Shown piece after piece: positions 1 through 64,000 of a DNA stretch of 64,000 nucleotides. Origin of the DNA: an uncultured Salinicoccus sp. (GTDB lineage Bacteria > Bacillota > Bacilli > Staphylococcales > Salinicoccaceae). How positions within the stretch are numbered: position 1 is the first letter of the stretch; every line of letters begins with the position of its first letter. The stretch lies in contig CANLWV010000003.1 in NCBI GenBank assembly GCA_947494965.1, forward strand, positions 171,252 to 235,251. The letters are read 5' to 3'. A program made the position numbers and the translations under genes. The notes below the pieces were generated by a model. The model saw only the letters and a list, made by a program, of their open reading frames with translations. It was not told where the DNA came from and did no database searches.

Positions 1-90
1 TTCATATGCTCATTGACAACGCTAAGTTTAAAGTTAGACTTAAAGTATGGATATGTCCAGTTTATGTCTAAATAACCCTATGGAAGGAGA

Positions 91-879
91 ATGACTATGA
101 GCGGCAATGATAATGAAAAGCAATTTTCGAGACGTGACTTTTTGAAGACCACCGGAGTATTTACCGGCGGAATCATTGGAGGTTCTTTACTCGGCGGGGT
201 CGTCATGGATCAAACGGACCTATTCGATGATGAAGAAACCGCAACTTCCAATGAAACAACCGGATCCGATTCTGGTGCCGAAGACGGCAATGTGGCTGCA
301 CGTACTTTCTTCAGCCGGAGTGAAGATTTCGAAACGTTGGCTGCAGCCACTGAGCGTATCTATCCTGAAGATGACAATGGTCCTGGGGCTATTGCCCTCG
401 GCGTGCCTTACTTCATCGATCGCCAGATGAGTGGGTTCTACGGCCAGAACAGCCAAGATTACACAATGGGGCCTTTTAAACCGATGGCTTCAGACACACA
501 TGGACTTCAGGCAAAACTGATACGTGGGGACATATTCCTTTTCGGTTTGAGACGTCTGGATGAAGTGAGCAACGAAAAACATGATAAGGCGTTCCCGGAT
601 CTTGACGGGGAAGCACAAGATGAAATCTTGAAAAGTTTCGAAGCAGGGGACGTTGACATTAAAGGGGTAACTTCTGAATTCTTCTTTAACCTGCTCAGAA
701 ATATGACAATAGAAGGCGTCTATTCTGATCCTGCATATGGTGGCAATAAGGATATGCAAGGATGGAAAATGATCGAATATCCTGGACCGCGTATGGGATG
801 GATTAATGAAATAGAATCAAAAGAGTTCCAGTCATTGGAACCAGAAGCATTGAGGCAATATCAGGGAGGTGGCATATAG
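91..879 (+). CDS. gluconate 2-dehydrogenase subunit-3 (gamma)-family small subunit, Tat-exported
   Basis: 262-aa ORF with a twin-arginine motif (SRRDFLKTTG) followed by a hydrophobic stretch. Its stop directly abuts the ATG of the downstream GMC flavoprotein, which is the usual small/large subunit pairing. Confidence 0.65.
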   Translation: MTMSGNDNEKQFSRRDFLKTTGVFTGGIIGGSLLGGVVMDQTDLFDDEETATSNETTGSDSGAEDGNVAARTFFSRSEDFETLAAATERIYPEDDNGPGAIALGVPYFIDRQMSGFYGQNSQDYTMGPFKPMASDTHGLQAKLIRGDIFLFGLRRLDEVSNEKHDKAFPDLDGEAQDEILKSFEAGDVDIKGVTSEFFFNLLRNMTIEGVYSDPAYGGNKDMQGWKMIEYPGPRMGWINEIESKEFQSLEPEALRQYQGGGI

Positions 880-2631
880 ATGGCCGAAAAGTTAGATAAG
901 GTGGACGTCGTTGTAGTAGGTATGGGATGGGCCGGAGGCATCGTAAGCGCCGAGATGGCTAAAGCTGGAAAAAAGGTTGTGGCACTGGAAAAAGGTGTCG
1001 ATAAAACCCGGGAAGATTATGTCGGCGTCAAAGATGAACTGAGGTTCGATAACCGATATCAAATCATGCAGGAACTTTCAGGGGATACCATCACCTCAAG
1101 GAATGAAATCGATGAAACTGCTTTGCCGGTGCGCACAATGGAAGATATGCAGCTTGGAACTGGTGTCGGCGGAGCCAGCGTACACTGGGCTGGCGCCTCG
1201 TACCGCTATTGGCCATATGAGTTCGAAATACGGAGCCAGACGATCGATCGTTACGGTGAAGATAAAATCCCTGAAGATATGAACCTTCAGGATTGGGGCA
1301 TTACTTATGATGAGATGGAGAAATACTACGAGAAGTGGGAATATACTGCGGGCATTTCAGGAGAGCAGGACCCAAAGGCACCAAAGAGAAAGAAACCATG
1401 GCCAAACCCACCTCTAAAAGAAACACCTTCGTTGAAGCTCTTTAAGGATGCGGCAAAGAATCTCGGCCTGCACCCTTTCCAGATTGCAGCAGGCAACCTC
1501 TCACAAAATTACGAGAATCCAGATGGGGAACAGCTCAACGCCTGCATGTACTGTTCATTCTGTACACGAGCCGGGTGTGATTTCTCTGCTAAATCAGATC
1601 CTATCGCAACCGTAGTAAAAACTGCTTCAAGACAGGATAACTTCGAACTGAGGACACGTGCGAATGTACGCCGTGTACTGTACGATGATGATTCTAAGAA
1701 AGCAACTGGTGTCATGTATGTTGACGAAGCCACCGGTGACGAATATGAGCAACCTGCAGATGTAGTCGTATTGGCAGCATTCGCATTTTCAAATAACCGT
1801 CTGCTGATGCTTTCCGATATCGGTGAACAATACGATCCCGAGACGAAAAAAGGTACGATCGGTCGTAATTTCAATGGCCAGTATAACTCTGCTTTCCATG
1901 GCGCACGTGGTTATTTCGAAAATGAGAAATTCAACCTTTATATGGGGGCCGGGGCACTCGGGGCTGCTGTAAACGATTATGCTGCAGATAACTTCGACCA
2001 CTCGGACCTTGATTTCATCGGCGGCGGTGCCATTGAATTGAGACAATATGGATTTGGAGCTATCTCCAGCAGTGGCCATGTACCAGGAGATACACCAAGC
2101 TGGGGGAAAGAGTACAAGGACAAATCACTCCATTATGCCTATCGTTCATTGGTAATATGGTATACAGCGATTACCATGTCCTACTGGCATAACTACCTCG
2201 ACCTTGATCCAACATATAAAGATGAATATGGCGATCCTCTCTTACGCGCTACTTATAAATTTGGCGATCAGGAAAGGAACATCGGTAAATTCGGCATCGA
2301 AAAATGTCACGAAATCATGGAAGAAATGGGTGCTGACATCATCGAAGATGGGGAAGTCCCAGATGAATTCGACCATGTATATGCTGGCGGACACTATACC
2401 GGTGGTGTTGTCATGGGAGACGATCCCGAAACATCTGCAGTAAACAACTATCTTCAGATGTGGGATGTAGATAACTTGTTCGTCGTGGGCGGATCTGCCT
2501 TCCCACAGTTCGGCGGACACCACCCGACACCTACCATCGGTGCATTGGCATATCGGGCAGCCGAAGGCATTGAAAAATACATGGAAGAAGGAGAACAGCT
2601 TGCGACTGCAAGAGGTCGGAGGTACATCTAG
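880..2631 (+). CDS. GMC-family FAD oxidoreductase (dehydrogenase large subunit)
   Basis: 583 aa. N-terminal FAD fold VVVGMGWAGG and a C-terminal GMC-type segment GGHHPTPTIGALAYRAAE. Translationally coupled to the upstream subunit. Confidence 0.8.
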   Translation: MAEKLDKVDVVVVGMGWAGGIVSAEMAKAGKKVVALEKGVDKTREDYVGVKDELRFDNRYQIMQELSGDTITSRNEIDETALPVRTMEDMQLGTGVGGASVHWAGASYRYWPYEFEIRSQTIDRYGEDKIPEDMNLQDWGITYDEMEKYYEKWEYTAGISGEQDPKAPKRKKPWPNPPLKETPSLKLFKDAAKNLGLHPFQIAAGNLSQNYENPDGEQLNACMYCSFCTRAGCDFSAKSDPIATVVKTASRQDNFELRTRANVRRVLYDDDSKKATGVMYVDEATGDEYEQPADVVVLAAFAFSNNRLLMLSDIGEQYDPETKKGTIGRNFNGQYNSAFHGARGYFENEKFNLYMGAGALGAAVNDYAADNFDHSDLDFIGGGAIELRQYGFGAISSSGHVPGDTPSWGKEYKDKSLHYAYRSLVIWYTAITMSYWHNYLDLDPTYKDEYGDPLLRATYKFGDQERNIGKFGIEKCHEIMEEMGADIIEDGEVPDEFDHVYAGGHYTGGVVMGDDPETSAVNNYLQMWDVDNLFVVGGSAFPQFGGHHPTPTIGALAYRAAEGIEKYMEEGEQLATARGRRYI

Positions 2632-2689
2632 ACCTCCATCCATTGAAATTTAGGGTGACATCCTCAAACCGCATACAGAACATGCTATA

Positions 2690-2712
2690 ATCCACATCCC
2701 GGTGATGTGGAT
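2690..2712 (+). terminator. hairpin downstream of the GMC oxidoreductase
   Basis: Nine-bp perfect stem atccacatc/gatgtggat with a weak T tract. Confidence 0.35.
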
Positions 2713-3000
2713 TATCTTCATTTCAGCCGAATTATTGTTTAACTGCTCTAATTTCGGGATAAACTACGTAAAAAAGGCCAATAGAGCATCTTTAGTATAA
2801 TAATATTCAGAAATAATACAGTAAGATGTCAATATTACACTGTCAGGCCTAAATTGTAATCTCCTTATTATTGGACTGTAACCCGCCATCCTCCAATCCA
2901 TGATATATTATTCAATGTCTTAGAAATAAACACCTTAATCATGATGAACACAACGGTTAGACTACGTTTAATATATACCTTTTTGGAGGATGAAATTTTT

Positions 3001-3726
3001 ATGAAGAAAACAATACTGACTACTACTATGGCACTTGGACTTGGAATCACTTCACTCGCTACTGGCCAATCTGCAGAAGCATCTGCTCAGGACATCAACA
3101 AAGAAGAGCTTGCGGCAATGGCCCAAAATGGCGCTGCTGAATTGAACAATGCTCCAATACATGAAGGCGCTTATGAGTATAACTTCACTCTTAACGGTGT
3201 GGACTACAGCTTCGAATCCAACGGTACGCAGTACACTTGGTCTTACGGCGGCTACGATAACAGCGTAAGCGTAGCGCCGCAGCCGGAAGCTCAGACTCAA
3301 GAGCCTGCACCAAAAGTGACTGAATCCTACGATACACAGGAAACAGTTCAAAACAATACTCAAGAGCAAGCACCTCAACAAACAGAATCTGTTGAAACTT
3401 CTACACCTGAACCTGTCCAGGAAACAGTGCAGACACAAAAACAATCTGCTCCAAGCCCACAGGCAGCTTCTAACGGTTCAGTAAAAGAACAGTTCCTCGC
3501 TGCTGGTGGTACGCAAGCAATGTGGACTAATATCGTTATGCCAGAATCAAGCGGTAACCCGAATGCAGTCAATCACCTCGGTTATAGCGGCCTAGGTCAA
3601 ACAAAAGAACATTGGGGTACTGGATCTGTTGAAACACAGACAAAAGGCATGATCAACTATGCTCAAGAACGTTACGGTTCTGTAGAAGCAGCTATGGCAT
3701 TCCGTCAGCAAAATAACTGGTGGTAG
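3001..3726 (+). CDS. secreted protein with C-terminal IsaA/SceD-like transglycosylase-like domain
   Basis: GGAGGA RBS sits 7 nt before the ATG at 3001, so the upstream extension in the ORF track is rejected. Signal peptide MKKTILTTTMALGLGITSLATGQSAEA, a Q/E/T/P-rich linker, and C-terminal PESSGNPNAVNHLGYSGLGQ resembling the ESGGN..AVNP.SGA.G motif. Confidence 0.55.
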   Translation: MKKTILTTTMALGLGITSLATGQSAEASAQDINKEELAAMAQNGAAELNNAPIHEGAYEYNFTLNGVDYSFESNGTQYTWSYGGYDNSVSVAPQPEAQTQEPAPKVTESYDTQETVQNNTQEQAPQQTESVETSTPEPVQETVQTQKQSAPSPQAASNGSVKEQFLAAGGTQAMWTNIVMPESSGNPNAVNHLGYSGLGQTKEHWGTGSVETQTKGMINYAQERYGSVEAAMAFRQQNNWW

Positions 3727-3747
3727 GATGTAAGTTAGAATATATCA

Positions 3748-3790
3748 ACCCTTATCATGTGGAGGACTTCCATGTGGTAAGGGTTTTTTT
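3748..3790 (+). terminator. rho-independent terminator
   Basis: Long stem aacccttatcatgtgg...ccatgtggtaagggtt followed by TTTTTTT. Confidence 0.7.
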
Positions 3791-3925
3791 CTCACGATTC
3801 AATCTTTCACTGTACATAATAAATTTTGTCCTCACGTCATTTATAAACTATAATAATGGTCAGATGTTGTCACAAGACAAATACCAATATGCCTATTCCC
3901 AGCCCGGAATATAAGGAGAGTCGAG

Positions 3926-4585
3926 ATGAGTCCTAAAAAAGAAGATTATATTAAAGCACTTTTCGATTTGGGTGGCCAGGCGACAAAAGTGTCTAACAAG
4001 GAAATAGCAGAGCGTTTGGGTACATCCCCGCCTACAGTTACGGAAATGATGGTCAGCCTTGAAAAAATAGGGTGGACCGAATATTTTCCTTATAAAGGCA
4101 GTCTATTGACTCCCGAAGGGGCTGAGCGTGCAAAACACCTTATCCATAAACATCGTCTATGGGAAGTGTTTCTTGTCGATAATCTGGGGTTTGAAATTGA
4201 TGAAGTCCATGATGAAGCAGAAGTTTTGGAGCATGCCACCAGTAACGTCCTGGCCGATCGTTTAGAGAAATACCTTGGATACCCTGATTATTGCCCTCAT
4301 GGAGGTGCCATTCCATTGAATCTGATAGACAATCAGGAACATCACATCTACCGTTTGTCAGAAGCCAAGGAAGAAGAAACATTGCTTATTTCCAGGATAG
4401 TCAATGAGAGTGATCTCGTATCCTATTTTAAAAATAAAAAGCTGAATGTCGGAGATAAGTTGACAGTTATCAGCCGTGACTTAGCTAATGATTCACTGTT
4501 GGTCAAGAACCTAACCCAAGGTATGGATATAGAGCTACGCAGTTCCGCTTCGCAGTATCTATTCGTAGAACAACCTGATAGCTGA
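3926..4585 (+). CDS. mntR: DtxR-family manganese transport regulator MntR
   Basis: 219 aa. DtxR-type N-terminal wHTH, a HKHRLWEVFL dimerisation/metal helix and a C-terminal FeoA/SH3-like extension as in staphylococcal MntR. Palindromic operators lie upstream of mntABC in the same window. Confidence 0.8.
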   Translation: MSPKKEDYIKALFDLGGQATKVSNKEIAERLGTSPPTVTEMMVSLEKIGWTEYFPYKGSLLTPEGAERAKHLIHKHRLWEVFLVDNLGFEIDEVHDEAEVLEHATSNVLADRLEKYLGYPDYCPHGGAIPLNLIDNQEHHIYRLSEAKEEETLLISRIVNESDLVSYFKNKKLNVGDKLTVISRDLANDSLLVKNLTQGMDIELRSSASQYLFVEQPDS

Positions 4586-4653
4586 TCATACTTCCCATTT
4601 AGATAAATCAAAGCCCCGCCGATATCAATTTATGATATCATCGGGGCAATTTA

Positions 4654-6081
4654 TTAATCCAATTCTGAAACAGTTACAAATTCATACCCTTCAGAAGACA
4701 GATATCCCAAAATATCAGGCAGTGCTTGAGCTGTTGTTCCGTGGATATCATGCATTAAAATAATAGCGTCATCATGCATGTTAACTCTTATCCTCTCTTC
4801 AATTATATCGGGGTCTTTATTTTTCCAGTCTTCCGTATCTATCGTCCAGAGGACTGGCTCCATGTTGATGAAATTGTTGATCTCCTCATTTGTGCTTCCA
4901 TACGGCGGTCTGAAGACCGTAGGCTTCAAACCTGTCGCCTGCATTATCAGTTGATTGGTCCGAGATACTTCAAAATCGATCTGTTCAAAGGAAAGTGTGG
5001 TGAAATCTGGATGATTCATTGAATGGTTGCCGATCTCATGACCTCTCTCTGCCACCTCTTTTGCTGCATTCATATAATACTCTACCCTTTTGCCCTGCAT
5101 GAAGAATGTTGCTTTTGCATCATACTGGTCAAGTGTGTTCAATATATTCAAAGTATGCTCTGGATGGGGGCCATCGTCAAAAGTAAGTGCCACTTTCTTT
5201 GCTTGTTTATCAATGGATCGTTCAGTATATACTTTCGCTTCTGCATCCTCTTCCTTCTCTGTGTCATCCTCCTCGTCAGACACAGTCAGGAATTGAGTGT
5301 ATTCTTCTTTTACAAGATTGCGTGCTTTATCGGAAGGTATCTCAACCTCAATGCTCCCTGCAGCACCCGCTGCTATTTCATATTGATTGAATGACAGACT
5401 CAATCCAACATTGGTTATATAAACATTATTAAAGTCATTATCCGGTGCTTCAATCCATTCCTTCAATTCATCTTCAAATAGATAGCGGCTCAAGTCTTCA
5501 TCTTCTTCTGCATATTCAAGAATATAATCATAGAGTAATCCCCTATTTTCTGCAGTATCATCGAATATTTCCTGACCTTCTATCACTTCTCCTTCTTTTA
5601 CATCAGCCATTATTATATTCTTTCTCGTCTCGCCATTGGCCCCATATGTAAACATATATGTAGTAAAGTCGAATGTATAGAGATCGTCGTCTACACGCTC
5701 AGTCTCATAACTGAGGTTGAAAATTGCCTCTTGACCTGAAGATGGTGCTTCAAGTTCCTCAAGTTGCCTATCGAAATAACGCCTCTCACCTTCAATATAT
5801 TGCTTGATGGAATCATCAATCGAATCAACAGCGGTTTCAGGATATTGCGTGCTGGCGTTCAATGTTTCAGTGTCTTCAATTTCAGTAATGATATCTATCC
5901 CTGGATAATTCGATTCTTCGATAGACTTAGATTCTTTTTGTTCTGTCTCTTCAGGATTATTTTCTTCGCCCTGGGAACCTTTTACAGAACTTGTATTCTG
6001 CTCCGTCTTTTCGGGGGACTGGCATGCCGCCAATATAATGATAATGGTAAATAGATACAGTAGTTTCTTCAATTCAGTCAC
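4654..6081 (-). CDS. polysaccharide deacetylase-family lipoprotein (PdaC-like)
   Basis: Lipobox ILAAC. C-terminal NodB homology motifs (ALTFDDGP, HEIGNHSMNHP, RPPYG). Acidic middle domain. Confidence 0.75.
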   Translation of the reverse strand: MTELKKLLYLFTIIIILAACQSPEKTEQNTSSVKGSQGEENNPEETEQKESKSIEESNYPGIDIITEIEDTETLNASTQYPETAVDSIDDSIKQYIEGERRYFDRQLEELEAPSSGQEAIFNLSYETERVDDDLYTFDFTTYMFTYGANGETRKNIIMADVKEGEVIEGQEIFDDTAENRGLLYDYILEYAEEDEDLSRYLFEDELKEWIEAPDNDFNNVYITNVGLSLSFNQYEIAAGAAGSIEVEIPSDKARNLVKEEYTQFLTVSDEEDDTEKEEDAEAKVYTERSIDKQAKKVALTFDDGPHPEHTLNILNTLDQYDAKATFFMQGKRVEYYMNAAKEVAERGHEIGNHSMNHPDFTTLSFEQIDFEVSRTNQLIMQATGLKPTVFRPPYGSTNEEINNFINMEPVLWTIDTEDWKNKDPDIIEERIRVNMHDDAIILMHDIHGTTAQALPDILGYLSSEGYEFVTVSELD

Positions 6082-6161
6082 CTTCCGCCCACTCTTCAGT
6101 CTGGGTTTACATATTTATCTTGCTATCGTTCGAATAGATTCTTTCTCATCATCATAAGCAG

Positions 6162-6752
6162 CTATATATCAATTGCCTTGAACACTCCGTTTATAGTGAA
6201 TGTTTCAATTAGACCTGCCATCTCTTCGGTTGATTCCTGACAGTCATTTTTGAGCCATTTCAAAAATATGCCCATATGTGCATTCGTCACATATGTTATC
6301 AAGTAATCCGTAAACCCTTCCGAGTTCAAATCCACACCGAACTCCTCACTCTTCACTTTATAGAAATCATACATATGACGGGAAAAATACTTTGCAAACT
6401 CTGTGGTACCCACACTGTTGGCTACCGTCAACACGCGTATTCGGTTTTCCTTAAGGTACTCAAAAACTTTCAGGATAGTCTCTTTAATCTGGCTTTCTGC
6501 AATTTCACTGTAGCTTTCACCCACAATGTTACCGTACAACAATGCCTCGATGTCAGAAACAAGCGCGACTTGAAAACTCTCGATCAACTCATATTTGTCG
6601 CTGTAATGGCTATAGAAAGTTCCTCTGTTGATCATCGCTTCATCACTTATATCTTTTATCGTAATATTTTCAAATGACTTCTCTTTCAATAGCTTGATGA
6701 TTGCATCATCTATGCTTTGTAATGTTTTCTGTACCCTTAGATCTTTCTTCAA
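6162..6752 (-). CDS. TetR/AcrR-family transcriptional regulator
   Basis: 196 aa with the N-terminal TetR HTH (ITIKDISDEAMINRGTFYSHYSDKYEL). Divergent from yhgE/pip. Confidence 0.8.
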   Translation of the reverse strand: MKKDLRVQKTLQSIDDAIIKLLKEKSFENITIKDISDEAMINRGTFYSHYSDKYELIESFQVALVSDIEALLYGNIVGESYSEIAESQIKETILKVFEYLKENRIRVLTVANSVGTTEFAKYFSRHMYDFYKVKSEEFGVDLNSEGFTDYLITYVTNAHMGIFLKWLKNDCQESTEEMAGLIETFTINGVFKAIDI

Positions 6753-6901
6753 AAATACCCAACCTTTCTTAGTATTATGTTGGTTATCCTACATAATGGA
6801 TTATATTAACCATTGAACAATAAGTAAAACGACATATAATATTTTATTGTACACAGTGTTCATTAATTATATTTTAGCACAAATAATGGAAAGGTGATTC
6901 A

Positions 6902-8554
6902 ATGTTCCAAGATTTTAAATTTATCTTCAAAAAACCAATGCTTCTAACTTCCCTTCTCGTCATTTCTTTATTACCAGTCATATATGCATCCATCTTTCTC
7001 GGTGCCATGTGGAATCCCTATGATCGTACTGATGATATGGCTTTCCATGTCGTGAACGAAGATAAGGGTAACGAAGATATTGATCTAGGCGCAGAAATAG
7101 AAGAGGAACTTAAGCGGAATGATCAGCTTGATTGGCAGTTCACCGACTTGAATGAGGCCAAAAAAGCGCTGCAAAAAGGGGATTCGTACGGTTATCTGCG
7201 GATTCCTGAAGATGCCTCCGACAATGCAATGACTTTTTTGAGTGATGATCCGAAACCAGTAGATATGGTGTTGAAAACGAACCCAGGGCATAATTTCATC
7301 GGCTCGATAATGTCTGAACAGGCAGGTTCCATGCTGACGGATACTGTAAAAACGAGCATCACTGAAACTTATACATCTACACTCATCGGCCAACTGAATG
7401 ACCTCTCGGAACAAAGTGATGAAGCCAAGCAGGCATTGGCTGATCTAAAAAATGGCGCCCATGATCTCAATGATGGATTGATCGAAGCTGAAGAAAGCAC
7501 TGCCCAATTGAATCAGGGCTCTGCTGAGGTTAATGAGGGGGCCGCTCAGCTCAGTCAGTCGTCAAAAGCACTTCATGATGGTGAAACGCAGTTCACAGGA
7601 CAATTGGAACAATTTTCACCAATTCTCGGCAACAATGCCCAGGCGGTCCTGGGTGCACAAAGAGAACTGGAAGACGGTGCAGGGCAAATTGAAGCGGGCA
7701 GTTCCCAGCTGGCTCAAGGAGCTAGCGAATTGAATTCCGGTTTATCACAGCTTGAGTCTGGCACAGGGAATTTGGTAGAAGGTTCGGGAGAACTTGCTGG
7801 TGCACTCGATGAAATTGATACAAGGTTCAACGAAGTTTTATCCCAGTTGGACGAAAACGATATTGCATTTACAGAAGATGGTGCAAAAGCCATTGCCACA
7901 CCCGTCAATCTGGATATTGAAAGTATTGTAGATACTCAGAATTATGCCCAGAGCTTTGCGCCGCTCATCATTGCAGTAAGCTTGTTCATCGGCAGCATCA
8001 CCTTCAATGTCGTCTATCCGATGAATAAGATTTTTGAAGACAGACAATCTGTACTACGCCAGTGGGTGAGCAGAATCTCACTGTTCCTTAGCCATGCCTT
8101 ATTGATGTCGACACTGTTATATATTGTAATTGTCTGGATTATGCAGATTGAAATCGCCAGTCACGGGAAATTTTTCTTGGCCATGCTAGTGTGGTCGACT
8201 GCCTCCATTGCAATGATTGGACTGCTTGTCATGATTTTTGGGAATTTCGGGAAGTTTTTAGGCATTGTACTGCTCATCATTCAATTATCATCAAGTGCCG
8301 GTACTTTCCCGATCGAGACCTCAAGCGATTTCTACCAAGGACTCTATCAAGTGGTGCCGATGGCCTTTGTAGTAACCGGTTTCAGGGATGCAGTGTTCAA
8401 TCAAGGATTCGATTATAATTTCAGTACGGTGATCTATGTATTGCTCGTGACGATACTGGCAGCTTTCATCCTCATATCATTAGTGCTGCTATTGAAGAAT
8501 AAAATGCCGAAGTATGAAGAAAAAGTCAATAAACTAAGCAAATTTGAAAGTTGA
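6902..8554 (+). CDS. YhgE/Pip-domain membrane protein (phage infection protein family)
   Basis: N-terminal TM segment, a long Q/A/E/L-rich repetitive extracellular coiled region and a C-terminal multi-TM ABC-2-like domain. Confidence 0.75.
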   Translation: MFQDFKFIFKKPMLLTSLLVISLLPVIYASIFLGAMWNPYDRTDDMAFHVVNEDKGNEDIDLGAEIEEELKRNDQLDWQFTDLNEAKKALQKGDSYGYLRIPEDASDNAMTFLSDDPKPVDMVLKTNPGHNFIGSIMSEQAGSMLTDTVKTSITETYTSTLIGQLNDLSEQSDEAKQALADLKNGAHDLNDGLIEAEESTAQLNQGSAEVNEGAAQLSQSSKALHDGETQFTGQLEQFSPILGNNAQAVLGAQRELEDGAGQIEAGSSQLAQGASELNSGLSQLESGTGNLVEGSGELAGALDEIDTRFNEVLSQLDENDIAFTEDGAKAIATPVNLDIESIVDTQNYAQSFAPLIIAVSLFIGSITFNVVYPMNKIFEDRQSVLRQWVSRISLFLSHALLMSTLLYIVIVWIMQIEIASHGKFFLAMLVWSTASIAMIGLLVMIFGNFGKFLGIVLLIIQLSSSAGTFPIETSSDFYQGLYQVVPMAFVVTGFRDAVFNQGFDYNFSTVIYVLLVTILAAFILISLVLLLKNKMPKYEEKVNKLSKFES

Positions 8555-8561
8555 TTCTAGC

Positions 8562-8593
8562 AGGGGCCTACTAAACAAAGTAGGCCCCTTTTT
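8562..8593 (+). terminator. rho-independent terminator
   Basis: aggggcctac / gtaggcccct stem plus TTTT. Confidence 0.8.
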
Positions 8594-8644
8594 GATGTAA
8601 TTTACTTAAATGACTGTAAATTTGCATATCTTTAGTAATTTTAT

Positions 8645-8673
8645 TTGTAAAAACCAATTACTTTTGTTATAGT
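8645..8673 (+). promoter_or_regulatory. candidate sigma-A promoter of mntABC
   Basis: TTGTAA (8645-8650), a 17-nt spacer, then TATAGT (8668-8673). Confidence 0.5.
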
Positions 8674-8682
8674 GAATTAAGT

Positions 8683-8711
8683 TTAGGGAGCCCTAACTTA
8701 GGGATCCCTAA
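8683..8711. promoter_or_regulatory. two tandem 14-bp palindromes, candidate MntR/DtxR-type operators
   Basis: TTAGGGAGCCCTAA (8683-8696) and TTAGGGATCCCTAA (8698-8711) lie immediately downstream of the -10 box and upstream of the Mn ABC transporter operon. Confidence 0.6.
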
Positions 8712-8756
8712 TATTCACTATCCCAGAGGGATGTATAGTAATAGGGGGATCACGTT

Positions 8757-9503
8757 TTGGAGCAGTCACTCGACGTTAAAGATTTAACCGTTTCATATTC
8801 TAATAAAATTGCCATAAAAAACTTTGATGTTTCAGTGGATTCGGGCAAACTGATCGGCATTATCGGACCGAACGGTTCCGGAAAATCAACATTTGTAAAA
8901 TCAGTCCTTGATCTGGTGCCAAAAGATTCGGGGGAAGTACAGATATTTGGAAAATCCATCGATAAAATCCGTAAGAATATCGCCTATATTCCTCAAAGAT
9001 CACATATAGATTGGAATTTCCCCATCCTGGTCAAAGACACGGTGATACAAGGCACCTATCCTAAATTGGGCCTATTCAGCCGCCCTAAAGAGAAAGAAAA
9101 GAAAATAGCCATGGAAGCATTAAAAAAAGTCGGAATGGAAGAATTCGCCGATAAACAGATAGGTGAACTTTCAGGTGGACAGCAGCAAAGGGTGTTCGTA
9201 GCGAGAAGTCTCTCTCAAAATGCCGATATCTTATTCATGGATGAACCATTTGTTGGAATCGACATCCACAGTGAGGAAGTCATCATCAAAATTCTGAAGG
9301 AATTGAGGGATCAGGGAAAAACGCTATTCGTCATCCACCATGACCTGACCAAAGTAGAAGATTATTTTGATGACTTGATCTTAGTGAATGGCGGTCTGGT
9401 TGCTGCAGGGCCGGTTGCTGAAGTGTTCACCCCAGATCTGATGGAGAAAACTTTTAATGCGCCATTAGCTGTTTTAGAGAACATGGGAGGTAAACTATCA
9501 TGA
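8757..9503 (+). CDS. mntA: manganese/zinc ABC transporter ATP-binding protein
   Basis: TTG start with an AGGGGGA RBS. Walker A GPNGSGKST, signature LSGGQQQR, Walker B ILFMDEP. Confidence 0.8.
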   Translation: MEQSLDVKDLTVSYSNKIAIKNFDVSVDSGKLIGIIGPNGSGKSTFVKSVLDLVPKDSGEVQIFGKSIDKIRKNIAYIPQRSHIDWNFPILVKDTVIQGTYPKLGLFSRPKEKEKKIAMEALKKVGMEEFADKQIGELSGGQQQRVFVARSLSQNADILFMDEPFVGIDIHSEEVIIKILKELRDQGKTLFVIHHDLTKVEDYFDDLILVNGGLVAAGPVAEVFTPDLMEKTFNAPLAVLENMGGKLS

Positions 9504-10345
9504 GTTTTTTGAATGACCTATTGTTCTATGATTACCTCCAGAAAGCCTTGATCACTTCAATAATGGTCGGCATCATATCCGGTGTAATCGGCAGTTTCAT
9601 CGTACTGCGCGGAATGTCGTTGATGGGGGATGCCATTTCGCATGCAGTACTGCCTGGCATCGCCATTTCTTACATGTTGGGTATTTCGTATTTCTATGGT
9701 GCTGTAGTAGCAGGAGTGATCGCTGCTGTGGGTATAGGTGGCATCAGCCAAAACAGTAGAATCAAGACAGACGCTTCAATCGGAATAGTGTTCTCAACTG
9801 CTTTGGCTCTAGGGATCATACTGATTACAAAAGCGCAGAGTGCAACAGATTTGACGCAGATACTGTTCGGTAACGTCCTCCACGTCAGGACTTCTGATAT
9901 GTGGATCACTGCAGGGGTCAGCCTTCTGGTCATCATCATTATCGTGGTCTTCTATAAAGAACTTCTCATTGCAACATTCGATGAGACGATGGCACGGGTT
10001 TATGGCTTGAACACCCGTTTCATCCACTATGGTCTGATGGTACTGCTGACACTTGTTGCAGTCGCCTCCCTGCAGACAGTCGGGGTGATACTGGTAGTCT
10101 CCCTGCTGATTACGCCGGCCTCGACCGCCTATCTGCTGACGAACCGCCTATCCATCATGATCGTATTATCTTCAATTTTTGGAGCCAGCGCTGCAGTGGT
10201 CGGCATCTATTACAGCTACATGCATGATCTGCCGTCCGGCCCTATCATAGCGATTGCTTCTGCCATCCTCTTTGTATTGGTGCTGATTTTTTCTCCAAGG
10301 CAAGGCGTGCTGTGGCCAAAGCTTCGCAAGATGAAAAAATCATAA
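9500..10345 (+). CDS. mntB: metal ABC transporter permease (ABC-3 family)
   Basis: 281-aa polytopic membrane protein. Its start overlaps the mntA stop by 4 nt. Confidence 0.8.
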   Translation: MSFLNDLLFYDYLQKALITSIMVGIISGVIGSFIVLRGMSLMGDAISHAVLPGIAISYMLGISYFYGAVVAGVIAAVGIGGISQNSRIKTDASIGIVFSTALALGIILITKAQSATDLTQILFGNVLHVRTSDMWITAGVSLLVIIIIVVFYKELLIATFDETMARVYGLNTRFIHYGLMVLLTLVAVASLQTVGVILVVSLLITPASTAYLLTNRLSIMIVLSSIFGASAAVVGIYYSYMHDLPSGPIIAIASAILFVLVLIFSPRQGVLWPKLRKMKKS

Positions 10346-10382
10346 TTGATGAGCCATTATAAATTTTTAGGAGAGATTAAAC

Positions 10383-11330
10383 ATGAAGAATAAGATTACT
10401 TATCTGATCGGCCTGTTGATGGTCGTACTAGTGTTGAATGCTTGTTCAAATGAAAACAGTGCTGCGGGTGAAGCGAATGAGGATGATAAATTGAAAGTGG
10501 TCACATCCTTTACGATTCTAGAGGATCTCGCCCGTGAGATTGGAGGCGAGGATGTCGACATTCATAACCTCGTACCGACCGGCACGGATCCCCATGAATA
10601 CGAACCACTTCCTAAAGACATGAAAAAGGCCACTGACGCGGATATTCTTTTCTATAATGGCTTGAACCTTGAGGGTGGTGGAAATGGTTGGTTCTTTAAA
10701 ATGATCGATTCCGTCAATCAGGACCCAGACGATGTCTACTCCCTATCAGACCGCATCGAACCGATGTACATCACTGATGAAGAGACCCAAGCAGAAGAAA
10801 TCAACCCGCATGCTTTCATCAGTCCTAAAGTGGGGATAAAGATGGCAGAAGATATGCGTGACGCTTTCATTGAAAAAGACCCGGAAAGAAAAGAAAACTA
10901 CGAGAAGCGGGCTGACGAATATCTTAAACGATTGAAAGATGTAGAAGGGGAGTACCAACAGAAGATAGATGACATTCCGAAAGAAGGTCGGGTACTTGTT
11001 ACAAGTGAACGCGCCTTCCAATATCTTGCCAGTGATTACGGTTTGAAGGAAGGGTATATATGGGCAATTGATACTGAAGATACCGGTTCACCCAACCAGA
11101 TAAATTCACTTGTTTCATTCATTGAAGAAAATGACGTGCCTGTACTCTTCATCGAATCGAACGTCGATCCGCGTCCGATGGAGACCGTCTCCGATCAGAC
11201 GGGCGTTCCTTTTTCCAAAAAACCCATCTATTCCGATGAAATTGGAAAACCGGGAGAAGAAGTGGACACCTATATCAAGTATCTGAATTACAACATCAAT
11301 CTGATCCATGACGAGTTGAGCGCCGAGTAA
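10383..11330 (+). CDS. mntC: metal-binding lipoprotein, PsaA/ZnuA cluster-9 family
   Basis: Lipobox LNAC. Metal-site segments GTDPHEYEP and INPHAFISP. Confidence 0.8.
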   Translation: MKNKITYLIGLLMVVLVLNACSNENSAAGEANEDDKLKVVTSFTILEDLAREIGGEDVDIHNLVPTGTDPHEYEPLPKDMKKATDADILFYNGLNLEGGGNGWFFKMIDSVNQDPDDVYSLSDRIEPMYITDEETQAEEINPHAFISPKVGIKMAEDMRDAFIEKDPERKENYEKRADEYLKRLKDVEGEYQQKIDDIPKEGRVLVTSERAFQYLASDYGLKEGYIWAIDTEDTGSPNQINSLVSFIEENDVPVLFIESNVDPRPMETVSDQTGVPFSKKPIYSDEIGKPGEEVDTYIKYLNYNINLIHDELSAE

Positions 11331-11361
11331 AAGATATGGCCGTGTGGCCATATCTTTTTTT
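11331..11361 (+). terminator. rho-independent terminator
   Basis: aagatatggcc / ggccatatctt stem followed by a T run. Confidence 0.8.
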
Positions 11362-11507
11362 AATGGTTGATGACCCTCGATGTTCTATCTATCATTGATG
11401 TCGTCAAATTTCCCGGGAAATCATTGAAACACATTGACAGTCTGATGACTCATATCCATATTTGACTTTGAGGAATGAGTCGGCTAACATGATAATCAAC
11501 TGAATAC

Positions 11508-11657
11508 GCAACACCACTAGGGGTGCTTTTTAGCTGAGACGGTCACAGACCGATCCCTTTGACTTGATCTGGATAATGCCAGCGTAAGGAATGTGGGATG
11601 GTCGGACATATCCTGTCTTCATACTAAACCCATTTCCTACGCTGGAAATGGGTTTTT
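11508..11657 (+). promoter_or_regulatory. TPP (THI-box) riboswitch with terminator expression platform
   Basis: Conserved aptamer elements cactaggggtgc, gctgaga, ccctttgacttgatctggataatgccagcgtaagg. Terminator cccatttcc/ggaaatggg plus T run at 11626-11657, whose loop-side cctacgctgg can alternatively pair with ccagcgtaagg. Confidence 0.85.
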
Positions 11658-11678
11658 ATCATTCTAAATAGGAGGATT

Positions 11679-12365
11679 ATGATGTTAAGTACACAATTGA
11701 AGCAGGATGCAGAGCAGTTTATTGACGAAATATACGGGGATGATTTCATCCAGGGGCTCATAAATGAAGATATTGATCACGCTTCACTCATCCACTATCT
11801 TCAGGCAGATGCATTATATCTTGAAGAATTCGCAAATATTTATGCCATGCTGATCTCGAAGACCACTTCCAAGGACATGATGGAATATCTTCTCGAAGAG
11901 ATGCGTTTCATACTTGGGGGAGAGGTCGAGGCACATGAAGTTTTGGCAAGAGCTGTAGGAAAGCCATATGCAGAAATCATAAAGGATGGAGAATGGTATC
12001 CTTCTGCCGATCATTATATTAAACATATGTACTATAACGCCTATGCTAAGGAAAATATCGCATTCACATTAAGTGCCATGGCGCCGTGCCCCTACATCTA
12101 TCAAAAGTTGGCGGAAAAGGCGATGGCGCAAAACGTATTCCAGGAAAACCACCAATACCGGGGATGGTTCGAATTCTACAGTAGCAATATCGATGAGACG
12201 GCTGATGTGATGTTCAACGCCATCGACAAAGAAGCGGAGAATATGAATGATGATGAAATAGGCCTGCTGCGCAAAAATTTCAGAGAGAGTGCAGAGCATG
12301 AAAGGCGGTTCTTCAATATGGCGATGACAAGAGAACACTGGGCGGGGGTGGATATGAATGTCTAG
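11679..12365 (+). CDS. tenA: thiaminase II / aminopyrimidine aminohydrolase TenA
   Basis: 228 aa, TenA/haem-oxygenase-like fold. First gene after the TPP riboswitch in tenA-thiD-thiM-thiE order. Confidence 0.8.
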   Translation: MMLSTQLKQDAEQFIDEIYGDDFIQGLINEDIDHASLIHYLQADALYLEEFANIYAMLISKTTSKDMMEYLLEEMRFILGGEVEAHEVLARAVGKPYAEIIKDGEWYPSADHYIKHMYYNAYAKENIAFTLSAMAPCPYIYQKLAEKAMAQNVFQENHQYRGWFEFYSSNIDETADVMFNAIDKEAENMNDDEIGLLRKNFRESAEHERRFFNMAMTREHWAGVDMNV

Positions 12366-13152
12366 AATGCCCATTGCGTTGACTGTTGCAGGGACCGATC
12401 CGACTGGCGGCGCTGGTGTTTTGGCTGATATCAAAACCTTCCATTCACAAGAGGTGTTTGGAATGGCTGCAATCACCGCCCTGACCGCACAAAATACCAT
12501 CGGCGTCCAAGATGTCCATAATATCCCGGGACAGTTTCTACAGGAGCAATTGGACAGCATCTTTTCCGACGAAGTACCAGACGCCATGAAAAGCGGCATG
12601 ATTGCCAACGAAGAGATGATGGCAGTCATAAAAGAGTGTGTTGAACGCCACCAAGTCCCCTATATCATCGATCCGGTCATGATTGCCACAAGCGGTGATC
12701 CACTCATAGATGGAGATGCTGCTGAATTTCTCAGAACACAGCTTTTACCCCTTGCTTTGACCGTTACACCAAACATACATGAAGCAGAGAAGATCAGTGG
12801 CCAACAAATCAGTAGTGAGGGGGATATCAAGAAAGCTGCCGATATTTTCCTGAATGACATCGGGGTGCAGAGCGTTGTAATAACAGGCGGACATCTGGAT
12901 TCAGGCCCCACAGACTATTTATTTACTGCAGACAACGCAATAGAACTCAGTGAAACGCGTATCGATACAACCAACACACATGGCACAGGATGCACATTTT
13001 CAGCAGTGATGACAGCAGAGGTGGCCAAGGGGAAATCGATCGAAGAAAGTTTCCGTACCGCTAAGCGCTATATCACTTCGGCAATCAGACATAACCCAAA
13101 TATCGGAAAAGGTAATGGACCGGTCAGCCATTTCAGCTATAAAGGAGAGTAA
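12358..13152 (+). CDS. thiD: hydroxymethylpyrimidine/phosphomethylpyrimidine kinase
   Basis: ALTVAGTDPTGGAGVLADIKT and GTGCTFSA motifs. Overlaps the tenA stop. Confidence 0.9.
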   Translation: MSRMPIALTVAGTDPTGGAGVLADIKTFHSQEVFGMAAITALTAQNTIGVQDVHNIPGQFLQEQLDSIFSDEVPDAMKSGMIANEEMMAVIKECVERHQVPYIIDPVMIATSGDPLIDGDAAEFLRTQLLPLALTVTPNIHEAEKISGQQISSEGDIKKAADIFLNDIGVQSVVITGGHLDSGPTDYLFTADNAIELSETRIDTTNTHGTGCTFSAVMTAEVAKGKSIEESFRTAKRYITSAIRHNPNIGKGNGPVSHFSYKGE

Positions 13153-13155
13153 TTC

Positions 13156-13941
13156 ATGGATAATGTAAATAGACTCAGAGAGATGAACCCGCTTGTTGTC
13201 TGCATCACAAATGATGTCGTCAAAAACTTCACGGCTAATGGGCTCCTTGCGATTGGCGCTTCGCCACTTGTAGGCGGGGAAGTCGCAGAAGCTTCAGATC
13301 TGATGAAATCCGCTTCTGCACTCCTCATCAACATCGGTACTGCAGATCAATCCAAACTACAGGTCATGGATGAGATGATGAAGGAAGCAAACAGGAATGA
13401 TGTGCCGATTGTATTTGATCCAGTCGGATTTGGTGCTTCACGCTTCAGGATGGAGTTTACAGAACAGCTTTTATCACGCCACGAAGTGTCACTCATTAAA
13501 GGGAATGCTGGGGAAATGCATGCACTATCAGGAGCTGAAAGCAATATGAAGGGGGTCGACTCTAAAGAAGAGACTCCTGCCGAAGAAATTGCAGGCAAGG
13601 CCTATGATCGGTACAGGACCCCTGTACTTGTTACAGGTGAGCAAGACGCCCTTATGACTGACAGCGGACTTTCGATAATGGGCAACGGCCATGCCCTACA
13701 GGGGAGAGTGACAGGCTCAGGATGCCTTCTTGGTGCAATCATCTGTGCATTCCTTGGAACCTCAGATCATTGTGATCAGCAGTCCATCATCGATGCAGTC
13801 AGTTATTATAACCTGTGCGCTGAGAAGGCGGCTTTGGCCCAAGAACATCCAACCCCAGGTACATTCGCCACAAGGCTGATCGATGAGCTGTATTTGAATG
13901 ATAACAACTTGCTCAAAGAACAGAATGTGACGACCAGATGA
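13156..13941 (+). CDS. thiM: hydroxyethylthiazole kinase
   Basis: 261 aa with ThiM motifs (NPLVVCITN, IKGNAGE, TGSGCLLGA). Confidence 0.9.
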   Translation: MDNVNRLREMNPLVVCITNDVVKNFTANGLLAIGASPLVGGEVAEASDLMKSASALLINIGTADQSKLQVMDEMMKEANRNDVPIVFDPVGFGASRFRMEFTEQLLSRHEVSLIKGNAGEMHALSGAESNMKGVDSKEETPAEEIAGKAYDRYRTPVLVTGEQDALMTDSGLSIMGNGHALQGRVTGSGCLLGAIICAFLGTSDHCDQQSIIDAVSYYNLCAEKAALAQEHPTPGTFATRLIDELYLNDNNLLKEQNVTTR

Positions 13942-14558
13942 TGGATAAAAACGCACTTGAATTATACTTTATCTGTGGAAGTTCCGATACGGAGGGAGAC
14001 CTCCTCATTGTGATTGAGGAAGCTTTGGATGCTGGAATCACACTGTTCCAACTCAGAGAAAAGGGCAGCAGATCCTTGACAGGCGAAGAACTGGTGGAGA
14101 CAGCTTTTAAAATAAAGAAATTATGCCATAGCTATGAAGTGCCTTTCATCATTAACGATGACTACGAACTAGCTGAACAGATCGAAGCCGACGGGGTACA
14201 CCTCGGTCAGGATGATATCGGGGTCCAAGATCTCCCTCCCTATTTTAACGACAAGATCGTCGGTCTATCTGTAGGTAATGCAAAAGAATTGGCATCAAGC
14301 AATCTCAAAAAAGTCAGTTATATAGGCACGGGGCCTGTCTATGCCACACCCTCAAAGGCGGATGCCGGCAAGGCCATTACGCCAAAAGGTCTGGCTGACA
14401 TGAGACGCCTAATTGGCGACAAGCCAATGGTGGCAATAGGTGGCATCACCCCGGACAACTACATGGCCTGCCTGGAAAACGGAGCTGATGGCATCTGCGT
14501 GATTTCCGCCATTGCAAACGCACCGGATATAAGGGATGCCGTACATCGCTTCCTATGA
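13938..14558 (+). CDS. thiE: thiamine-phosphate synthase
   Basis: 206 aa with LFQLREK, GVHLGQDD and IGGI motifs. Overlaps the thiM stop. Confidence 0.9.
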   Translation: MMDKNALELYFICGSSDTEGDLLIVIEEALDAGITLFQLREKGSRSLTGEELVETAFKIKKLCHSYEVPFIINDDYELAEQIEADGVHLGQDDIGVQDLPPYFNDKIVGLSVGNAKELASSNLKKVSYIGTGPVYATPSKADAGKAITPKGLADMRRLIGDKPMVAIGGITPDNYMACLENGADGICVISAIANAPDIRDAVHRFL

Positions 14559-14572
14559 TGTTGAAAAATAAT

Positions 14573-14600
14573 AGGTGAAGGTCCGTGCGGACCTTCACCT
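14573..14600. terminator. bidirectional hairpin between thiE and brnQ
   Basis: aggtgaaggtccg / cggaccttcacct perfect stem between convergent genes. Confidence 0.65.
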
Positions 14601-15945
14601 ATTTGATATCATCATTGAATTGTACTGCAGGCTTCCGTTTCTTCCCATTGGCCGCCCTACCTTTATATCTATCTATGCCATAGCCCGCTGCACCCGCAAT
14701 AAAGGCCGGAACCATCCAGCCAAGACCTTGTTCGAAGAATGGTGTCTGTCCAAGGAGGAGACTAACAGTTTCTGATTCAATGCCGATGCTGATCAACACC
14801 TCATATAATGCATAGACGGCAGTCACGAATACCGCAGCCTGATACATCTTCCTGCTTTCCCCCGTTACACGCTCAACTAAAGAGAGGACTATCAGGACAA
14901 TCGCGATTGGATAGATGAATACCAATAGGGGAACCGCAAGCTCTAAAATCAGATCCAACCCCAAATTCGATACCAACAAACCAATTAGAACGAAGATGCC
15001 CGCATAGGTAGAATATGCAATATTAGGGTAGATTTCGTTGAAGAATCTTGAACAGGCACTGATCAGTCCCACACAGGTCGTAAGACATGCCAGGAGCACA
15101 ATGATGCCAAAGAGCAATCCGCCCGCCGCCGGGAATAGAAGATTCGCTGAATGTGTTAATATCTCTGCACCGTCTTCAAGCCCACTTCCCCCTGGTATGA
15201 CACGCCCGATCCAACCCAGCGAGAAGTATACGGCTACCAGACCCAGTCCTGCTATCAGCACTGCACCGAAAGTTCCTTTTACCAATTCTCCTTTTGTTTC
15301 TGCACCCTTATCCTTCAGGGCATTGATGATCACGATTCCGAATGCCAATGCTGCGACCGCATCCATGGTGAAATAGCCTTCCAATATTCCGGTGACCAAT
15401 GGCGAACCAGTGTACTTTTCTGCAGCAGGGGCTCCGGGATTCTCAAAAGTAAAGAAAGCCCTTACGACGAGCACCGACAATACCAACAACAGAAGCGGCG
15501 TAAGATACTGTCCGATGCGGTCCACTATCTTTTTAGGATTGAGGCTTATCAGGTATGTAATTCCAAAGAATACGATGGAAAAAATCGCAAGTACAAGGCT
15601 GCTTTCCACATTAAAGATCTGTTTGAACCCAAGTTCATAGGCAACACTGGATGCACGCGGTATGCCATAAAACGCCCCGATGGACATATAGATGATGACT
15701 GCAAAAGCCACACCAAATACAGGATGCACCCGTTGCCCCATGGACACCAGGCCATCCTCGGACAAAGCCACTGCTACGATCGCCATGATAGGAAGCAGTA
15801 CGCCAGTAATCAGAAAGCCAATTATTGCAGGGCCGAAGCCGTCACCTGCTTCCATTCCAAGAAGCGGTGGGAAGATAAGGTTACCCGCACCGAAAAATAA
15901 GGAAAAAAGCATAAATCCCGCAAATATTATATTAGATCTTTTCAT
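14599..15945 (-). CDS. brnQ: branched-chain amino acid transport system II carrier
   Basis: Start moved to MKRSNIIF (AAGGAG RBS 8 nt upstream). FGAGNLIFPP signature and about 12 TM segments. Confidence 0.85.
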   Translation of the reverse strand: MKRSNIIFAGFMLFSLFFGAGNLIFPPLLGMEAGDGFGPAIIGFLITGVLLPIMAIVAVALSEDGLVSMGQRVHPVFGVAFAVIIYMSIGAFYGIPRASSVAYELGFKQIFNVESSLVLAIFSIVFFGITYLISLNPKKIVDRIGQYLTPLLLLVLSVLVVRAFFTFENPGAPAAEKYTGSPLVTGILEGYFTMDAVAALAFGIVIINALKDKGAETKGELVKGTFGAVLIAGLGLVAVYFSLGWIGRVIPGGSGLEDGAEILTHSANLLFPAAGGLLFGIIVLLACLTTCVGLISACSRFFNEIYPNIAYSTYAGIFVLIGLLVSNLGLDLILELAVPLLVFIYPIAIVLIVLSLVERVTGESRKMYQAAVFVTAVYALYEVLISIGIESETVSLLLGQTPFFEQGLGWMVPAFIAGAAGYGIDRYKGRAANGKKRKPAVQFNDDIK

Positions 15946-16027
15946 TATTATAGCTCCTTGATTCAATTTGATTCCTAGAGGATTTTTGGATTGCTGCCAA
16001 TTATTTGGAATCGAATCATTCCCCGTT

Positions 16028-16051
16028 AAAAAACGCCCCTGCTCAGGGACG
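16028..16051 (-). terminator. leader hairpin plus U-run upstream of brnQ (possible attenuator)
   Basis: On the minus strand, cgtccctgagcaggggcg followed by TTTTTT, about 80 nt before the brnQ start. See findings. Confidence 0.5.
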
Positions 16052-16346
16052 ATACGATAGCGACTCTACCAGGCTATTCCGTAGAGTCATATTGATGAAC
16101 CTCACTCAACCGACATGATGTTTCAGGGACAGGCAACTTTTCCCATCCTTTATCTTCATATACAACGTCCATGTAATCCAACTTATATAATCTAGCAGAA
16201 CTTTGTCAGAAAAGTCAATATTATTGAAACATATATACTTATTCTAATATATTCAGACAATTCTAACCAATGTGCTTTACAATGATAAATATTTGTAATA
16301 ATGTGATGTTGATACTTAAATAATTTAATGGGATAGGAGCTTACAT

Positions 16347-17804
16347 ATGTTCAAATTGACCGGTACTTTGATTGCAGTAATCGCCATCATACTAATTGCC
16401 ATCATCGCTGCCGTTGGATGGTACATCTTCATGAAAGCCAGATACCGTACTGTACCTTCCAACGAAGCGCTCATCGTTACAGGGCCAAACCTTGGGGATG
16501 AGGCAAAAGAAACCAACATCTATAAGGATGACCAAGGGCGCTACATGAAAGTCATCCGGGGGGGCGGGCACAGGCTCAAGATGTTCCAGACGGGCACAAA
16601 GGTCTCCCTTAAATCATTCCAGCTGCAAATATCTACGCCAAAAGTCTACACTCTAGAAGGCGTCGGAATATACGGTCAGGCGGTTGCGACTGTAAAAGTG
16701 GCTGATGACCTGGACGGCATCGTCAAATACGCCGAGCAGTTCCTTGGAAAGGAACAAGAAGAAATCGAACATGAAATCTCTGAAGTGCTGAACTCCAACC
16801 TCCGCGCCATCCTATCGAAGATGACTGTCGAACAGATCAATAAGGACCGTGAGAGCTTCAATGAACAGGTCCGTGAGATTGCGCAGGATCAGTTGAACCG
16901 GATGGGCTTCAAAATCACTTCGCTTGGTCTATCCGACCTGAGGGATGATGAGAATTATCTTGAAAACCTTGGACGTCCTCAAATCGCCCGGATCAGAAAA
17001 GAAGCTGAGATTGCAGAATCCGAAAACAGGCGTGAAACTGAAATACAACAAGCAAAAGATAATGAAACCATTTCAAATGAACAATATAAAAGAGAAATGA
17101 ACATAGCAGATAGCCGTAAAGAGAAAGATCTGAAGGAAGCAAGGAACTTGGCTGAAACGGAAAAGGCGAATGCTTCTGCTAAAGCTTCCGGGCAATTGGA
17201 AGAAGAAGAAAGACGTCTCGAAGTGGAACAACAACGGTTGGAAATCCGGGAACAGGAAAAACAGAATGAATTAAAACTGTTGAAACTGGAACGGGAAAAT
17301 GACGTTGAAATCGAAAAGCAACAAGTCGAAGTGAGGAGGCAGCAGGCTGAGGCGGATTACTATACACGAACTAAAGAAGCTGAGGCCAGAGCCGAAGCCC
17401 GCATTGCAGAAGGTAACGCCGAAGCACAAGTCATAAGAGAAAAGAGCCTCGCGGAAGCCGAAGCAATCGAGCGCCGTGCAGAGGCGATGTCTGAACATAA
17501 AGATGTCATCATCCTGGAGCAGTTCATCAAAATAATGCCTGAATTCGCCAGAGCTGTCAGTGAATCCATGAGCAACGTAGAATCCATACGCATAATGGAC
17601 AGCGGAGGTGGTGAACAGCTGAAATCACTGCCGAATACCGTCACTGGTACGATGGCCAAACTTCAGGAGAGCATGGGGCAGATGACCGGATTCGATCTGG
17701 ATCATTTCCTGAATAATCTATCTGACGGGAAATCACAGATCTTAGATGGCAATGATGAAGGGGACGAAGAGCGGAAATCAGAAGACACGGACGACGCCCA
17801 ATAG
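16347..17804 (+). CDS. floT: flotillin-like SPFH/Band-7 protein
   Basis: N-terminal TM anchor, an SPFH domain, a long E/A/R/Q-rich coiled coil and an acidic tail, matching FloT/YuaG architecture. Confidence 0.7.
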   Translation: MFKLTGTLIAVIAIILIAIIAAVGWYIFMKARYRTVPSNEALIVTGPNLGDEAKETNIYKDDQGRYMKVIRGGGHRLKMFQTGTKVSLKSFQLQISTPKVYTLEGVGIYGQAVATVKVADDLDGIVKYAEQFLGKEQEEIEHEISEVLNSNLRAILSKMTVEQINKDRESFNEQVREIAQDQLNRMGFKITSLGLSDLRDDENYLENLGRPQIARIRKEAEIAESENRRETEIQQAKDNETISNEQYKREMNIADSRKEKDLKEARNLAETEKANASAKASGQLEEEERRLEVEQQRLEIREQEKQNELKLLKLERENDVEIEKQQVEVRRQQAEADYYTRTKEAEARAEARIAEGNAEAQVIREKSLAEAEAIERRAEAMSEHKDVIILEQFIKIMPEFARAVSESMSNVESIRIMDSGGGEQLKSLPNTVTGTMAKLQESMGQMTGFDLDHFLNNLSDGKSQILDGNDEGDEERKSEDTDDAQ

Positions 17805-17858
17805 ACTTTAATAAAAATAATCCTTCCATGACATTTGTATATACCATTTCAGATAGAA

Positions 17859-17898
17859 GGGTCAGAAATCTTAATTAAAGGGGGTTCTGACCCTTTTT
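17859..17898 (+). terminator. rho-independent terminator
   Basis: gggtcagaa ... ttctgaccc stem plus TTTTT. Confidence 0.7.
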
Positions 17899-18079
17899 AT
17901 TAATCTGTTAGAAATTATGATCGATACTCGATATATGGTTACTCTATGCAACCTGCTATTGCTTGTTATAGCCATATTCTATGGTAAGCGCATTTGATTT
18001 AGCTGAATCTCTATGGTACGTTTAAGAACGTACTAGTTTTAAAGTGTTGAAATAACGTCAAGTGTAAGGACTGAGTTTT

Positions 18080-19120
18080 TTGAGCGTAATTGAAATCAAG
18101 AACGTCACTAAAGTATTTGGTACATATGACGAGGAAGTACAAGAATTATTGCATAATAATGCATCTAAAGATGAAATCATTAAAAAAACCGGTGCTACGG
18201 TTGCGGTCAAATCAGCGAATCTAAGCATCGAATCAGGGGAAGTCTTTGTTGTCATGGGACTTTCCGGCAGTGGTAAATCCACTTTGATCAGACTAATCAA
18301 TCGGCTGATTGACCCAACCGAGGGCGATCTTCTGATCAAAGACAAAAACGTTGCACAGCTGAGCCCTAGTGAATTAAGGGAATTCAGAAGATCGAACCTT
18401 AGTATGGTCTTCCAGAATTTTGCCCTCTTCCCTTTTAAAAACATCTTGGAGAATGCGGCATTCGGACTTGAGGTCCGGAAATTCCCAAAGAAGCAGAGGA
18501 GAGAAAAGGCGGAAGAAGCTTTGGACCTGGTAGGACTAGGAAATTATAAAAAACAGTTGCCGAATCAACTTTCCGGCGGTATGCAGCAGCGTGTCGGATT
18601 GGCTAGAGCACTGGCCAATGATACGGATATCCTACTCATGGACGAAGCATTCTCGGCACTAGACCCCCTGATCAGAAAAGAGATGCAGCAGGAACTATTA
18701 CAACTTCAGCAGAAAATGCAGAAAACAATAGTATTCATCACCCATGACCTCGATGAAGCACTGAGCATAGGTGACCGCATCGCCTTAATGAAAGATGGGG
18801 AAATCGCACAGGTCGGGAAACCTGAAGAAATCGTCACAAACCCGGCGAATGATTATGTCAAGTCTTTCGTTAAGGACATTGATCGTTCGAAAGTCCTTAA
18901 AGTAAAGCATGTCATGAAGCGTGTTGATGGGGAAAGTATTTCTACTGATCTTCCTTCCATAAATTCTGAGGCTTTACTTTATGAAACATATCCATTGTTC
19001 AAAGATGGGGTGCATGAGCTGACAGTAGAAGCGAATGGACAAAACATCGGTATTTTAGAGTTCAATAAAGTGTTTGAAGTGTTGGCTCAAGGAAACGAGG
19101 TGGAAAACAATGTTGGATAA
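18080..19120 (+). CDS. opuAA: glycine betaine/proline ABC transporter ATP-binding protein
   Basis: TTG start. Walker A GLSGSGKST, LSGGMQQRVGLARAL, LLMDEAFSALDP, and a C-terminal CBS-like region. Confidence 0.85.
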   Translation: MSVIEIKNVTKVFGTYDEEVQELLHNNASKDEIIKKTGATVAVKSANLSIESGEVFVVMGLSGSGKSTLIRLINRLIDPTEGDLLIKDKNVAQLSPSELREFRRSNLSMVFQNFALFPFKNILENAAFGLEVRKFPKKQRREKAEEALDLVGLGNYKKQLPNQLSGGMQQRVGLARALANDTDILLMDEAFSALDPLIRKEMQQELLQLQQKMQKTIVFITHDLDEALSIGDRIALMKDGEIAQVGKPEEIVTNPANDYVKSFVKDIDRSKVLKVKHVMKRVDGESISTDLPSINSEALLYETYPLFKDGVHELTVEANGQNIGILEFNKVFEVLAQGNEVENNVG

Positions 19121-19940
19121 TCTGCCTCGCCTCCCGGTAGCCCAGTGGGCATCAGATTTTGTCGATTGGCTCACCAGTTCCTTCAGCTTCATATTCGACC
19201 CGATCAAAGAAGTTTTAGAAGGACTGATGGATTGGATCATTCAAATACTGGAATTCATTCCGCCCACATTGTTTATAGTCATAGTAATGGCGCTTGCATT
19301 TATATTTATGAAGAATAAGGTACTTTCTCCTATTCTGATCGGAGTTGGTCTTCTATTCATATATAACCAAGGGCTATGGGCAAACTTGATTGATACTATG
19401 ACCTTGGTCATCATCAGTGGTCTGATATCGGTAGTTTTCGGTATTCCTTTAGGCATACTGATGTCCAAAAGCACTGGCTTCGAAACTGTCATGAAACCAA
19501 TTTTAGATTTTATGCAGACGATGCCCGCTTTCGTATATTTGATTCCCGCAGTTGCGTTTTTCGGAATTGGCATGGTGCCGGGAGTGTTCGCTTCCGTCAT
19601 TTTCTCAGCACCCCCTACAATTCGTCTGACGAACTTGGGAATCAGGCAGATATCTGCTGAGCTCATTGAAGCAAGTGATTCATTCGGCACCACCCCGATG
19701 CAGAAACTGGTCAAAGTGCAATTGCCTTTGGCAAGATCCTCCATCATGGCTGGGGTGAACCAGACGATCATGTTAGCCCTTTCAATGGTGGTCATTGCCT
19801 CCATGATTGGTGCGCCGGGGTTAGGTACAGAAGTGTTGAGTTCCCTCCAAAGGGCTCAAGTAGGTACTGGATTTGTTGCTGGATTGGGAATCGTTATATT
19901 AGCGATTATTATAGATAGATTTACTCAATCAAAAAAATAA
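19110..19940 (+). CDS. opuAB: glycine betaine ABC transporter permease
   Basis: Start set at MLDNLPRLPVAQW (GAGGTGG RBS). Polytopic BPD-type permease that overlaps the opuAA end. Confidence 0.85.
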   Translation: MLDNLPRLPVAQWASDFVDWLTSSFSFIFDPIKEVLEGLMDWIIQILEFIPPTLFIVIVMALAFIFMKNKVLSPILIGVGLLFIYNQGLWANLIDTMTLVIISGLISVVFGIPLGILMSKSTGFETVMKPILDFMQTMPAFVYLIPAVAFFGIGMVPGVFASVIFSAPPTIRLTNLGIRQISAELIEASDSFGTTPMQKLVKVQLPLARSSIMAGVNQTIMLALSMVVIASMIGAPGLGTEVLSSLQRAQVGTGFVAGLGIVILAIIIDRFTQSKK

Positions 19941-19961
19941 TTATTATAGGAGGATATATTC

Positions 19962-20849
19962 ATGAAGAAATGGAATCTTTTAGTATTGACGCTTGTACTA
20001 TCAATAGTACTTGCTGCTTGTGGCGGTTCAGGCGAAGAGGAATCTGCGGATGAAGAAGGCTCAAGCGACAATGGCAACCTGGGTGAAGAAGAACTTACTC
20101 TGTCTTATGTAGAGTGGGATTCTGAAATTGCTTCTACCCATGTAATGCAGAAAGTATTGCAGGATGAAGGCTATAATGTAGAAATAACGCCTTTGGATAA
20201 CGCTGTAATGTGGCAATCAGTTGCTACCGACGAAGCAGATGCTTCCGTAAGTGCATGGCTACCTCTTACACATGGCGATCTGTATGACGAGTATGAAGAC
20301 CAGATTGAAGACTTAGGTGCTAACCTTGAAGGCGCAGCCATCGGCCTGGTAGTTCCTAAAGATTTCCCAGCTGAGTCCATTGCAGACTTGAGCGACCAAG
20401 CTGATCAGACAATTACAGGCATCGAACCAGGTGCAGGTGTCGTGCAAGCTTCCGAGAGAGCTTTGGAAGATTACGATAACTTGAGTGATTGGGAAGTTCA
20501 GACATCTTCTTCAGGTGCAATGGCTACCGAACTTGGCCAGGCAGTCGAAAATGACGAAGAAATCGTAGTGACAGGGTGGTCACCACACTGGAAATTCCAG
20601 AAATACGACCTTAAATACCTCGAAGACCCTGAAGGCACATTCGGCGAAGCGGAAGACATCGTTACCATCGCAAGCCAAGAGCTCGAAGATAAAAGCCCAC
20701 ATGCCTATGAAGTCCTTGATAACTTCAATTGGACAACAGAAGACATGGAATCAGTAATGCTTGATATAGAAGAGGGCACTTCTCCTGAAGACGCTGCGGC
20801 GAATTGGGTAGAAGATAACGCTGATAAAGTCTCCGAGTGGACTGAATAG
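19962..20849 (+). CDS. opuAC: glycine betaine-binding lipoprotein
   Basis: Lipobox LAACG. OpuAC-type substrate-binding domain with aromatic-box Trp residues. Confidence 0.85.
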   Translation: MKKWNLLVLTLVLSIVLAACGGSGEEESADEEGSSDNGNLGEEELTLSYVEWDSEIASTHVMQKVLQDEGYNVEITPLDNAVMWQSVATDEADASVSAWLPLTHGDLYDEYEDQIEDLGANLEGAAIGLVVPKDFPAESIADLSDQADQTITGIEPGAGVVQASERALEDYDNLSDWEVQTSSSGAMATELGQAVENDEEIVVTGWSPHWKFQKYDLKYLEDPEGTFGEAEDIVTIASQELEDKSPHAYEVLDNFNWTTEDMESVMLDIEEGTSPEDAAANWVEDNADKVSEWTE

Positions 20850-20865
20850 TTTGACCCAGACAATC

Positions 20866-20893
20866 AGGCATCCAAAATTGGATGCCTATTTTT
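20866..20893 (+). terminator. rho-independent terminator
   Basis: aggcatcc / ggatgcct stem plus TTTTTT. Confidence 0.8.
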
Positions 20894-20968
20894 TATATTT
20901 TTGATATTTTGATATCGAGGAAAAATTGCTGGATCAACTGGCAGCCATTCTTCAAAATACACAGTCAA

Positions 20969-21763
20969 TTAGTCATCAACCTCTTTTTTCGAGTAGAAAA
21001 ACAGAACTGTCATTACAACTGCACTGACTACAAATAATACAATAGCCGATACGATGATATAGTTTTCGTCCTTAGGATCACCACCCACAAAAATCTTTGC
21101 TGATAACTCCGGAAGGCTCAAGGCAATAATCAGGAATGTATAGAACCACCGACCCATCACCACTGTCCCGAAGACGAATATACCAAGCAAGAATAACCCT
21201 GCTATCATATTGCTTTTTGATGAAAGCGTCATAAATTCATATATCGGATAACGGTCTGCCAAGTAGAGTCCACCAACTAGAAGTGCCATGTAGATTACCC
21301 CATACAATCCGCATAGGACAATTCCTGCTGTACTTATTTTTTCCGTTTCTAAATCAGTAAAATGGATGAATATGAACTTAATCACCAGATAGAACAGAAA
21401 CGGACCGAATAAGGTCAAGGAAACATAATAGATGAACATAGAAAGAGTATAATCAAAATCTCCTCCGATCAGACTCGGTATAGTGAACATCCCTACTAAA
21501 AAAATAAAGATCAGAAGTATTTTCCTTCTCAAGTGATTAGTCTCTGGTAATTCAATCGAAAGTGTCTTCATATAATTTTTTACAGAACCACCGGTCACGC
21601 TTTCCAGATCTTCTCCATTTTGTTCTGCCAACATCAGATGATCTCTTAACTCTTCTTCCAGATTGTCCCTATATTCATCGTCTTTACCCCGCGCCATCAT
21701 TTCAATGCGGAATTTCTTTAGGAACTTCTCCGATTTTTCACTTAACATTTTCATCTCCCCCAA
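20969..21763 (-). CDS. membrane protein partner of PadR (DUF1129/DUF1700-like)
   Basis: Soluble helical N-terminus followed by about 6 TM segments. Overlaps the stop of the upstream PadR gene. Confidence 0.5.
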   Translation of the reverse strand: MGEMKMLSEKSEKFLKKFRIEMMARGKDDEYRDNLEEELRDHLMLAEQNGEDLESVTGGSVKNYMKTLSIELPETNHLRRKILLIFIFLVGMFTIPSLIGGDFDYTLSMFIYYVSLTLFGPFLFYLVIKFIFIHFTDLETEKISTAGIVLCGLYGVIYMALLVGGLYLADRYPIYEFMTLSSKSNMIAGLFLLGIFVFGTVVMGRWFYTFLIIALSLPELSAKIFVGGDPKDENYIIVSAIVLFVVSAVVMTVLFFYSKKEVDD

Positions 21764-22076
21764 ATAAATTAGACATCCCCTGGTTCAACTTGAACCATTT
21801 ATCCTTAAAACTTCTCAATTCTTCTTTACCGCTGGTGCTGATGCTGTAGTATTTACGTTTCGGACCACCACTGTCCGATTTCACCATGCGTGTTTCAACA
21901 TAACCCTTTTTGCTTAACCTCAAGAGCACAGGGTATATACTTCCCTCACTGATATCAGGAAATGCCTTTTCTTTAAGTTTCTCAGCTATTTGATACCCGT
22001 AAGTTTCATCTTCAGCAATTAAAGCAAGAATTGCACCATCCAGCAGCCCTTTCATAATCTGATCTGAAACTGACAT
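21738..22076 (-). CDS. PadR-family transcriptional regulator
   Basis: 112 aa with the PadR wHTH (YGYQIAEKL...GSIYPVLLRLSKKGYV). Confidence 0.85.
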   Translation of the reverse strand: MSVSDQIMKGLLDGAILALIAEDETYGYQIAEKLKEKAFPDISEGSIYPVLLRLSKKGYVETRMVKSDSGGPKRKYYSISTSGKEELRSFKDKWFKLNQGMSNLFGGDENVK

Positions 22077-22089
22077 CTTTTTCTCCCTT

Positions 22090-22131
22090 CAACTATCTTA
22101 TAATATAATATAGTTCTATAAAAGATAGTTG
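22090..22131. promoter_or_regulatory. 10-bp perfect inverted repeat over the padR promoter region
   Basis: caactatctt (22090-22099) and aagatagttg (22122-22131) bracket an AT-rich TATAAT-like stretch just upstream of padR. Confidence 0.4.
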
Positions 22132-22295
22132 TCAAATGTTAAAATATAATTGGATTTTTAAGCTTATGTCATGCATAATAATTCATTATTTTGAAAATTT
22201 TATGGTTCAGGGATATAATTATAGAATTAACAGTTTCAGACTTTAAAACCATAACTAACATATTCTAAAAATTTATATAGATGAGGACGTTTAAC

Positions 22296-22757
22296 ATGAG
22301 TGTAATTTCATTGGAAAATATTCAACCGGATGACAAGATCATAAGCGGAAAAATAAAATTGAAGGACCATCAGTTATCTTTTATAGAAACAATTGATGAG
22401 TGCCTTGAAGAAGCGAGGGAATGTAGTGCATGGCGGCCTGTCGCCATCTATGCAGACGATGTACTGGTCGGGTTTGCCATGTACGGTTTTGTGGGGGACC
22501 CAAAGGAAGCTTGGATAGACAGGATCATGATAGATTCAGCCCAACAAGGTAAAGGGTTGGGACAAAAGGCCATGATGCATTTAATCGACGTTGTTACAAA
22601 AACATATGATGTCGGGGAAATTTATCTCAGTTTTGTCGAAGGCAACGATGTCGCCAAAGAACTATATGAAAAACTCGGGTTTAAATTTACTGGCAAGCGT
22701 GACCCGCAAGGAGAGCTGATTTATAGATACGAAGTGGGTCAGCCATACAGCCAGTAA
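22296..22757 (+). CDS. GNAT-family N-acetyltransferase
   Basis: Start moved to MSVISLEN (GAGGA 7 nt upstream). Acetyl-CoA motif QQGKGLGQKAM. Confidence 0.7.
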   Translation: MSVISLENIQPDDKIISGKIKLKDHQLSFIETIDECLEEARECSAWRPVAIYADDVLVGFAMYGFVGDPKEAWIDRIMIDSAQQGKGLGQKAMMHLIDVVTKTYDVGEIYLSFVEGNDVAKELYEKLGFKFTGKRDPQGELIYRYEVGQPYSQ

Positions 22758-22811
22758 GCGCAACTCACCAGGATTGTGATTGTGAAGAAGTATGGAAGGA
22801 AGTGAATATAC

Positions 22812-23936
22812 ATGGAACAATCCAGAGTCGATTTCTTGTATTTGAATGAACAGGATATGATTGATGCGGGTGTACTCAACATGCACGAATGCATCAAGGA
22901 GATGGAGGCGGTCTTTCGTCTATTGAGTAGTGGAGACTATGTCATGGGTGGCGCCAATGATAACTCCCACGGCATGTTGATTGACTTTCCGACCAATCCA
23001 GTACATGAGAGCATGCCAAAAGACGGTCCAGATAGGAGATTCATGGCAATGCCAGCATATTTGGGTGGGGACTACAAAGTAACCGGCTGTAAGTGGTACG
23101 GTTCGAACATCGCCAATGTAGATAAAGGACTCCCACGTTCCATATTGATGATGACCTTGAATGATGCTGATACAGGGGCGCCCCTGGCCTACCAATCCGC
23201 CAATCTGCTAAGCGCCTGGAGGACCGGAGCAATTCCCGGAGTAGGTGCGAAGTATTTGGCAAATCCTGATTCTGAAATTTTCGGGGTGGTCGGGGCAGGA
23301 TCAATCGGCACTTCTAGTGCAGAAGCCATATTGGATGTATGTGAGAACATAAAAACAGTCAAAATATTTGATGCCCGTGAATCTACTGCACAAACATTGA
23401 AGGATAGGCTGAGCAAAGAGTTTACCAGTCTTGATATCCAGATTATAAATACTCTTGAAGATGCCATCAAAGAAAGTGATGTCATAAATTTAGCGACAGC
23501 CGGGGATGCAAATCCCACAATTGAAAAAGAATGGATCAAGCCGGGTGCATTATTCACCGTCTCATCAAGCGGCGACTTCGATCCCGAATTTGCGATTGAG
23601 AAGATGAAACTGATCGTCGATAATTGGGCCATGTATGAAGCGACAATAGACGAAGACCATTATCCTTACTATAATCCTACAATGGGTGTAATCGGCAGAC
23701 AGCTTCTGGATTGGATTGAGGAAGAAAAAATGGATTCTAGCATCATCACCAACATTGGAGATATAATCACCGGAAAAGTCGAAGGTCGGACATCTAAGGA
23801 CGATATCATCCTATACGGCTTAGGCGGGCAGCCAGTCTATGATGTGGCATGGGGTTATAGAGTCTATCAGAATGCTTTGGAAAAAGGCATAGGAACAAAG
23901 TTGAACCTTTGGGATAAAGCTTATCAGGCAAGGTAA
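22812..23936 (+). CDS. ornithine cyclodeaminase/mu-crystallin-family NAD(P) enzyme
   Basis: 374 aa with central Rossmann GVVGAGSIG and overall OCD_Mu_crystallin-like layout. Confidence 0.65.
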   Translation: MEQSRVDFLYLNEQDMIDAGVLNMHECIKEMEAVFRLLSSGDYVMGGANDNSHGMLIDFPTNPVHESMPKDGPDRRFMAMPAYLGGDYKVTGCKWYGSNIANVDKGLPRSILMMTLNDADTGAPLAYQSANLLSAWRTGAIPGVGAKYLANPDSEIFGVVGAGSIGTSSAEAILDVCENIKTVKIFDARESTAQTLKDRLSKEFTSLDIQIINTLEDAIKESDVINLATAGDANPTIEKEWIKPGALFTVSSSGDFDPEFAIEKMKLIVDNWAMYEATIDEDHYPYYNPTMGVIGRQLLDWIEEEKMDSSIITNIGDIITGKVEGRTSKDDIILYGLGGQPVYDVAWGYRVYQNALEKGIGTKLNLWDKAYQAR

Positions 23937-23964
23937 CCGTATAGTATTTCCGATACTCAAATAT

Positions 23965-23995
23965 AAAAGTCGTATCCATCATGGATACGACTTTT
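23965..23995. terminator. bidirectional terminator
   Basis: aaaagtcgtatccat / atggatacgactttt between convergent genes. Confidence 0.75.
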
Positions 23996-24035
23996 ATTTG
24001 CTCCTTAGATATTTAAATGTTTTTCCAGTCTGCTT

Positions 24036-25238
24036 TTAGGCAGTCACCTGACCTTTCTTCCCTGAAGCAGTTCCTACAATCAATATGATGACCGCCAAAG
24101 CGATCAGGAGGGTGAGGGGCAGTGTCCAACCACCTGTTATATCATGCAAGGCACCAACCAGCACCGGGCCGACCGCAGCAAGTAGATAACCGAATGATTG
24201 AGCCATTCCTGACAATGTTGCAGCCTCTTTACCATCTTTCGTCCTCAGAGTGAAGAACATCATGGATAAGCTGAAGGCACTCCCTGCTGCCACTCCGATC
24301 AGGATTGCCCATAGCGGCACAAGCAATGCACTGCCTTGGAGCAATCCGGCTAAGCCGGTAATGAACAGAGCGCCCGTCATGAAACTCAACGCAACCTGAT
24401 TCTTCATCTTCTCCGCTACTACTGGCACAACAAAAGTAACAGGGATGATGGCAAACTGCATCAGGAAGACCATCCAGCCGGCTGCATTGGAATCATAGCC
24501 ATTCTGCTGCAGAATATCCGGCAACCAAGTGACCAATGTATAGAAAATCAACGATTGACTCCCCATGAATATCGTAATCTTCCATGCTAGCGGAGAGCGC
24601 AGTAAACTACTATCCTTATCTTTCTTGACGCCCGCTTGCCTATCTTCTTTTTCTTTAAGTTGGGGCAACCAGACCAGTAGTGATACTGCAGCCAGTATGA
24701 GCCACATGCCCAAGGAACCTTGCCACCCGAAATTTCTCATTGAGGCAAGTGGGGCACTGACTCCTGAGCCAAGCGCTCCGAACACATTCATGAAGATGGC
24801 ATAGATACCCATCATCAAACCGATTTTATATGGAAACTTCACTTTTATGATGCCAGGTATCAGTACATTTCCTACTGATATTGCCAGGCCTATGAAGAAA
24901 GTGCCCAAGAAAAGAAAATTGATTCCTGAAATCGAGCGGACTGCAATTCCTGCAATAAGTATAACTAGCGATAAGGCGACAGTCCGCTCCATACCAATCC
25001 GATTGGCGATTTTAGGGGCGATCGGGGAGAGGAGGGCGAATGCCAACAGCGGTAATGTGGTGATGGCGCCGGCGACCGCATTGCTGATTGCAAGATCTTC
25101 CCTGATGAATGGGATCAGAACTCCCACCGAGGTCAGAGGCCCCCTTAAATTGGCTCCCACCAGAATAATTCCTATGACCAGCAGCCAATTACGCTTTGAA
25201 CCAAATTTTGATCCATATGATCTTCCGTTCCTATCCAT
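24036..25238 (-). CDS. MFS transporter (CynX/YycB-like)
   Basis: 400 aa with about 12 TM segments. Co-directional with and 4 nt from the upstream GntR regulator. Confidence 0.75.
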   Translation of the reverse strand: MDRNGRSYGSKFGSKRNWLLVIGIILVGANLRGPLTSVGVLIPFIREDLAISNAVAGAITTLPLLAFALLSPIAPKIANRIGMERTVALSLVILIAGIAVRSISGINFLFLGTFFIGLAISVGNVLIPGIIKVKFPYKIGLMMGIYAIFMNVFGALGSGVSAPLASMRNFGWQGSLGMWLILAAVSLLVWLPQLKEKEDRQAGVKKDKDSSLLRSPLAWKITIFMGSQSLIFYTLVTWLPDILQQNGYDSNAAGWMVFLMQFAIIPVTFVVPVVAEKMKNQVALSFMTGALFITGLAGLLQGSALLVPLWAILIGVAAGSAFSLSMMFFTLRTKDGKEAATLSGMAQSFGYLLAAVGPVLVGALHDITGGWTLPLTLLIALAVIILIVGTASGKKGQVTA

Positions 25239-25242
25239 GCAA

Positions 25243-25932
25243 TTATTCCTCCATCATTTCAGCGGCGTCTTTTTTCAGTGCGCCGATGTACTCTTCGACA
25301 TACACTGAAGCTGCCCTTTTGTCTTTATTCTGTATTGCTGCAAATAAATCAAGATGCAGTTCTTCTTCATATTTTAATGGTGTCTTTAAATCCATCAGTG
25401 CTTCTATCGATTCCGAAATGTTTTCTAGGAGCGGTTCATATAGATCAATCAACAATTGATTATCAGAGGCCTGGACTACAGTCTGATGAAAGCGTGTATC
25501 CATTGCGACGAACTTTTTACGATCTTTATCCCGTACCGCTTGTCGGCAAGCCTCAATACATTGTTCAAGTGTTGCCAAATCTGTCTCATTCCTATGCCTG
25601 GCTGCCAATTGTGCAGCCTGCTGCTCCAGAGCCAAACGAACATCAAGCGTATCCAGTAAAGCTGATTTTTTGATGTAGCGCTTTAAAGTCGCGCTGAGCG
25701 CATTTGCAGAACGGACGACGGTGCCGCTGCCTTGCCTGGATTCAAGTAACCCTGCATGGACTAAAGCACGTATCGCTTCACGCAATGTGTTTCGACTGAC
25801 ATCAAACTCTTTCATCAACTCCATCTCCGGCGGTATTTTTTCATCTACTGGCCACACGCCAGACACTATCAGATCTTCCATCTGTATGGCCACTTGTTCT
25901 ACCAGATGAACACGGTTCGTTTTATGTATCAT
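25243..25932 (-). CDS. GntR/FadR-family transcriptional regulator
   Basis: N-terminal GntR wHTH (EMELMKEFDVSRNTLREAIRAL) and a C-terminal FCD domain. Confidence 0.85.
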   Translation of the reverse strand: MIHKTNRVHLVEQVAIQMEDLIVSGVWPVDEKIPPEMELMKEFDVSRNTLREAIRALVHAGLLESRQGSGTVVRSANALSATLKRYIKKSALLDTLDVRLALEQQAAQLAARHRNETDLATLEQCIEACRQAVRDKDRKKFVAMDTRFHQTVVQASDNQLLIDLYEPLLENISESIEALMDLKTPLKYEEELHLDLFAAIQNKDKRAASVYVEEYIGALKKDAAEMMEE

Positions 25933-26082
25933 ATTTTTCTCCTTAAATTTGTAGGATGATTGGTATAGTGGTCATATTATCATGCCTCATAATTACTCGC
26001 AATGCGATTTATATAGCCATAATATTCAGTCAAAAAAATACCCGACATGCCTAATGAGACATGCCAGGATAAAGATTTTTCA

Positions 26083-26973
26083 TCAATTTATTTTTTTCGT
26101 GAATGACTTAGGTATCTCCGACTCAAATCGCATGGTTTCTTTAGTTGTCGGATGGATGAAAGTCATCGCATGCGCATGCAATCCAATCCTGCCGATTGGA
26201 TTGATTCTTGAACCGTATTTCTTATCCCCCACGATAGGGTGCCCAATGTCTTGCATATGCACGCGGATCTGGTTTTTACGCCCAGTCTCCAGATTCACCT
26301 GCAGCAATGTAAAATTGCGATTGGACTTCACTATTTTATAATGAGTGACTGCCTTTTTTCCTTCATTCGGATTTTTACTCGAGCGCATGATCAATGCCTT
26401 ATTCTCAGTCAGCCATGATGTGATCGTGCCGTTCTCCTTCACTTTTCCTTCGACCAGCGCAATGTACATCCGTTCCGGCACAGCCTCTTTCCATGCATTC
26501 TGCAGCTTCTGCTGAATGTATTTGCTTTTCGCAAATATCATGATGCCGGAGGTCTCACGATCCAAACGATGAACAACAAATATCCGATTCTTGGGATTGA
26601 CCTCCTTCAGGTAACTTGCCAATTGACGATACGCGGTCATCTGATTCTCTTTATCTGATGCAATAGAAAGAATCCCTGCCTCCTTTTCGATTACGACAAT
26701 GTCATCATCTTCATGCAGAATCTTGATGCCTTTGATCTTTACATTCTTCGACGCTATCTTGGGAAGAATTTTAACATGATCGCCTGGCTTCAGTGCCTCG
26801 TTGAACTGCGTTGTACCTTCTCCATTGACGAAGACCTGACCATGACTCAAATGATCCTTCACTGATTTCCTGCTGCGGGAGGGCATAGCTGCAAACAAAA
26901 ACTTCAGAAGCTCTGATGGTTCTTCAACAATCCATTCCAGATCTCCTTGCTTCCGATTATCTCTCCGTTTCAT
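26083..26973 (-). CDS. RluA-family pseudouridine synthase with S4 domain
   Basis: Catalytic motif HRLDRETSGIMIFAK, with a KNQIRVH motif near the C-terminus. Confidence 0.85.
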   Translation of the reverse strand: MKRRDNRKQGDLEWIVEEPSELLKFLFAAMPSRSRKSVKDHLSHGQVFVNGEGTTQFNEALKPGDHVKILPKIASKNVKIKGIKILHEDDDIVVIEKEAGILSIASDKENQMTAYRQLASYLKEVNPKNRIFVVHRLDRETSGIMIFAKSKYIQQKLQNAWKEAVPERMYIALVEGKVKENGTITSWLTENKALIMRSSKNPNEGKKAVTHYKIVKSNRNFTLLQVNLETGRKNQIRVHMQDIGHPIVGDKKYGSRINPIGRIGLHAHAMTFIHPTTKETMRFESEIPKSFTKKIN

Positions 26974-27278
26974 TATAAATCTCCTTTATTTCACCATAAT
27001 TTTAAGCTATTCTCGTTTATTTCATGATTCTTCCGGGCAGAAGCCTAAAATATTTTACATCTCATACTACTATACTATCAATTTTGCATGATGTATTGTG
27101 CTTCTATCATATGATAATCATTTTTAACTTAAATTTACATTATGCTTGTATATAGTCATTTATCTCTATTGAACTAAATAATTATTGTAATAATCCATAA
27201 TTCATACTTTTTCGACCAATTTTAGTTTGAAAATTATAATATCCAATGTTTAAATTTATAATATTGAGGAGGATAACA

Positions 27279-28769
27279 ATGGCAAATCAAAATACTAACG
27301 TTCCAGATAAAGGTTTCTTTGGTCATCCAAAAGGCCTATCTACGCTATTCTTTACTGAATTTTGGGAAAGGTTCAGCTACTATGGCATGAAGGCCATACT
27401 GGCCTACTATATTTATTATTCTGTCACTAAAGGCGGCTTTGGACTCGATCAGAGCACAGCACTGCAGATTGTTTCCATATATGGTGCTTTAATATATATG
27501 ACCGGCACCATCGGCGGCTGGGTGGCTGACAGGATCACCGGTACGCGAAACGCCTTATTCTATGGCGGGGTCCTGATTATGATCGGACATATTCTAATGG
27601 CAATACCAGGCAACTTCACGCTTCTGATGGTTGCCCTGCTGTTCATTATAATCGGGTCAGGGTTATTGAAGCCAAACATAAGTACAACAGTAGGCATGCT
27701 ATATGAAAAGAATGATTCCCGCATCGATTCAGGGTTCACACTCTTCTATATGTCCATCAACATGGGCGCGCTCATCTCTCCATTGATTATAGGGTGGTTG
27801 CAGGTGAACGTTGGGTTCCATGCAGGGTTTGCTGCAGCAGCAATCGGTATGTTCATAGGGCTCGTCATCTATGTCCTCACCGGTAATAAATTCCTTGGAG
27901 ACTTGGGTAAAGACGTGCCTGATCCATTGAGTAAAAGCGATAAACTCAATGCTCTGAAATATTTGACTATAGCTGCAATCATCATTGCAGCGCTCGTCAT
28001 CATTGCGTATTTGACTGATGAACTTAAAATAAGCAATTTTTCCAATGTAATCACTCTGATCGGTGTCCTATTGCCGACTATATACATTATTGTAATCTTA
28101 AAAAGTAAAAAGGTTGAAAAAAGTGAAAAGCGTAATGTATTTGCGTACATACCTCTCTTCATTGCTTCGGTCGCCTTTTGGATGATCCAGGAACAAGGTT
28201 CAACGATTCTGGCCCAATTCTCCGATAAGAAGACGGAGTTGAGCATGGCCAACTTGACTAACGGATTGATAGATTTTCATATTCCAGCTGCTTGGTTCCA
28301 ATCACTGAACCCAATGTTCATCCTTATATTTGCACCGATCTTTTCACTGCTTTGGGTTAAATTGGGCAGATTCAACCCTTCAACCGTAATCAAGTTCGCC
28401 TTAGGCGTCATATTGGCGGCAGCAGCGTACCTTCTGATGATAATACCGTTGACGGGCGGACAGGAACTGATCAACCCGATATGGCTCGTCCTGAGCTTTA
28501 TGCTCATCACACTCGGGGAATTGTGCATCTCACCTATCGGGCTCTCTACAACGACCAGACTTGCTCCTAAGGCATTCACTTCACAGATGATGAGCGTATG
28601 GTTCCTATCGAACGCCATGGCTCAGGGGCTCAACGCGCAGATGGTGAAAATCTACAGCATCATCAGTACAGAAGATTACTTCCTATATTCTGGCCTTACT
28701 GCTCTAGGTATCGGGGTGCTCCTAATACTTGTAAGTCCAAAACTTAAGAACTTGATGAGTGAAACTTAA
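27279..28769 (+). CDS. dtpT: POT/PTR2-family di-/tripeptide permease
   Basis: Start at MANQNTNV (GAGGAGGA RBS). PTR2 signature FTEFWERFSYYGM; polytopic. Confidence 0.85.
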   Translation: MANQNTNVPDKGFFGHPKGLSTLFFTEFWERFSYYGMKAILAYYIYYSVTKGGFGLDQSTALQIVSIYGALIYMTGTIGGWVADRITGTRNALFYGGVLIMIGHILMAIPGNFTLLMVALLFIIIGSGLLKPNISTTVGMLYEKNDSRIDSGFTLFYMSINMGALISPLIIGWLQVNVGFHAGFAAAAIGMFIGLVIYVLTGNKFLGDLGKDVPDPLSKSDKLNALKYLTIAAIIIAALVIIAYLTDELKISNFSNVITLIGVLLPTIYIIVILKSKKVEKSEKRNVFAYIPLFIASVAFWMIQEQGSTILAQFSDKKTELSMANLTNGLIDFHIPAAWFQSLNPMFILIFAPIFSLLWVKLGRFNPSTVIKFALGVILAAAAYLLMIIPLTGGQELINPIWLVLSFMLITLGELCISPIGLSTTTRLAPKAFTSQMMSVWFLSNAMAQGLNAQMVKIYSIISTEDYFLYSGLTALGIGVLLILVSPKLKNLMSET

Positions 28770-28826
28770 ATAATTCATATCAAAACAACCTATGAATATC
28801 GGACTTCTATACGGAGTCCTACTCAA

Positions 28827-28856
28827 AATACCCGCATGTAAAGGATGCGGGTATTT
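28827..28856 (+). terminator. rho-independent terminator
   Basis: aaatacccgcat / atgcgggtattt stem. Confidence 0.7.
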
Positions 28857-29117
28857 CCTTATATATAACGGCGATCGCACTAGCGTTATGCACATTTTAA
28901 TACCATTTTTAGATATCAATTAACACTGCTATTAAAGCGTTTTAAAGGGATTGGCCATAAGTAACAGCGTTATCAAATACAGTTCCATAATATGCAGATA
29001 ACGCCCTTGTATCGCACAGTTTCCACTGTTGTAACCAACCCCATTCCTGTTTCAGATCGCCTAGTAACGGGTAAAATCATAGAGAGTAGAAACATCATCC
29101 AAGGAGTTGGTTTAACG

Positions 29118-29474
29118 ATGATGAAGATTGAAGACAGTCGTTACCCGAATATTGTATATATCGAAATGGATGGCGAACTGACGCAAAATGACGTAGAAAA
29201 TGCGGAAGCATTTATGGATGGTAAGTATGGGGATGATAAAAGACTCAGTGGCCTCATCTATATAAAGGATGTGGAAGGAACAGACGCAGATGCCTTCCTG
29301 AGTGGGGGTGCTGTAGACCTTAAACATTGGAAGCAATATGAAAAGTTTGCCTTCGTATCCAACCAGTCGTGGGTGGATATGGGATCAAGCGTGGTCGATT
29401 GGCTTCCCGGCATAGAAGTTCAGCACTTCGATAAGGCTGAAATCAATAAGGCCTGGGAATGGCTACAAAAATAA
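29118..29474 (+). CDS. STAS/SpoIIAA-like (DUF3478-type) small protein
   Basis: Start at MMKIED (AAGGAG RBS). 118 aa. The family assignment is by resemblance only. Confidence 0.45.
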   Translation: MMKIEDSRYPNIVYIEMDGELTQNDVENAEAFMDGKYGDDKRLSGLIYIKDVEGTDADAFLSGGAVDLKHWKQYEKFAFVSNQSWVDMGSSVVDWLPGIEVQHFDKAEINKAWEWLQK

Positions 29475-29670
29475 AATATTAAAATCATTACTGCGTGTAA
29501 TCTTGCGGATTAAGCAGATGGGAAGAGTGCCTAAATCTTCCCATCTGCTTTTTTGTTCGGGCAGAGTAGATCTGCCGACTAGATGGCAGTTACTTTATAC
29601 AAGCAATATTAATGTATTTTCCCATAAAATATGTATACTGATATGAAGAATATTTAGAGGCGGAGATATA

Positions 29671-30717
29671 ATGAAACAATTCTACAGCGATGTCTTCCAA
29701 TATAGAGGCACACATTATGATTTTGGCTACTATCAGGGCGTACAGCTCAGAGACTCCCTGATACTTCCAAATCGTGAAAAACAGTGGGGGCCTAAAAAAG
29801 ATCGGCATTTCCTCATCAACCCGGAAAAATTCATATCCATCATCTCACAATTCTCGCCGGCCATCCTTGATGAAATCTATGGTCTCGCAGATGCCCTCGA
29901 CACGGAGATGGAAGAAGCATTCCGGTTATTTGGCGGCTATTATCTGGAATACGTCAGGAGTGGATGCTCGATATTCACTGATAGCGACTTCATGGTCCGC
30001 AACTACGACAGCCACCCGCGTGGGTATGAAGGCCGTTATCTATTCTATGCCCCAACAGATCATGGATACGCTACAATCGGCCCATCCATGCAGATTACTG
30101 GACGTATAGATGGTATGAATGAGAAGGGGCTTGTGATGGGATACAACTTCACCCACAGTAAAAATTCAGATGATGGCTTCCTATGTAATATGATCGGCCG
30201 TCTGATATTGGAAACATGCGCAAATGTGGATGAGGCTGTCGCACTATTGAAAGAGATACCCCACCGGCAGTCGTTCAGTTATGTAGTTCTGGATCCGGAG
30301 GGCGTTTCCTATGTCATTGAAGCCTCTCCGAGAAAAGTCGTGGCCAGAAGGTCAAATGTATGTACAAACCATTTCCATCTCCTTGATGAAGAGAACCGCT
30401 ACCGCCAGGAAGAAACACGCCAGCGCGAGCAGACGATACAGGAACAGCAGCAATATTCCACGAATCCCTACGAAGCTTTCAAGGTTATGAACAATCCCGA
30501 ACATGGCGTATTTTCAAATAAATATGACGCCTCTGCAGGCACTATCCACACATCGGTTTATTTCCCTAAAGCATCAAAAGCATGGTTCGTCATCGGACCG
30601 GACAAAAAACCTGTCATCTTTGATTTTAAGAAATGGCTCGAAGGTACAGATGTCAACGTGAAACAGATTAAAGGTACTCTTGACTATCATCGTCCGTTCG
30701 TCAATATGGGGTTATAG
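29671..30717 (+). CDS. C45-family peptidase / acyl-CoA:6-APA acyltransferase-like Ntn hydrolase
   Basis: 348 aa with a candidate nucleophile in RSGCSIFTD and overall C45-like size. Confidence 0.55.
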   Translation: MKQFYSDVFQYRGTHYDFGYYQGVQLRDSLILPNREKQWGPKKDRHFLINPEKFISIISQFSPAILDEIYGLADALDTEMEEAFRLFGGYYLEYVRSGCSIFTDSDFMVRNYDSHPRGYEGRYLFYAPTDHGYATIGPSMQITGRIDGMNEKGLVMGYNFTHSKNSDDGFLCNMIGRLILETCANVDEAVALLKEIPHRQSFSYVVLDPEGVSYVIEASPRKVVARRSNVCTNHFHLLDEENRYRQEETRQREQTIQEQQQYSTNPYEAFKVMNNPEHGVFSNKYDASAGTIHTSVYFPKASKAWFVIGPDKKPVIFDFKKWLEGTDVNVKQIKGTLDYHRPFVNMGL

Positions 30718-30743
30718 AACTGTTAATTTTAAATATCGGTTTT

Positions 30744-30778
30744 AAAAAGCTGGAGATATGCTTGTCTCCAGCTTTTTT
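30744..30778. terminator. bidirectional terminator
   Basis: aaaaagctggaga / tctccagctttttt. Confidence 0.8.
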
Positions 30779-30873
30779 ATGTACAATGAAAACCATCTCA
30801 TAAGCTAAGGTATCAACCTGCTTAAGAGATGGTTTTTCTATTGCATATTCATATTTTCAGCTGAACTACGCCT

Positions 30874-33132
30874 TCAGCGCCTCAGCCACTTTGCAGTCAG
30901 TGTGTCAGCAGTAGCCATTTTCTGTGGCGTTCCTTCAAAAATCACTTCACCGCCATTCTTGCCTCCACCCGGACCAAGTTCGATTATCCAATCACTTGCC
31001 GCTATGAAATCGACATTATGCTCAATGATGATGACTGAATTCCCTTGATCCACAAGACGTTGGAAGACATCAAGCAGTTTATCGTTGTCTTGCGCATGCA
31101 GACCTAGGGAAGGTTCATCCAGAATATAGATCTGTCCTTCTCTTTTCAGATGGCTCGCCAGCTTCAGCCGCTGCACTTCTCCTCCGCTCAGGGAACTTGT
31201 GGTCTGTCCGAGGGTTAGATATTCCAAGCCGACATCCATTAAAGTACTGATGCGTTTTATCACTTTCGGCCGTTCAAAAAAGGCTTTCGCTTCCTCGATT
31301 GTAAGGTCGAGAACTTCCACGATATTCTTCCCCTTGTACGAATGTGACAATGCCTCGTCGGAATACCTTGTGCCCCCACAAGCCTCACAAGTCACCGTGA
31401 CAGGGTCGGCAAACGCGACATCCGGCTTAGTGATTCCCTTGCCGTCGCAGACTGGACAGGCGCCCAGTGAATTAAAGCTGAACAATCCGGCAGGCTCGCC
31501 TGTTTCCCGCGCGAATATCGTCCGTATATCGTCCATGATCCCCATATATGTGGCCAGTGTCGAACGGCTCGAGATGCCGATCGGTGCTTGACCGACCATA
31601 ATTGCTTCTGGATATTTCCCAGGAAATGCTTCCAGCATAAATGAACTCTTGCCGGAACCGGATACCCCACAGACAGAAACGAGGATATTTTTCGGGATAT
31701 CGACTGTTATATCCTTCAAGTTATTCATTGATGCATGTTTGATGGAAAACGATTCTTCAGCCTGACGCGGTTGTTCATTGATTTCAACTGTACGCTGGAG
31801 CGTTGTCGCAGCGGGGGACTGCTCCAAGCCTTGTTGATCTCCCTGATAGATGACTTCTCCGCCATGCGTCCCGGCATCTGGGCCCATTTCAACAATTTCA
31901 TCAGCAACCTTGATGACAGAGGTGTCATGCTCAATGACGACGACAGTATTATGTTGCGCCTTAATCTGCTCCAGCATCTGTATGAGCAATGCCACTTCCT
32001 CCGGGTGTAGACCCGCAGTAGGCTCATCAAATATATATGTGATGTTGTTCAGGCTGCTGCCTAGGTGACGCGCTATTTTTACACGTTGGGCCTCTCCACC
32101 GGAGAGAGTCTCCATCTTCCGGGAGAGACTCAGATAGCCAAGCCCCAAGTCTATAAGTTGTCTGATGGAGGGGATTGTTTGGAGGGCGATCGCAGAACCG
32201 ATAGGGTCGTCGATCTTTTCAAGCTCCGTCAATAATTCCATCAGCTCGAATCCATCATAATCTGCGATGTTAGAACCATTGATCTTGCATGCCAATACTT
32301 CCGGATTCAATCCGGAGCCTTGACATGTCGGACAAGGTTGCCGGCTGGTCATCTCCAACACGTCATCCAGTGAAGTCTGGGCGAGTTTTGATACATCCCG
32401 ATTGATGTACAGGCGCGTGAAGCGTGGCAGCAAGCCATCCCATTCATGGGGATGCGGTCCGTCTTTAGTGTGGAAGGGGGCGAAAACACGCTCCCCTTCA
32501 GGTGGTCCATAGATGAAGAGTTGATAGTCTTCTTCTGAAAATTCTTTGATTGGAATATCGGGATTGAACAATTCTCCTGTAATCATCCATCTACCTTGCC
32601 AGCCAGATGGCGACAGTGGCTTGAACCGTACCGCATATTCCTTCAGCGATTTATCGACGTCGACCAATTTATGGAGGTCGGGAGCGACAATTTCACCGAA
32701 ACCGTTGCACGATGGGCATTTTCCGAAAGAACTTTGATTGGAGAAATCCGTTGCAGATTCAATCGGGGGATCGCCGATGCGTGAGAACAAAAGTCTGATG
32801 AGTGGGTCGACATCCATATACGTACCGACTGTCGAGCGGGAATTTCCGCTGATCGGCCGCTGTTCGACGACGACCACGGAGCTGAGTTGCTTCATCAGGT
32901 CCGCTTTCGGACGCTCGTATCGAGGCATCTGATTTCTTACATACATCGGATAATTCATTGTCATCTGCCGTCTGCTTTCCGTTGCGAGTGTATCGAAGAC
33001 GACAGAACTTTTCCCTGAACCCGAAATGCCTGTGAAAATCGTAATCTTTTCCTTTTGGATGTTGAGGTCGATATTCTTCAGGTTATTCGATCTAAGACCA
33101 CGCAAAATGATTTCGTCTTTTTCATTCGACAT
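30874..33132 (-). CDS. UvrA-like ABC ATPase (class II UvrA paralog)
   Basis: Start moved to MSNEKDEI. Two ABC modules (GISGSGKSS, GVSGSGKSS; LSGGEAQR, LSGGEVQR), Zn modules CPSCNGFG, CPTCQGSG and CPVCDGKG...CEACGG. About 750 aa, shorter than canonical UvrA. Confidence 0.85.
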   Translation of the reverse strand: MSNEKDEIILRGLRSNNLKNIDLNIQKEKITIFTGISGSGKSSVVFDTLATESRRQMTMNYPMYVRNQMPRYERPKADLMKQLSSVVVVEQRPISGNSRSTVGTYMDVDPLIRLLFSRIGDPPIESATDFSNQSSFGKCPSCNGFGEIVAPDLHKLVDVDKSLKEYAVRFKPLSPSGWQGRWMITGELFNPDIPIKEFSEEDYQLFIYGPPEGERVFAPFHTKDGPHPHEWDGLLPRFTRLYINRDVSKLAQTSLDDVLEMTSRQPCPTCQGSGLNPEVLACKINGSNIADYDGFELMELLTELEKIDDPIGSAIALQTIPSIRQLIDLGLGYLSLSRKMETLSGGEAQRVKIARHLGSSLNNITYIFDEPTAGLHPEEVALLIQMLEQIKAQHNTVVVIEHDTSVIKVADEIVEMGPDAGTHGGEVIYQGDQQGLEQSPAATTLQRTVEINEQPRQAEESFSIKHASMNNLKDITVDIPKNILVSVCGVSGSGKSSFMLEAFPGKYPEAIMVGQAPIGISSRSTLATYMGIMDDIRTIFARETGEPAGLFSFNSLGACPVCDGKGITKPDVAFADPVTVTCEACGGTRYSDEALSHSYKGKNIVEVLDLTIEEAKAFFERPKVIKRISTLMDVGLEYLTLGQTTSSLSGGEVQRLKLASHLKREGQIYILDEPSLGLHAQDNDKLLDVFQRLVDQGNSVIIIEHNVDFIAASDWIIELGPGGGKNGGEVIFEGTPQKMATADTLTAKWLRR

Positions 33133-33311
33133 ATTACCGCCCCTTCTGCTGTTTTGCCAATAGTTGTTGCTTGCATGTATTCTAGCATATATCACTTCGG
33201 CAGCATATCGAATGAAATGGTTGGGATTCTCTGGGTGATGGGATGGCCATCTCGTCTTCAAGTTTTATTAAATTAAGAGCAGGGTAGAGAAAAAGCAATG
33301 GAGGGATGAAG

Positions 33312-34391
33312 ATGGATTATAGACTACTAGGAGATTCTGGTCTGAACGTGTCCAAATATGCACTCGGAACCATTCCGTTCAGCGGAACGAAAGGTTTTGA
33401 AGCCGCAGGAGACATGGATCAGAGTACCGCAGATGCGTTGGTCGACTATGCTCTCGAGCATGGCATCAACCACTTCGATACTGCGAACCTTTACGCCAAG
33501 GGTGATGCTGAAATTGTGCTCGGTAAAGCAATTCGGGTTAAGCGCAAAGATATGGTGATCGCCAGCAAGACAGGTTTCCAGCTGACCGATAATCCGAATG
33601 ATGTCGGCGCGACCCGCATCAATATCGAGGCATCCATCGATGAGACACTCAATCGACTCGGCACCGACTACCTGGACCTTTATTACGTCCATGTATGGGA
33701 TGGCCAGGTTTCAGTTGAAGAAACCGTTCTGGCGATGAATGACCTCATCAGAAGAGGCAAGATCAGATACTGGGGTGTGTCCAACTACAGTGGATGGGCC
33801 TTGGCCAAAACCCACACATTCGCCGTTGAAAATAATTTGATGCCACCAATTGCCCATCAGATCTATTACACACCTGAATCCCGGGAAGCGGAGTATGAAC
33901 TGCTGCCCGCAGCAAAAGAACTGGGCATCGGCAATACGATATGGTCACCGCTTGGTGAAGGTCTGTTGACCGGCAAGATTTCAAGAGATAAAAAAGCAGA
34001 ACCAGGTACCCGCCAAGGTGAAGGTTGGGGGGAACCTTATGTCAAAGATGAAAAACTATTCTTTGATCTCGTCGAAATGCTTCAGGACGTGGCTTCCGGC
34101 CATAACGCCACTGTTCCGCAAGTCGTCTTGGCCTGGCTGCGAGACAGACCGAATGTCGATTCTGTAATTCTTGGTACGAGGAACAAGGCTCAGCTTGAGG
34201 AAAATATTGCGTCGTACGATTTGCAGCTGACGGATAATGAAATCGTCCAGATAAATGATCTGACGCAACCAGAGCCGATTTATCCACTATGGCACAGAGC
34301 CATGAATGCGATGGATCGGGCTTCCGATTCAGAAAAAACGTATCTTGAAGCATACAATAAGCTTATGGATCAGAAAGATAAAGAGTTATAA
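33312..34391 (+). CDS. aldo/keto reductase
   Basis: AKR motifs (INHFDTANLY, DLYYVHVWD, IRYWGVSNY). Start at MDYRLLG is favoured by RBS spacing. Confidence 0.85.
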   Translation: MDYRLLGDSGLNVSKYALGTIPFSGTKGFEAAGDMDQSTADALVDYALEHGINHFDTANLYAKGDAEIVLGKAIRVKRKDMVIASKTGFQLTDNPNDVGATRINIEASIDETLNRLGTDYLDLYYVHVWDGQVSVEETVLAMNDLIRRGKIRYWGVSNYSGWALAKTHTFAVENNLMPPIAHQIYYTPESREAEYELLPAAKELGIGNTIWSPLGEGLLTGKISRDKKAEPGTRQGEGWGEPYVKDEKLFFDLVEMLQDVASGHNATVPQVVLAWLRDRPNVDSVILGTRNKAQLEENIASYDLQLTDNEIVQINDLTQPEPIYPLWHRAMNAMDRASDSEKTYLEAYNKLMDQKDKEL

Positions 34392-34521
34392 GATAAGATA
34401 ATGGTGGTGCATTCCTTTGTCGGAGTGGATCGCCATTTTTCTTGCATGTCATTTTATTTTCTCCAAATCCAAAGTTAGGATAATATAATGATGTAAAACC
34501 ATTTAAGGAAGGGATGTTCCC

Positions 34522-35295
34522 ATGACAGGACTTATGAAGGATAAAGCCGGGCTCGTCACAGCAGCTGGTTCAGGCATCGGGCGTGCAAGCGCTGTTGCTT
34601 TGGCAGAAGCGGGTGCGAAAGTGATGGTATCCGATATCAGTGAAGAAGGCGGCCAGGAAACCGTCAAAATCATAAAAGACAACGGAGGCGAGGCACAATT
34701 CTTCAAATGTGATGTGAGTGATGAAGCACAGGTTGAAGCACTGGTGAATGAAACCGTCTCCGCTTTCGGCAAGTTGGATTTTGCCCATAACAATGCCGGC
34801 ATCAATGCAGGCCAGGTCAAAATAGGAGATATGGACGCGAAAGACTGGGATAAGACCATAAAAATAAACTTATATGGCGTCTTCTACTGCGTTAAGCACC
34901 AAGTCAATGCGATGCTGAAGACAGGTGGCGGCGCCATCGTCAATTCCGCTTCAGGAGCCGGCCTGGAAGGGTCTCCAAATATGGTTCCATACACCGCCTC
35001 TAAACACGGTGTAGTTGGACTGACGAAATCAGTCGCACTCGAATACGGCAAACAGAATATAAGGATAAACGCAATTGCTCCGGGTGCCACAATCACTCCA
35101 GCGATTGAAGGATGGGCGGAGAGTCATCCTGAACAGTATAATGGCGTGCTCGAATCCCTGCCTAGAGGTGAGATGGCGACCCCTCAGGACCAGGGCAACG
35201 CTGTTATGTTTCTATGCTCGGATTTGGCCAGACAGATCAGTGGGGTTACGATACCTGTCGATGGCGGATACACAGCCGGAAAACTGCAGCAATAG
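34522..35295 (+). CDS. SDR-family oxidoreductase
   Basis: TAAGSGIGRA cofactor motif, NNAG, and catalytic YTASKHGVVGLTK. Confidence 0.85.
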   Translation: MTGLMKDKAGLVTAAGSGIGRASAVALAEAGAKVMVSDISEEGGQETVKIIKDNGGEAQFFKCDVSDEAQVEALVNETVSAFGKLDFAHNNAGINAGQVKIGDMDAKDWDKTIKINLYGVFYCVKHQVNAMLKTGGGAIVNSASGAGLEGSPNMVPYTASKHGVVGLTKSVALEYGKQNIRINAIAPGATITPAIEGWAESHPEQYNGVLESLPRGEMATPQDQGNAVMFLCSDLARQISGVTIPVDGGYTAGKLQQ

Positions 35296-35389
35296 AATAT
35301 GTGAAACCAAAAAAGGAGGATAGATTCGTTGATCGAATCTATCCTTCTTTAATATTGGTTTGTGTACTTTTCATAAAAGTCCTTATAGG

Positions 35390-37096
35390 TCATCCTTTGA
35401 TTTTGAAACCGCGATAACGGTTGAGTGCACCGATGAATTCCTGCTTCCTCGGCCGCGCCAAGTTGCCGGGATGACCGGAGTAGGGCGAGAGCGCATCCAG
35501 TCCATTACGTTCCATATGCTTGTAGACCTGGTCGACGGCCTCGGATAATGTCAGAGTGTCATCCAGTACGTTGTGTCTGAGATAATCAATCATGACTGCA
35601 ATACAGTTCGTCTGGCTGTCATCTACAAGCTGTTCCAGCCCTGCCAACTCAATCGGCTCCTTGCCATACATTATCGTAGTGCGCCCCTTTGCTTTCAGCC
35701 GATCATCTTTTCCGGATTTCGCGAACCCTGACTTCAGTGGAATCCTCTGGCTGATCTCGCCGAATTTCTCGTCTGACATATTTCCTTTTTTATCTGCATC
35801 TGACGCAGCAATTTCCTTTGCGGCATCCGTCACGTCTTTCAACCTGTATTCATCCATCATCAGCACCTGGTCCGCGACATCGAAATAGTCGCCGGAGCCG
35901 CCTACTATCAGTATGGTTGAGACATTTTCATCATCGTACAATGGTTTCACCTTTTCGGAAAAAGGTGTGATGGGCTCTTTATCAGGGGCAATGAGCTTCT
36001 GCATCCGGGCATCCCGGATCATGAAGTTGGTCGCTGAAGTATCTTCATCGATCAATAGGAGGCTGGCATCTGATTCCAGTGCCTCCATCACATTCGCAGC
36101 CTGGGATGTACTGCCGCTCGCATTCTCCGTTGAAAAGGCGCGTGTATCCTTTTTCGCAGGCAGATTATTGATGAATGTACTGATGTTCACCTTCTCGATA
36201 TTACGGCCATCTTCCGCTCGGATCTTCGCTGCATCACTCCGTGTAATGACCATCTCGCGGCCGTCCCCCGGAACATGATTGTAGACACCGCGTTCCAACG
36301 CTTGGAGCAGGGTGGACTTGCCGTGATAGCCGCCCCCGACGATCAGGGTGATGCCCTCAGCAATCCCCATCCCTGTAACTGCATTTCCGCTCGGGAGATC
36401 GATTGTAACCTTAAGGTTGTCTGGGCTTGAAAAAGGCACCGCCCCCTCTAAAGGCTTATCCGATACACCGCTATTGCGGGGCAGGATGGCACCATCCGCC
36501 ACAAATGCCACCAGATTCTTTCGATTAATCACTTGTCGAATATGCATCTGATCGAGCACCAGACTCACTTGCTTCTCAAGTCCTTTCTGGTCAAGGTTCT
36601 GATACAGCAGGGAGTCATCTGCAATTTTAGGCAGTATACCAGTAATTATATCCGCTGCTGCCTTGCCCAGAATCCTCCGGCCTGCAGCCGGCAGACCGAC
36701 TTCGAAGCGTACTTCGAGCTCATGTTCATCAATGACGACAGAAGTCCGCTCCAAAATTTCTTCACCGGGGCGGTCAATCAGAATCTTGATGTTTTTACTG
36801 TTCATTTTAGCACCGTTTTTATGTTTTTTAATACTCTCACTAAATGCACGTGTCAGAAAATCCGCTACTGCTATAATCTTATCCTTTGAATCCAGCAATT
36901 CAGCTGGAATTCCTGCTGTATCACGATTCATTATGATCCGCATTTTGGATGGCGGGGCGTAAGGGTCGACCTGTACGTGATCGATTGCCAGCTTGAAGCG
37001 GTCGAACTGATAAGTCCCTTTCAACTGTTTATAGGTGCCGTACTTCTGGCCATCCAATTTGTTCAATGCAGATTTAAGTTGTTCAGCGTTCTTCAT
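35390..37096 (-). CDS. ABC-ATPase-domain protein (predicted ATPase of the ABC class)
   Basis: 568 aa with P-loop-like GGGYHGKSTLL and LLLIDEDTSATN. Size and layout fit that family. Confidence 0.65.
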   Translation of the reverse strand: MKNAEQLKSALNKLDGQKYGTYKQLKGTYQFDRFKLAIDHVQVDPYAPPSKMRIIMNRDTAGIPAELLDSKDKIIAVADFLTRAFSESIKKHKNGAKMNSKNIKILIDRPGEEILERTSVVIDEHELEVRFEVGLPAAGRRILGKAAADIITGILPKIADDSLLYQNLDQKGLEKQVSLVLDQMHIRQVINRKNLVAFVADGAILPRNSGVSDKPLEGAVPFSSPDNLKVTIDLPSGNAVTGMGIAEGITLIVGGGYHGKSTLLQALERGVYNHVPGDGREMVITRSDAAKIRAEDGRNIEKVNISTFINNLPAKKDTRAFSTENASGSTSQAANVMEALESDASLLLIDEDTSATNFMIRDARMQKLIAPDKEPITPFSEKVKPLYDDENVSTILIVGGSGDYFDVADQVLMMDEYRLKDVTDAAKEIAASDADKKGNMSDEKFGEISQRIPLKSGFAKSGKDDRLKAKGRTTIMYGKEPIELAGLEQLVDDSQTNCIAVMIDYLRHNVLDDTLTLSEAVDQVYKHMERNGLDALSPYSGHPGNLARPRKQEFIGALNRYRGFKIKG

Positions 37097-37194
37097 ACAT
37101 ATGCGCCTCCTGGAAAATATGTGTCTAGTATCTATTTAATGTTTTAAATATGCCTGGCATCTGATTGCGGTTGTGCCTTTAGACATAAAAGACA

Positions 37195-37815
37195 TCAATA
37201 TGCCAGTCCTACGCGGCTCCTTATAAATCTATCATCCTGTATCTGGCTGTACGCAAACTCCGCCGTGTCAGGAACAGAAATCATTTTACCACCTTCGGGA
37301 AGGTAGTCGCGTTCTGCACGGTATTGGCCCGTATATTCTCCATCGGGCAAGTAGGTAGGGCAGACGATCGTCCAATCAAGTTGGGAGTCTTCAAGGAGGT
37401 TGAAGACCTTATGATGTTCCTCTGCTGCCCGTGTCGTTTTTCTTTTCGATTCGTTCGATTGATAACGTAACAATCCGGGCTCTGTCCTACTATTCAATAT
37501 CCCTCCGGTCCCGATGGTGATAAAGCGTTTTAAGCCTCTTTCTTCCATACCTTCTATAACTGAAGGAATACTTTCTGAGAGGGTAGTAGTGCCGTCCGTA
37601 CCAAGTGCACTGATCACCATATCTATACCATCCATCGCATTCAGTATGTCTGACCTGTTCAGTACATTACCCTCGACAACTGTTAAATTGATGCTTTCCA
37701 CTTGTATTTTCTCTGCATCACGCACCAGTGCCGTGACTTGGTGCCCGTCGTCAAGTGCATGTTTCAACATATGGCTGCCGACCCGTCCAGTCCCACCTAA
37801 AATTAAAATGTTCAT
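37195..37815 (-). CDS. NAD(P)H-binding (atypical SDR / NmrA-like) protein
   Basis: Start at MNILILGGTGRVG (GGTGGAGAG RBS); N-terminal Rossmann motif. Confidence 0.75.
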   Translation of the reverse strand: MNILILGGTGRVGSHMLKHALDDGHQVTALVRDAEKIQVESINLTVVEGNVLNRSDILNAMDGIDMVISALGTDGTTTLSESIPSVIEGMEERGLKRFITIGTGGILNSRTEPGLLRYQSNESKRKTTRAAEEHHKVFNLLEDSQLDWTIVCPTYLPDGEYTGQYRAERDYLPEGGKMISVPDTAEFAYSQIQDDRFIRSRVGLAY

Positions 37816-38362
37816 TCCAACTCTCCACCTTTTCAATATTTTGCATCAGTTTACTTCAGAACTGCTCATATATCCCTCTTTCATCTCTGCTCCTGAATAT
37901 ACCCAACTACATTCTCTTTGATGCTTCTGCCTGTTTCAAATAATCGTGTGCTAGAAGTTAAATATAATTTATCCAATCAAATATTCATCAACTTTTTAAA
38001 TGCATCATCCACTTCGATTGACCGGTTGTGTATGATTTCTGACCGCTTGTATAAAAATGCCTGACAATAGTATTTTTCATTGCTTTATTTGTTGAAACAA
38101 GTGCATTATAGAATATTATAATAATGATTTAACCCATTAAAAATATCGCTGACCGATACTCTATAAAGCTATTAATTTTAAGGTTTTGAATAACTAATAA
38201 ATTAATAATAACGCTATGCGTTACAGTATTGAGCATCATTTATAAAAATAAAATTGTCCTTTTTATTTAAGTTTGTTAACATTGATAGGTCTTTCATGTC
38301 ATCAGGTAGTAAAAAATAAGTGGATACTATACAATACTCCACAAACAATAAGGAGCACGTCA

Positions 38363-39976
38363 ATGAAGAATTCTTCAGATCCCGAAAGTAATAAGTCATC
38401 CAGTGTATTCAAGTACTCGGTTTTAATAATCGCTTTGCTGGTAATTATTGGGGCAATCAACCCAGAATCATTTGGAGCTGTTGCCGGAGCCATATCAAAT
38501 TGGGTAGGTGACTACTTTGGATGGTACTACATGATCATTACCTCCATCACGTTGTTCTTCTGTATTTTTCTCGTCTTCAGCCCCATTGGAAAACTAAAGC
38601 TGGGTAAACCTCATCACGAGCCGGAGTTCAGCACCCGTTCATGGTTGACCATGCTATTTAGTGCAGGCATGGGAATTGGAGTCATATTCTATGGTACGTC
38701 GGAGCCGATTGCACACTTCGTCGCACCAGCTACAGCCAGTCCCGAAACAGAAGAGGCTTTGCATGAGTCCATCCGTGCTACTATATTCCACTGGGGGGCG
38801 CATGCATGGGGGATGTATGGTGCAGTTGCTCTGGCACTTGCCTATTCCCAGTTCAGAAAAGGGGAACCTGGACTGCTTTCCCGAACTTTGCGTCCATTAT
38901 TAGGTGATAAAGTTGAAGGCCCCATCGGTGTCTTCATCGATGTGCTCACTGTCTTCGCTACAGTTATAGGAGTGGCCGTCTCACTTGGTGTCGGTACTAC
39001 GCAGATCAATGGTGGTCTGAATCAGTTGTTCGGCCTTCCAATCAATCTAACCGCCCAAGGCGCAATTATTGCTGGTGTCACAGTCCTCTTCCTTATCAGT
39101 GCATGGAGTGGATTGTCAAAAGGAATCAAGTATTTGAGCAATCTCAATATGATTTTGGCAGGGATATTGCTCGTAACCGTCCTTATATTAGGACCAACCA
39201 TGCTCATATTAAATATGCTGCCAACTGCTACTGGGGAATATCTCAATACATTTTTGGCGAAGACTCTTGACGCAGCCCCGACTAACACTCATAAAAATGA
39301 ATGGCTTCAATCATGGACAATCTATTACTGGGCCTGGTGGTTAAGTTGGAGCCCGTTCGTAGGTATCTTCATCGCACGTGTATCAAGAGGCCGTACTGTA
39401 CGTGAATTTGTTATTGCCCTTATTTCCGTACCGACCACTATCGGCATTATCTGGTTTACGGTATTTGGTGTCACCGGCGTCGAAATTGCTAAAGAAGTAC
39501 CATCGATAGTGAATCTCGGTCCAGAAACACAATTATTTGCCATACTGAATGAGTTACCACTTAGCCTGCCGCTTTCGATCATAGCGATTATATTGATATT
39601 TTCATTCTTTATCACATCTGCCGATTCCGCTACATTTGTGATAGGCATGCAGACATCAAATGGTTCATTGCGTCCCTCGTCTAAATTGAAAATCATCTGG
39701 GGCGTCAGCTTGTCCTCGATTGCTTACGTGTTACTTCTATCAGGTGGAGAAACGGGGCTTGAAGCCCTCCAATCTGCAGCCATCATTGCAGCTTTACCAT
39801 TTAGCTTTGTCATCATCATGATGATGATCTCATTCTATAAGGATGCCAATGAAGAGCGGAAATATCTGGGTCTCACCATTACTCCGAACAAGCATCGGAT
39901 GAAAGAGTATCTCAATAAAGAACAAAAAGAATACCAGCAACAAAAAGACGCAGGTGTAGACGAAAGTGAACTATAA
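38363..39976 (+). CDS. BCCT-family betaine/choline transporter
   Basis: Start at MKNSSDPE (AAGGAG RBS). BCCT signature WTIYYWAWWLSWSPFVG; about 12 TM segments. Confidence 0.85.
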   Translation: MKNSSDPESNKSSSVFKYSVLIIALLVIIGAINPESFGAVAGAISNWVGDYFGWYYMIITSITLFFCIFLVFSPIGKLKLGKPHHEPEFSTRSWLTMLFSAGMGIGVIFYGTSEPIAHFVAPATASPETEEALHESIRATIFHWGAHAWGMYGAVALALAYSQFRKGEPGLLSRTLRPLLGDKVEGPIGVFIDVLTVFATVIGVAVSLGVGTTQINGGLNQLFGLPINLTAQGAIIAGVTVLFLISAWSGLSKGIKYLSNLNMILAGILLVTVLILGPTMLILNMLPTATGEYLNTFLAKTLDAAPTNTHKNEWLQSWTIYYWAWWLSWSPFVGIFIARVSRGRTVREFVIALISVPTTIGIIWFTVFGVTGVEIAKEVPSIVNLGPETQLFAILNELPLSLPLSIIAIILIFSFFITSADSATFVIGMQTSNGSLRPSSKLKIIWGVSLSSIAYVLLLSGGETGLEALQSAAIIAALPFSFVIIMMMISFYKDANEERKYLGLTITPNKHRMKEYLNKEQKEYQQQKDAGVDESEL

Positions 39977-40038
39977 TCTGATATTAAAAGAACTATAACC
40001 TAAAACGATTAACCTAAGTTTACATGACATCTTTAATA

Positions 40039-40076
40039 GGCTACCGTTCTCCAACTAATTTTGGAGAACGGTGGCC
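40039..40076 (+). terminator. rho-independent terminator
   Basis: ccgttctccaa / ttggagaacgg stem. Confidence 0.7.
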
Positions 40077-40230
40077 TAATTTTTCTTGTATACTTTCTTG
40101 GTTATCTAGTTTAATGATTGACTAATACATAAAGATTTTTAAAAATGATGGGATTTTATTCTTTAATATTACTCTAGAATAAAGAAATGCCTTTCTGTCT
40201 TTTAAATAAAAATAATACTTGATTAACTAG

Positions 40231-40265
40231 AAAAGGCTGACAGAAGTACTCTGTCAGCCTTTTTT
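40231..40265. terminator. bidirectional terminator downstream of the globin gene
   Basis: aaaaggctgacag / ctgtcagcctttttt. Confidence 0.75.
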
Positions 40266-40313
40266 GATATATTCAACTGAATCCTCTAGTTTTCAAAACA
40301 AGTAACAACTCAA

Positions 40314-40739
40314 TTACTTGATTGTCCCGCTGATGACTTCTTCCTTATGTGCTGTGAATGCATCAAGCACTTCATTCTTTTCCTTTTCAGGCACATCAAA
40401 GTGATCAAGCGTTTCAGCCAATACTTTTCCTGCCGCATCGAATTCTTCTTCTGTAAGCTTCATGTCATAATGAGTCGGTTCCAAATCGAGTGATCCATCG
40501 TTAGGTACTGTGCTGACATAATGATGAGGTCCGCCAGCTTTCTCAGAAACCCATAATGTGGTCAAAACTTTGAAACCTGCCGCACGCCAACTTTCATTTT
40601 CATACCATTTTTTGAGATAAGGGTTGTCGGAAGACTCACCAGCAACTGGATCTTTTGCTAATGCATCAGCAAAATGGTCGACGACAGCTGCAATACTGTA
40701 AATACCACCTAAACGTTCGTATAACGATTTCTCAGCCAT
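40314..40739 (-). CDS. truncated haemoglobin-family globin
   Basis: 141 aa with N-terminal SLYERLGG...VVDHF pattern typical of 2-on-2 globins. This is the last higher-GC gene before the AT-rich accessory DNA. Confidence 0.65.
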   Translation of the reverse strand: MAEKSLYERLGGIYSIAAVVDHFADALAKDPVAGESSDNPYLKKWYENESWRAAGFKVLTTLWVSEKAGGPHHYVSTVPNDGSLDLEPTHYDMKLTEEEFDAAGKVLAETLDHFDVPEKEKNEVLDAFTAHKEEVISGTIK

Positions 40740-41092
40740 GATAATCCCCTTTCAACATATTAATAATTCGGATTTACACGCATAAAATGCCTGTAAATAT
40801 AGAAAATTAAGCAACAACTACTACGCTGTGTAAAAGTAATGAATGAATCAATCAACCGACATTTGTTATTAGAACTCATGGTGTTTTCCAGTATATCACG
40901 CTTAATGTAAACGTTATCATGTAATAACTACTCTGACAATTTATTTACTTAATATACTTTGACAAAAGTAGAGTTGAACAGTAAATATCACTAATAAAAT
41001 TATTTCAAATAGATGCGAAAATATCTGCTGAATACCATGGTGATATTCGGGAGATAATACTACTGTCATCATATTCTAATATAATACTGTAT

Positions 41093-41452
41093 TTAGTTAC
41101 TATTCTTCAATTTAATCAGCAATGACTTTAGTGTTCTGTTTCTAAATCCGTATAAATCTTTTAAAGCCAAACCCATAGCAAGCCAAAAACTGGTGCCCTC
41201 GGAATTAATCTCCATGGGCCCAACAGTTTCTTCAAATAATGGAAATAATTCTTCGAACTGTGAAAAACGATATTGATAATTATACTGTTGCATCATTAAC
41301 AACATATGCATGAAATCATTAAATTTCTTGTTCTTTAATAGCTTTTTTGTTTTACTGTCATTTTCATTCAAACCATATACACAACTAAAGATTGCTTGGA
41401 TTATTTCCTCATCTATATAAATAAGGCCTGCTTCATTTTCTTTGATATGCAA
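41093..41452 (-). CDS. hypothetical protein
   Basis: 119-aa ORF in the AT-rich accessory segment, tandem with the next ORF. No family recognised. Confidence 0.4.
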   Translation of the reverse strand: MHIKENEAGLIYIDEEIIQAIFSCVYGLNENDSKTKKLLKNKKFNDFMHMLLMMQQYNYQYRFSQFEELFPLFEETVGPMEINSEGTSFWLAMGLALKDLYGFRNRTLKSLLIKLKNSN

Positions 41453-41469
41453 TTAAAATCACCTTTCCC

Positions 41470-41799
41470 TCATATCATTTCACAAGCTACGAGTGCATAT
41501 TTTTTATTTGCGTCTAATTTTGTCATTTCCTTCTCAACTACTTTGAAATCAGCTTCGTTATAAAATCCTTTTAATAAATCTTTCATTTCGTGAAGGTATA
41601 AAAGCGCTACCCATGCACCCCAATCCGTTTGTTTACCTTCGATTTCTTTATCTCTGATTTTCTGGAAGATAAAATCAAAAGTGCTATGTGATTTTGGAAA
41701 AAATATACTAATTCGTTTAGGAATATTACCATTATAATCGCCATTCTCGTAATCAAATAAATCGTCTTCCAAATCCCCAATAAACACTTCAAGTTCCAT
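41470..41799 (-). CDS. hypothetical protein
   Basis: 109-aa acidic ORF, 17 nt upstream of the previous ORF on the same strand. No family recognised. Confidence 0.4.
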   Translation of the reverse strand: MELEVFIGDLEDDLFDYENGDYNGNIPKRISIFFPKSHSTFDFIFQKIRDKEIEGKQTDWGAWVALLYLHEMKDLLKGFYNEADFKVVEKEMTKLDANKKYALVACEMI

Positions 41800-42133
41800 T
41801 GCTCTTCCTCCTATCTCAATAGCATCTAATCTCTTTTGTTTCTATTCTCTCTATAATTCACGGTCAATGAAATCAATTTCTTCCATTTTAAACTCATTTG
41901 ATATTATTCGACATCTTAATTTTTAGTGTTACTATAATATAATTTTATCATTATATGCCTATATGTAGTACTGAAAATTTTGAATACTATAAATCTAGAT
42001 CCTGAAAGAACATAAAAACTCAAAGACTGTATTACTCAAATAATTGTAAGTATCTAAAACTAGTTCCAATATTTTCTAAAAATAGAGTATACTATGTGTA
42101 AATAAATACAAAATATGAAAGTAGGTTATGTGA

Positions 42134-43345
42134 TTGAAAAGACTCTTGACGATACTGATGATGCTTCTATTTCTAGTTGCGTGCGGCAATGGAGAAGCAT
42201 TTTCAGAAGATGCGAACATTGCTAATGTCAATGAAAGTACAACTAATCTTGAAGAAGAAAATGAAGAACTTAAGCGCAAGAAATTAGAAAAAGAAAATGA
42301 AGAGTTGCGTAAAGAACTTGAAGAACAAGAAGAAGAGGGAAATGAAGAAAGCGATAAAGATATTAAGTCAAAATCATCTAAAGAGTCTAACTCCGTTTCA
42401 AAAAATTTGAGTGACGATACTAAAATAGATGAAAATAGAACAGCTCTTTATTTTGATATCAATTCCTCTGAGGTGAAATCTCAATTACTTGAAACCACCA
42501 CTGGTAATGCCGATGGTACATTTGTACAAGATGCCATTACTCCAGGTATGTCACAAACGGATGTAGAAGAAAAATACGGTTCTTACGATTTCACACTCTA
42601 TGCTAGCGGCGCTTCCCCCGCTTTTTATGGGAATCTGGCAGTAGTATATGATCATCATATCCCATTTGGCCCTGGCGATGATGGGTCTGATAATACAATT
42701 GACCCAGATTATAATTATGTAGAGTCTGTCTACTATTATGCAGGCGTTTCAAAAAGTGAATTGTATGAAGCATTGGGGGAACCAGAACATTATGATGGGG
42801 GTGCAAAGACACATAACGGGCTTCCATATTATAATTATGAAGGAAAAGGGGAAGACGGCCGATATTATAGTACAGGAGCTACCACTATTGGTACATCTAA
42901 CGGTCAAGTAATCGGTATAATTAAACGTGATTTGCTTAAAAACAATCCCAATGCCGAAGATACTGAAAATAAAGAAATAAGTACTGATGACTTCGTAATA
43001 TATGAAGGTCTCATCAATGAGTATCTATATCGGTTAACTGCCTACTATAATTACACTTTAAATGATGATAAAGATGATATTTTTTATTATCTCAAAGAAG
43101 GCACACCAGCTTATGATAAAATCCTGTCAAATAAGTCGAGTGGACATTATAAAGATCATACTACTTATGAAGTCACTTTAAATGATATTACTGATGGAGA
43201 CGATGGAACAGTAGTTTTAACCGCCTCCAGAGTCTATTCTCATGCCAGCTCAAATGGCAAACGGGTTTCTACTGTCGACTACACTATGAATAAAGAGACC
43301 TTTGCAATTATTGACTACAAGCAGATTAGCGACACTAGCTATTAA
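42134..43345 (+). CDS. lipoprotein with E/K-rich coiled-coil linker
   Basis: TTG start. Signal plus lipobox LFLVAC, an EENEELKRKKLEKENEELRKELEEQEEE stretch, and an unrecognised C-terminal domain. Confidence 0.6.
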   Translation: MKRLLTILMMLLFLVACGNGEAFSEDANIANVNESTTNLEEENEELKRKKLEKENEELRKELEEQEEEGNEESDKDIKSKSSKESNSVSKNLSDDTKIDENRTALYFDINSSEVKSQLLETTTGNADGTFVQDAITPGMSQTDVEEKYGSYDFTLYASGASPAFYGNLAVVYDHHIPFGPGDDGSDNTIDPDYNYVESVYYYAGVSKSELYEALGEPEHYDGGAKTHNGLPYYNYEGKGEDGRYYSTGATTIGTSNGQVIGIIKRDLLKNNPNAEDTENKEISTDDFVIYEGLINEYLYRLTAYYNYTLNDDKDDIFYYLKEGTPAYDKILSNKSSGHYKDHTTYEVTLNDITDGDDGTVVLTASRVYSHASSNGKRVSTVDYTMNKETFAIIDYKQISDTSY

Positions 43346-43350
43346 TAGTA

Positions 43351-43392
43351 AAAACAGAGCTATAGCAAAAGTATGCTATAGCTCTGTTTTTT
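43351..43392 (+). terminator. rho-independent terminator
   Basis: aaaacagagctatagc / gctatagctctgtttttt. Confidence 0.85.
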
Positions 43393-43702
43393 GATCATCG
43401 TACTATATTCTTGAATATTATTTCCTCTCTAGGAAAAAGAAGATATTACAAAAATTTATCGCAGTTATTTACATACTGCGATAGTCATATTACTGGAACA
43501 TGAATTGAATTGTCTGTTTCTTCAACTATAAAAATTATGACTGCAAGAAGTCCAATATCGAAAATCGAAAAACGGCGTCTATCCCATCCTCTATCGACTC
43601 CTCTCAAGTCATTAAAGAACTGATTAACCTTGGGAAAATATTGATGATATACATAAAAAGGGGATGAATCTTGAAACGCCACCTCCGTATAGTCTGATGA
43701 TA

Positions 43703-44407
43703 TTACTTATCTCTGCTTAAGTAGCGTGTTACTTTATTTTTAAACCCCTCAAAGCTATTTCCCTTTCTTCCATAGTACATAAAATGTCTACAAACAAATA
43801 CCATCCCTTTTTTATCACTATTCTCATATGTGAATTCAAGAAATGATTCCTTACTGTTTTCTAAATCTTTTATGGGTTGATTAAGTGGGGGGTGATTATC
43901 GATGAGACCATTATTACTAAGTACATTAACCAAATACTTCAAACTGGTTTTACTATATACAATGATTACTTCTGGTGAGTGTCTCATCCAGACTTTGTAA
44001 AATACATTTAGTGCATAATCTATCACTTTTGGATCAACGTTTTTTAATTCTTTTATATTTTTTGTTGGATAGGGGATGACATTCGTTTCGAGTATTGCTG
44101 CGCCCGTTAACGCTTCGATTTCATCTACAAAATTATTTATACCAAGCCGCGTACGCGATATCTTCGTTTTACCAGTCTTCTCACGTATTCTATTATATTC
44201 TTGATAAAATGCATCATAATCCATCAATAGATCCACATATTCATCAATGTTTATTTCATTTTCATAAATTGGCGTAGCCGGGTTCACACCTACTAGGAAA
44301 ACATTATAATCTCTTGGTTTCTTTCGAATAACATATGGTCGATAATAGGGATGCATAGAGTCGCCTTCATAAGGTTTGATTAGTTGTTTTAATTCTTCTC
44401 TTTTCAT
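43703..44407 (-). CDS. hypothetical protein (weak UDG-superfamily-like N-terminal motif)
   Basis: 234 aa. FLVGVNPATP resembles the G-x-NP-G/S motif of MUG/DUF1643-type UDG-fold proteins. This is resemblance only. Confidence 0.45.
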   Translation of the reverse strand: MKREELKQLIKPYEGDSMHPYYRPYVIRKKPRDYNVFLVGVNPATPIYENEINIDEYVDLLMDYDAFYQEYNRIREKTGKTKISRTRLGINNFVDEIEALTGAAILETNVIPYPTKNIKELKNVDPKVIDYALNVFYKVWMRHSPEVIIVYSKTSLKYLVNVLSNNGLIDNHPPLNQPIKDLENSKESFLEFTYENSDKKGMVFVCRHFMYYGRKGNSFEGFKNKVTRYLSRDK

Positions 44408-44642
44408 ATTCCCTATCCCCTTTATGGAAATATTTTTGAACTACAGGGCGAGAAATCACTGACTAGCTTTTTTTGACAAACGAAAATTAAAGAAAGAGAG
44501 ATTAATTACAGCAATTTGCATAAAAAATACTACAAAATATACATATTTAAATTATTGGAAGCTCTTGATAGATTAGTAAAACGATAATTATTGTATAGTT
44601 TTAAATGTATTATATGCACATTGAATTATCCTATAACACGTA

Positions 44643-44660
44643 TTATTTATGATAACTTTC
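44643..44660 (-). repeat. SCC integration-site-like 18-mer (ISS1)
   Basis: Reverse complement is GAAAGTTATCATAAATAA. It shares the TAACACG 7-mer 2 nt to its left with ISS3 and ISS4. Confidence 0.5.
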
Positions 44661-44807
44661 GGGTATCGTTTTTCTATGCGAACGTTTAGTAATTTGATTG
44701 AATCTCATTCTTAGTTTTCAATACATAAACAAGAATAATCCCACTAAAGTAATGTACTCTAGCAGGATTAAAAACAACATTCATATTATGATAATCTGGA
44801 AAATAGG

Positions 44808-45240
44808 TTACCAACCAGTGTTGTCCTCAGTCATCCATTTCGATAACTCAACTGTATTTTCTAAACTCTTATATCCATCTTGATCTAGAATAACTTCTTC
44901 ATTTTCAAATAATTTTTCTACTGTAAGATTTTTATCCCAGTAGCCTTTGTTGGAACCAAAGAAGTTCTCAGCGACTCTTCCTGCTGCCACTTCGAAAATT
45001 TTACCATTATATTGATTATCTTTGTGAAATAACCACAAAACAGCAGGTGAAACCCGTTCAGCTCCAATTCGTTCTCCCTGACGCTTCCTTCTTCGTTTTC
45101 CATACTTCCAGACAATGCTGTGAAAGCACCAAACGCCAACATATTTACCGTAATACCACGCTCCAATCCTTTAGCTGCCAATGTTTTACCTAAAACAAGT
45201 ACCGTTGATTTAGAGGCCGCATCATGACTTATCAAAGGTT
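44808..45240 (-). pseudogene. 5'-truncated, frameshifted SDR (MFE-2-type dehydrogenase-like) remnant
   Basis: Two overlapping minus-strand ORFs in different frames join into one SDR C-terminal half (AASKSTVLVLGKTLAAKG...NMLA, then WLFHKDNQYNGKIFEVAAG). The Rossmann half is absent and the catalytic Tyr position reads Asp. Confidence 0.6.
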
Positions 45241-45673
45241 GACTGATGAATGAGTAAGAGGAGAGGTTTATATTATAATTCTAGGTCTCTAGCTTTGTTT
45301 TCTCCTTCAATCAGCCTATCAATAATACCTTCACAGATTTCCTTATGTTCCTATATAATATCTAGACTCTTGAAGGATTGAAAAACGTAAAGGCAGTTAA
45401 ATATCACATTACCTTTCCTTAAATTAATGTTTATGTTAAGTTTTTTACATAACATACTCGTGCTAGAAAATGATGAAATTATCATTTGTGTTATGAGTTG
45501 TGATGCTGATAACTATTACCTATACAATGAAATGACGGGTTATAGTAATAATGAGCAATGCTTTTATAAAACATGGAATAAGACGATCCCTCGGTACTAT
45601 ACGTGATAAACAGCACTCATTCTATAATTTATTAGATCAAATATCAGAATAAGATATATTTTCTTAAATAATT

Positions 45674-45837
45674 TTAGGGGCTGGGACAAAACCATTCCCT
45701 TCAAAAATAAGCCGGACGTTAGCTTTTCTGGGGTATCTGTGTGCCTATAGTCTCACGCAGATGCTATTTCCTAGAAGTCTAACATCCGGCTATCTATTAT
45801 TTTTCTATATCTTCAAGACTTTTGTCCCATCCCCTAA
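45674..45837. repeat. about 164-nt long imperfect hairpin (MITE- or sRNA-like palindromic element)
   Basis: Arms ttaggggctgggacaaaa / ttttgtcccatcccctaa, gccggacgttagcttttctgg / cctagaagtctaacatccggc and atctgtgtg / cacgcagat pair around a loop at about 45745-45755. Confidence 0.6.
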
Positions 45838-45903
45838 TTTTTTGCATGCTTTATCTCACTGTCTCCTAGTTACATATTCACTTTAAGTATTATAGAATTG
45901 TAG

Positions 45904-46281
45904 TTAATAGATATAGTAGAAGAGAAATTATGGCAAGCCGCTGATAAACTCAGAGGAAGAATGGATGCCTCAGAATATAAAAGTGTGGTTCTTGGATTAA
46001 TCTTCTTAAAGTATGTCTCAGATGCATTTGAAGAGAAAAATGCTGAACTGATTCAAGATGAACATATGGCAGAGAATATTTTCTGGGTGCCAAAAGAAGC
46101 ACGCTGGACATATATCAATGAAAACTCTAAGAAACCTGAAATCGTTCAACTGATTTCTAACGGTGTGAAAAAACACAATAAAGCAGCAATCATGGTGACA
46201 CACGATGAACGTATGCTTGAATACTGTGACCGCGTGTTCCAAATGAACGACGGTAAGCTTGAACAAGTGATAGATTATTAA
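45904..46281 (+). pseudogene. chimeric remnant: type I R-M HsdM N-terminal fragment fused to an ABC-ATPase C-terminal fragment
   Basis: LWQAADKLRGRMDASEYKSVVLGLIFLKYVSDAFEE...NIFWVPKEARW is the HsdM N-terminus. After about nt 46140 the frame reads AAIMVTHDERMLEYCDRVFQMNDGKL, an ABC H-loop/C-terminus. An in-frame stop lies at 45901. Confidence 0.65.
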
Positions 46282-46287
46282 AATATT

Positions 46288-46323
46288 AACTCTGCTACAG
46301 ACAAAATGTAGCAGAGTTTTTTT
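46288..46323 (+). terminator. rho-independent terminator
   Basis: aactctgctaca / tgtagcagagtt plus T run. Confidence 0.8.
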
Positions 46324-46447
46324 GTAAATCTATATACATATACGGGGTATATTCATTGAATAAAACGCTATATACGATACAATATATATAAGAAGATTTT
46401 TATTTTTCAGACAGCCTTAAGGAAATCTAAGCGGAAGGATTTTTATC

Positions 46448-48280
46448 ATGTTCAACTACTTATTTACAAACAGGCAGGGACAGTTTCTCGTTGCAGGGAT
46501 TATCTCTATAATTCTCGGATTTGCGTTGATGCCGGTAGAGGGTATCTACAGTACCATTACATTTTACATTGCAATTTTCTTCCTCGGTTTCTATGCATCT
46601 AAAAATGCGGTCATCGAGACAATTAGAGAACGTTCACCAAACGTTGACTTACTGATGATTCTTGCTGCCATTGGTGCAGTCATCATCAATTATGAGTCAG
46701 AAGGTGCACTGTTACTTCTAATCTTTGCGGGTGCTGAAGTGCTTGAGAACTACGCGACGAGTAAATCCACAAAAGCCATTTCTGAACTGATGTCCCACCT
46801 TCCTTCAACAGCAAGTAGAATCGGGGCTGATGGAGAAATTACGGAAGTTCCTACAGAAGAACTGATCCAAGGCGATATCGTCCTTGTTGCTAAAGGGGAA
46901 CAAATCCCAATCGATGGACAGGCAGACCGTCAAGTATCGGTCAACGAAGCAGCGCTGACAGGGGAATCTGTTCCGGTTGTAAAAGAAAAGGAAGAAGAAG
47001 TATTTGCCGGTACGGTAAACGATGGCAACTCGTTTAGATTAACTGTAACGAAAACGAGTGATGATACAATCTTCTCGAATATCGTGCGTATGGTTGAAGA
47101 AGCACAACAAAGACCATCGAAACTATCGAAAACCATCGATCGAATTGAATCCAAATATGTAATCTCTGTTTTAATCGGGGTACCGGTGTTTATCGCTATC
47201 CTTTACTTCTTTAATAATTTAGGATTTGAAGAATCATTCTACCGTGGAATGGTCATGCTGACAGTAGCAAGCCCGTGTGCGCTCGTTGCATCGGCAACAC
47301 TAGCGACACTGAGTGCGATTAGTAACGGTGCGAAAAACGGTATTCTGTTTAAAGGCGGTGCCGCGATGGAGGCACTGAGCACGATGGACATTCTATATAG
47401 TGATAAGACAGGAACACTCACATACGGTGACTTCGTCGTTGAAGAATATGCAGCGGATGAAGATACATTAAAAGAAGTGGTAACGATTGAACAACACTCG
47501 AGTCACCCGATCGCAGAAGCGATTGTGAAGAAGTTTAAAACTTTAGATTTAGATAGTGTCGATCACAGTGAACCAGTAGAAGAAATCGTCGGCAGCGGAA
47601 TGAAGAAAGGCGATATCATCGTCGGTAAACCCGATTCATTTAAAGACTACACAGACCCATCGAACTACAGAGATCAAATCATTGCTGGAAATACGAATAT
47701 CTTTGTCGGAGAGAGTGGACAAATTACTGGATTCTTCTCGCTGGCAGACCAAGTCCGTGATGAAGCAGTACATGCCGTTGAAAACTTCCAAAACTCTGAC
47801 ATTGAAGTCGTACTCTTAACAGGAGATAATGAAACTGTTGCAGAAAAAGTTGCTGGAGAAGTGGGCATTACAGACTACACCGCATCATGTCTCCCTGAGG
47901 ACAAAGTACGCTTTGTAAATGAAAGTCAGAAGAAGAGTAAGATTGTCGGAATGATCGGAGATGGAATCAACGACGCACCCGCACTGGCAAACGCTGATAT
48001 CGGTATTGCAATGGGAAGCGGATCATCCGTTGCGATGGAATCATCAGACGTCGTAATCGTTAAAAACAACTTACAAAAACTATTCTATAGTTTCATGTTA
48101 AGTAATCGACTCAATCGCATTATTTTAGCAAATATTATCTTCTCTATTAGTGTGATTGTTATACTTGTATTATTAAATATATTCGGACTCCTAAATCTAC
48201 CAACAGCAGTGCTCTTCCACGAAGGATCAACGATACTCGTTATCCTAAACGGATTAAGACTGTTAAGAGCGAAAGAATAG
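46448..48280 (+). CDS. heavy-metal P-type ATPase, P1B-4-like (no N-terminal metal-binding domain)
   Basis: TGES (LTGESVPV), DKTGT, GDGINDAP, a TM SPC motif (ASPCALV) and HEGST in the last TM segment. 610 aa with a short N-terminus. Confidence 0.85.
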   Translation: MFNYLFTNRQGQFLVAGIISIILGFALMPVEGIYSTITFYIAIFFLGFYASKNAVIETIRERSPNVDLLMILAAIGAVIINYESEGALLLLIFAGAEVLENYATSKSTKAISELMSHLPSTASRIGADGEITEVPTEELIQGDIVLVAKGEQIPIDGQADRQVSVNEAALTGESVPVVKEKEEEVFAGTVNDGNSFRLTVTKTSDDTIFSNIVRMVEEAQQRPSKLSKTIDRIESKYVISVLIGVPVFIAILYFFNNLGFEESFYRGMVMLTVASPCALVASATLATLSAISNGAKNGILFKGGAAMEALSTMDILYSDKTGTLTYGDFVVEEYAADEDTLKEVVTIEQHSSHPIAEAIVKKFKTLDLDSVDHSEPVEEIVGSGMKKGDIIVGKPDSFKDYTDPSNYRDQIIAGNTNIFVGESGQITGFFSLADQVRDEAVHAVENFQNSDIEVVLLTGDNETVAEKVAGEVGITDYTASCLPEDKVRFVNESQKKSKIVGMIGDGINDAPALANADIGIAMGSGSSVAMESSDVVIVKNNLQKLFYSFMLSNRLNRIILANIIFSISVIVILVLLNIFGLLNLPTAVLFHEGSTILVILNGLRLLRAKE

Positions 48281-48311
48281 TATATTTATCTACTGTAAGA
48301 AGGAATACACC

Positions 48312-48626
48312 TTGTATAAATCAATATTGCTCGCTGCAGACGGTTCGGAAAACAGTCTGAGAGCAGCAGAAGGATCATTAAATTTCATCAATGAAGAAAC
48401 GACGGTGACAATATGTCTTAGACCCGTCCGATGCGAGAGATAATATACTACACAGTATGCCGAGTGGCAGTAATTCACACATTAAAATGACAAACTGGCG
48501 AAAATTATTGAAGTATATGAAATGAACAATATTCCTTACAAGATACAATATGAAAATGGAACGCCGAAAGAAAAAGTAATTAATGTGGCAAATCAAGGAG
48601 AAATTACGGTGTTGATAGTTAAATAA
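48312..48626 (+). pseudogene. universal stress protein (UspA-family) remnant, frame-disrupted and C-terminally truncated
   Basis: TTG-YKSILLAADGSENSLRAAE... stops after 43 codons. A downstream segment in another frame reads LAKIIEVYEMNNIPYKIQYENGTPKEKVINVANQGEITVLIV. Confidence 0.5.
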
Positions 48627-48631
48627 AGAGA

Positions 48632-48745
48632 GAACCACAAGTCAGCAAGCAGTTCCATCGATTGTTTCCGTTTTTCTGGATCATAAGTGTAAGTGACAAT
48701 AATCAATTCATCAGCACCTGTGTCTTTAGCAAATACTTCAAGCTT
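48632..48745 (-). pseudogene. C-terminal fragment of an LLM-class flavin oxidoreductase-like gene
   Basis: Minus-strand frame reads KLEVFAKDTGADELIIVTYTYDPEKRKQSMELLADLWF, with an in-frame stop immediately upstream. It lies tail-to-tail against the usp remnant. Confidence 0.4.
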
Positions 48746-48819
48746 TTAAGGAAATTAAATGAGACATAAAATAAAGGAAGCCATTTCTGGCTTCCTTTTA
48801 ATTTTAATTAAACTTCGCA

Positions 48820-48837
48820 TCACTTATGATAACCCTC
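48820..48837 (-). repeat. SCC integration-site-like 18-mer (ISS2)
   Basis: Reverse complement is GAGGGTTATCATAAGTGA followed by TGCGAAGTTT, close to the canonical SCC direct repeat plus flank as I recall it. Confidence 0.65.
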
Positions 48838-48875
48838 TGTGGTTAACACATGTGCGTATTGTGTCTTAACACGCA

Positions 48876-48893
48876 CTACTTGTGATACGCTTC
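48876..48893 (-). repeat. SCC integration-site-like 18-mer (ISS3)
   Basis: Reverse complement is GAAGCGTATCACAAGTAG followed by TGCGTGTTAAG. It lies 38 bp from ISS2. Confidence 0.7.
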
Positions 48894-48935
48894 AGCGTAT
48901 CGCCTCATGATGCGGTTTTACTCTTATGAGTGTAG

Positions 48936-50153
48936 TTAATTTCTGTAAGTTATAAAATCAAATCTCTCCATATTTGGAGAGCCATCTTCTAAATACATAC
49001 CAGAATTCTTAACGCCAAATGCATTAGCTAGGCTTGTAAGTAATGGGAATAACGCTGATTCAAAATTCATATCTTCTTTAATATATGCAGGAACAGAATG
49101 AACAATATTCCTATTGATTGGCTTATCGGGATATAAGTCAAAACCTAGGGATTGTTTCCCTTTAACATTCAGAAGTGTAGTAAAGACATAGTATGGTTTT
49201 TGGATTTGAACGTCTTTCATAACGTTTGATAGTGTATATATTTTGCTTGCTAATAACTTTTCGAATTCATACCAATCATATATATAATCTTTGCCATCAA
49301 CATCGTCAGTACGATTCATAAGTCGAACTTCAGTTATTTCAAGACTGCCATTATGAAATAATTGGGTATAGGAACTTGGTGCGTTACTAAATGACTCATA
49401 AAATATCATAAGACCATCCATATTATATACTGCATTGCCCCTGCGGTACCCGCCTCCCATTCCAGTTGGACTAAAAACATCTAACTTCTGATTCTGTTCT
49501 GCTTTTCTTAAATTCACATAATAATTCAATTTTGTACTCACTTCAGGAATAATGTGTATAACTAACACTGAATCATTATCCAAATCCTCAAATATTTCAT
49601 CGCCTAAAATCATGCTCAATCTTTCATTCTTAAAACTAATTATTTTATTTTCTGTTATATTCTTATCCTCGAATGCATTACGTAAGTCATCTAATAACAT
49701 CGGATTCGTCATATTACCATACCGTATAAAGAGCTCATCTTTACTCCCATTATTAATTGCATGTGGTTTATTTAAACTCTTTGGTACATCTATTTTAATA
49801 AGATTTACATTTTCTATCTGCTCAATGTAGCAATCAATTCCATAGATAACCGGTTTGATTTTACTACTTATATATTGTCTAAAAGATTGCTCCCAACTTT
49901 CAAAACTCTTTTGATCTATCCCTACATCTACTAAGGTTGAAGGGTCATGATTTTCATCTTCGGCAACACCCAAGATAACACTTCCTCCATTTGCATTAGC
50001 GAAAGAACTAATAACTTGTCCTAATTTTCTTTTTTTATTATCTTCAAGATTTTTGAATTGCCCATTATTAAATACATACTGTTTATATTCTAACTTCTGT
50101 CCCTCAGGTAATTTAAAATCCCATATTTCTTGTAATGTAACCATTATATCCAC
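48936..50153 (-). CDS. AlbA_2 (Schlafen-like) domain protein with uncharacterised C-terminal domain
   Basis: N-terminus fits the AlbA_2 pattern: KLEYKQ...VISSFANANGGSVILGVAED...NLIKIDVPKSLNKPH...LFIRYGN. I do not recognise the roughly 250-aa C-terminal half. Confidence 0.6.
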   Translation of the reverse strand: MDIMVTLQEIWDFKLPEGQKLEYKQYVFNNGQFKNLEDNKKRKLGQVISSFANANGGSVILGVAEDENHDPSTLVDVGIDQKSFESWEQSFRQYISSKIKPVIYGIDCYIEQIENVNLIKIDVPKSLNKPHAINNGSKDELFIRYGNMTNPMLLDDLRNAFEDKNITENKIISFKNERLSMILGDEIFEDLDNDSVLVIHIIPEVSTKLNYYVNLRKAEQNQKLDVFSPTGMGGGYRRGNAVYNMDGLMIFYESFSNAPSSYTQLFHNGSLEITEVRLMNRTDDVDGKDYIYDWYEFEKLLASKIYTLSNVMKDVQIQKPYYVFTTLLNVKGKQSLGFDLYPDKPINRNIVHSVPAYIKEDMNFESALFPLLTSLANAFGVKNSGMYLEDGSPNMERFDFITYRN

Positions 50154-50306
50154 CTCGTTGGCTATTTTTACTTTTTCAACAGTAAAGTTCAGATAAAATT
50201 TTATTTACTATATACGGGAATTCCAATGATTCTAGTGACGGGGATCAACGTATGTTTTCAATTAAGATTATTACATTATATAAATATATTTCATTGATAT
50301 TCACTT

Positions 50307-51722
50307 CTATGTTAATATCAGTTTTTCATCTATATTCTTTGCCTTTAAAAATTCAGGGTTTTTTAATAATACATTTATAGTTTCTTTTAGGTATTTTTCT
50401 GCCAATTCAACTACTAACCATCTTCTCCCTTTTGAATCTGTTCTATATCTCTTTTTTTCTAAATCAATTTGTTTATTTCCATGAACTACTGCTGAACGGT
50501 AAGTATAGATAGCTTTCATATTTTTAAAAATATCTAGTTTACTTTCTTCTAGAGAGGATTTTTGCAATAAGAATGCACACCTCAAAGCTAACTTGTGTGT
50601 CAGTTCTGATTTCTCATCATCACTTAATAAGGATTCTAAACCAATTACTATATCAATAATTCTATCTCCTTCATTATGTCTATATAGACTATTCTCTAAT
50701 CTAGAAAAAGCTAATTGAATCTTCTTATCCTCACTATAAAATACTTGAATTAGTTTCTCTTTGACTTTATGAAGTTGATTTAAATTTACTTCTGGATACG
50801 ACCCTTTAGTCCAGTAATAATCATTAAATTGAAGAGGATACACTCCCTTAACGCTTCCTTTTAAATCTAGTAGATTTGCATTATACTTTTCTGCCCACCC
50901 TAAGGGTTGAGAAATTATTTGAGCATATCCTGTCAATATATCATTGATTCTCAAAACATTAAAAAATGAATCAATTAAATTTAGTGGATAACTTTCTATT
51001 GAATTAAAAGGATGTTCTGACCAATAATTATAATTATCTACCGCGAAACCTTGAATTTTTAAAGCATGTGTCGCTGACATAATTACAGCATCTGGAATAC
51101 TTTCAGAATAAGAGGTAATATTGGCCCTAGATTGTTGAAATATATCTGACATTTCAACTATAGACATCTGCTCATTTAATTCATAATTTTTTACCTCAAA
51201 CTTAGTAAATAGAATAGGGACATAGATGTTTATATCTAATTTTTCTAAACAAATTCTACTTTCCATTGGTTTATACAATTTTAGAAATTGGTCTCTTGTA
51301 AGATTATTTTCTTCCCCATATTCTAGTAAACTTTTTTCAATTAGGTCATGCATATTAAGTAAAACACTGATTTCCAAAACTTCTAGTGGATCTTCACCAG
51401 GTGGTTGATATACGTTCAAATATCTTTCGGATTTCGTTAAAAGAAATTCCAATTTTTCATATTCTTTATATTTAGTTACATCAATTTTATCTTCATCGTA
51501 ATTTTTGTTTTTCATTAAGTATTTGCCATAATCAATTGGTTTATCCGGTCCAAGCATAGATTTAGAAATTGAAGGGAATCCATTATCTCTATAACTTAAT
51601 ACTGGATAATTCATATAACCTTTTAATAATATTGATGATTCTTTAGAATGTTTTTCTAGGATTTCTTGAACAGCTCTATTAACAATCTCAAATGATAAGT
51701 CAAATATAAGTTTCTTATTCAA
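50307..51722 (-). CDS. large protein with C-terminal HEPN-like (Rx4H) domain
   Basis: 471 aa. C-terminal helical region IVIGLESLL...KLALRCAFLL...MKAIYTYRSAVVHG contains R409-x4-H414 (nt 50481-50498), resembling Apea/Abi-type HEPN RNase motifs. The N-terminal 340 aa are unrecognised. Confidence 0.5.
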   Translation of the reverse strand: MNKKLIFDLSFEIVNRAVQEILEKHSKESSILLKGYMNYPVLSYRDNGFPSISKSMLGPDKPIDYGKYLMKNKNYDEDKIDVTKYKEYEKLEFLLTKSERYLNVYQPPGEDPLEVLEISVLLNMHDLIEKSLLEYGEENNLTRDQFLKLYKPMESRICLEKLDINIYVPILFTKFEVKNYELNEQMSIVEMSDIFQQSRANITSYSESIPDAVIMSATHALKIQGFAVDNYNYWSEHPFNSIESYPLNLIDSFFNVLRINDILTGYAQIISQPLGWAEKYNANLLDLKGSVKGVYPLQFNDYYWTKGSYPEVNLNQLHKVKEKLIQVFYSEDKKIQLAFSRLENSLYRHNEGDRIIDIVIGLESLLSDDEKSELTHKLALRCAFLLQKSSLEESKLDIFKNMKAIYTYRSAVVHGNKQIDLEKKRYRTDSKGRRWLVVELAEKYLKETINVLLKNPEFLKAKNIDEKLILT

Positions 51723-52253
51723 AATTTTCCTCCTATTTTAAAATTCAATATTGAAATTTTATTTTATATTTTAAATTCTTGAGTATAAGCCTTAAAGTTT
51801 TATAGATGATATTACATAACATCTTTTCATATTCATTGAAATTATTAAATTACTTTTTAAATTTTATGTATCTAACTTTGCTTTCACCATCTTCTCCATC
51901 TCATCATGAGTCCTATATTAGTTTGTATTTTCTGATAATTGAATGTATATTATAAACTACTTATTAAGCACATGGAATTATAGTGATTTTTGGAATAAAA
52001 TTGATGAGGTTGAAAACATTAGAATCTTCCGTCACTAAACCGTATAAATATGTTAAATTTTAATCATTATTACAATTCTTTCATTTAAATTTTTTTCAAT
52101 GAGTATTTAAATGAATAAAATATTTCAAATCATTTAGAATCTTGTATTACATTATTTTTAGAACATAAAATGTAATTTAAGTCTAACTGTTTCTAATGAT
52201 ATAATATCATCAGAAACTAAATAAAAGATGGAAAATAAGTAAAAGGTGATTAT

Positions 52254-53546
52254 ATGGAAAATAATGAAGTGGAATATAAACAGGAAATTAATAATGATGA
52301 AGATTTTAAAGCAGAAATCACAGCTTTTTTGAATACCGATATTGGTGGGACAATTATTCTTGGGGTTGATGATGATGGCAATTCGGTACAGTTTGAATCA
52401 GAGTCGGATAAGACAGCAATTTTTAAAGAATGGGAAGAGAAGCTCGCAAACTGGGTTAGTGACTCTTTCGAACCTGAGGTAAGGCATTTAATTGATATAG
52501 AAAGAAATTTTTTTAATATAACAGTGAGTATACAAGGTGGGGACAATAAGCCTTACAGATTTAAAAATAAAAGAAAAAATAGTTATGATCATATTTACAT
52601 TAGGTCTGGAAGTACTAAGCGTAGAGCTAGTACTGATGAAATTAATCGAATGATTAAAAAACATGACTCTAATACATTCGATAGTTCAGTATCGAAGTTT
52701 CAAAATTTAAATTTTGATTACGTAAAAGGGATTTTCCGTGATTTAGAAAGATCGTTCGATGAATTAAGCTTAAATCTCAAAAAAACCCAAAATCAAAAAT
52801 ATAATTATGCTGCGTATCTTCTTAGTGAAGAAAATGAGAATGTTATCAAATTAGCCGTATTTGATGGCATAGATGTCGATTCTTTTAGAGATAAAAAAGA
52901 ATTTTATGGCTCGTTACCTAAACAAATAGACTATCTACTTGAGACTATTGATATCCATAATAATAAACAAGTTACAATTACTAAGTCCTCACAACGAGTA
53001 GAGCTCACTTCATATCCTGAAATTGCTTTACGAGAATCTATTATCAATGCTTTTGTCCATCGTGATTATACTCTAAGTTCAGACATAAAAGTTGAGATTT
53101 ATGATGACAGAATGACTATTTCTTCTCCGGGTTCAATACCTGATGGTTTAACCGTTGATGATATTAAAGAAGGTTCTAACCCTAAAAGAAATCCGGTTTT
53201 GATTCATGCTCTAGATAAAATGCAATATATCGAAAATTATGGCTCTGGTATTAGAAGGATTTTTTCTAGTTATAAAGGATTTAAAGAACCTAAAATCATA
53301 GCCACAGAAAACCAATTTAAGATAGTTTTATTCAACAGGAATTTCGTAGAAGAAATTGATAATCATTCTGATTCTATAGTTCAATATTTAAATATGAATG
53401 GACCAAGCTCACGGTTTGAAATTCAAGAAAACTTACATTTGCAAAAAAGTTATACTTTAGATTTATTAAAAAAATTACGTGATGACAATATAATTAATAT
53501 TGAAGGCTCAGGTCGATCTACAAAATATCGATTGAAGGAAAAATAA
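52254..53546 (+). CDS. COG2865-type AlbA_2 + HATPase_c_4 + C-terminal wHTH protein
   Basis: N-terminus EVEYKQ...ITAFLNTDIGGTIILGVDDDG...NKPY...IYIRSGSTKRRAS. C-terminal half RESIINAFVHRDYTLSSDIKVEIYDDRMTISSPGSIPDG...KRNPVLIHALDKMQYIENYGSGIRRI. Confidence 0.7.
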   Translation: MENNEVEYKQEINNDEDFKAEITAFLNTDIGGTIILGVDDDGNSVQFESESDKTAIFKEWEEKLANWVSDSFEPEVRHLIDIERNFFNITVSIQGGDNKPYRFKNKRKNSYDHIYIRSGSTKRRASTDEINRMIKKHDSNTFDSSVSKFQNLNFDYVKGIFRDLERSFDELSLNLKKTQNQKYNYAAYLLSEENENVIKLAVFDGIDVDSFRDKKEFYGSLPKQIDYLLETIDIHNNKQVTITKSSQRVELTSYPEIALRESIINAFVHRDYTLSSDIKVEIYDDRMTISSPGSIPDGLTVDDIKEGSNPKRNPVLIHALDKMQYIENYGSGIRRIFSSYKGFKEPKIIATENQFKIVLFNRNFVEEIDNHSDSIVQYLNMNGPSSRFEIQENLHLQKSYTLDLLKKLRDDNIINIEGSGRSTKYRLKEK

Positions 53547-53550
53547 TATC

Positions 53551-53936
53551 GGCTAACTCTTAAAATATTGATATTACTACTCTTTAGATGCTTTTCTTAT
53601 CGCCCGGTCCACCGGGCGATAATTTTATTTATATGCTACAACCCTTGATATCATTATATTTTAGATGCTTTTCTTATCGCCCGGTGGACCGGACGATAAT
53701 TTCATTTATATGCTAAAATCCTTGATATCACTATCCTTTAGATGCTTTTCTTTTCGCCCGGTGGACCGGACGATAATTTTATTTATATGCTACAACCCTT
53801 GATATCATTATATTTTAGATGCTTTTCTTTTCGCCCGGTGGACCGGACGATAATTTTATTTATATGCTACAACCCTTGATATCATTATATTTTAGATGCT
53901 TTTCTTTTCGCCCGGTGGACCGGACGATAATTTTAT
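53551..53936 (+). repeat. 77-bp tandem repeat array (4 full copies plus partial copies), each unit with a GC-rich hairpin
   Basis: The tagatgc unit starts at 53585, 53662, 53739, 53816 and 53893, an exact 77-nt period. Units 3 and 4 are identical. Each carries tcgcccgg-N4-ccgg(g/a)cga followed by taatttt. Confidence 0.9.
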
Positions 53937-53998
53937 AAATCTCTATTTATCTTGGATTTCACTAATTTCTACACTATAAAAATTACTGCTAACACACA

Positions 53999-54016
53999 CT
54001 ACTTGTGATAGTTTCC
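53999..54016 (-). repeat. degenerate SCC integration-site-like 18-mer (ISS4)
   Basis: Reverse complement is GGAAACTATCACAAGTAG. The segment taacacAcactacttgtgata is 21/22 identical to the ISS3 region. Confidence 0.45.
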
Positions 54017-54129
54017 CCATCCCGATATACGATAAAGTTTTTAATATTCTGATATAATGATTGTGAAAATAAAATTAATTGTATTCTGTACTACAAGACT
54101 TGATTCTCGAATTCATGGAGGAATATACT

Positions 54130-54960
54130 ATGCCACAAATATTTCTAAACGATTTGCTACGCTTTTCTAAAGACGAAATGAAAGAGGTTAAAATCAAATT
54201 CAATAAATCAAATGGAATTGATGATCCCATCGAGTTATTTAAAGAGAACCCTCATATTATTAACCATCAATGGCTGTTCTGGAGAAACAAGAGACGTTAT
54301 TTCAATGTCGGTCAGATTGCAATTTGTCTTGTACGATTATCATATGATACTTGGTTATTAACAACAATAAAAAGAGTCACTAAAGAACTCGGTATCTCAA
54401 ATGGAATAAATTATGAAGGGGAAGAGCTAGAGGGTTTTTCTCAGTATTATGGGCGTATCATAATAAAGTTCAAAAAGTCATTTCCTTCTCAAGGCCGATC
54501 GTACGAAGGACTTCATCAAGAATTGGTTGTACAACAAATACTACCTACTACTTTTGATGGGGAGGATTTCCCAGGTTATGATAAAGTTAAGCTTTCATAC
54601 CGACAGTTAGCTAGCGTCATAAATAGTGGCAAAAGAGATTGGATTGCTGCGTTAGAAAATCAAAAGGCTGTATATCTTATTACAGATAAATATAGTGGGA
54701 AATTATATGTCGGATCAGCTACAAGCATGAGTCAGATGTTGCTTACAAGATGGACAAATTATGTGCGTAATGGTCATGGAAACAATAAAGAGCTGGTTGA
54801 TCTGGTTAATAAAAATGGATTCAATTATGTAAAACAGAACTTTCAATACACTATCTTAGAGAATTATAACGGAAAAGTGGATGATAAAATTATCTTGCAA
54901 AGAGAATCTTATTGGAAGGAAGCTCTACAAAGTCGACAGTTCGGTTACAATTCAAATTGA
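54130..54960 (+). CDS. GIY-YIG nuclease-domain protein with uncharacterised N-terminal domain
   Basis: Start at MPQIF (GGAGGAA RBS). C-terminal GIY-YIG: AVYLITDKYSGKLYVGSA...R...NGHG...ESYWKEAL...FGYN. Confidence 0.65.
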   Translation: MPQIFLNDLLRFSKDEMKEVKIKFNKSNGIDDPIELFKENPHIINHQWLFWRNKRRYFNVGQIAICLVRLSYDTWLLTTIKRVTKELGISNGINYEGEELEGFSQYYGRIIIKFKKSFPSQGRSYEGLHQELVVQQILPTTFDGEDFPGYDKVKLSYRQLASVINSGKRDWIAALENQKAVYLITDKYSGKLYVGSATSMSQMLLTRWTNYVRNGHGNNKELVDLVNKNGFNYVKQNFQYTILENYNGKVDDKIILQRESYWKEALQSRQFGYNSN

Positions 54961-55108
54961 GATTCGTACCATCCATATAACTATTGATGATTTGGATTAA
55001 GATAAAGAATGAATCAAAACATATAAAAAAACTATCCAGTAGTCCATTTAATGCTTCAATCAGTCGTTAATGTGAAGCATTAAAGTAAGTCTCTTTTCTA
55101 TTAATATA

Positions 55109-55642
55109 TTAATACTTATCCAGTATTCTCCTCCATTCATTTTGTGCATCCTGATCTTTCGATACTATAAATTGAACGGTCGGGTTGAGAGACCCAACAG
55201 TCCCATCATCATCATATTCACCAAAACCTGTAGATGATCCTACATTTTCTTTTTTCCCAATCAATTCATATACAACACCATTATCTGCTAGCATGTACTT
55301 ATATATGTTCGTGTTTTCTACAGCTAATCTGTTGTATCCCTCTGCAATTCCAGGTGTGGGAGCCGTTTCGTCTCTTCCATAATCACCACTCAAAGGTGTA
55401 TAGAATACGACACCACCAATAGCATGTATGTCAAAGCTTTCAAATCCGGGATTATCAAGATTTTGGACTTGAACTTGCCCATCTGGTGTTAGGGCGTACC
55501 AATCACCACTTCCAGCTGCACCATGTTGAAAGTAAAAAGTTGTGACGGCTAGGTTGCCTATTTTTGCACGATCTACTGCCCAATTAAAAAATTCTTCCGT
55601 CATCATCCGTTTTTCTTCCGAGGTGTACTCTTTTACTGACAT
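55109..55642 (-). CDS. hypothetical protein (possibly a 5'-truncated lipoprotein)
   Basis: 177-aa ORF. The in-frame upstream sequence reads like an acidic lipoprotein linker (NAVKESTLNEASTDEESVEVNDD) but is closed by a stop with no signal peptide. Confidence 0.4.
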   Translation of the reverse strand: MSVKEYTSEEKRMMTEEFFNWAVDRAKIGNLAVTTFYFQHGAAGSGDWYALTPDGQVQVQNLDNPGFESFDIHAIGGVVFYTPLSGDYGRDETAPTPGIAEGYNRLAVENTNIYKYMLADNGVVYELIGKKENVGSSTGFGEYDDDGTVGSLNPTVQFIVSKDQDAQNEWRRILDKY

Positions 55643-55785
55643 TTCTATGTCGTCATTTACCTCAACACTTTCTTCATCTGTGCTCGCCTCATTTAGTGTT
55701 GATTCCTTTACAGCATTCTACCTTGCGGTCTACCTACATGCGGTCTATGATAACGTTACATAAACAAGACTATTAACTCACGCTA

Positions 55786-56130
55786 TCAAATATCTATATT
55801 TTCTTTTTCTAGCATATAATTACATCTACTACATTTATTAGTATCAATAGCTATACTCATTTCATTCCACTCAATTCTTTCAGCACATAATTCACATTCA
55901 TGAATATAGTAATTATTCAATCCTCGTGAAATTACTTCAAGTTGCTTATTAGACAAAGAATTTACCCCATTGTCTATTGCATACTTGATGGAACCACTGG
56001 CACTTTCATGGAAATCAACCAAAACTCCTAATCTTTTCAACTCTACTAAATACTCTTTAAATTCTGCTGCTTCCCCATCACTCATATTTACTAATCGTTC
56101 ATAAATCTGCGTTACATCTTTATTTAACAT
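55786..56130 (-). CDS. small protein with C-terminal CxxC...CxxC zinc ribbon
   Basis: 114 aa with HECELCAERIEW...NKCSRCNY. Confidence 0.45.
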   Translation of the reverse strand: MLNKDVTQIYERLVNMSDGEAAEFKEYLVELKRLGVLVDFHESASGSIKYAIDNGVNSLSNKQLEVISRGLNNYYIHECELCAERIEWNEMSIAIDTNKCSRCNYMLEKENIDI

Positions 56131-56245
56131 CTAACCACTCCCTATAATATATTTTACTAAATGCTGTAATTTGTTTTATATTAACAATGTTTGTAATGAT
56201 AAGTAAAATAAATATATATAATATAATTGAACTATCTAACAGGAG

Positions 56246-57802
56246 ATGAAGATGATGGACGTCTCATATGAAAATTCAAATCCCCTAAAACTGATTTGCG
56301 AGTTCGTCAACAAAAATAGCAATATATATATATTAGAAGAATGGATTAAGGACTCAGAAAGAATAAATGTCTGTTTTTCTGATACTAATGCTGCGTTAGC
56401 TGACTCACTCTACTTCAAAGTGAGTGATATACCTCACATTTTAAAATTAGATACAAATCCAGAATCGATTGGCAAAGATGAAAAAACAGAAAGTATTCAA
56501 TTTTTTTGTAACAGGTATATAAACCTCCTCAAAGAATATATGACAAATGAACTAATCAATGAAAAGAGATACTCTAATCGAATGGATAAATCTCGACTCC
56601 TCATGGCGATAGGCCGGTTTCGTGAATATATAATGGAGGAGGTAGATATACACGGACAAAAGCTATATGAGACTCTTCGAGATGATGATGATGACTCCAT
56701 TCACAAAGAGGTTGAACTTCTCAATATGGAATATTCATTATCGGATCAGAACGTCCAGATAGAGGAAGAAGCGCTATTCCGATTAGTATGCGCACCATAC
56801 ATTCGCAACATTGAAGAAGAGCAAGATAACGATAGAGATAAAACTAAAACGCATAAAAATAATCAAGAACCAATTGAAAACTCCGATATGCTAAGGTCTC
56901 TCACCATCCCGAAGATGGAAGCTACAGAAGATACGTCAATTTACGAGTTAGATTGTAAAAATGGACAAATAAAATCTGAGAATTACCTCGATGCATCCGG
57001 CCTCAATGGATATATAAAGAAATTATTGGAAATTCACTTAAAACACCATATTGATAGGCTTGGTAAAAATGGAAAAATACCTAAAAGAAAGATTTACAGT
57101 GAATATGGTGTTACACCCAGCTTATTAGGTAGCACAAATAAGACTTCAGATGAAGTCAGACAGTATGATGAAGACATCAAGCATATAGAAAATGAGTTGG
57201 ATATTGCCCAAGTCATAATGATTTCTTTTCTGATGTACCTCAGATACAAAGGTCGTCACGAAATCGAAGAATCAAGTAAATTCAGTAAAACCACAAAGCT
57301 ACATCAAGTCATCAATTTTCCAAATTCTGATATTACTGTCCCATCACATTTCATTGAAGAGTTACAAGAAGAAATTAAAGCGTACGCACAAGAAACTAAA
57401 ATATCTACTGATGAGCACGATAAAAGCGATTCAAAATTAGTTAAGTTGATAGAGTCTTTTCTCCTATCGCGGTTTGGTCTCCCATCTTTAAATGACTACA
57501 ACAATTTTTCACGACTAATTGATTTTATCCAGTACAATGTCAAAGGTTTACTAATTGATGAGTCAGATCACATATCATTACTAGGCATTGATTCATTAAT
57601 CTGCAATATTACTTCAGCTTATAACACATGGTTGGAGACCTTACATTCTAATGATACCTCTATCCATTACGAAACACTTTACAATGATGATATCGAGAAA
57701 GTTCATTCATCTTTAAACATTTCTCAGGAGAACGTTGAACCTCTCTTCGATACATCTTCACAAGATTCATTTATAAAACAGAGGTTTCGTGCTTTGCTAT
57801 AA
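56246..57802 (+). CDS. large hypothetical protein upstream of the ccr gene complex
   Basis: 518-aa ORF (the true start may be the ATG at 56252). Its position, size and direction match the conserved large ORF seen upstream of cch in SCC elements, but this is positional inference only. Confidence 0.5.
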   Translation: MKMMDVSYENSNPLKLICEFVNKNSNIYILEEWIKDSERINVCFSDTNAALADSLYFKVSDIPHILKLDTNPESIGKDEKTESIQFFCNRYINLLKEYMTNELINEKRYSNRMDKSRLLMAIGRFREYIMEEVDIHGQKLYETLRDDDDDSIHKEVELLNMEYSLSDQNVQIEEEALFRLVCAPYIRNIEEEQDNDRDKTKTHKNNQEPIENSDMLRSLTIPKMEATEDTSIYELDCKNGQIKSENYLDASGLNGYIKKLLEIHLKHHIDRLGKNGKIPKRKIYSEYGVTPSLLGSTNKTSDEVRQYDEDIKHIENELDIAQVIMISFLMYLRYKGRHEIEESSKFSKTTKLHQVINFPNSDITVPSHFIEELQEEIKAYAQETKISTDEHDKSDSKLVKLIESFLLSRFGLPSLNDYNNFSRLIDFIQYNVKGLLIDESDHISLLGIDSLICNITSAYNTWLETLHSNDTSIHYETLYNDDIEKVHSSLNISQENVEPLFDTSSQDSFIKQRFRALL

Positions 57803-57808
57803 AATTTT

Positions 57809-57842
57809 CCCCTACCCTGGACTCCAGGGTAGGGGATTTTTT
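57809..57842 (+). terminator. rho-independent terminator
   Basis: cccctaccctgg / ccagggtagggg plus TTTTTT. Confidence 0.85.
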
Positions 57843-57932
57843 GCATTTTCAAAATTATAGACTATATACATAGCAAAGCAAGGACATGGTTCATGTTCTT
57901 AATACAGTTGCTATTAGGAAGGAGGCACCCAC

Positions 57933-58181
57933 ATGTGGAAACATACAAAAACACCTTTGACTCCAGAGCAACAAAGAGTTTACCCGATCATGATTGCACT
58001 GGCATACCGGTGGAGGGGCAGAACCTACACTACTGCTGATTTGTTGGATAAGATACCAAACCAACTAGGAAGATATGAGAAAAGTCGGCTTGGGCGAAGG
58101 TTCGCAAGATATGCAACTAAACACCCTCAATCATTCCAAATTATTAGGAGCAACGGGAACCACAGGTACTACACTAAGTAG
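57933..58181 (+). CDS. small basic wHTH-like protein (LP1413/DUF1413-like position)
   Basis: 82 aa with a strong GGAAGGAGG RBS. It lies upstream of cch, where SCC elements encode the LP1413 ssDNA-binding partner. The assignment is positional. Confidence 0.4.
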   Translation: MWKHTKTPLTPEQQRVYPIMIALAYRWRGRTYTTADLLDKIPNQLGRYEKSRLGRRFARYATKHPQSFQIIRSNGNHRYYTK

Positions 58182-58319
58182 TTCTATATGCTCCAGGTTT
58201 AGCGTTATATGTTCATACATTCGGTACCTTGAAAACTGAATACAGCATTTCAATAAGAGCGTTTCTCCTTGCCTATCAAGTCAGGGAGAGATGCTTCAAC
58301 TTCAAAGGAGAAGATTATT

Positions 58320-58481
58320 ATGAAAATAAATGTAATATTATATATAAATCCCAGTCAGAGCAAACAGAGGGACAATAAAGTTATAATCTATAGCCCAGAA
58401 GCTACTGTAATGGCCAGTAACCTGGTGGTTCAATCAGAAATCGTTTCCAAAGTTCTCGCATTTAAGGACGGTTGTAACTAA
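58320..58481 (+). CDS. 53-aa ORF abutting the cch start
   Basis: AAGGAG RBS 9 nt upstream of the ATG at 58320. Its TAA stop is immediately followed by the cch ATG (58482). Confidence 0.3.
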   Translation: MKINVILYINPSQSKQRDNKVIIYSPEATVMASNLVVQSEIVSKVLAFKDGCN

Positions 58482-60278
58482 ATGGAGCTCAAGAAAAATG
58501 GTTGGTATCACTATGATTCTAAAGCAAAGAAGGAAGTTTACGTTGCACCGCCCATTGATGTAACTGAGAGATACAAGGATTTGGAGAGCAATGAAATCCT
58601 CATTACTATTGAAGATGATCAGGGCGCCAAATACCACGGTACGATGGAGGTATTGGGGTCCAGGAACATCGAGGATCTTCTTAAATATGGTTTTCCCATA
58701 ACCCCTGCCAACAAAAACCTCCTCTGTGGTGCATTGGTTGAAAGAGTGAATAAGCTGCCGTTCAAAATAATCTACACGAATGTGGGCCTTACTAAGCACA
58801 ATAACAATTATCAATTCCAAGGGCACACGCTATTAAGCAGTGAAGGGCTTGAAGGGGTGTTGAAGTCCGACTCTCCTTATGATCTACAACCTTCCGGTAA
58901 TATAGATACATGGTTACAGATGTATACAGATCATGTTACAGGCAATACACGCTTGGAGTTGATTTTGGCCCTTGGTGTATCTGGGATTGTTATCACTTAT
59001 TTGAAAAAGGTTTGTGGTGTCGATCTTCATAATCCTATTGTTCATTTATATGGGGACTCCAGTACAGGTAAAACGACCGCAGCGCAATTGGCTCTTTCCG
59101 TCGGAGGCAATCCTAAGAAGGAAAGGGGATTGTTCAAGACCTGGAATAGTACGGCCAACGGTTTGGTTAGTATGCTGTCTGGCAATTATGGAATCCCTCT
59201 CCTATTTGACGAAATTTCAACCATCAGTATAAGAAGCTTGACGACTTTAATCTACACGTTAGCTGAGGGTCTAGAGCGAGGACGTTCAAATATTAACGGC
59301 CAGCATAAAGAACAGAGGGAATGGTCTACCGTGATGTTATCGACAGGAGAAGTGGGCATTGATGAGTTAGGGGCTGCCAAGCAGAATACGGGCATCGGTG
59401 TCAGATTGCTTCAATTTGAAGAAGTGTTCACTCAAAGTTCTAACCAGTCAGAAAGCATCAAAAGGGTAATAAATAAAAATTACGGGCATGTACTTCCCCT
59501 TATCGCAAAAAAGGTTATCGAATCAAACGAAGAAGATATATCTCATTTCTACAATGAGAGGCAGCATAAGTTCCATGAAGCCTTAAAGGGACAACACAAA
59601 GTAGTGGAAAGGGTGGCAAACCTCTATGCGGCTGTCACACTCGCAGCTTTTATATTCAACGAAACCTTTGGTGAATATAACATTTCCATGGACGAGGCTA
59701 AGATATTTGATTTCCTAGTCGCTCATGAAAAGAAAGTCAGCACTACTCGTGACCTTGGAGAACAAGCCTATGAGAAGCTCATCCAATACCTTGTGACCAA
59801 CCAGAATAAAATTGCCGATGCAAAAAGTATTTACAGTAACTCCACAGGGACAATCGGTTTCTATGACGAAACAAGGAAGGATATATATGCCATAAAGATT
59901 TTAAAAGGGGCATTCGAAGACTTCATAAACCACCATAGCGATTTGCAAGGTAGCAAAAAGGTTGCTAAAGCATTAAAAGAAAAAAATTATTTCATCGTTC
60001 CACTTGGCAGAGATCGAATTGGTCAACAAGAGACCGTCAAACCAGGCCATAGAGAGACATTCTATACTCTACACCTTAAACCAGGTGATCATACGCTTTT
60101 CAATCCCTTGAACGATCCTGAGAAAAAAGATTCTGATCCTGTTGAACAAAGTCCTAAAGCAAAAGAGTCTGGTCCCATCGGACAAAGCCCCGAAGCAAAA
60201 AGGATATTCAAAGGGCTTGTTTCAACATCCAATTCCACTGAGGATTCGGATATCGACGATGAAGACATTGGTATTTAA
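58482..60278 (+). CDS. cch: Cch-type DUF927 replicative helicase
   Basis: 598 aa. Walker A GDSSTGKTT, Walker B LLFDEIS. Located directly upstream of ccrA as in SCC ccr gene complexes. Confidence 0.75.
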   Translation: MELKKNGWYHYDSKAKKEVYVAPPIDVTERYKDLESNEILITIEDDQGAKYHGTMEVLGSRNIEDLLKYGFPITPANKNLLCGALVERVNKLPFKIIYTNVGLTKHNNNYQFQGHTLLSSEGLEGVLKSDSPYDLQPSGNIDTWLQMYTDHVTGNTRLELILALGVSGIVITYLKKVCGVDLHNPIVHLYGDSSTGKTTAAQLALSVGGNPKKERGLFKTWNSTANGLVSMLSGNYGIPLLFDEISTISIRSLTTLIYTLAEGLERGRSNINGQHKEQREWSTVMLSTGEVGIDELGAAKQNTGIGVRLLQFEEVFTQSSNQSESIKRVINKNYGHVLPLIAKKVIESNEEDISHFYNERQHKFHEALKGQHKVVERVANLYAAVTLAAFIFNETFGEYNISMDEAKIFDFLVAHEKKVSTTRDLGEQAYEKLIQYLVTNQNKIADAKSIYSNSTGTIGFYDETRKDIYAIKILKGAFEDFINHHSDLQGSKKVAKALKEKNYFIVPLGRDRIGQQETVKPGHRETFYTLHLKPGDHTLFNPLNDPEKKDSDPVEQSPKAKESGPIGQSPEAKRIFKGLVSTSNSTEDSDIDDEDIGI

Positions 60279-60294
60279 AAAAGGAGGAAGCTGA

Positions 60295-60384
60295 ATGAAA
60301 AGCAAAGAGATGCAGTCATTCATCACTTCGCTCGTCAATATTCTCGAGGCAGAAGTGAAAGTAGAAGATGAGAATTTTAAATAG
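60295..60384 (+). CDS. 29-aa ORF between cch and ccrA
   Basis: AAAAGGAGGAA RBS 5 nt upstream. Encodes MKSKEMQSFITSLVNILEAEVKVEDENFK. It falls below the ORF-track length cutoff. Confidence 0.3.
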   Translation: MKSKEMQSFITSLVNILEAEVKVEDENFK

Positions 60385-60435
60385 ATTGAGCTATAGGGGA
60401 GAAGCTGTAAGGGCTTCTCCACTTCTATATAAAGG

Positions 60436-61839
60436 ATGATGAGAAGCATGAACAAAAAAACCATTGCCTATGCACGACAGTCTCTACAGAAGAGTAATCG
60501 CGAATCTTCGACCAGAGGCCAGATTGAGGCCATCCGTAAATATTGCTGTACGAATAAAATTGAAATAGATGAAGTATGGACGGAGGTCGCATCAGGGAAA
60601 ACCATGAAGCGGGAAAAGATGCAACATCTTATCCACCATATCAAACAGGGGTATGTCGAGACATTAATTGTCTGGCGCTTAGATAGAATCTCACGGACGA
60701 CAAAAGATTTACTGACATTCTTCACACTTTGCACAGATCACAAAGTTAACATCATCAGCATCAACGATGAAACCTTGGGATATGAGAACTCGATGGATAA
60801 GTTCAAAGTTCAGATACTAGCCAGTATGGCTGAACTGCAGCGAAATATTATCAGTGAAAACAAAGTGAACACAAACCGAGTAAAGTTTCAAAGAGATCAT
60901 ATCCCCTTCCATGTGACACCATTTGGTTACCGTTACATCAATAAACAGTATGTCGTTGAGGAAAATGAAGCATATACTGTGCGCGAGGTGTATCGACTAT
61001 ATACTGAAGGTCTCGGTTATAAAAAGATATCTCGCTGTACAGAAGAACGGCCCGACCTTGTCTTTTGTCAGCCTTCTCACATCAGACAAATTCTGCTCAA
61101 CCGAAAGTATTATGGATACTATAAGGGAGCTCATGGGGTAGTGGCCAGTATTATTCCTGCGATTATTTCCCAGGAAATCTATGAAAAAGCGGAACAGCTT
61201 CGTCATTCCAAAGCACAGAATAGAAAGCATACAGTACTTGCTAATCTGCGCAGGAAAATAAAATGCCCCTTATGCAACCACACCATGACTACCTATCATA
61301 ATCGGAACCAAACGAACTCAACACCGGTTTATGCATGCAGTCAAAGATTCCGCAAACAGTATCACGCCTGTTCAATGCGCCCGATACCCATCTCCAAGCT
61401 TGAGTCAGAAGCTCTTTATGTTATCAAGTCATTCTTATCCACCGATGAAATACTCAAAGAAATTCACCAAGAAATAGTTAATCAGCTAAAAGAAAAACAA
61501 GCAAGATCCAAGAGGACTGAAGTTGAGATAGAGCGTCAGAAAGAAGTATTGGTGCATGAATTGGCTGCAGGAAATATCGATATAAAAATCTTCAAGCAGT
61601 CTATTGAAGCTTTGCAGGATACTACTCATGTGGCAGAACCCCATATTGATACAGATGAAGTTACATTACAAAAGATTGCTTCACTGATAGAGCAGAAGAC
61701 AGAAGCAAACGATGCGCTTTGGCAACTCGTGGAAAAAGTAGAAGTGGATGAATCAGGGGCCTTATCCGGGGTTTACTTAAAGGATTTATCCATAAATATA
61801 CTCAATAGAAAGGAAGTAATGAAATATGAATCCATATAA
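60436..61839 (+). CDS. ccrA: cassette chromosome recombinase A (large serine recombinase)
   Basis: IAYARQS catalytic-serine motif, VWRLDRISR, a recombinase domain, a Cys-rich zinc ribbon (CPLCNH...YACS) and a coiled-coil tail. Overlaps ccrB by 14 nt. The true start may be MNKKT at 60448. Confidence 0.85.
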   Translation: MMRSMNKKTIAYARQSLQKSNRESSTRGQIEAIRKYCCTNKIEIDEVWTEVASGKTMKREKMQHLIHHIKQGYVETLIVWRLDRISRTTKDLLTFFTLCTDHKVNIISINDETLGYENSMDKFKVQILASMAELQRNIISENKVNTNRVKFQRDHIPFHVTPFGYRYINKQYVVEENEAYTVREVYRLYTEGLGYKKISRCTEERPDLVFCQPSHIRQILLNRKYYGYYKGAHGVVASIIPAIISQEIYEKAEQLRHSKAQNRKHTVLANLRRKIKCPLCNHTMTTYHNRNQTNSTPVYACSQRFRKQYHACSMRPIPISKLESEALYVIKSFLSTDEILKEIHQEIVNQLKEKQARSKRTEVEIERQKEVLVHELAAGNIDIKIFKQSIEALQDTTHVAEPHIDTDEVTLQKIASLIEQKTEANDALWQLVEKVEVDESGALSGVYLKDLSINILNRKEVMKYESI

Positions 61840-63487
61840 ACAGAATGAAAGAATCAAGGTAGCTCTGTATGCCCGGGTCAGTACTGCGATGCAGGCAAGC
61901 GATGGCTTCTCCATTGATGCCCAAATTGAAACTCTAACACAGCATTGTAAAAAGTTAGGGTATGACATTTATAATATATACATCGATAAAGGGCTTAGTG
62001 GGAGTGATATGAGCAAACGCTCTAGCTTATTAAACATGTTGGAAAATGCCAAACAACAAAAGTTCGACAAAGTATACGTCTGGAAGCTATCAAGGTTGGC
62101 CAGAAACGTCCGGGACTTGATTTCCATGGTAGAAGTGCTACAAGACCATTCTGTTGATTTTCATAGTTATAGTGAGAGCTTCGAAGTAACCACTAGTACT
62201 GGCATGTTCATGATGCAGATGTTGGCTGCAGTCAGTGAGTATGAAAGAAATATCATCATAGATAATGTGAAATTGGGTCAAGCCCAACGTGCAATGAACG
62301 GTTATACCAATGGCAAACTGCCACTCGGTTATAACAAGCCGGATTCCCCTCGAATTCCTATAGAAATCAACCCCTATGAAGCTGAAATCATCAAGCAGAT
62401 ATTTAATATGTATGAAGCAGGTCACGGGTTACGGTCAATAGCTAATTCGCTCAATCAGAAAGGGTATCGTACAAAGAAGGGAAACGCCTTTAGTATAACG
62501 GCAATAAAAACGGTTCTCACAAATCCTATCTACTCTGGCATGGTAAGGTTCAATCAATACTTGGACTACGCGAAATATGGAAGAAAGTTTAAGAACGAAA
62601 ACCCAATACTTGTTGAAGGTAAGCATGAGGCAATAATCTCAAAAGAGCAATGGGAGAATGTCCAAGACAAGTTACAGCAACGTTCTTTTATGCCTAAAGT
62701 AATGGGAGATGGCTCAAATCTTTTAACTGGTATACTCAGGTGTCCACAATGCGGCTCAGCCATGATGGCTGCTAATACCACCAACACGTTAAAAGACGGG
62801 ACCAAGAAAAGGATTCGATATTATTCCTGTCAGCAATTTAGAGCAAAAGGGTCGACTGTATGCAGTGCAAACAGTGTTAGAGCAGATGATATAGAAGGAA
62901 TGATCCAATCTAATATCATACAACTCATCAACCAACCTACTATCTTAAATATGGTGGTAGAGGAAAACAATCAGCGTATTCAAAAAGAGCAGATGGCACT
63001 AAAGCAACAACATCCCCAACTCGAAGCTGACATCATTGAGTTGGGCGAAAAAATTACTCGACTTAAAAATGCTGCAGCAGCCGACGAAGATGTGCATACA
63101 ATGCTGCAGCCAGAGATCGAATCGCTCAGAACCGAGTTGGATTCAAAGAAGATGTTGATACAATCACATCATGCTAAAGTCGAAGATACAACAGAAGAGT
63201 CCAAAACATATAGTGAAGAAGAATTAAAACAGGTACTGGAAAAGCTTAGTCGCTCATTCAGTGCAAAGAATAAAATGCAGATTAAAAAGATGTACCTGAC
63301 AATCATAGATAAGGTTACATTTTCAAAGAAAAAAGGGAATCGAAAGATTGAGGATATTACCATTCATCTGAAAAAAGAAATCGGTACGGTGTTGTTGGAG
63401 AATATGAATACAAGCGGAGCTTCTGAAAAGGAAGCTCCGCTTTCTTTGTTTTCTGAGGGCATCATCATCAAATGCAATGCGCAGTGA
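61826..63487 (+). CDS. ccrB: cassette chromosome recombinase B (large serine recombinase)
   Basis: VALYARVST catalytic motif and VWKLSRLARN. LLTGILRCPQCGSAMMAANTTNTLKDGTKKRIRYYSC...CSANSVRAD closely matches the CcrB zinc-ribbon region as I recall it. Confidence 0.9.
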   Translation: MNPYKQNERIKVALYARVSTAMQASDGFSIDAQIETLTQHCKKLGYDIYNIYIDKGLSGSDMSKRSSLLNMLENAKQQKFDKVYVWKLSRLARNVRDLISMVEVLQDHSVDFHSYSESFEVTTSTGMFMMQMLAAVSEYERNIIIDNVKLGQAQRAMNGYTNGKLPLGYNKPDSPRIPIEINPYEAEIIKQIFNMYEAGHGLRSIANSLNQKGYRTKKGNAFSITAIKTVLTNPIYSGMVRFNQYLDYAKYGRKFKNENPILVEGKHEAIISKEQWENVQDKLQQRSFMPKVMGDGSNLLTGILRCPQCGSAMMAANTTNTLKDGTKKRIRYYSCQQFRAKGSTVCSANSVRADDIEGMIQSNIIQLINQPTILNMVVEENNQRIQKEQMALKQQHPQLEADIIELGEKITRLKNAAAADEDVHTMLQPEIESLRTELDSKKMLIQSHHAKVEDTTEESKTYSEEELKQVLEKLSRSFSAKNKMQIKKMYLTIIDKVTFSKKKGNRKIEDITIHLKKEIGTVLLENMNTSGASEKEAPLSLFSEGIIIKCNAQ

Positions 63488-63547
63488 TGCGATCGGATTT
63501 TCAAATATATATTATTTTCTTGTAAATAATCCAAAGGAGGTGGAGCC

Positions 63548-63838
63548 ATGAATGAACAGTTGTACCAGTATGTCATGAATAAATACCCAGAGATGCAAGA
63601 GCAACAGTGGCAAGCTGAAAGCACTGCACTAGGTGCTGAAGATGTCTTTTCAGAACTCACGTATCAAGAGCAGTTCCAAGGACAAATGTTTGATACGGTG
63701 TTGTATTATCCAACAGATGACCAGAGTGACATTGAGTTGTATCCATTCGAGGTATTCAAGGGGGAGGCGCTAATCGCATTAGGCTATATGAATAAAAACA
63801 ATCAATACATCATATATGTCCAGACGGAAACAAGCTGA
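63548..63838 (+). CDS. small acidic hypothetical protein downstream of ccrB
   Basis: 96 aa with a GGAGGTGG RBS. It occupies the position of the small conserved DUF ORFs that follow ccrB in SCC elements. Confidence 0.45.
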   Translation: MNEQLYQYVMNKYPEMQEQQWQAESTALGAEDVFSELTYQEQFQGQMFDTVLYYPTDDQSDIELYPFEVFKGEALIALGYMNKNNQYIIYVQTETS

Positions 63839-64000
63839 AACAACACATAAAGAAGAAATCCACCAGGTCCTTTGCATTATCAAAGGCCAAGGAAAAATAA
63901 GATATGCAAAAGGTTTAAATAATTAAATTTAACTGTTTGAACAGGCCCCAAATATAAAATATCACAGCTCGGAAACTCGGAAATATTAATGTATATACTA

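Follow-up and report, generated by a model that had tools for sequence, protein, structure and literature searches.

What does the right-hand part of this 64,000-nt stretch of Salinicoccus DNA (the window) represent: a stack of SCC elements, one large element or sequences that only resemble one? SCC elements carry methicillin resistance in staphylococci, of which Salinicoccus is a salt-loving relative; where these elements came from, and how widely they occur beyond Staphylococcus, Mammaliicoccus and Macrococcus, has so far been charted poorly. The initial annotation had read the region as a composite island of one ccr-bearing SCC and at least two ccr-less cassettes. The integration sites, the ccr complex and the polymorphism at the sites support this reading, and the region very probably is a composite SCC island in the Salinicoccus chromosome, built by repeated CcrAB-mediated integration at the 3′ end of rlmH.

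Four minus-strand 18-mers had been proposed as integration sites. All are present, letter for letter and in the same orientation, at the following positions:

44643-44660, minus strand: integration-site repeat 1, GAAAGTTATCATAAATAA, in frame ESYHK-stop
48820-48837, minus strand: integration-site repeat 2, GAGGGTTATCATAAGTGA, with a staphylococcus-like right arm, TGATGCGAAG
48876-48893, minus strand: integration-site repeat 3, GAAGCGTATCACAAGTAG, in frame EAYHK-stop
53999-54016, minus strand: integration-site repeat 4, GGAAACTATCACAAGTAG, degenerate: its left arm is mutated, and the proposed crossover position carries GG, not GA

The agreement of 15, 16, 17 and 13 of 18 positions claimed for them was reproduced, with 3, 2, 1 and 5 mismatches for sites 1–4, the five at site 4 being counted by direct comparison with the consensus given in that annotation. 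The TAACAC(G/A) heptamer ascribed to three of the sites was found 2 nt from sites 1, 3 and 4. A repeat search independently recovered a 21-nt family at 44634-44654 (81%) and 53990-54010 (95%), relative to the reference copy at 48867-48887. The loose 18-mer consensus, with up to three mismatches allowed, is not significant alone, as it matched three times versus 1.45 expected and 15 of 100 shuffles reached three. The exact 12-mer core TAYCAYAARTRR was found four times in the window versus 0.56 expected, and none of 100 shuffles reached four; all four copies lie on one strand and span 9.4 kb. Read in frame, sites 1–4 give (E/G)(S/G/A/N)-Y-H-K-stop, which matches how RlmH ends in Salinicoccus and related genera, E(A/S/N/T)YH(K/R). 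The direct repeats with integration-site sequence that mark an SCC are represented by these four same-strand copies with their TATCAYAA core, the rlmH-proximal repeat lying beyond the window. AT-rich site variants from the metagenome scan (e.g. TATCATAAATAATATGTGTTA in L090 and L094) came without rlmH or SCC arms and were taken as chance occurrences.

The following features were identified to the right of site 4:

54017-64000, plus strand: distal part of the ccr-bearing SCC, which continues past the right edge of the window
54079-54960, plus strand: GIY-YIG protein (Pfam GIY-YIG) matching UzuA of the Uzume anti-phage defence (PADLOC PDLC03973, 157.9 bits, full length), cargo at the outer end of the SCC
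58482-60278, plus strand: cch, cassette chromosome helicase (DUF927 and HTH_56; best NCBIfam match SCCmet_Cch1, 367.1 bits)
60436-61839, plus strand: ccrA (Resolvase, Recombinase and Zn_ribbon_recom; best NCBIfam match SCCmet_CcrA, 280.5 bits)
61826-63487, plus strand: ccrB (Resolvase, Recombinase and Zn_ribbon_recom; best NCBIfam match SCCmet_CcrB, 503.2 bits)
63548-63838, plus strand: SAUGI-like homologue of uracil-DNA-glycosylase inhibitors (PF06106, 34.3 bits), in the same place in S. roseus

The original call of ccrA and ccrB holds, since each product has three recombinase domains and matches its own NCBIfam family best, with Cch before and the SAUGI-like gene after the pair. The ccr gene complex of an SCC is thus present as adjacent, intact ccrA and ccrB ORFs flanked by Cch and SAUGI. 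From comparison with the 463-aa S. roseus gene, ccrA probably starts at 60448. The NCBIfam equivalog cut-offs were missed by CcrA (NF047344, 280.5 versus 700), CcrB (NF047343, 503.2 versus 900) and Cch (Cch1, NF047345, 367.1 versus 700); judged by these scores, all three are divergent homologues outside the curated staphylococcal equivalog sets. At the amino-acid level CcrB is 98% identical to the S. roseus protein and 43–45% identical to the named staphylococcal CcrB proteins among the top 120 matches, and the next-best matches beyond the Salinicoccus clade are staphylococcal CcrB throughout. Cch and CcrA are 93% and 95.9% identical to their S. roseus counterparts, and the cch, ccrA and ccrB ORFs are full length. 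Exact-sequence queries with CcrB, Cch and the SAUGI-like protein gave no match.

Under the IWG-SCC rule, a nucleotide identity of at least 85% assigns a gene to a named allotype and one of 50–84% makes a new allotype. A threshold of 84.5% has been quoted (bioRxiv 10.64898/2026.03.31.715619). Our comparison used amino-acid identity only, while the rule is set in nucleotide identity; the 43–45% measured for CcrB versus each named staphylococcal CcrB among the top 120 matches places it outside any existing allotype, and the allotype check proposed earlier puts the ccr genes far from those of staphylococci.

The target gene rlmH had been predicted to the right of the ccr complex on the minus strand. 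This arrangement was found in S. roseus and in metagenome contig SRR3502994_109; the window itself ends before rlmH. In S. roseus (GCA_947503985.1, contig CANNFN010000002.1) the ccr complex, which is 96.25% identical in nucleotides to window positions 58479-64000, is followed by RadC, DUF960, DUF1643, hsdMSR, a TIR gene and, on the opposite strand, rlmH; about 11 kb separate ccrB from the 3′ end of rlmH to its right, and yycJ, yycI, yycH, walK and walR come next. SRR3502994_109 has the same layout, rlmH included. Integration at the 3′ end of rlmH is seen in both, and in the window's own genome a minus-strand rlmH would be expected a short way past the right edge. Site-type sequences also sit at real rlmH ends in metagenome contigs. 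In S. sesuvii a ccr-less cassette stands alone at rlmH, between the gene and the repeat GAGAGTTACCACAAGTAA, and encodes a protein 98% identical to that of window positions 55786-56130. S. cyprini and S. luteus have rlmH on the minus strand, right of a BCCT gene, and both rlmH sites are free of SCC. A genome scan with the BCCT gene placed the host in Salinicoccus, not in Staphylococcus. In S. jeotgali, the nearest species, an insertion sequence breaks the 3.3-kb contig that carries the BCCT gene.

Outward of site 4 the repeats delimit further segments:

48894-53998: ccr-less cassette II, GC 0.293
48936-50153, minus strand, and 52254-53546, plus strand: Schlafen/AlbA_2 proteins (Pfam) of cassette II
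50307-51722, minus strand: 471-aa protein of cassette II with no assigned function
53583-53936: 77-bp tandem array in cassette II
44661-48819: ccr-less cassette III, with a heavy-metal P-type ATPase and decayed genes
45961-46281: HsdM N-terminal remnant (HsdM_N fragment) in cassette III
46448-48280, plus strand: heavy-metal P-type ATPase of cassette III (TIGR01525, 560 bits)
40251-44642: segment left of site 1, with a globin, two small ORFs, a 403-aa lipoprotein (42134-43345) and a 234-aa ORF, GC 0.332

Neither 44661-48819, between sites 1 and 2, nor 48894-53998, between sites 3 and 4, carries a recombinase domain, which is the make-up of a pseudo-SCC or cassette island. For cassette II, PADLOC returned partial domain-level matches only, to the Schlafen/AlbA_2 proteins, and named no defence system; the cassette may be defence-related. 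The absence of mec, bla and transposase domains held for the ORFs scanned, which included part of the small ORFs. The cargo comprises metal efflux and probably phage defence, and is without an antibiotic resistance gene. As had been noted, the core is richer in GC than the island, with 0.442 for positions 1-37194, compared with 0.293–0.377 in the cassettes that lack ccr and 0.403 in the ccr complex. Rfam at gathering thresholds gave no matches between 37 and 64 kb.

Sites 2 and 3 stood as repeats but not as the ends of two ordinary cassettes. They bound a conserved mini-unit of 54–56 bp that has no cargo, described by two further features:

48838-48875, minus strand: 38-bp mini-unit spacer, two back-to-back SCC-type half-sites with the internal inverted repeat TGCGTGTT/AATACGCA
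48894-48919, minus strand: SCC terminal arm, the left half-site of site 3, AAAACCGCATCATGAGGCGATACGCT

The spacer recurs between two integration-site copies in at least 13 metagenome contigs. It occurs directly after rlmH, at cassette ends and in tandem arrays (50–54 bp spacing), and in L087, L104, L109 and L111 rlmH is followed by the mini-unit alone. The site 3 arm AAAACCGCATCATGAGGCGATACGCT is an inverted copy of the rlmH-junction arm: reverse-complemented, it reads AGCGTATCGCCTCATGATGCGGTTTT and matches AGCGTATCATCGTTGATGAGGTTTTT from the rlmH junction of S. roseus. The right half at the rlmH junction reads AGCGTATCATCGTTGATG(A/C)GGTTTT. The arm is kept in L092, L105, L106 and L112. At site 1 the left half is similar to the SCC terminal arm, and the half-site on the right is SCC-type rather than native. 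The terminal degenerate inverted repeats, or SCC-derived half-sites, of SCC elements are found here, and among the half-sites the rlmH-coding one is the odd one out. Such a half-site architecture has been described for staphylococcal att sites (bioRxiv 10.64898/2026.03.31.715619). L095 was considered as an empty attB and rejected for the SCC-like genes downstream, because of which TGCGTGTTA is not callable as a native arm.

The sites also had to be places of insertion polymorphism if the island was real, as the initial annotation held, and metagenomic contigs do share single cassettes with the window at 93–98% identity, with homology stopping at sites 1, 2, 3 and 4. L088 has window positions 55707-53990 in common (93% over 1721 nt), and its homology breaks off at precisely 53990, where the shared 21-mer at site 4 ends. 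In L100 the common stretch is 48901-45955, with a different cassette upstream of site 3, and L105 shares 44644-48919, i.e. cassette III, its homology ending at 44644, at site 1. In L100 and L105 cassette III is 95.6–97.6% identical in nucleotides and its neighbours differ. In the contigs with the mini-unit only (L087, L089 and L103) homology ends at 48840, 3 nt before site 2. The position of cassette II is taken by other cassettes or by the mini-unit in L088, L100 and L105. Judged from these comparisons, the ccr-less cassettes are real modules, as they or their neighbours are carried by other contigs with homology ending at the sites.

Position 44643, by comparison, probably does not stand as the left boundary. 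The GC content, the SCC-type right half-site of site 1 and a 46% identical homologue of the lipoprotein (42134-43345) inside the SCC of SRR3502994_109 suggest that the island probably reaches to about 40.25 kb. Segment 40251-44642 is probably an older, decayed, ccr-less SCC-derived segment, which we infer to belong to the island. In 77 related loci, no gene close to BCCT or rlmH was homologous to any gene of this segment. A fifth, outer repeat sought at 37.8–44.6 kb (12-mer with at most one mismatch, and intergenic regions by eye) gave no convincing candidate, and left of site 1 there was no outer repeat with the native right half-site either. In S. cyprini the NAD-binding gene is the direct neighbour of rlmH; of the sequence upstream of this gene, the window retains only the ribosome-binding region.

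The missing outer repeat is one of several observations behind the explanation that fares best among the alternatives, namely that the array is a fossil of past SCC integration whose sites or genes have since decayed, with nothing mobile now. It would qualify the composite-island reading rather than replace it, and we regard it as rather unlikely. Besides its GG for GA, site 4 has GATAAAG where L088 has GATGCG, cassette III contains pseudogene remnants, and the window lacks a 345-aa gene that precedes cch in S. roseus. These signs of decay at site 4, in cassette III and upstream of cch imply that some of the array may have lost its mobility. On the other hand, ccrA, ccrB and cch are full length and 93–98% identical to those of S. 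roseus, the GA, the core and the SCC-type arms are intact at sites 1–3, and near-identical cassettes in several metagenomes, from unrelated samples, indicate recent spread.

It is considerably less probable that the region is one large SCC instead of a stack. The internal repeats would then be passengers of imprecise excision, and the segments joining regions that either move only as part of the entire element or are exchanged through homologous recombination at conserved arms. A single ccr pair in view, the impaired look of site 4 and the attachment of the mini-unit to many different cassette ends, as expected if an SCC captures flanking sites, would fit. However, cassette III (L100, L105) and the UzuA end (L088) have different neighbours, the breakpoints fall within a few nucleotides of the sites, the modules are flanked by full SCC-type half-sites, and S. 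sesuvii has its lone ccr-less cassette at rlmH. That the 18-mers arose by chance or are ordinary conserved chromosome, with recombinases from another element such as a prophage or transposon, is hardly credible: the non-significance of the loose consensus and the sub-cut-off recombinase scores would agree with it, but the exact core occurs four times on one strand versus 0.56 expected, the sites coincide with homology breakpoints, imitate the 3′ end of rlmH and, in metagenomes, are present at genuine rlmH ends, and the Cch and SAUGI context fits SCC, as does the staphylococcal origin of all CcrB matches next to the Salinicoccus clade.

In the composite-island reading, CcrAB would build the stack by inserting DNA site-specifically, and repeatedly, into the rlmH 3′ end. 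Outward from rlmH its order would be the ccr-bearing SCC (64000-54017), site 4, cassette II, site 3, the 38-bp mini-unit and site 2, followed by cassette III with the metal-efflux ATPase, site 1 and probably one more decayed cassette to about 40.25 kb. The last RlmH codons and the stop are kept at every site, and therefore any cassette adjacent to rlmH completes the gene. The same cassettes with different neighbours, and breakpoints at the sites, suggest that cassettes may be excised by Ccr as circles and re-integrated. What we infer is the presence of rlmH in this genome, the order in which the cassettes integrated, their mobility today and the reach of the island beyond site 1.

The locus resembles the composite SCC islands of Staphylococcus and Mammaliicoccus, in which SCC or SCCmec stand in tandem with ccr-less pseudo-SCC or SCI at rlmH/orfX. 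They would share the targeted rlmH 3′ end, and do share same-orientation repeats with a TATCA(T/C)AA core and GA 6 nt upstream, SCC-derived half-sites with terminal inverted repeats, the order cch-ccrA-ccrB-SAUGI with ccrAB read towards rlmH, ccr-less cassettes stacked distally, and the usual cargo of metal efflux, restriction-modification and defence. Unlike staphylococcal SCC, the host is Salinicoccus, with its distant CcrB and the sub-cut-off CcrA, CcrB and Cch; the window has the site variant TATCACAAGTAG with a TGCGTGTTA arm, whereas staphylococcal sites read TATCATAA(A/G)TGATGCGGTTT; and unlike SCCmec the region is without a mec complex. The closest counterpart, the S. roseus SCC, is not annotated as such. 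Its similarity extends from cch to SAUGI, whereas the region upstream of cch, with the 345-aa neighbour gene, is 68% identical, and the right part, from RadC to TIR and rlmH, is visible in S. roseus only.

A search for SAUGI homologues had noted ccr complexes in Salinicoccus sp. YB14-2 and Jeotgalicoccus meleagridis (PMC10303552), with the SAUGI-like gene in the ccr complex beside radC, as in S. roseus; their cassettes, att sites and rlmH anchoring are not described there. A nucleotide-based survey of complete Staphylococcaceae genomes gave no SCCmec candidate outside Staphylococcus and Mammaliicoccus (PMC12648241). According to two reports (PMC6222049, PMC3068701), ccrAB homologues drive cassette variation outside Staphylococcus in the Enterococcus cassette chromosome (ccrABEnt); the host family differs.

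The locus would represent a complete SCC system in Salinicoccus, and its recombinases, about 44% identical to those of staphylococci, would be a useful outgroup for the evolution of Ccr and of att sites. Pipelines built on S. aureus sequences miss such divergent SCC elements. More speculatively, and we consider it doubtful, the 54–56-bp unit (site, 36–38-bp spacer, site) may be a cargo-less mini-cassette of two SCC half-sites only, riding with SCC elements and amplified or contracted by Ccr-mediated unequal exchange, and the Salinicoccus/Jeotgalicoccus ccrAB lineage would then be a deep, overlooked branch. If so, amplification of the mini-unit would yield arrays of landing sites at rlmH that favour stacking, and this ccrAB branch would bear on the origin of SCC.

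The four SCC-type integration-site 18-mers that the initial annotation had placed on the minus strand were confirmed in the sequence at 44643-44660 (site 1), 48820-48837 (site 2), 48876-48893 (site 3) and 53999-54016 (site 4). Against the consensus given in that annotation, sites 1, 2 and 3 have 3, 2 and 1 mismatches, and site 4 has 5 when compared directly. As a loose pattern this consensus has 3 matches versus 1.45 expected in the window, which alone is not significant. The exact core TAYCAYAARTRR is significant, with 4 matches versus 0.56 expected and none of 100 shuffles reaching 4; all four copies lie on one strand inside 9.4 kb. The TAACAC(G/A) heptamer reported next to three of the sites was also verified, as an independent repeat search recovered a 21-nt family (D4) common to sites 1, 3 and 4. 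Beyond the initial annotation, all four sites read in frame as x-x-Y-H-K-stop. NESYHK-stop is the RlmH C-terminus in S. luteus and S. cyprini, and among 120 homologues from Salinicoccus, Jeotgalicoccus and relatives RlmH variation is confined to the last five residues, E(A/S/N/T)YH(K/R).

Half-sites were tabulated around the GA located 6 nt upstream of the core, which a preprint proposes as the crossover point, three of the four half-sites being SCC-derived degenerate inverted repeats and the fourth rlmH coding sequence (bioRxiv 10.64898/2026.03.31.715619). Judged from their sequences, the sites of the window fit this description. Reverse-complementing the left half of site 3 gives AGCGTATCGCCTCATGATGCGGTTTT, and the rlmH-junction right half reads AGCGTATCATCGTTGATG(A/C)GGTTTT in S. 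roseus, S. sesuvii and S. jeotgali. A second arm type, ending (T/A)(G/A)(C/T)GTGTTA, is common to sites 1, 3 and 4, and the rlmH-coding half-site (CATTCCTGATGATC...) is unlike all the other half-sites. The GA is kept at sites 1, 2 and 3 and is GG at site 4, where the left arm reads GATAAAG and the homologous arm of the metagenome contig L088 GATGCG. Site 4 may be impaired.

The following features were found rightward of site 4:
54079-54960: GIY-YIG protein matching UzuA of the Uzume defence system (PADLOC)
after the GIY-YIG gene: three unknown ORFs of 177, 114 and 518 aa and two small ORFs
58482-60278, plus strand: Cch, with DUF927 and HTH_56
60436-61839, plus strand: large serine recombinase, CcrA
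61826-63487, plus strand: large serine recombinase, CcrB
63548-63838, plus strand: SAUGI-like protein

The ccrA-ccrB call of the initial annotation holds, the best NCBIfam families of the two recombinases being CcrA and CcrB, respectively, and that of the helicase Cch1. All bit scores are well under the equivalog cut-offs (CcrA 280 vs 700, CcrB 503 vs 900, Cch 367 vs 700). For CcrB, identity is 98% to a protein of Salinicoccus roseus, 61-65% to a small clade (Corticicoccus, metagenomes) and 43-45% to every staphylococcal CcrB among the matches listed. These scores and identities mark the recombinases as genuine Ccr homologues from a deep lineage outside the staphylococci.

The UzuA match is full length (157.9 bits, PADLOC; Uzume is a single-gene anti-phage system), and its gene occupies the outer end of the ccr-bearing SCC; the protein is 93% identical in L088. 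At its 3′ end, cch contains a 36-nt repeat of 2.1 copies (60125-60200), giving the protein a repetitive tail rich in SP(K/E)AK. In S. roseus, a 345-aa gene lies directly upstream of cch (locus L078, 5619-6656); its product gave no tblastn match in the window, where only a 70-aa ORF (58269-58481) is found upstream of cch. The cch start (58479) is the exact point where homology between the window and S. roseus rises from 68% to 96%. We list the missing gene among the signs of decay in the window.

Three lines of evidence from relatives bear out the prediction of a minus-strand rlmH to the right. The S. roseus contig CANNFN010000002.1 is 96.25% identical at the nucleotide level to window 58479-64000. 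After ccrB it encodes SAUGI, RadC, DUF960, DUF1643, a type I restriction system and a TIR protein, followed on the opposite strand by rlmH, whose 3′ end lies about 11 kb from the ccrB stop, and then by yycJ, yycI, yycH, walK, walR, purA and dnaB. The metagenome contig SRR3502994_109, with a CcrB 63% identical, has the same layout and a ccrB-rlmH gap of 14.5 kb. S. cyprini and S. luteus both have a minus-strand rlmH, located right of the BCCT gene at a distance of about 6 kb. From this synteny, a minus-strand rlmH is very likely present beyond the right edge of the window in this genome too.

The BCCT transporter of the window (38273-39976) is 98% identical in amino acids (91.5% in nucleotides) to that of Salinicoccus jeotgali and 80-84% identical to those of other Salinicoccus and Jeotgalicoccus, thus the host is a Salinicoccus; the core GC content of 0.44 fits. 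A 2.1-kb BCCT stretch (38157-40250) is common to S. jeotgali, but its flanks differ there (loci L001 and L014 compared), and the S. jeotgali contig terminates in an apparent insertion-sequence end. The NAD(P)H-binding gene at 37195-37836 lies left of BCCT, while its S. cyprini counterpart is directly downstream of rlmH; gene order between BCCT and rlmH therefore differs among Salinicoccus species.

Scanning metagenome contigs with the 21-mer yielded 16 SCC-type loci, which were compared with the window. L088 is 93% identical to window 55707-53990, the match halting exactly at the end of the 21-mer of site 4, where L088 has a mini-unit (the unit formed in the window by sites 2 and 3 with their 38-bp spacer) in place of the ccr-less cassette II (48894-53998). 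The match of contig L100 to 48901-45955 (97.6%) begins at site 3, with a different cassette upstream. Contig L105 matches 44644-45490, 45488-48377 and 48747-48919, that is, the ccr-less cassette III, running from site 1 as far as the arm past site 3, and the DNA outside this match differs. Several contigs match 48894-48840, the mini-unit, only. Homology thus breaks at each of the four sites in at least one comparison, and insertion polymorphism at the 18-mers, a check proposed in the initial annotation, was found at all four. In S. sesuvii, a 9-kb ccr-less cassette (TIR, hsdRSM, insertion sequence) between rlmH and the repeat GAGAGTTACCACAAGTAA encodes a protein 98% identical to that of window 55786-56130.

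Cassette III holds an HsdM N-terminal remnant, a further sign of decay. In the ORF at 45961-46281 the HsdM fragment continues into a C-terminus unrelated to it; over 257 nt, the hsdM-like part is 72-74% identical to hsdM of four other rlmH-linked cassettes. The 610 nt at 45345-45954 are not present in L100, elsewhere 98% identical.

In cassette II, two Schlafen/AlbA_2 proteins, one with HATPase_c_4, flank a 471-aa protein that has no family match (48936-53546; GC 0.29). Cassette II may be a defence module; PADLOC assigns no named defence system to it. Between its last gene and site 4 lies a tandem array (53583-53936) of 4.6 copies of a 77-bp unit with 94% matches. Each copy contains a GC-rich palindrome, TCGCCCGGT(CC/GG)ACCGG(G/A)CGA, which is absent elsewhere in the window and in 113 compared loci and has no Rfam match. 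An intergenic stretch of 64 nt (51976-52039) is 81-84% identical to sequence located immediately within the first cassette that follows the site arrays in contigs L104 and L109, and could be what is left of the end of another cassette.

Sites 2 and 3 lie where the initial annotation placed them, but are not two unrelated cassette ends, as the mini-unit, its spacer nearly invariant, is found again in metagenome contigs, both at the ends of cassettes and immediately behind rlmH. Two SCC-type half-sites placed back to back make up the spacer and account for its internal inverted repeat. We read the mini-unit as a putative cargo-less mini-cassette, or captured flanking site, travelling with SCC elements. 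In contigs L103, L104, L110 and L111, the mini-unit forms arrays of three or four rlmH-end-like sites 50-54 bp apart, a curious detail that may be new. The array begins at the rlmH stop codon itself in L104 and L111, and array contigs have two spacer types, TGCGTGTTAAGACACAATACGCACATGTGGTAACCA and TGCGGTTTTCC.CA.ATTAT.TA.G.TAATTT. The end of L105 (1-49) is a perfect 34-nt palindrome of two facing site cores, TACCATAAATAGAACAT/ATGTTCTATTTATGGTA, which may be an assembly artefact at the contig end.

CcrAB are the large serine recombinases of staphylococcal SCC. By analogy with these elements, CcrA and CcrB would catalyse recombination between attSCC on a circular cassette and the integration site at the 3′ end of rlmH. 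With the crossover located before the final codons, every cassette that enters would bring a new RlmH C-terminus and stop and displace the previous one outward. Such tail replacement would explain why all the sites read YHK-stop in frame and why the RlmH tail varies. The ccr-less cassettes would rely on mobilisation in trans.

The outer boundary probably does not lie at site 1. The right half of this site is an SCC-type arm and differs from the native arms found next to SCC-free rlmH genes and at the distal repeat of S. sesuvii. The adjoining stretch 40251-44642 has a GC content of 0.332, its lipoprotein has a 46% identical homologue inside another SCC, and none of its five genes is near BCCT or rlmH in 77 related loci. 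No outer repeat was found left of site 1 (37.8-44.6 kb; 12-mer at ≤1 mismatch, intergenic regions by eye).

We are highly confident that the region is a composite SCC, which supports the composite-island interpretation of the initial annotation. It is built like the composite SCC islands of Staphylococcus and Mammaliicoccus, and within this known architecture it has a divergent recombinase lineage. We found no description of SCC elements in Salinicoccus in the searchable literature. A survey reported no SCCmec candidates outside Staphylococcus and Mammaliicoccus, its authors stating that divergent genes would be missed (PMC12648241), and another paper notes in passing that Salinicoccus sp. YB14-2 and Jeotgalicoccus meleagridis have SAUGI homologues within a ccr complex (PMC10303552). 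The locus offers no resistance gene among the ORFs scanned and no new mechanism; it is a clean example of SCC outside the genus, useful for studies of SCC evolution and for better detection tools.

Follow-up and report, generated by a model that had tools for sequence, protein, structure and literature searches.

Three long ORFs, encoding proteins A, B and C, fill a low-GC segment of the window, the whole 64-kb stretch of Salinicoccus DNA analysed here (Table 1). The genes for B and A are co-directional and 153 bp apart, with no terminator predicted between them, and the genes for B and C diverge around a 531-bp intergenic region. The GC content is 26-33% over 49-54 kb, against ~45% in the window's left 40 kb. 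An earlier note on this DNA had placed the same three ORFs in a very AT-rich segment delimited by SCC-type attachment-site repeats, and that description was borne out, the delimiters being copies of a 21-nt direct repeat, TAACAC[G/A]CACTACTTGTGATA, at 48867-48887 and 53990-54010 that are identical at 20/21 positions; a third, weaker copy lies at 44634. The reverse complement of the repeat contains the core of the SCC integration site (ISS). The core pattern, TATCAYAARTRRTGCG, has minus-strand matches at 44639, 48816, 48872 and 53995, and its six matches in the window compare with 0.75 expected, six being reached in 0/100 shuffles. The repeats and ISS sequence resemble the 3′ ends of rlmH in Salinicoccus and Macrococcoides (loci L064, L072). 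At the left junction an inverted ISS-like arm stands beside the direct repeat, and the same layout, AACCGCAT..GATACGCTGAA..TATCA.AA.TAGT, occurs three times in the rlmH island of Salinicoccus CNSTN-B1. Near the right end is a 77-bp tandem repeat whose first copy scores as an intrinsic terminator 3′ of gene C (terminator-like site 53597-53622); its hairpin is unique to this site within the window, and no Rfam family was found for the repeat.

Two marks of an SCC-type cassette are seen here: flanking repeats that carry Ccr integration-site sequence, and cch with ccrA/ccrB in a tandem cassette. A single att(ISS)-bounded cassette of 5.1 kb spans 48.87-54.01 kb within a composite SCC-type island of the Salinicoccus chromosome. 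It lacks a recombinase of its own. The rlmH gene is outside the 64-kb window, and we place it beyond 64 kb because the ISS copies are on the minus strand.

Table 1. Features of the cassette and of the adjoining SCC core (positions in the window)
Feature	Position	Strand	Basis
Extra perfect ISS core near left boundary	48816-48831		
Left boundary, ISS/att-type direct repeat (reverse complement GAAGCGTATCACAAGTAGTGCGTGTTA)	48867..48893	-	Direct-repeat family D4; ISS pattern search
Inverted ISS-like arm (GCGTATCGCCTCATGATGCGGTTTT), forming an SCC cassette junction with the adjacent repeat	48895..48918	+	Sequence read
Protein A, 405 aa, prokaryotic Schlafen: N-terminal AlbA_2 and ~240-aa C-terminal region	48936..50153	-	ORF list, Pfam
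Protein A catalytic motif E17-x4-E22-x-K24 (EGQKLEYK)	50082..50105	-	Regex search
Protein B, 471 aa: ~305-aa N-terminal region and C-terminal HEPN-like helical domain	50307..51722	-	ORF list, AlphaFold, family alignment A1
HEPN-like C-terminal domain of B, residues ~310-471	50310..50795	-	Domain model, pLDDT 91.3
R409-S-A-V-V-H414, predicted HEPN RNase active-site motif of B	50481..50498	-	Alignment and model
Protein C, 430 aa, prokaryotic Schlafen, Slfn-HisKinase-HTH (COG2865) architecture	52254..53546	+	ORF list, Pfam
Protein C catalytic motif E2-x4-E7-x-K9 (ENNEVEYK)	52257-52280	+	Regex search
77-bp tandem repeat, 4.6 copies, with GC-rich hairpin (TCGCCCGGTGGACCGGACGA) in each	53583..53936	.	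TRF score 631
Right boundary, ISS/att-type direct repeat	53990..54010	-	20/21 identical to 48867-48887; ISS match 53995-54010
UzuA (Uzume defence protein, GIY-YIG), adjoining cassette	54130..54960	+	PADLOC
SCC core of adjoining cassette: cch, ccrA-like and ccrB-like large serine recombinases	58482..63487	+	Pfam
cch (DUF927, HTH_56)	58482-60278	+	Pfam
ccrA/ccrB-type recombinases (Resolvase, Recombinase, Zn_ribbon_recom)	60436-61839 and 61826-63487	+	Pfam

Proteins A and C each contain an AlbA_2 domain (PF04326), as the earlier note had recognised by eye, and both score above the Pfam gathering cut-off of 25.3 bits (A, E 1e-14 and 55.4 bits; C, E 2.5e-16 and 60.7 bits). The catalytic motif, E-x4-(E/D)-x-K as defined in 10.1101/2025.07.24.666596, was found in both; E-x4-E-x-K is present in 24/28 members of the A family by regex search, and E2, E7 and K9 are invariant across the C family. 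The likely start of protein A is the ATG at 50144, the database gene call, which gives 402 aa. Its tail, earlier described as unrecognisable, has no Pfam match and is homologous neither to the C family nor to B, the profile-profile homology between the A and C families ending at ~residue 160. In protein C, AlbA_2 (residues 2-125) is followed by HATPase_c_4 (276-359, E 2.8e-22) and a C-terminal HTH, which is the domain order of the Slfn-HisKinase-HTH/COG2865 architecture. This agrees with the HATPase_c_4 and wHTH tail already proposed for it: protein C itself gives a weak wHTH signal (E 0.006-0.02), and HTH_11, HTH_DeoR, MarR_2 and HTH_24 Pfam domains are precomputed for many homologues in this large family. 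Proteins of COG2865, C homologues among them, commonly carry the annotation 'transcriptional regulator'. Because the Schlafen nuclease motif is retained, A and C are likelier to be effectors themselves, probably RNases of the prokaryotic Schlafen class.

Single-gene prokaryotic Schlafen (pSlfn) defences were described in 2025 (Taboada et al., 10.1101/2025.07.24.666596; E. faecium Schlafen, PMC12632615); two of the three genes, those for A and C, are thus of a kind already in the literature. Slfn-HisKinase-HTH proteins make up 19% of pSlfns and unannotated fusions 17% (10.1101/2025.07.24.666596). Like pSlfns, A and C fuse an AlbA_2/Slfn domain bearing the E-x4-(E/D)-x-K motif to other domains; C resembles the Slfn-HisKinase-HTH class, and A resembles the unannotated fusions and the E. 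faecium Schlafen, which has an unannotated C-terminus and lies near serine recombinases. Protection was given by 2/7 tested Schlafens, neither of the HisKinase-HTH class (10.1101/2025.07.24.666596). The validated pSlfns carry fusions (Ig-like, DUF262) other than those of the candidates A and C, and, unlike them, A has a C-terminal domain confined to a small, mostly Staphylococcaceae family of 28 clusters.

The AlphaFold model of protein B (pLDDT 90.7, pTM 0.90) divides the N-terminal ~305 aa into a helical subdomain and an alpha/beta subdomain. The earlier note had found nothing familiar in this part of the protein, and no match to the first ~305 aa was returned by Pfam, NCBIfam, PADLOC, PDB sequences or Foldseek; H219, Q268, W276, W304 and R199 are invariant within it. 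Searched as a whole, protein B gave no hit to any Pfam, PADLOC or NCBIfam model (PADLOC, 0 families at E<=0.1), and Foldseek gave no PDB match, only generic helical bundles. The R-x4-H motif that had been picked out in YTYRSAVVHG proved to be strictly conserved, with R409, S410, H414 and G415 invariant in 36/36 family members. Criteria for HEPN motif and topology were taken from PMC3710099, namely R-x4-6-H with a polar residue after the arginine, placed where core helix 3 ends into a loop, and an upstream E-x3-[KR] in helix 2. In the model of B (pLDDT ~91), V413 is the last residue of helix 395-413 and H414 begins the loop, while E373 (E/D in 36/36)-x3-K377 (K/R in 34/36) opens the preceding helix, 374-386. 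By these sequence and structure criteria the C-terminal domain of B is predicted to be HEPN, on the basis of motifs, predicted helix topology and source annotations, some B homologues being labelled HEPN or Apea-like HEPN by NCBI and JGI. There was no significant match of B to a curated HEPN profile in Pfam, NCBIfam or PADLOC, and the sole recurrent weak Pfam match to the B-type domain was PF18739 HEPN_Apea, in 2/18 isolated domains (E 0.02).

The superfamily of this C-terminal domain comprises 12,730 representative clusters (E<=1e-3), and the B family ~300 clusters at 50% identity, from Bacillota, Pseudomonadota, Acidobacteriota, Bacteroidota, Chloroflexota and others. A 71%-identical homologue in another Salinicoccus occupies its own 2.7-kb att/ISS-bounded cassette directly after rlmH, and Bacillus homologues stand beside Cas3/type I-C and Peptidase_U49. 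Many defence islands outside SCC elements, in various phyla, contain relatives of B, and a qualitative listing of their neighbours in other phyla includes LmuA/B, GajA/B, NucC, AbiGi/Gii, PifA and ShosA, together with methyltransferases, integrases and serine recombinases.

Three known kinds of HEPN protein were compared with B. ApeA, a HEPN anticodon nuclease activated by deoxydinucleotides (10.64898/2026.01.26.701840), is alike in architecture only, as judged against its description, with a helical N-terminus, a mixed alpha/beta middle and a C-terminal HEPN with extra helices or insertions; both are also single genes that occur in defence islands with no conserved partner. B is the shorter protein (~470 aa against ~580), has no ApeA_NTD1 and matches HEPN_Apea only at the sub-threshold level given above, and as the PADLOC scan returned no defence-protein model, ApeA included, B was not placed with ApeA. 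SadR, an Abi_C (AbiJ-like) HEPN RNase that adjoins rlmH in S. aureus and has anti-phage and anti-plasmid activity (PMC13590631), shares with B a single-gene organisation, a C-terminal R-x-H-type RNase motif and the rlmH/SCC integration hotspot. Because B has no Pfam match to Abi_C (PF14355), has a different N-terminal region that is much larger, we assign it to another family. The HepT/MntA HEPN-MNT modules share with B a minimal HEPN RNase part, predicted in B, that bears an R-x4-H site, and the HepT-type toxin chain 7bxo_F is among the weak Foldseek matches of B (E 2.6, not significant). B differs from HepT in its fused 305-aa N-terminal region; no MNT or antitoxin ORF is present in the intergenic regions on either side, and across 63 B loci there is no conserved neighbour, the best recurring cluster being found in 5/63 at variable distances.

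The earlier note had combined the three genes into one undescribed, abortive-infection-type module on a mobile SCC-like cassette, with the AlbA_2 proteins as a sensor/regulator pair and the HEPN protein as their effector. All its domain calls hold up, as do the SCC-type mobile setting and, in broad terms, an RNase-based defence of abortive-infection type, and the B family, alone of the three, does look uncharacterised, but the single module does not survive: A and C keep the nuclease motif and belong to the Schlafen class described in 2025, and the three genes never co-occur in the loci surveyed. No homologue of A, C or UzuA was found in the 63 B loci by phmmer, the AlbA_2 profile HMM hit 0/66 loci encoding B relatives, and B profile HMMs hit 0/16 loci encoding A or C relatives. 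Across 82 related loci there is no co-occurrence, an outcome that the note had itself named beforehand as counting against its proposal. The relatives of each gene are instead found singly, in defence or mobile contexts. Homologues of A stand alone, beside HsdMS/McrBC in S. capitis and in a TIR/UzuA island 3′ of rlmH in M. canis, and so do homologues of C, next to rlmH in Enterococcus durans, without any SCC core, and adjoining cch-ccrAB in S. gallinarum-type SCC. Judged from these neighbourhoods, A, B and C are independent passengers, not one three-gene system, and no new multi-gene system is revealed here.

What speaks for a single functional system, whether of the whole trio or of B with A, is the arrangement at this locus: the genes are adjacent inside one att-bounded cassette, B and C are divergent around a shared intergenic region, and B and A, being co-directional across a short gap with no predicted terminator, may be co-transcribed in this cassette. 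In such a system the AlbA_2 proteins would sense nucleic acid or regulate, with B as effector. We consider this improbable, given that co-occurrence is zero even with profile HMMs, that close homologues of each gene stand apart from the other two, and that A and C have intact nuclease motifs of their own; protein A also has its own Shine-Dalgarno sequence, with promoter-like sites in the B-A gap.

A reading in which the genes serve the mobile element, B as an addiction- or toxin-like stabiliser and C, perhaps with A, as SCC regulators or maintenance factors, has somewhat more to recommend it, as HEPN domains are frequent toxins of toxin-antitoxin systems (PMC3710099), C has a wHTH, and its homologues are annotated as transcriptional regulators and lie directly beside the SCC core in S. 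gallinarum-type elements. It is nonetheless unlikely, since no antitoxin-like partner (MNT or small ORF) adjoins B or is conserved elsewhere, B relatives populate non-SCC defence islands in several phyla, the nuclease triad retained by A and C would be superfluous in a pure regulator, and the C homologue 3′ of rlmH lacks an SCC core. Least credible of all is that the genes are decaying or silent hitch-hiking cargo of the island with no present function: the region is very AT-rich and obvious gene remnants are present in the neighbouring cassette, but A, B and C have the full length typical of their families and retain every invariant and catalytic residue.

We therefore favour, as reasonably probable, an SCC-type defence cassette that stacks three independent abortive-infection-type single-protein RNases and would be mobilised by the nearby CcrAB. 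Tandem SCC-like defence cassettes at rlmH were reported in staphylococci in 2024, where CcrAB was shown experimentally to mobilise those that lack ccr (PMC11470126), and the SCC setting for defence genes is thus already documented. The present cassette resembles them in being att/ISS-bounded and without ccr, in adjoining a cch-ccrAB cassette, in its defence-type cargo and in its place in a low-GC composite island with several ISS copies. It differs in its host, Salinicoccus and not Staphylococcus, in being known from sequence, with rlmH outside the window, and in a cargo of three candidate single genes as opposed to RM, CRISPR or Nhi. By analogy, the CcrAB encoded ~6 kb away would excise and move the recombinase-less cassette.

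Under this preferred reading, each protein would join a predicted RNase effector to a regulatory or sensor part of its own. In A, the Schlafen/AlbA_2 nuclease is fused to the family-specific ~240-aa domain, presumably a sensor, and in C to the GHKL-type HATPase_c_4 module and wHTH. In B, dimerisation of the HEPN domain would create an RNase site that needs no metal (R409/H414, supported by E373/K377), and the conserved ~305-aa N-terminal region would hold this site off until an infection cue, much as a ligand pocket away from the HEPN site triggers anticodon-loop cleavage in ApeA. Once activated, any of the three would arrest the infected cell by cutting tRNA or other RNA, so that the cassette would stack three differently triggered RNA-targeting defences adjoining Uzume. 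If this is true, the part played by the SCC/rlmH hotspot in carrying phage defences is not limited to Staphylococcus but includes Salinicoccus, and a small cassette without a recombinase can bring together three RNA-targeting abortive-infection proteins with different triggers.

More tentatively, and with some doubt on our part, B could found a family of single-protein immune RNases in which a novel ~305-aa sensor gates a divergent HEPN nuclease, following ApeA-like logic with an unrelated sensor and possibly a new infection signal; the C-terminal domain of B would then represent a HEPN branch of >12,000 clusters outside curated profile libraries. The practical value of the locus lies in this protein, a clean candidate for the discovery of a new sensor-HEPN immune protein because it combines a high-confidence model, invariant candidate catalytic residues, a conserved N-terminal region, broad phyletic spread and a defence-island habit with no entry in the defence-gene libraries tested.

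In the adjoining cassette, the UzuA gene matches PADLOC model PDLC03973 over profile positions 5-278 of 278 (E 9.3e-47), which identifies it as Uzume, and shares 77% identity with a gene from the Macrococcoides canis rlmH island. The ccrB-like protein falls in the same 90%-identity cluster as a Salinicoccus roseus recombinase. One of the gene remnants mentioned above, at 45961-46281, joins a fragment of a type I methyltransferase to a fragment of an ABC-ATPase.

Genes A and C, which encode two AlbA_2 (bacterial Schlafen-like) proteins, and gene B, which lies between them and encodes a HEPN-like protein, are found exactly where they were first read, in an AT-rich segment with a GC content of 26-33% compared with ~45% in the window's left 40 kb. 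The segment is delimited, as proposed, by SCC-type attachment repeats: a 21-nt direct repeat brackets it on both sides, and its reverse complement contains the SCC integration-site (ISS) core. A pattern search for this core (TATCAYAARTRRTGCG) gave six matches in the window versus 0.75 expected, with six or more in 0/100 shuffles, and the rlmH genes of Salinicoccus sp. CNSTN-B1 and Macrococcoides canis end in the same core. Further along lie a cch (DUF927/HTH_56) gene and the genes of two ccrA/ccrB-type large serine recombinases; the ccrB-like protein and one housekeeping protein each cluster with Salinicoccus proteins at 90% identity, which identifies the host as a Salinicoccus. Because of the low GC content, the ISS repeats, and the cch and ccrA/ccrB-type genes, we conclude that the window holds a composite SCC-type island, from ~40 kb to beyond 64 kb, inside which the A-B-C segment is one cassette without a recombinase (see table).

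Coordinates of the cassette genes, boundaries, and other features of the island
Feature	Position	Strand	Description
Gene A	48936-50153	minus	405 aa; start in the database gene call is the ATG at 50144
Gene B	50307-51722	minus	471 aa
Gene C	52254-53546	plus	430 aa
21-nt direct repeat	48867-48887 and 53990-54010		20/21 identical
Weaker copy of the 21-nt repeat	44634
ISS core	44639, 48816, 48872, 53995	minus
Left junction	48816-48920		ISS cores at 48816 and 48872 (56 bp apart), then an inverted ISS-like arm (48895-48918)
77-bp tandem repeat	53583-53936		separates gene C from the right ISS; 4.6 copies, 94% matches
cch and recombinase genes	58.4-63.5 kb
uzuA	54130-54960	plus	first gene of the next cassette
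Chimeric ORF	45961-46281	plus	106 aa
Heavy-metal P-type ATPase	46448-48280
Intact unannotated ORFs	40000-45300 and 55100-57800		119, 109, 403, 234, 105, 177, 114, and 518 aa

The left junction looks like either a mini-cassette with almost no content or a scar where two cassettes meet, and the same architecture is found three times in the rlmH island of Salinicoccus sp. CNSTN-B1 (locus L064, at 12334, 16855, and 20989). In the tandem repeat at the opposite end, every unit carries a GC-rich hairpin (TCGCCCGGTGGACCGGACGA) within AT-rich DNA, and the first of them is scored as a terminator. The hairpin is absent elsewhere in the window and matches no Rfam family. A search of the cassette for antitoxin-like small ORFs gave no credible candidate, and a search for structured RNAs with Rfam returned only sub-threshold eukaryotic miRNA noise.

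The earlier note had read A, B, and C as a possible single defence system, in which the AlbA_2 pair would sense or regulate and B would be the effector. B and A run in the same direction with a gap of 153 bp in which no terminator is predicted, so that they may be co-transcribed here, although A has its own Shine-Dalgarno sequence. We examined 82 loci: 63 genome loci of B relatives from many phyla, obtained in a scan with a 15-sequence alignment, three loci of its closest relatives, and 16 loci encoding A or C relatives. Homologues of A, C, or UzuA (the Uzume defence protein) were not detected by phmmer in the 63 B loci, profile HMMs placed AlbA_2 in 0/66 B loci and B in 0/16 A or C loci, and clustering of all neighbours gave no recurrent partner of B, the best cluster being present in 5/63 loci at varying distances. 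The relatives also stand alone. A 71%-identical homologue of B lies directly after rlmH in Salinicoccus sp. CNSTN-B1, in its own 2.7-kb ISS-bounded cassette that shares the junction sequence of the window, while Bacillus homologues adjoin a type I-C Cas3 gene in one case and a Peptidase_U49 (Lit-like) gene in another. Homologues of A occur by themselves in S. capitis, adjoining HsdMS/McrBC, and in M. canis within a TIR/UzuA island that follows rlmH. Those of C adjoin the cch-ccrAB core in S. gallinarum-type SCC, and in Enterococcus durans (L081) a single C-type Schlafen gene sits directly after rlmH, between it and housekeeping genes, which indicates that outside Staphylococcaceae the rlmH 3′ end is a hotspot where such genes insert. 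With this independence of the relatives and co-occurrence in none of the 82 loci by any of the three methods, the result is the one that the earlier note had named as refuting a three-gene system; its observation, its domains, and the defence flavour of the cassette hold.

Candidate partners for the single genes were likewise discarded. In S. capitis and M. canis, A homologues are followed by genes of 353-361 aa, but these share no relationship with one another or with anything in the window. Likewise, nothing in the window is related to the 349-aa ORF that precedes C homologues in S. gallinarum-type SCC. In four such contigs (L077-L080) this unannotated ORF and the C-type Slfn-HATPase_c_4 gene after it form a conserved pair directly beside DUF1413-cch-ccrAB, with variable defence cargo downstream (a GIY-YIG gene, an OLD-like ATPase, AbiA); the pair may constitute a two-gene unit or belong to the SCC core.

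The assignment of a HEPN domain to B draws on its predicted structure and family alignment. In the AlphaFold model, which is confident (pLDDT 90.7, pTM 0.90), the N-terminal part is helical, the middle is alpha/beta, and the C-terminal domain is all-helical apart from a single small beta-hairpin insertion; the C-terminal domain modelled by itself reaches equal confidence. HEPN domains are characterized by R-x4-6-H positioned where core helix 3 ends and the next loop starts, a polar residue after the arginine, and a second acidic residue in helix 2, often within E-x3-[KR] (PMC3710099), and all three features are present in B. Here, the helix 395-413 ends with V413, H414 is the first loop residue, and S410 follows R409, while E373-x3-K377 begins the preceding helix (E/D in 36/36 and K/R in 34/36 family members). 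Across the alignment of 36 members, R409, S410, H414, G415, E363, R381, and K403 are invariant in the C-terminal part, as are A217, H219, G265, Q268, W276, and W304 in the N-terminal part. Some homologues are also labelled, independently by NCBI and JGI, as 'HEPN domain-containing' or 'Apea-like HEPN'. However, curated HEPN profiles gave nothing significant on B, the sole recurrent weak match being PF18739 HEPN_Apea in 2/18 isolated domains (E 0.02), and Foldseek searches of the full-length and domain-only models against the PDB returned only generic helical bundles without significance, with no significant hit in BFVD either. Pfam gave no significant match for B, the 36 family members, isolated domains, distant relatives sharing only the C-terminus, or the NCBI-labelled HEPN homologues; PDB sequence and profile searches found nothing, and B is without a match in NCBIfam or PADLOC, in agreement with the first reading, which matched its N-terminal part to nothing. 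The C-terminal domain of B is likely a HEPN domain.

The AlbA_2 domains of A and C are confirmed by Pfam (E 1e-14 and 2.5e-16, respectively). The tail of A, its last ~240 residues, is as unrecognisable as first described, while that of C carries the expected HATPase_c_4 (E 2.8e-22) and a C-terminal HTH that is weak in C itself and annotated in many homologues. Prokaryotic Schlafens (pSlfn) are anti-phage tRNases that work as single genes and carry a variety of fused sensor domains, with Slfn-HisKinase-HTH making up 19% and unannotated fusions 17% of architectures, and E-x4-(E/D)-x-K defines the active RNases (Taboada et al., 2025; 10.1101/2025.07.24.666596). This motif is kept in A and C and in 24/28 of the A family. 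In a second study, a search near serine recombinases uncovered an E. faecium Schlafen that is protective and whose C-terminus is unannotated (PMC12632615). COG2865 proteins, the type to which C belongs, might be regulators instead of effectors. A shared sensor was not found: profile-profile alignment of the A and C families is limited to AlbA_2, where homology of the A tail region to the C family ends, and hhalign detects no relationship between the A tail and the N-terminal region of B.

The cassette is known in kind, an SCC defence cassette with Schlafens of the prokaryotic class and a probable HEPN protein of the abortive-infection type. We infer that A, B, and C would each be a self-contained sensor and RNase, inactive until infection, after which each would cleave tRNA or other RNA and arrest the cell. 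CcrAB was shown to excise tandem defence cassettes that adjoin SCCmec and lack a recombinase (PMC11470126), and by analogy the neighbouring CcrAB could move the cassette. In ApeA, a single-protein HEPN anticodon nuclease, the C-terminal HEPN is activated through a ligand pocket made up of the N-terminal and middle domains (10.64898/2026.01.26.701840); the order of parts is comparable in B, but a sequence relationship is undetectable. SadR of S. aureus is a HEPN-type RNase adjoining rlmH with anti-phage and anti-plasmid activity (PMC13590631), but its Abi_C domain is absent from B. Membership in DARNA/PD-T7-3 was rejected, as its HEPN is N-terminal, the reverse of the domain order in B, and PADLOC gave no match.

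UzuA (GIY-YIG) is full-length (PADLOC E 9e-47) with a 77%-identical copy in the rlmH-proximal island of M. canis; the ORF list places its start 17 codons too far upstream, at a TTG. Residues 1-69 of the chimeric ORF match a type I restriction methyltransferase N-terminus (PADLOC E 2e-23) and the remainder resembles an ABC-transporter ATPase C-terminus; the ORF is probably a type I R-M remnant in the neighbouring cassette, adjoining the P-type ATPase. The intact unannotated ORFs, without significant Pfam or PADLOC matches, are cargo of an SCC-type defence island and could include further candidates.

The B family is an uncharacterised variant worth testing. An exhaustive profile search with the C-terminal domain gave 12,730 representative clusters at E<=1e-3, of which ~294, at E<=1e-30, look like full-length B-type proteins. 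Among the genes flanking B relatives, two per side, are those of Lamassu, Gabija, NucC, AbiG, PifA, Shosta, methyltransferases, integrases, and serine recombinases, a setting that in qualitative terms is typical of a defence-island gene standing alone. No carriage was found in phages, and on plasmids only one distant Rhodococcus gene. Proteins of 420-550 aa at L049-L063 and L083 share only the C-terminal domain, their ~300-aa N-terminal regions differing; the gene of one of them adjoins a RAMP-superfamily gene on a Rhodococcus plasmid. As Pfam does not detect them, they suggest that a large superfamily of sensor-HEPN proteins lacks curated models. The B homologues of Paenibacillus xylanexedens and of an Acidobacteriaceae genome are each followed closely by another gene whose C-terminal domain is B-like and HEPN-like (L011 6374-7246, E 2e-10; L025 8850-10151, E 2e-9, against the domain profile), and these copies are tandem paralogues with different N-termini.
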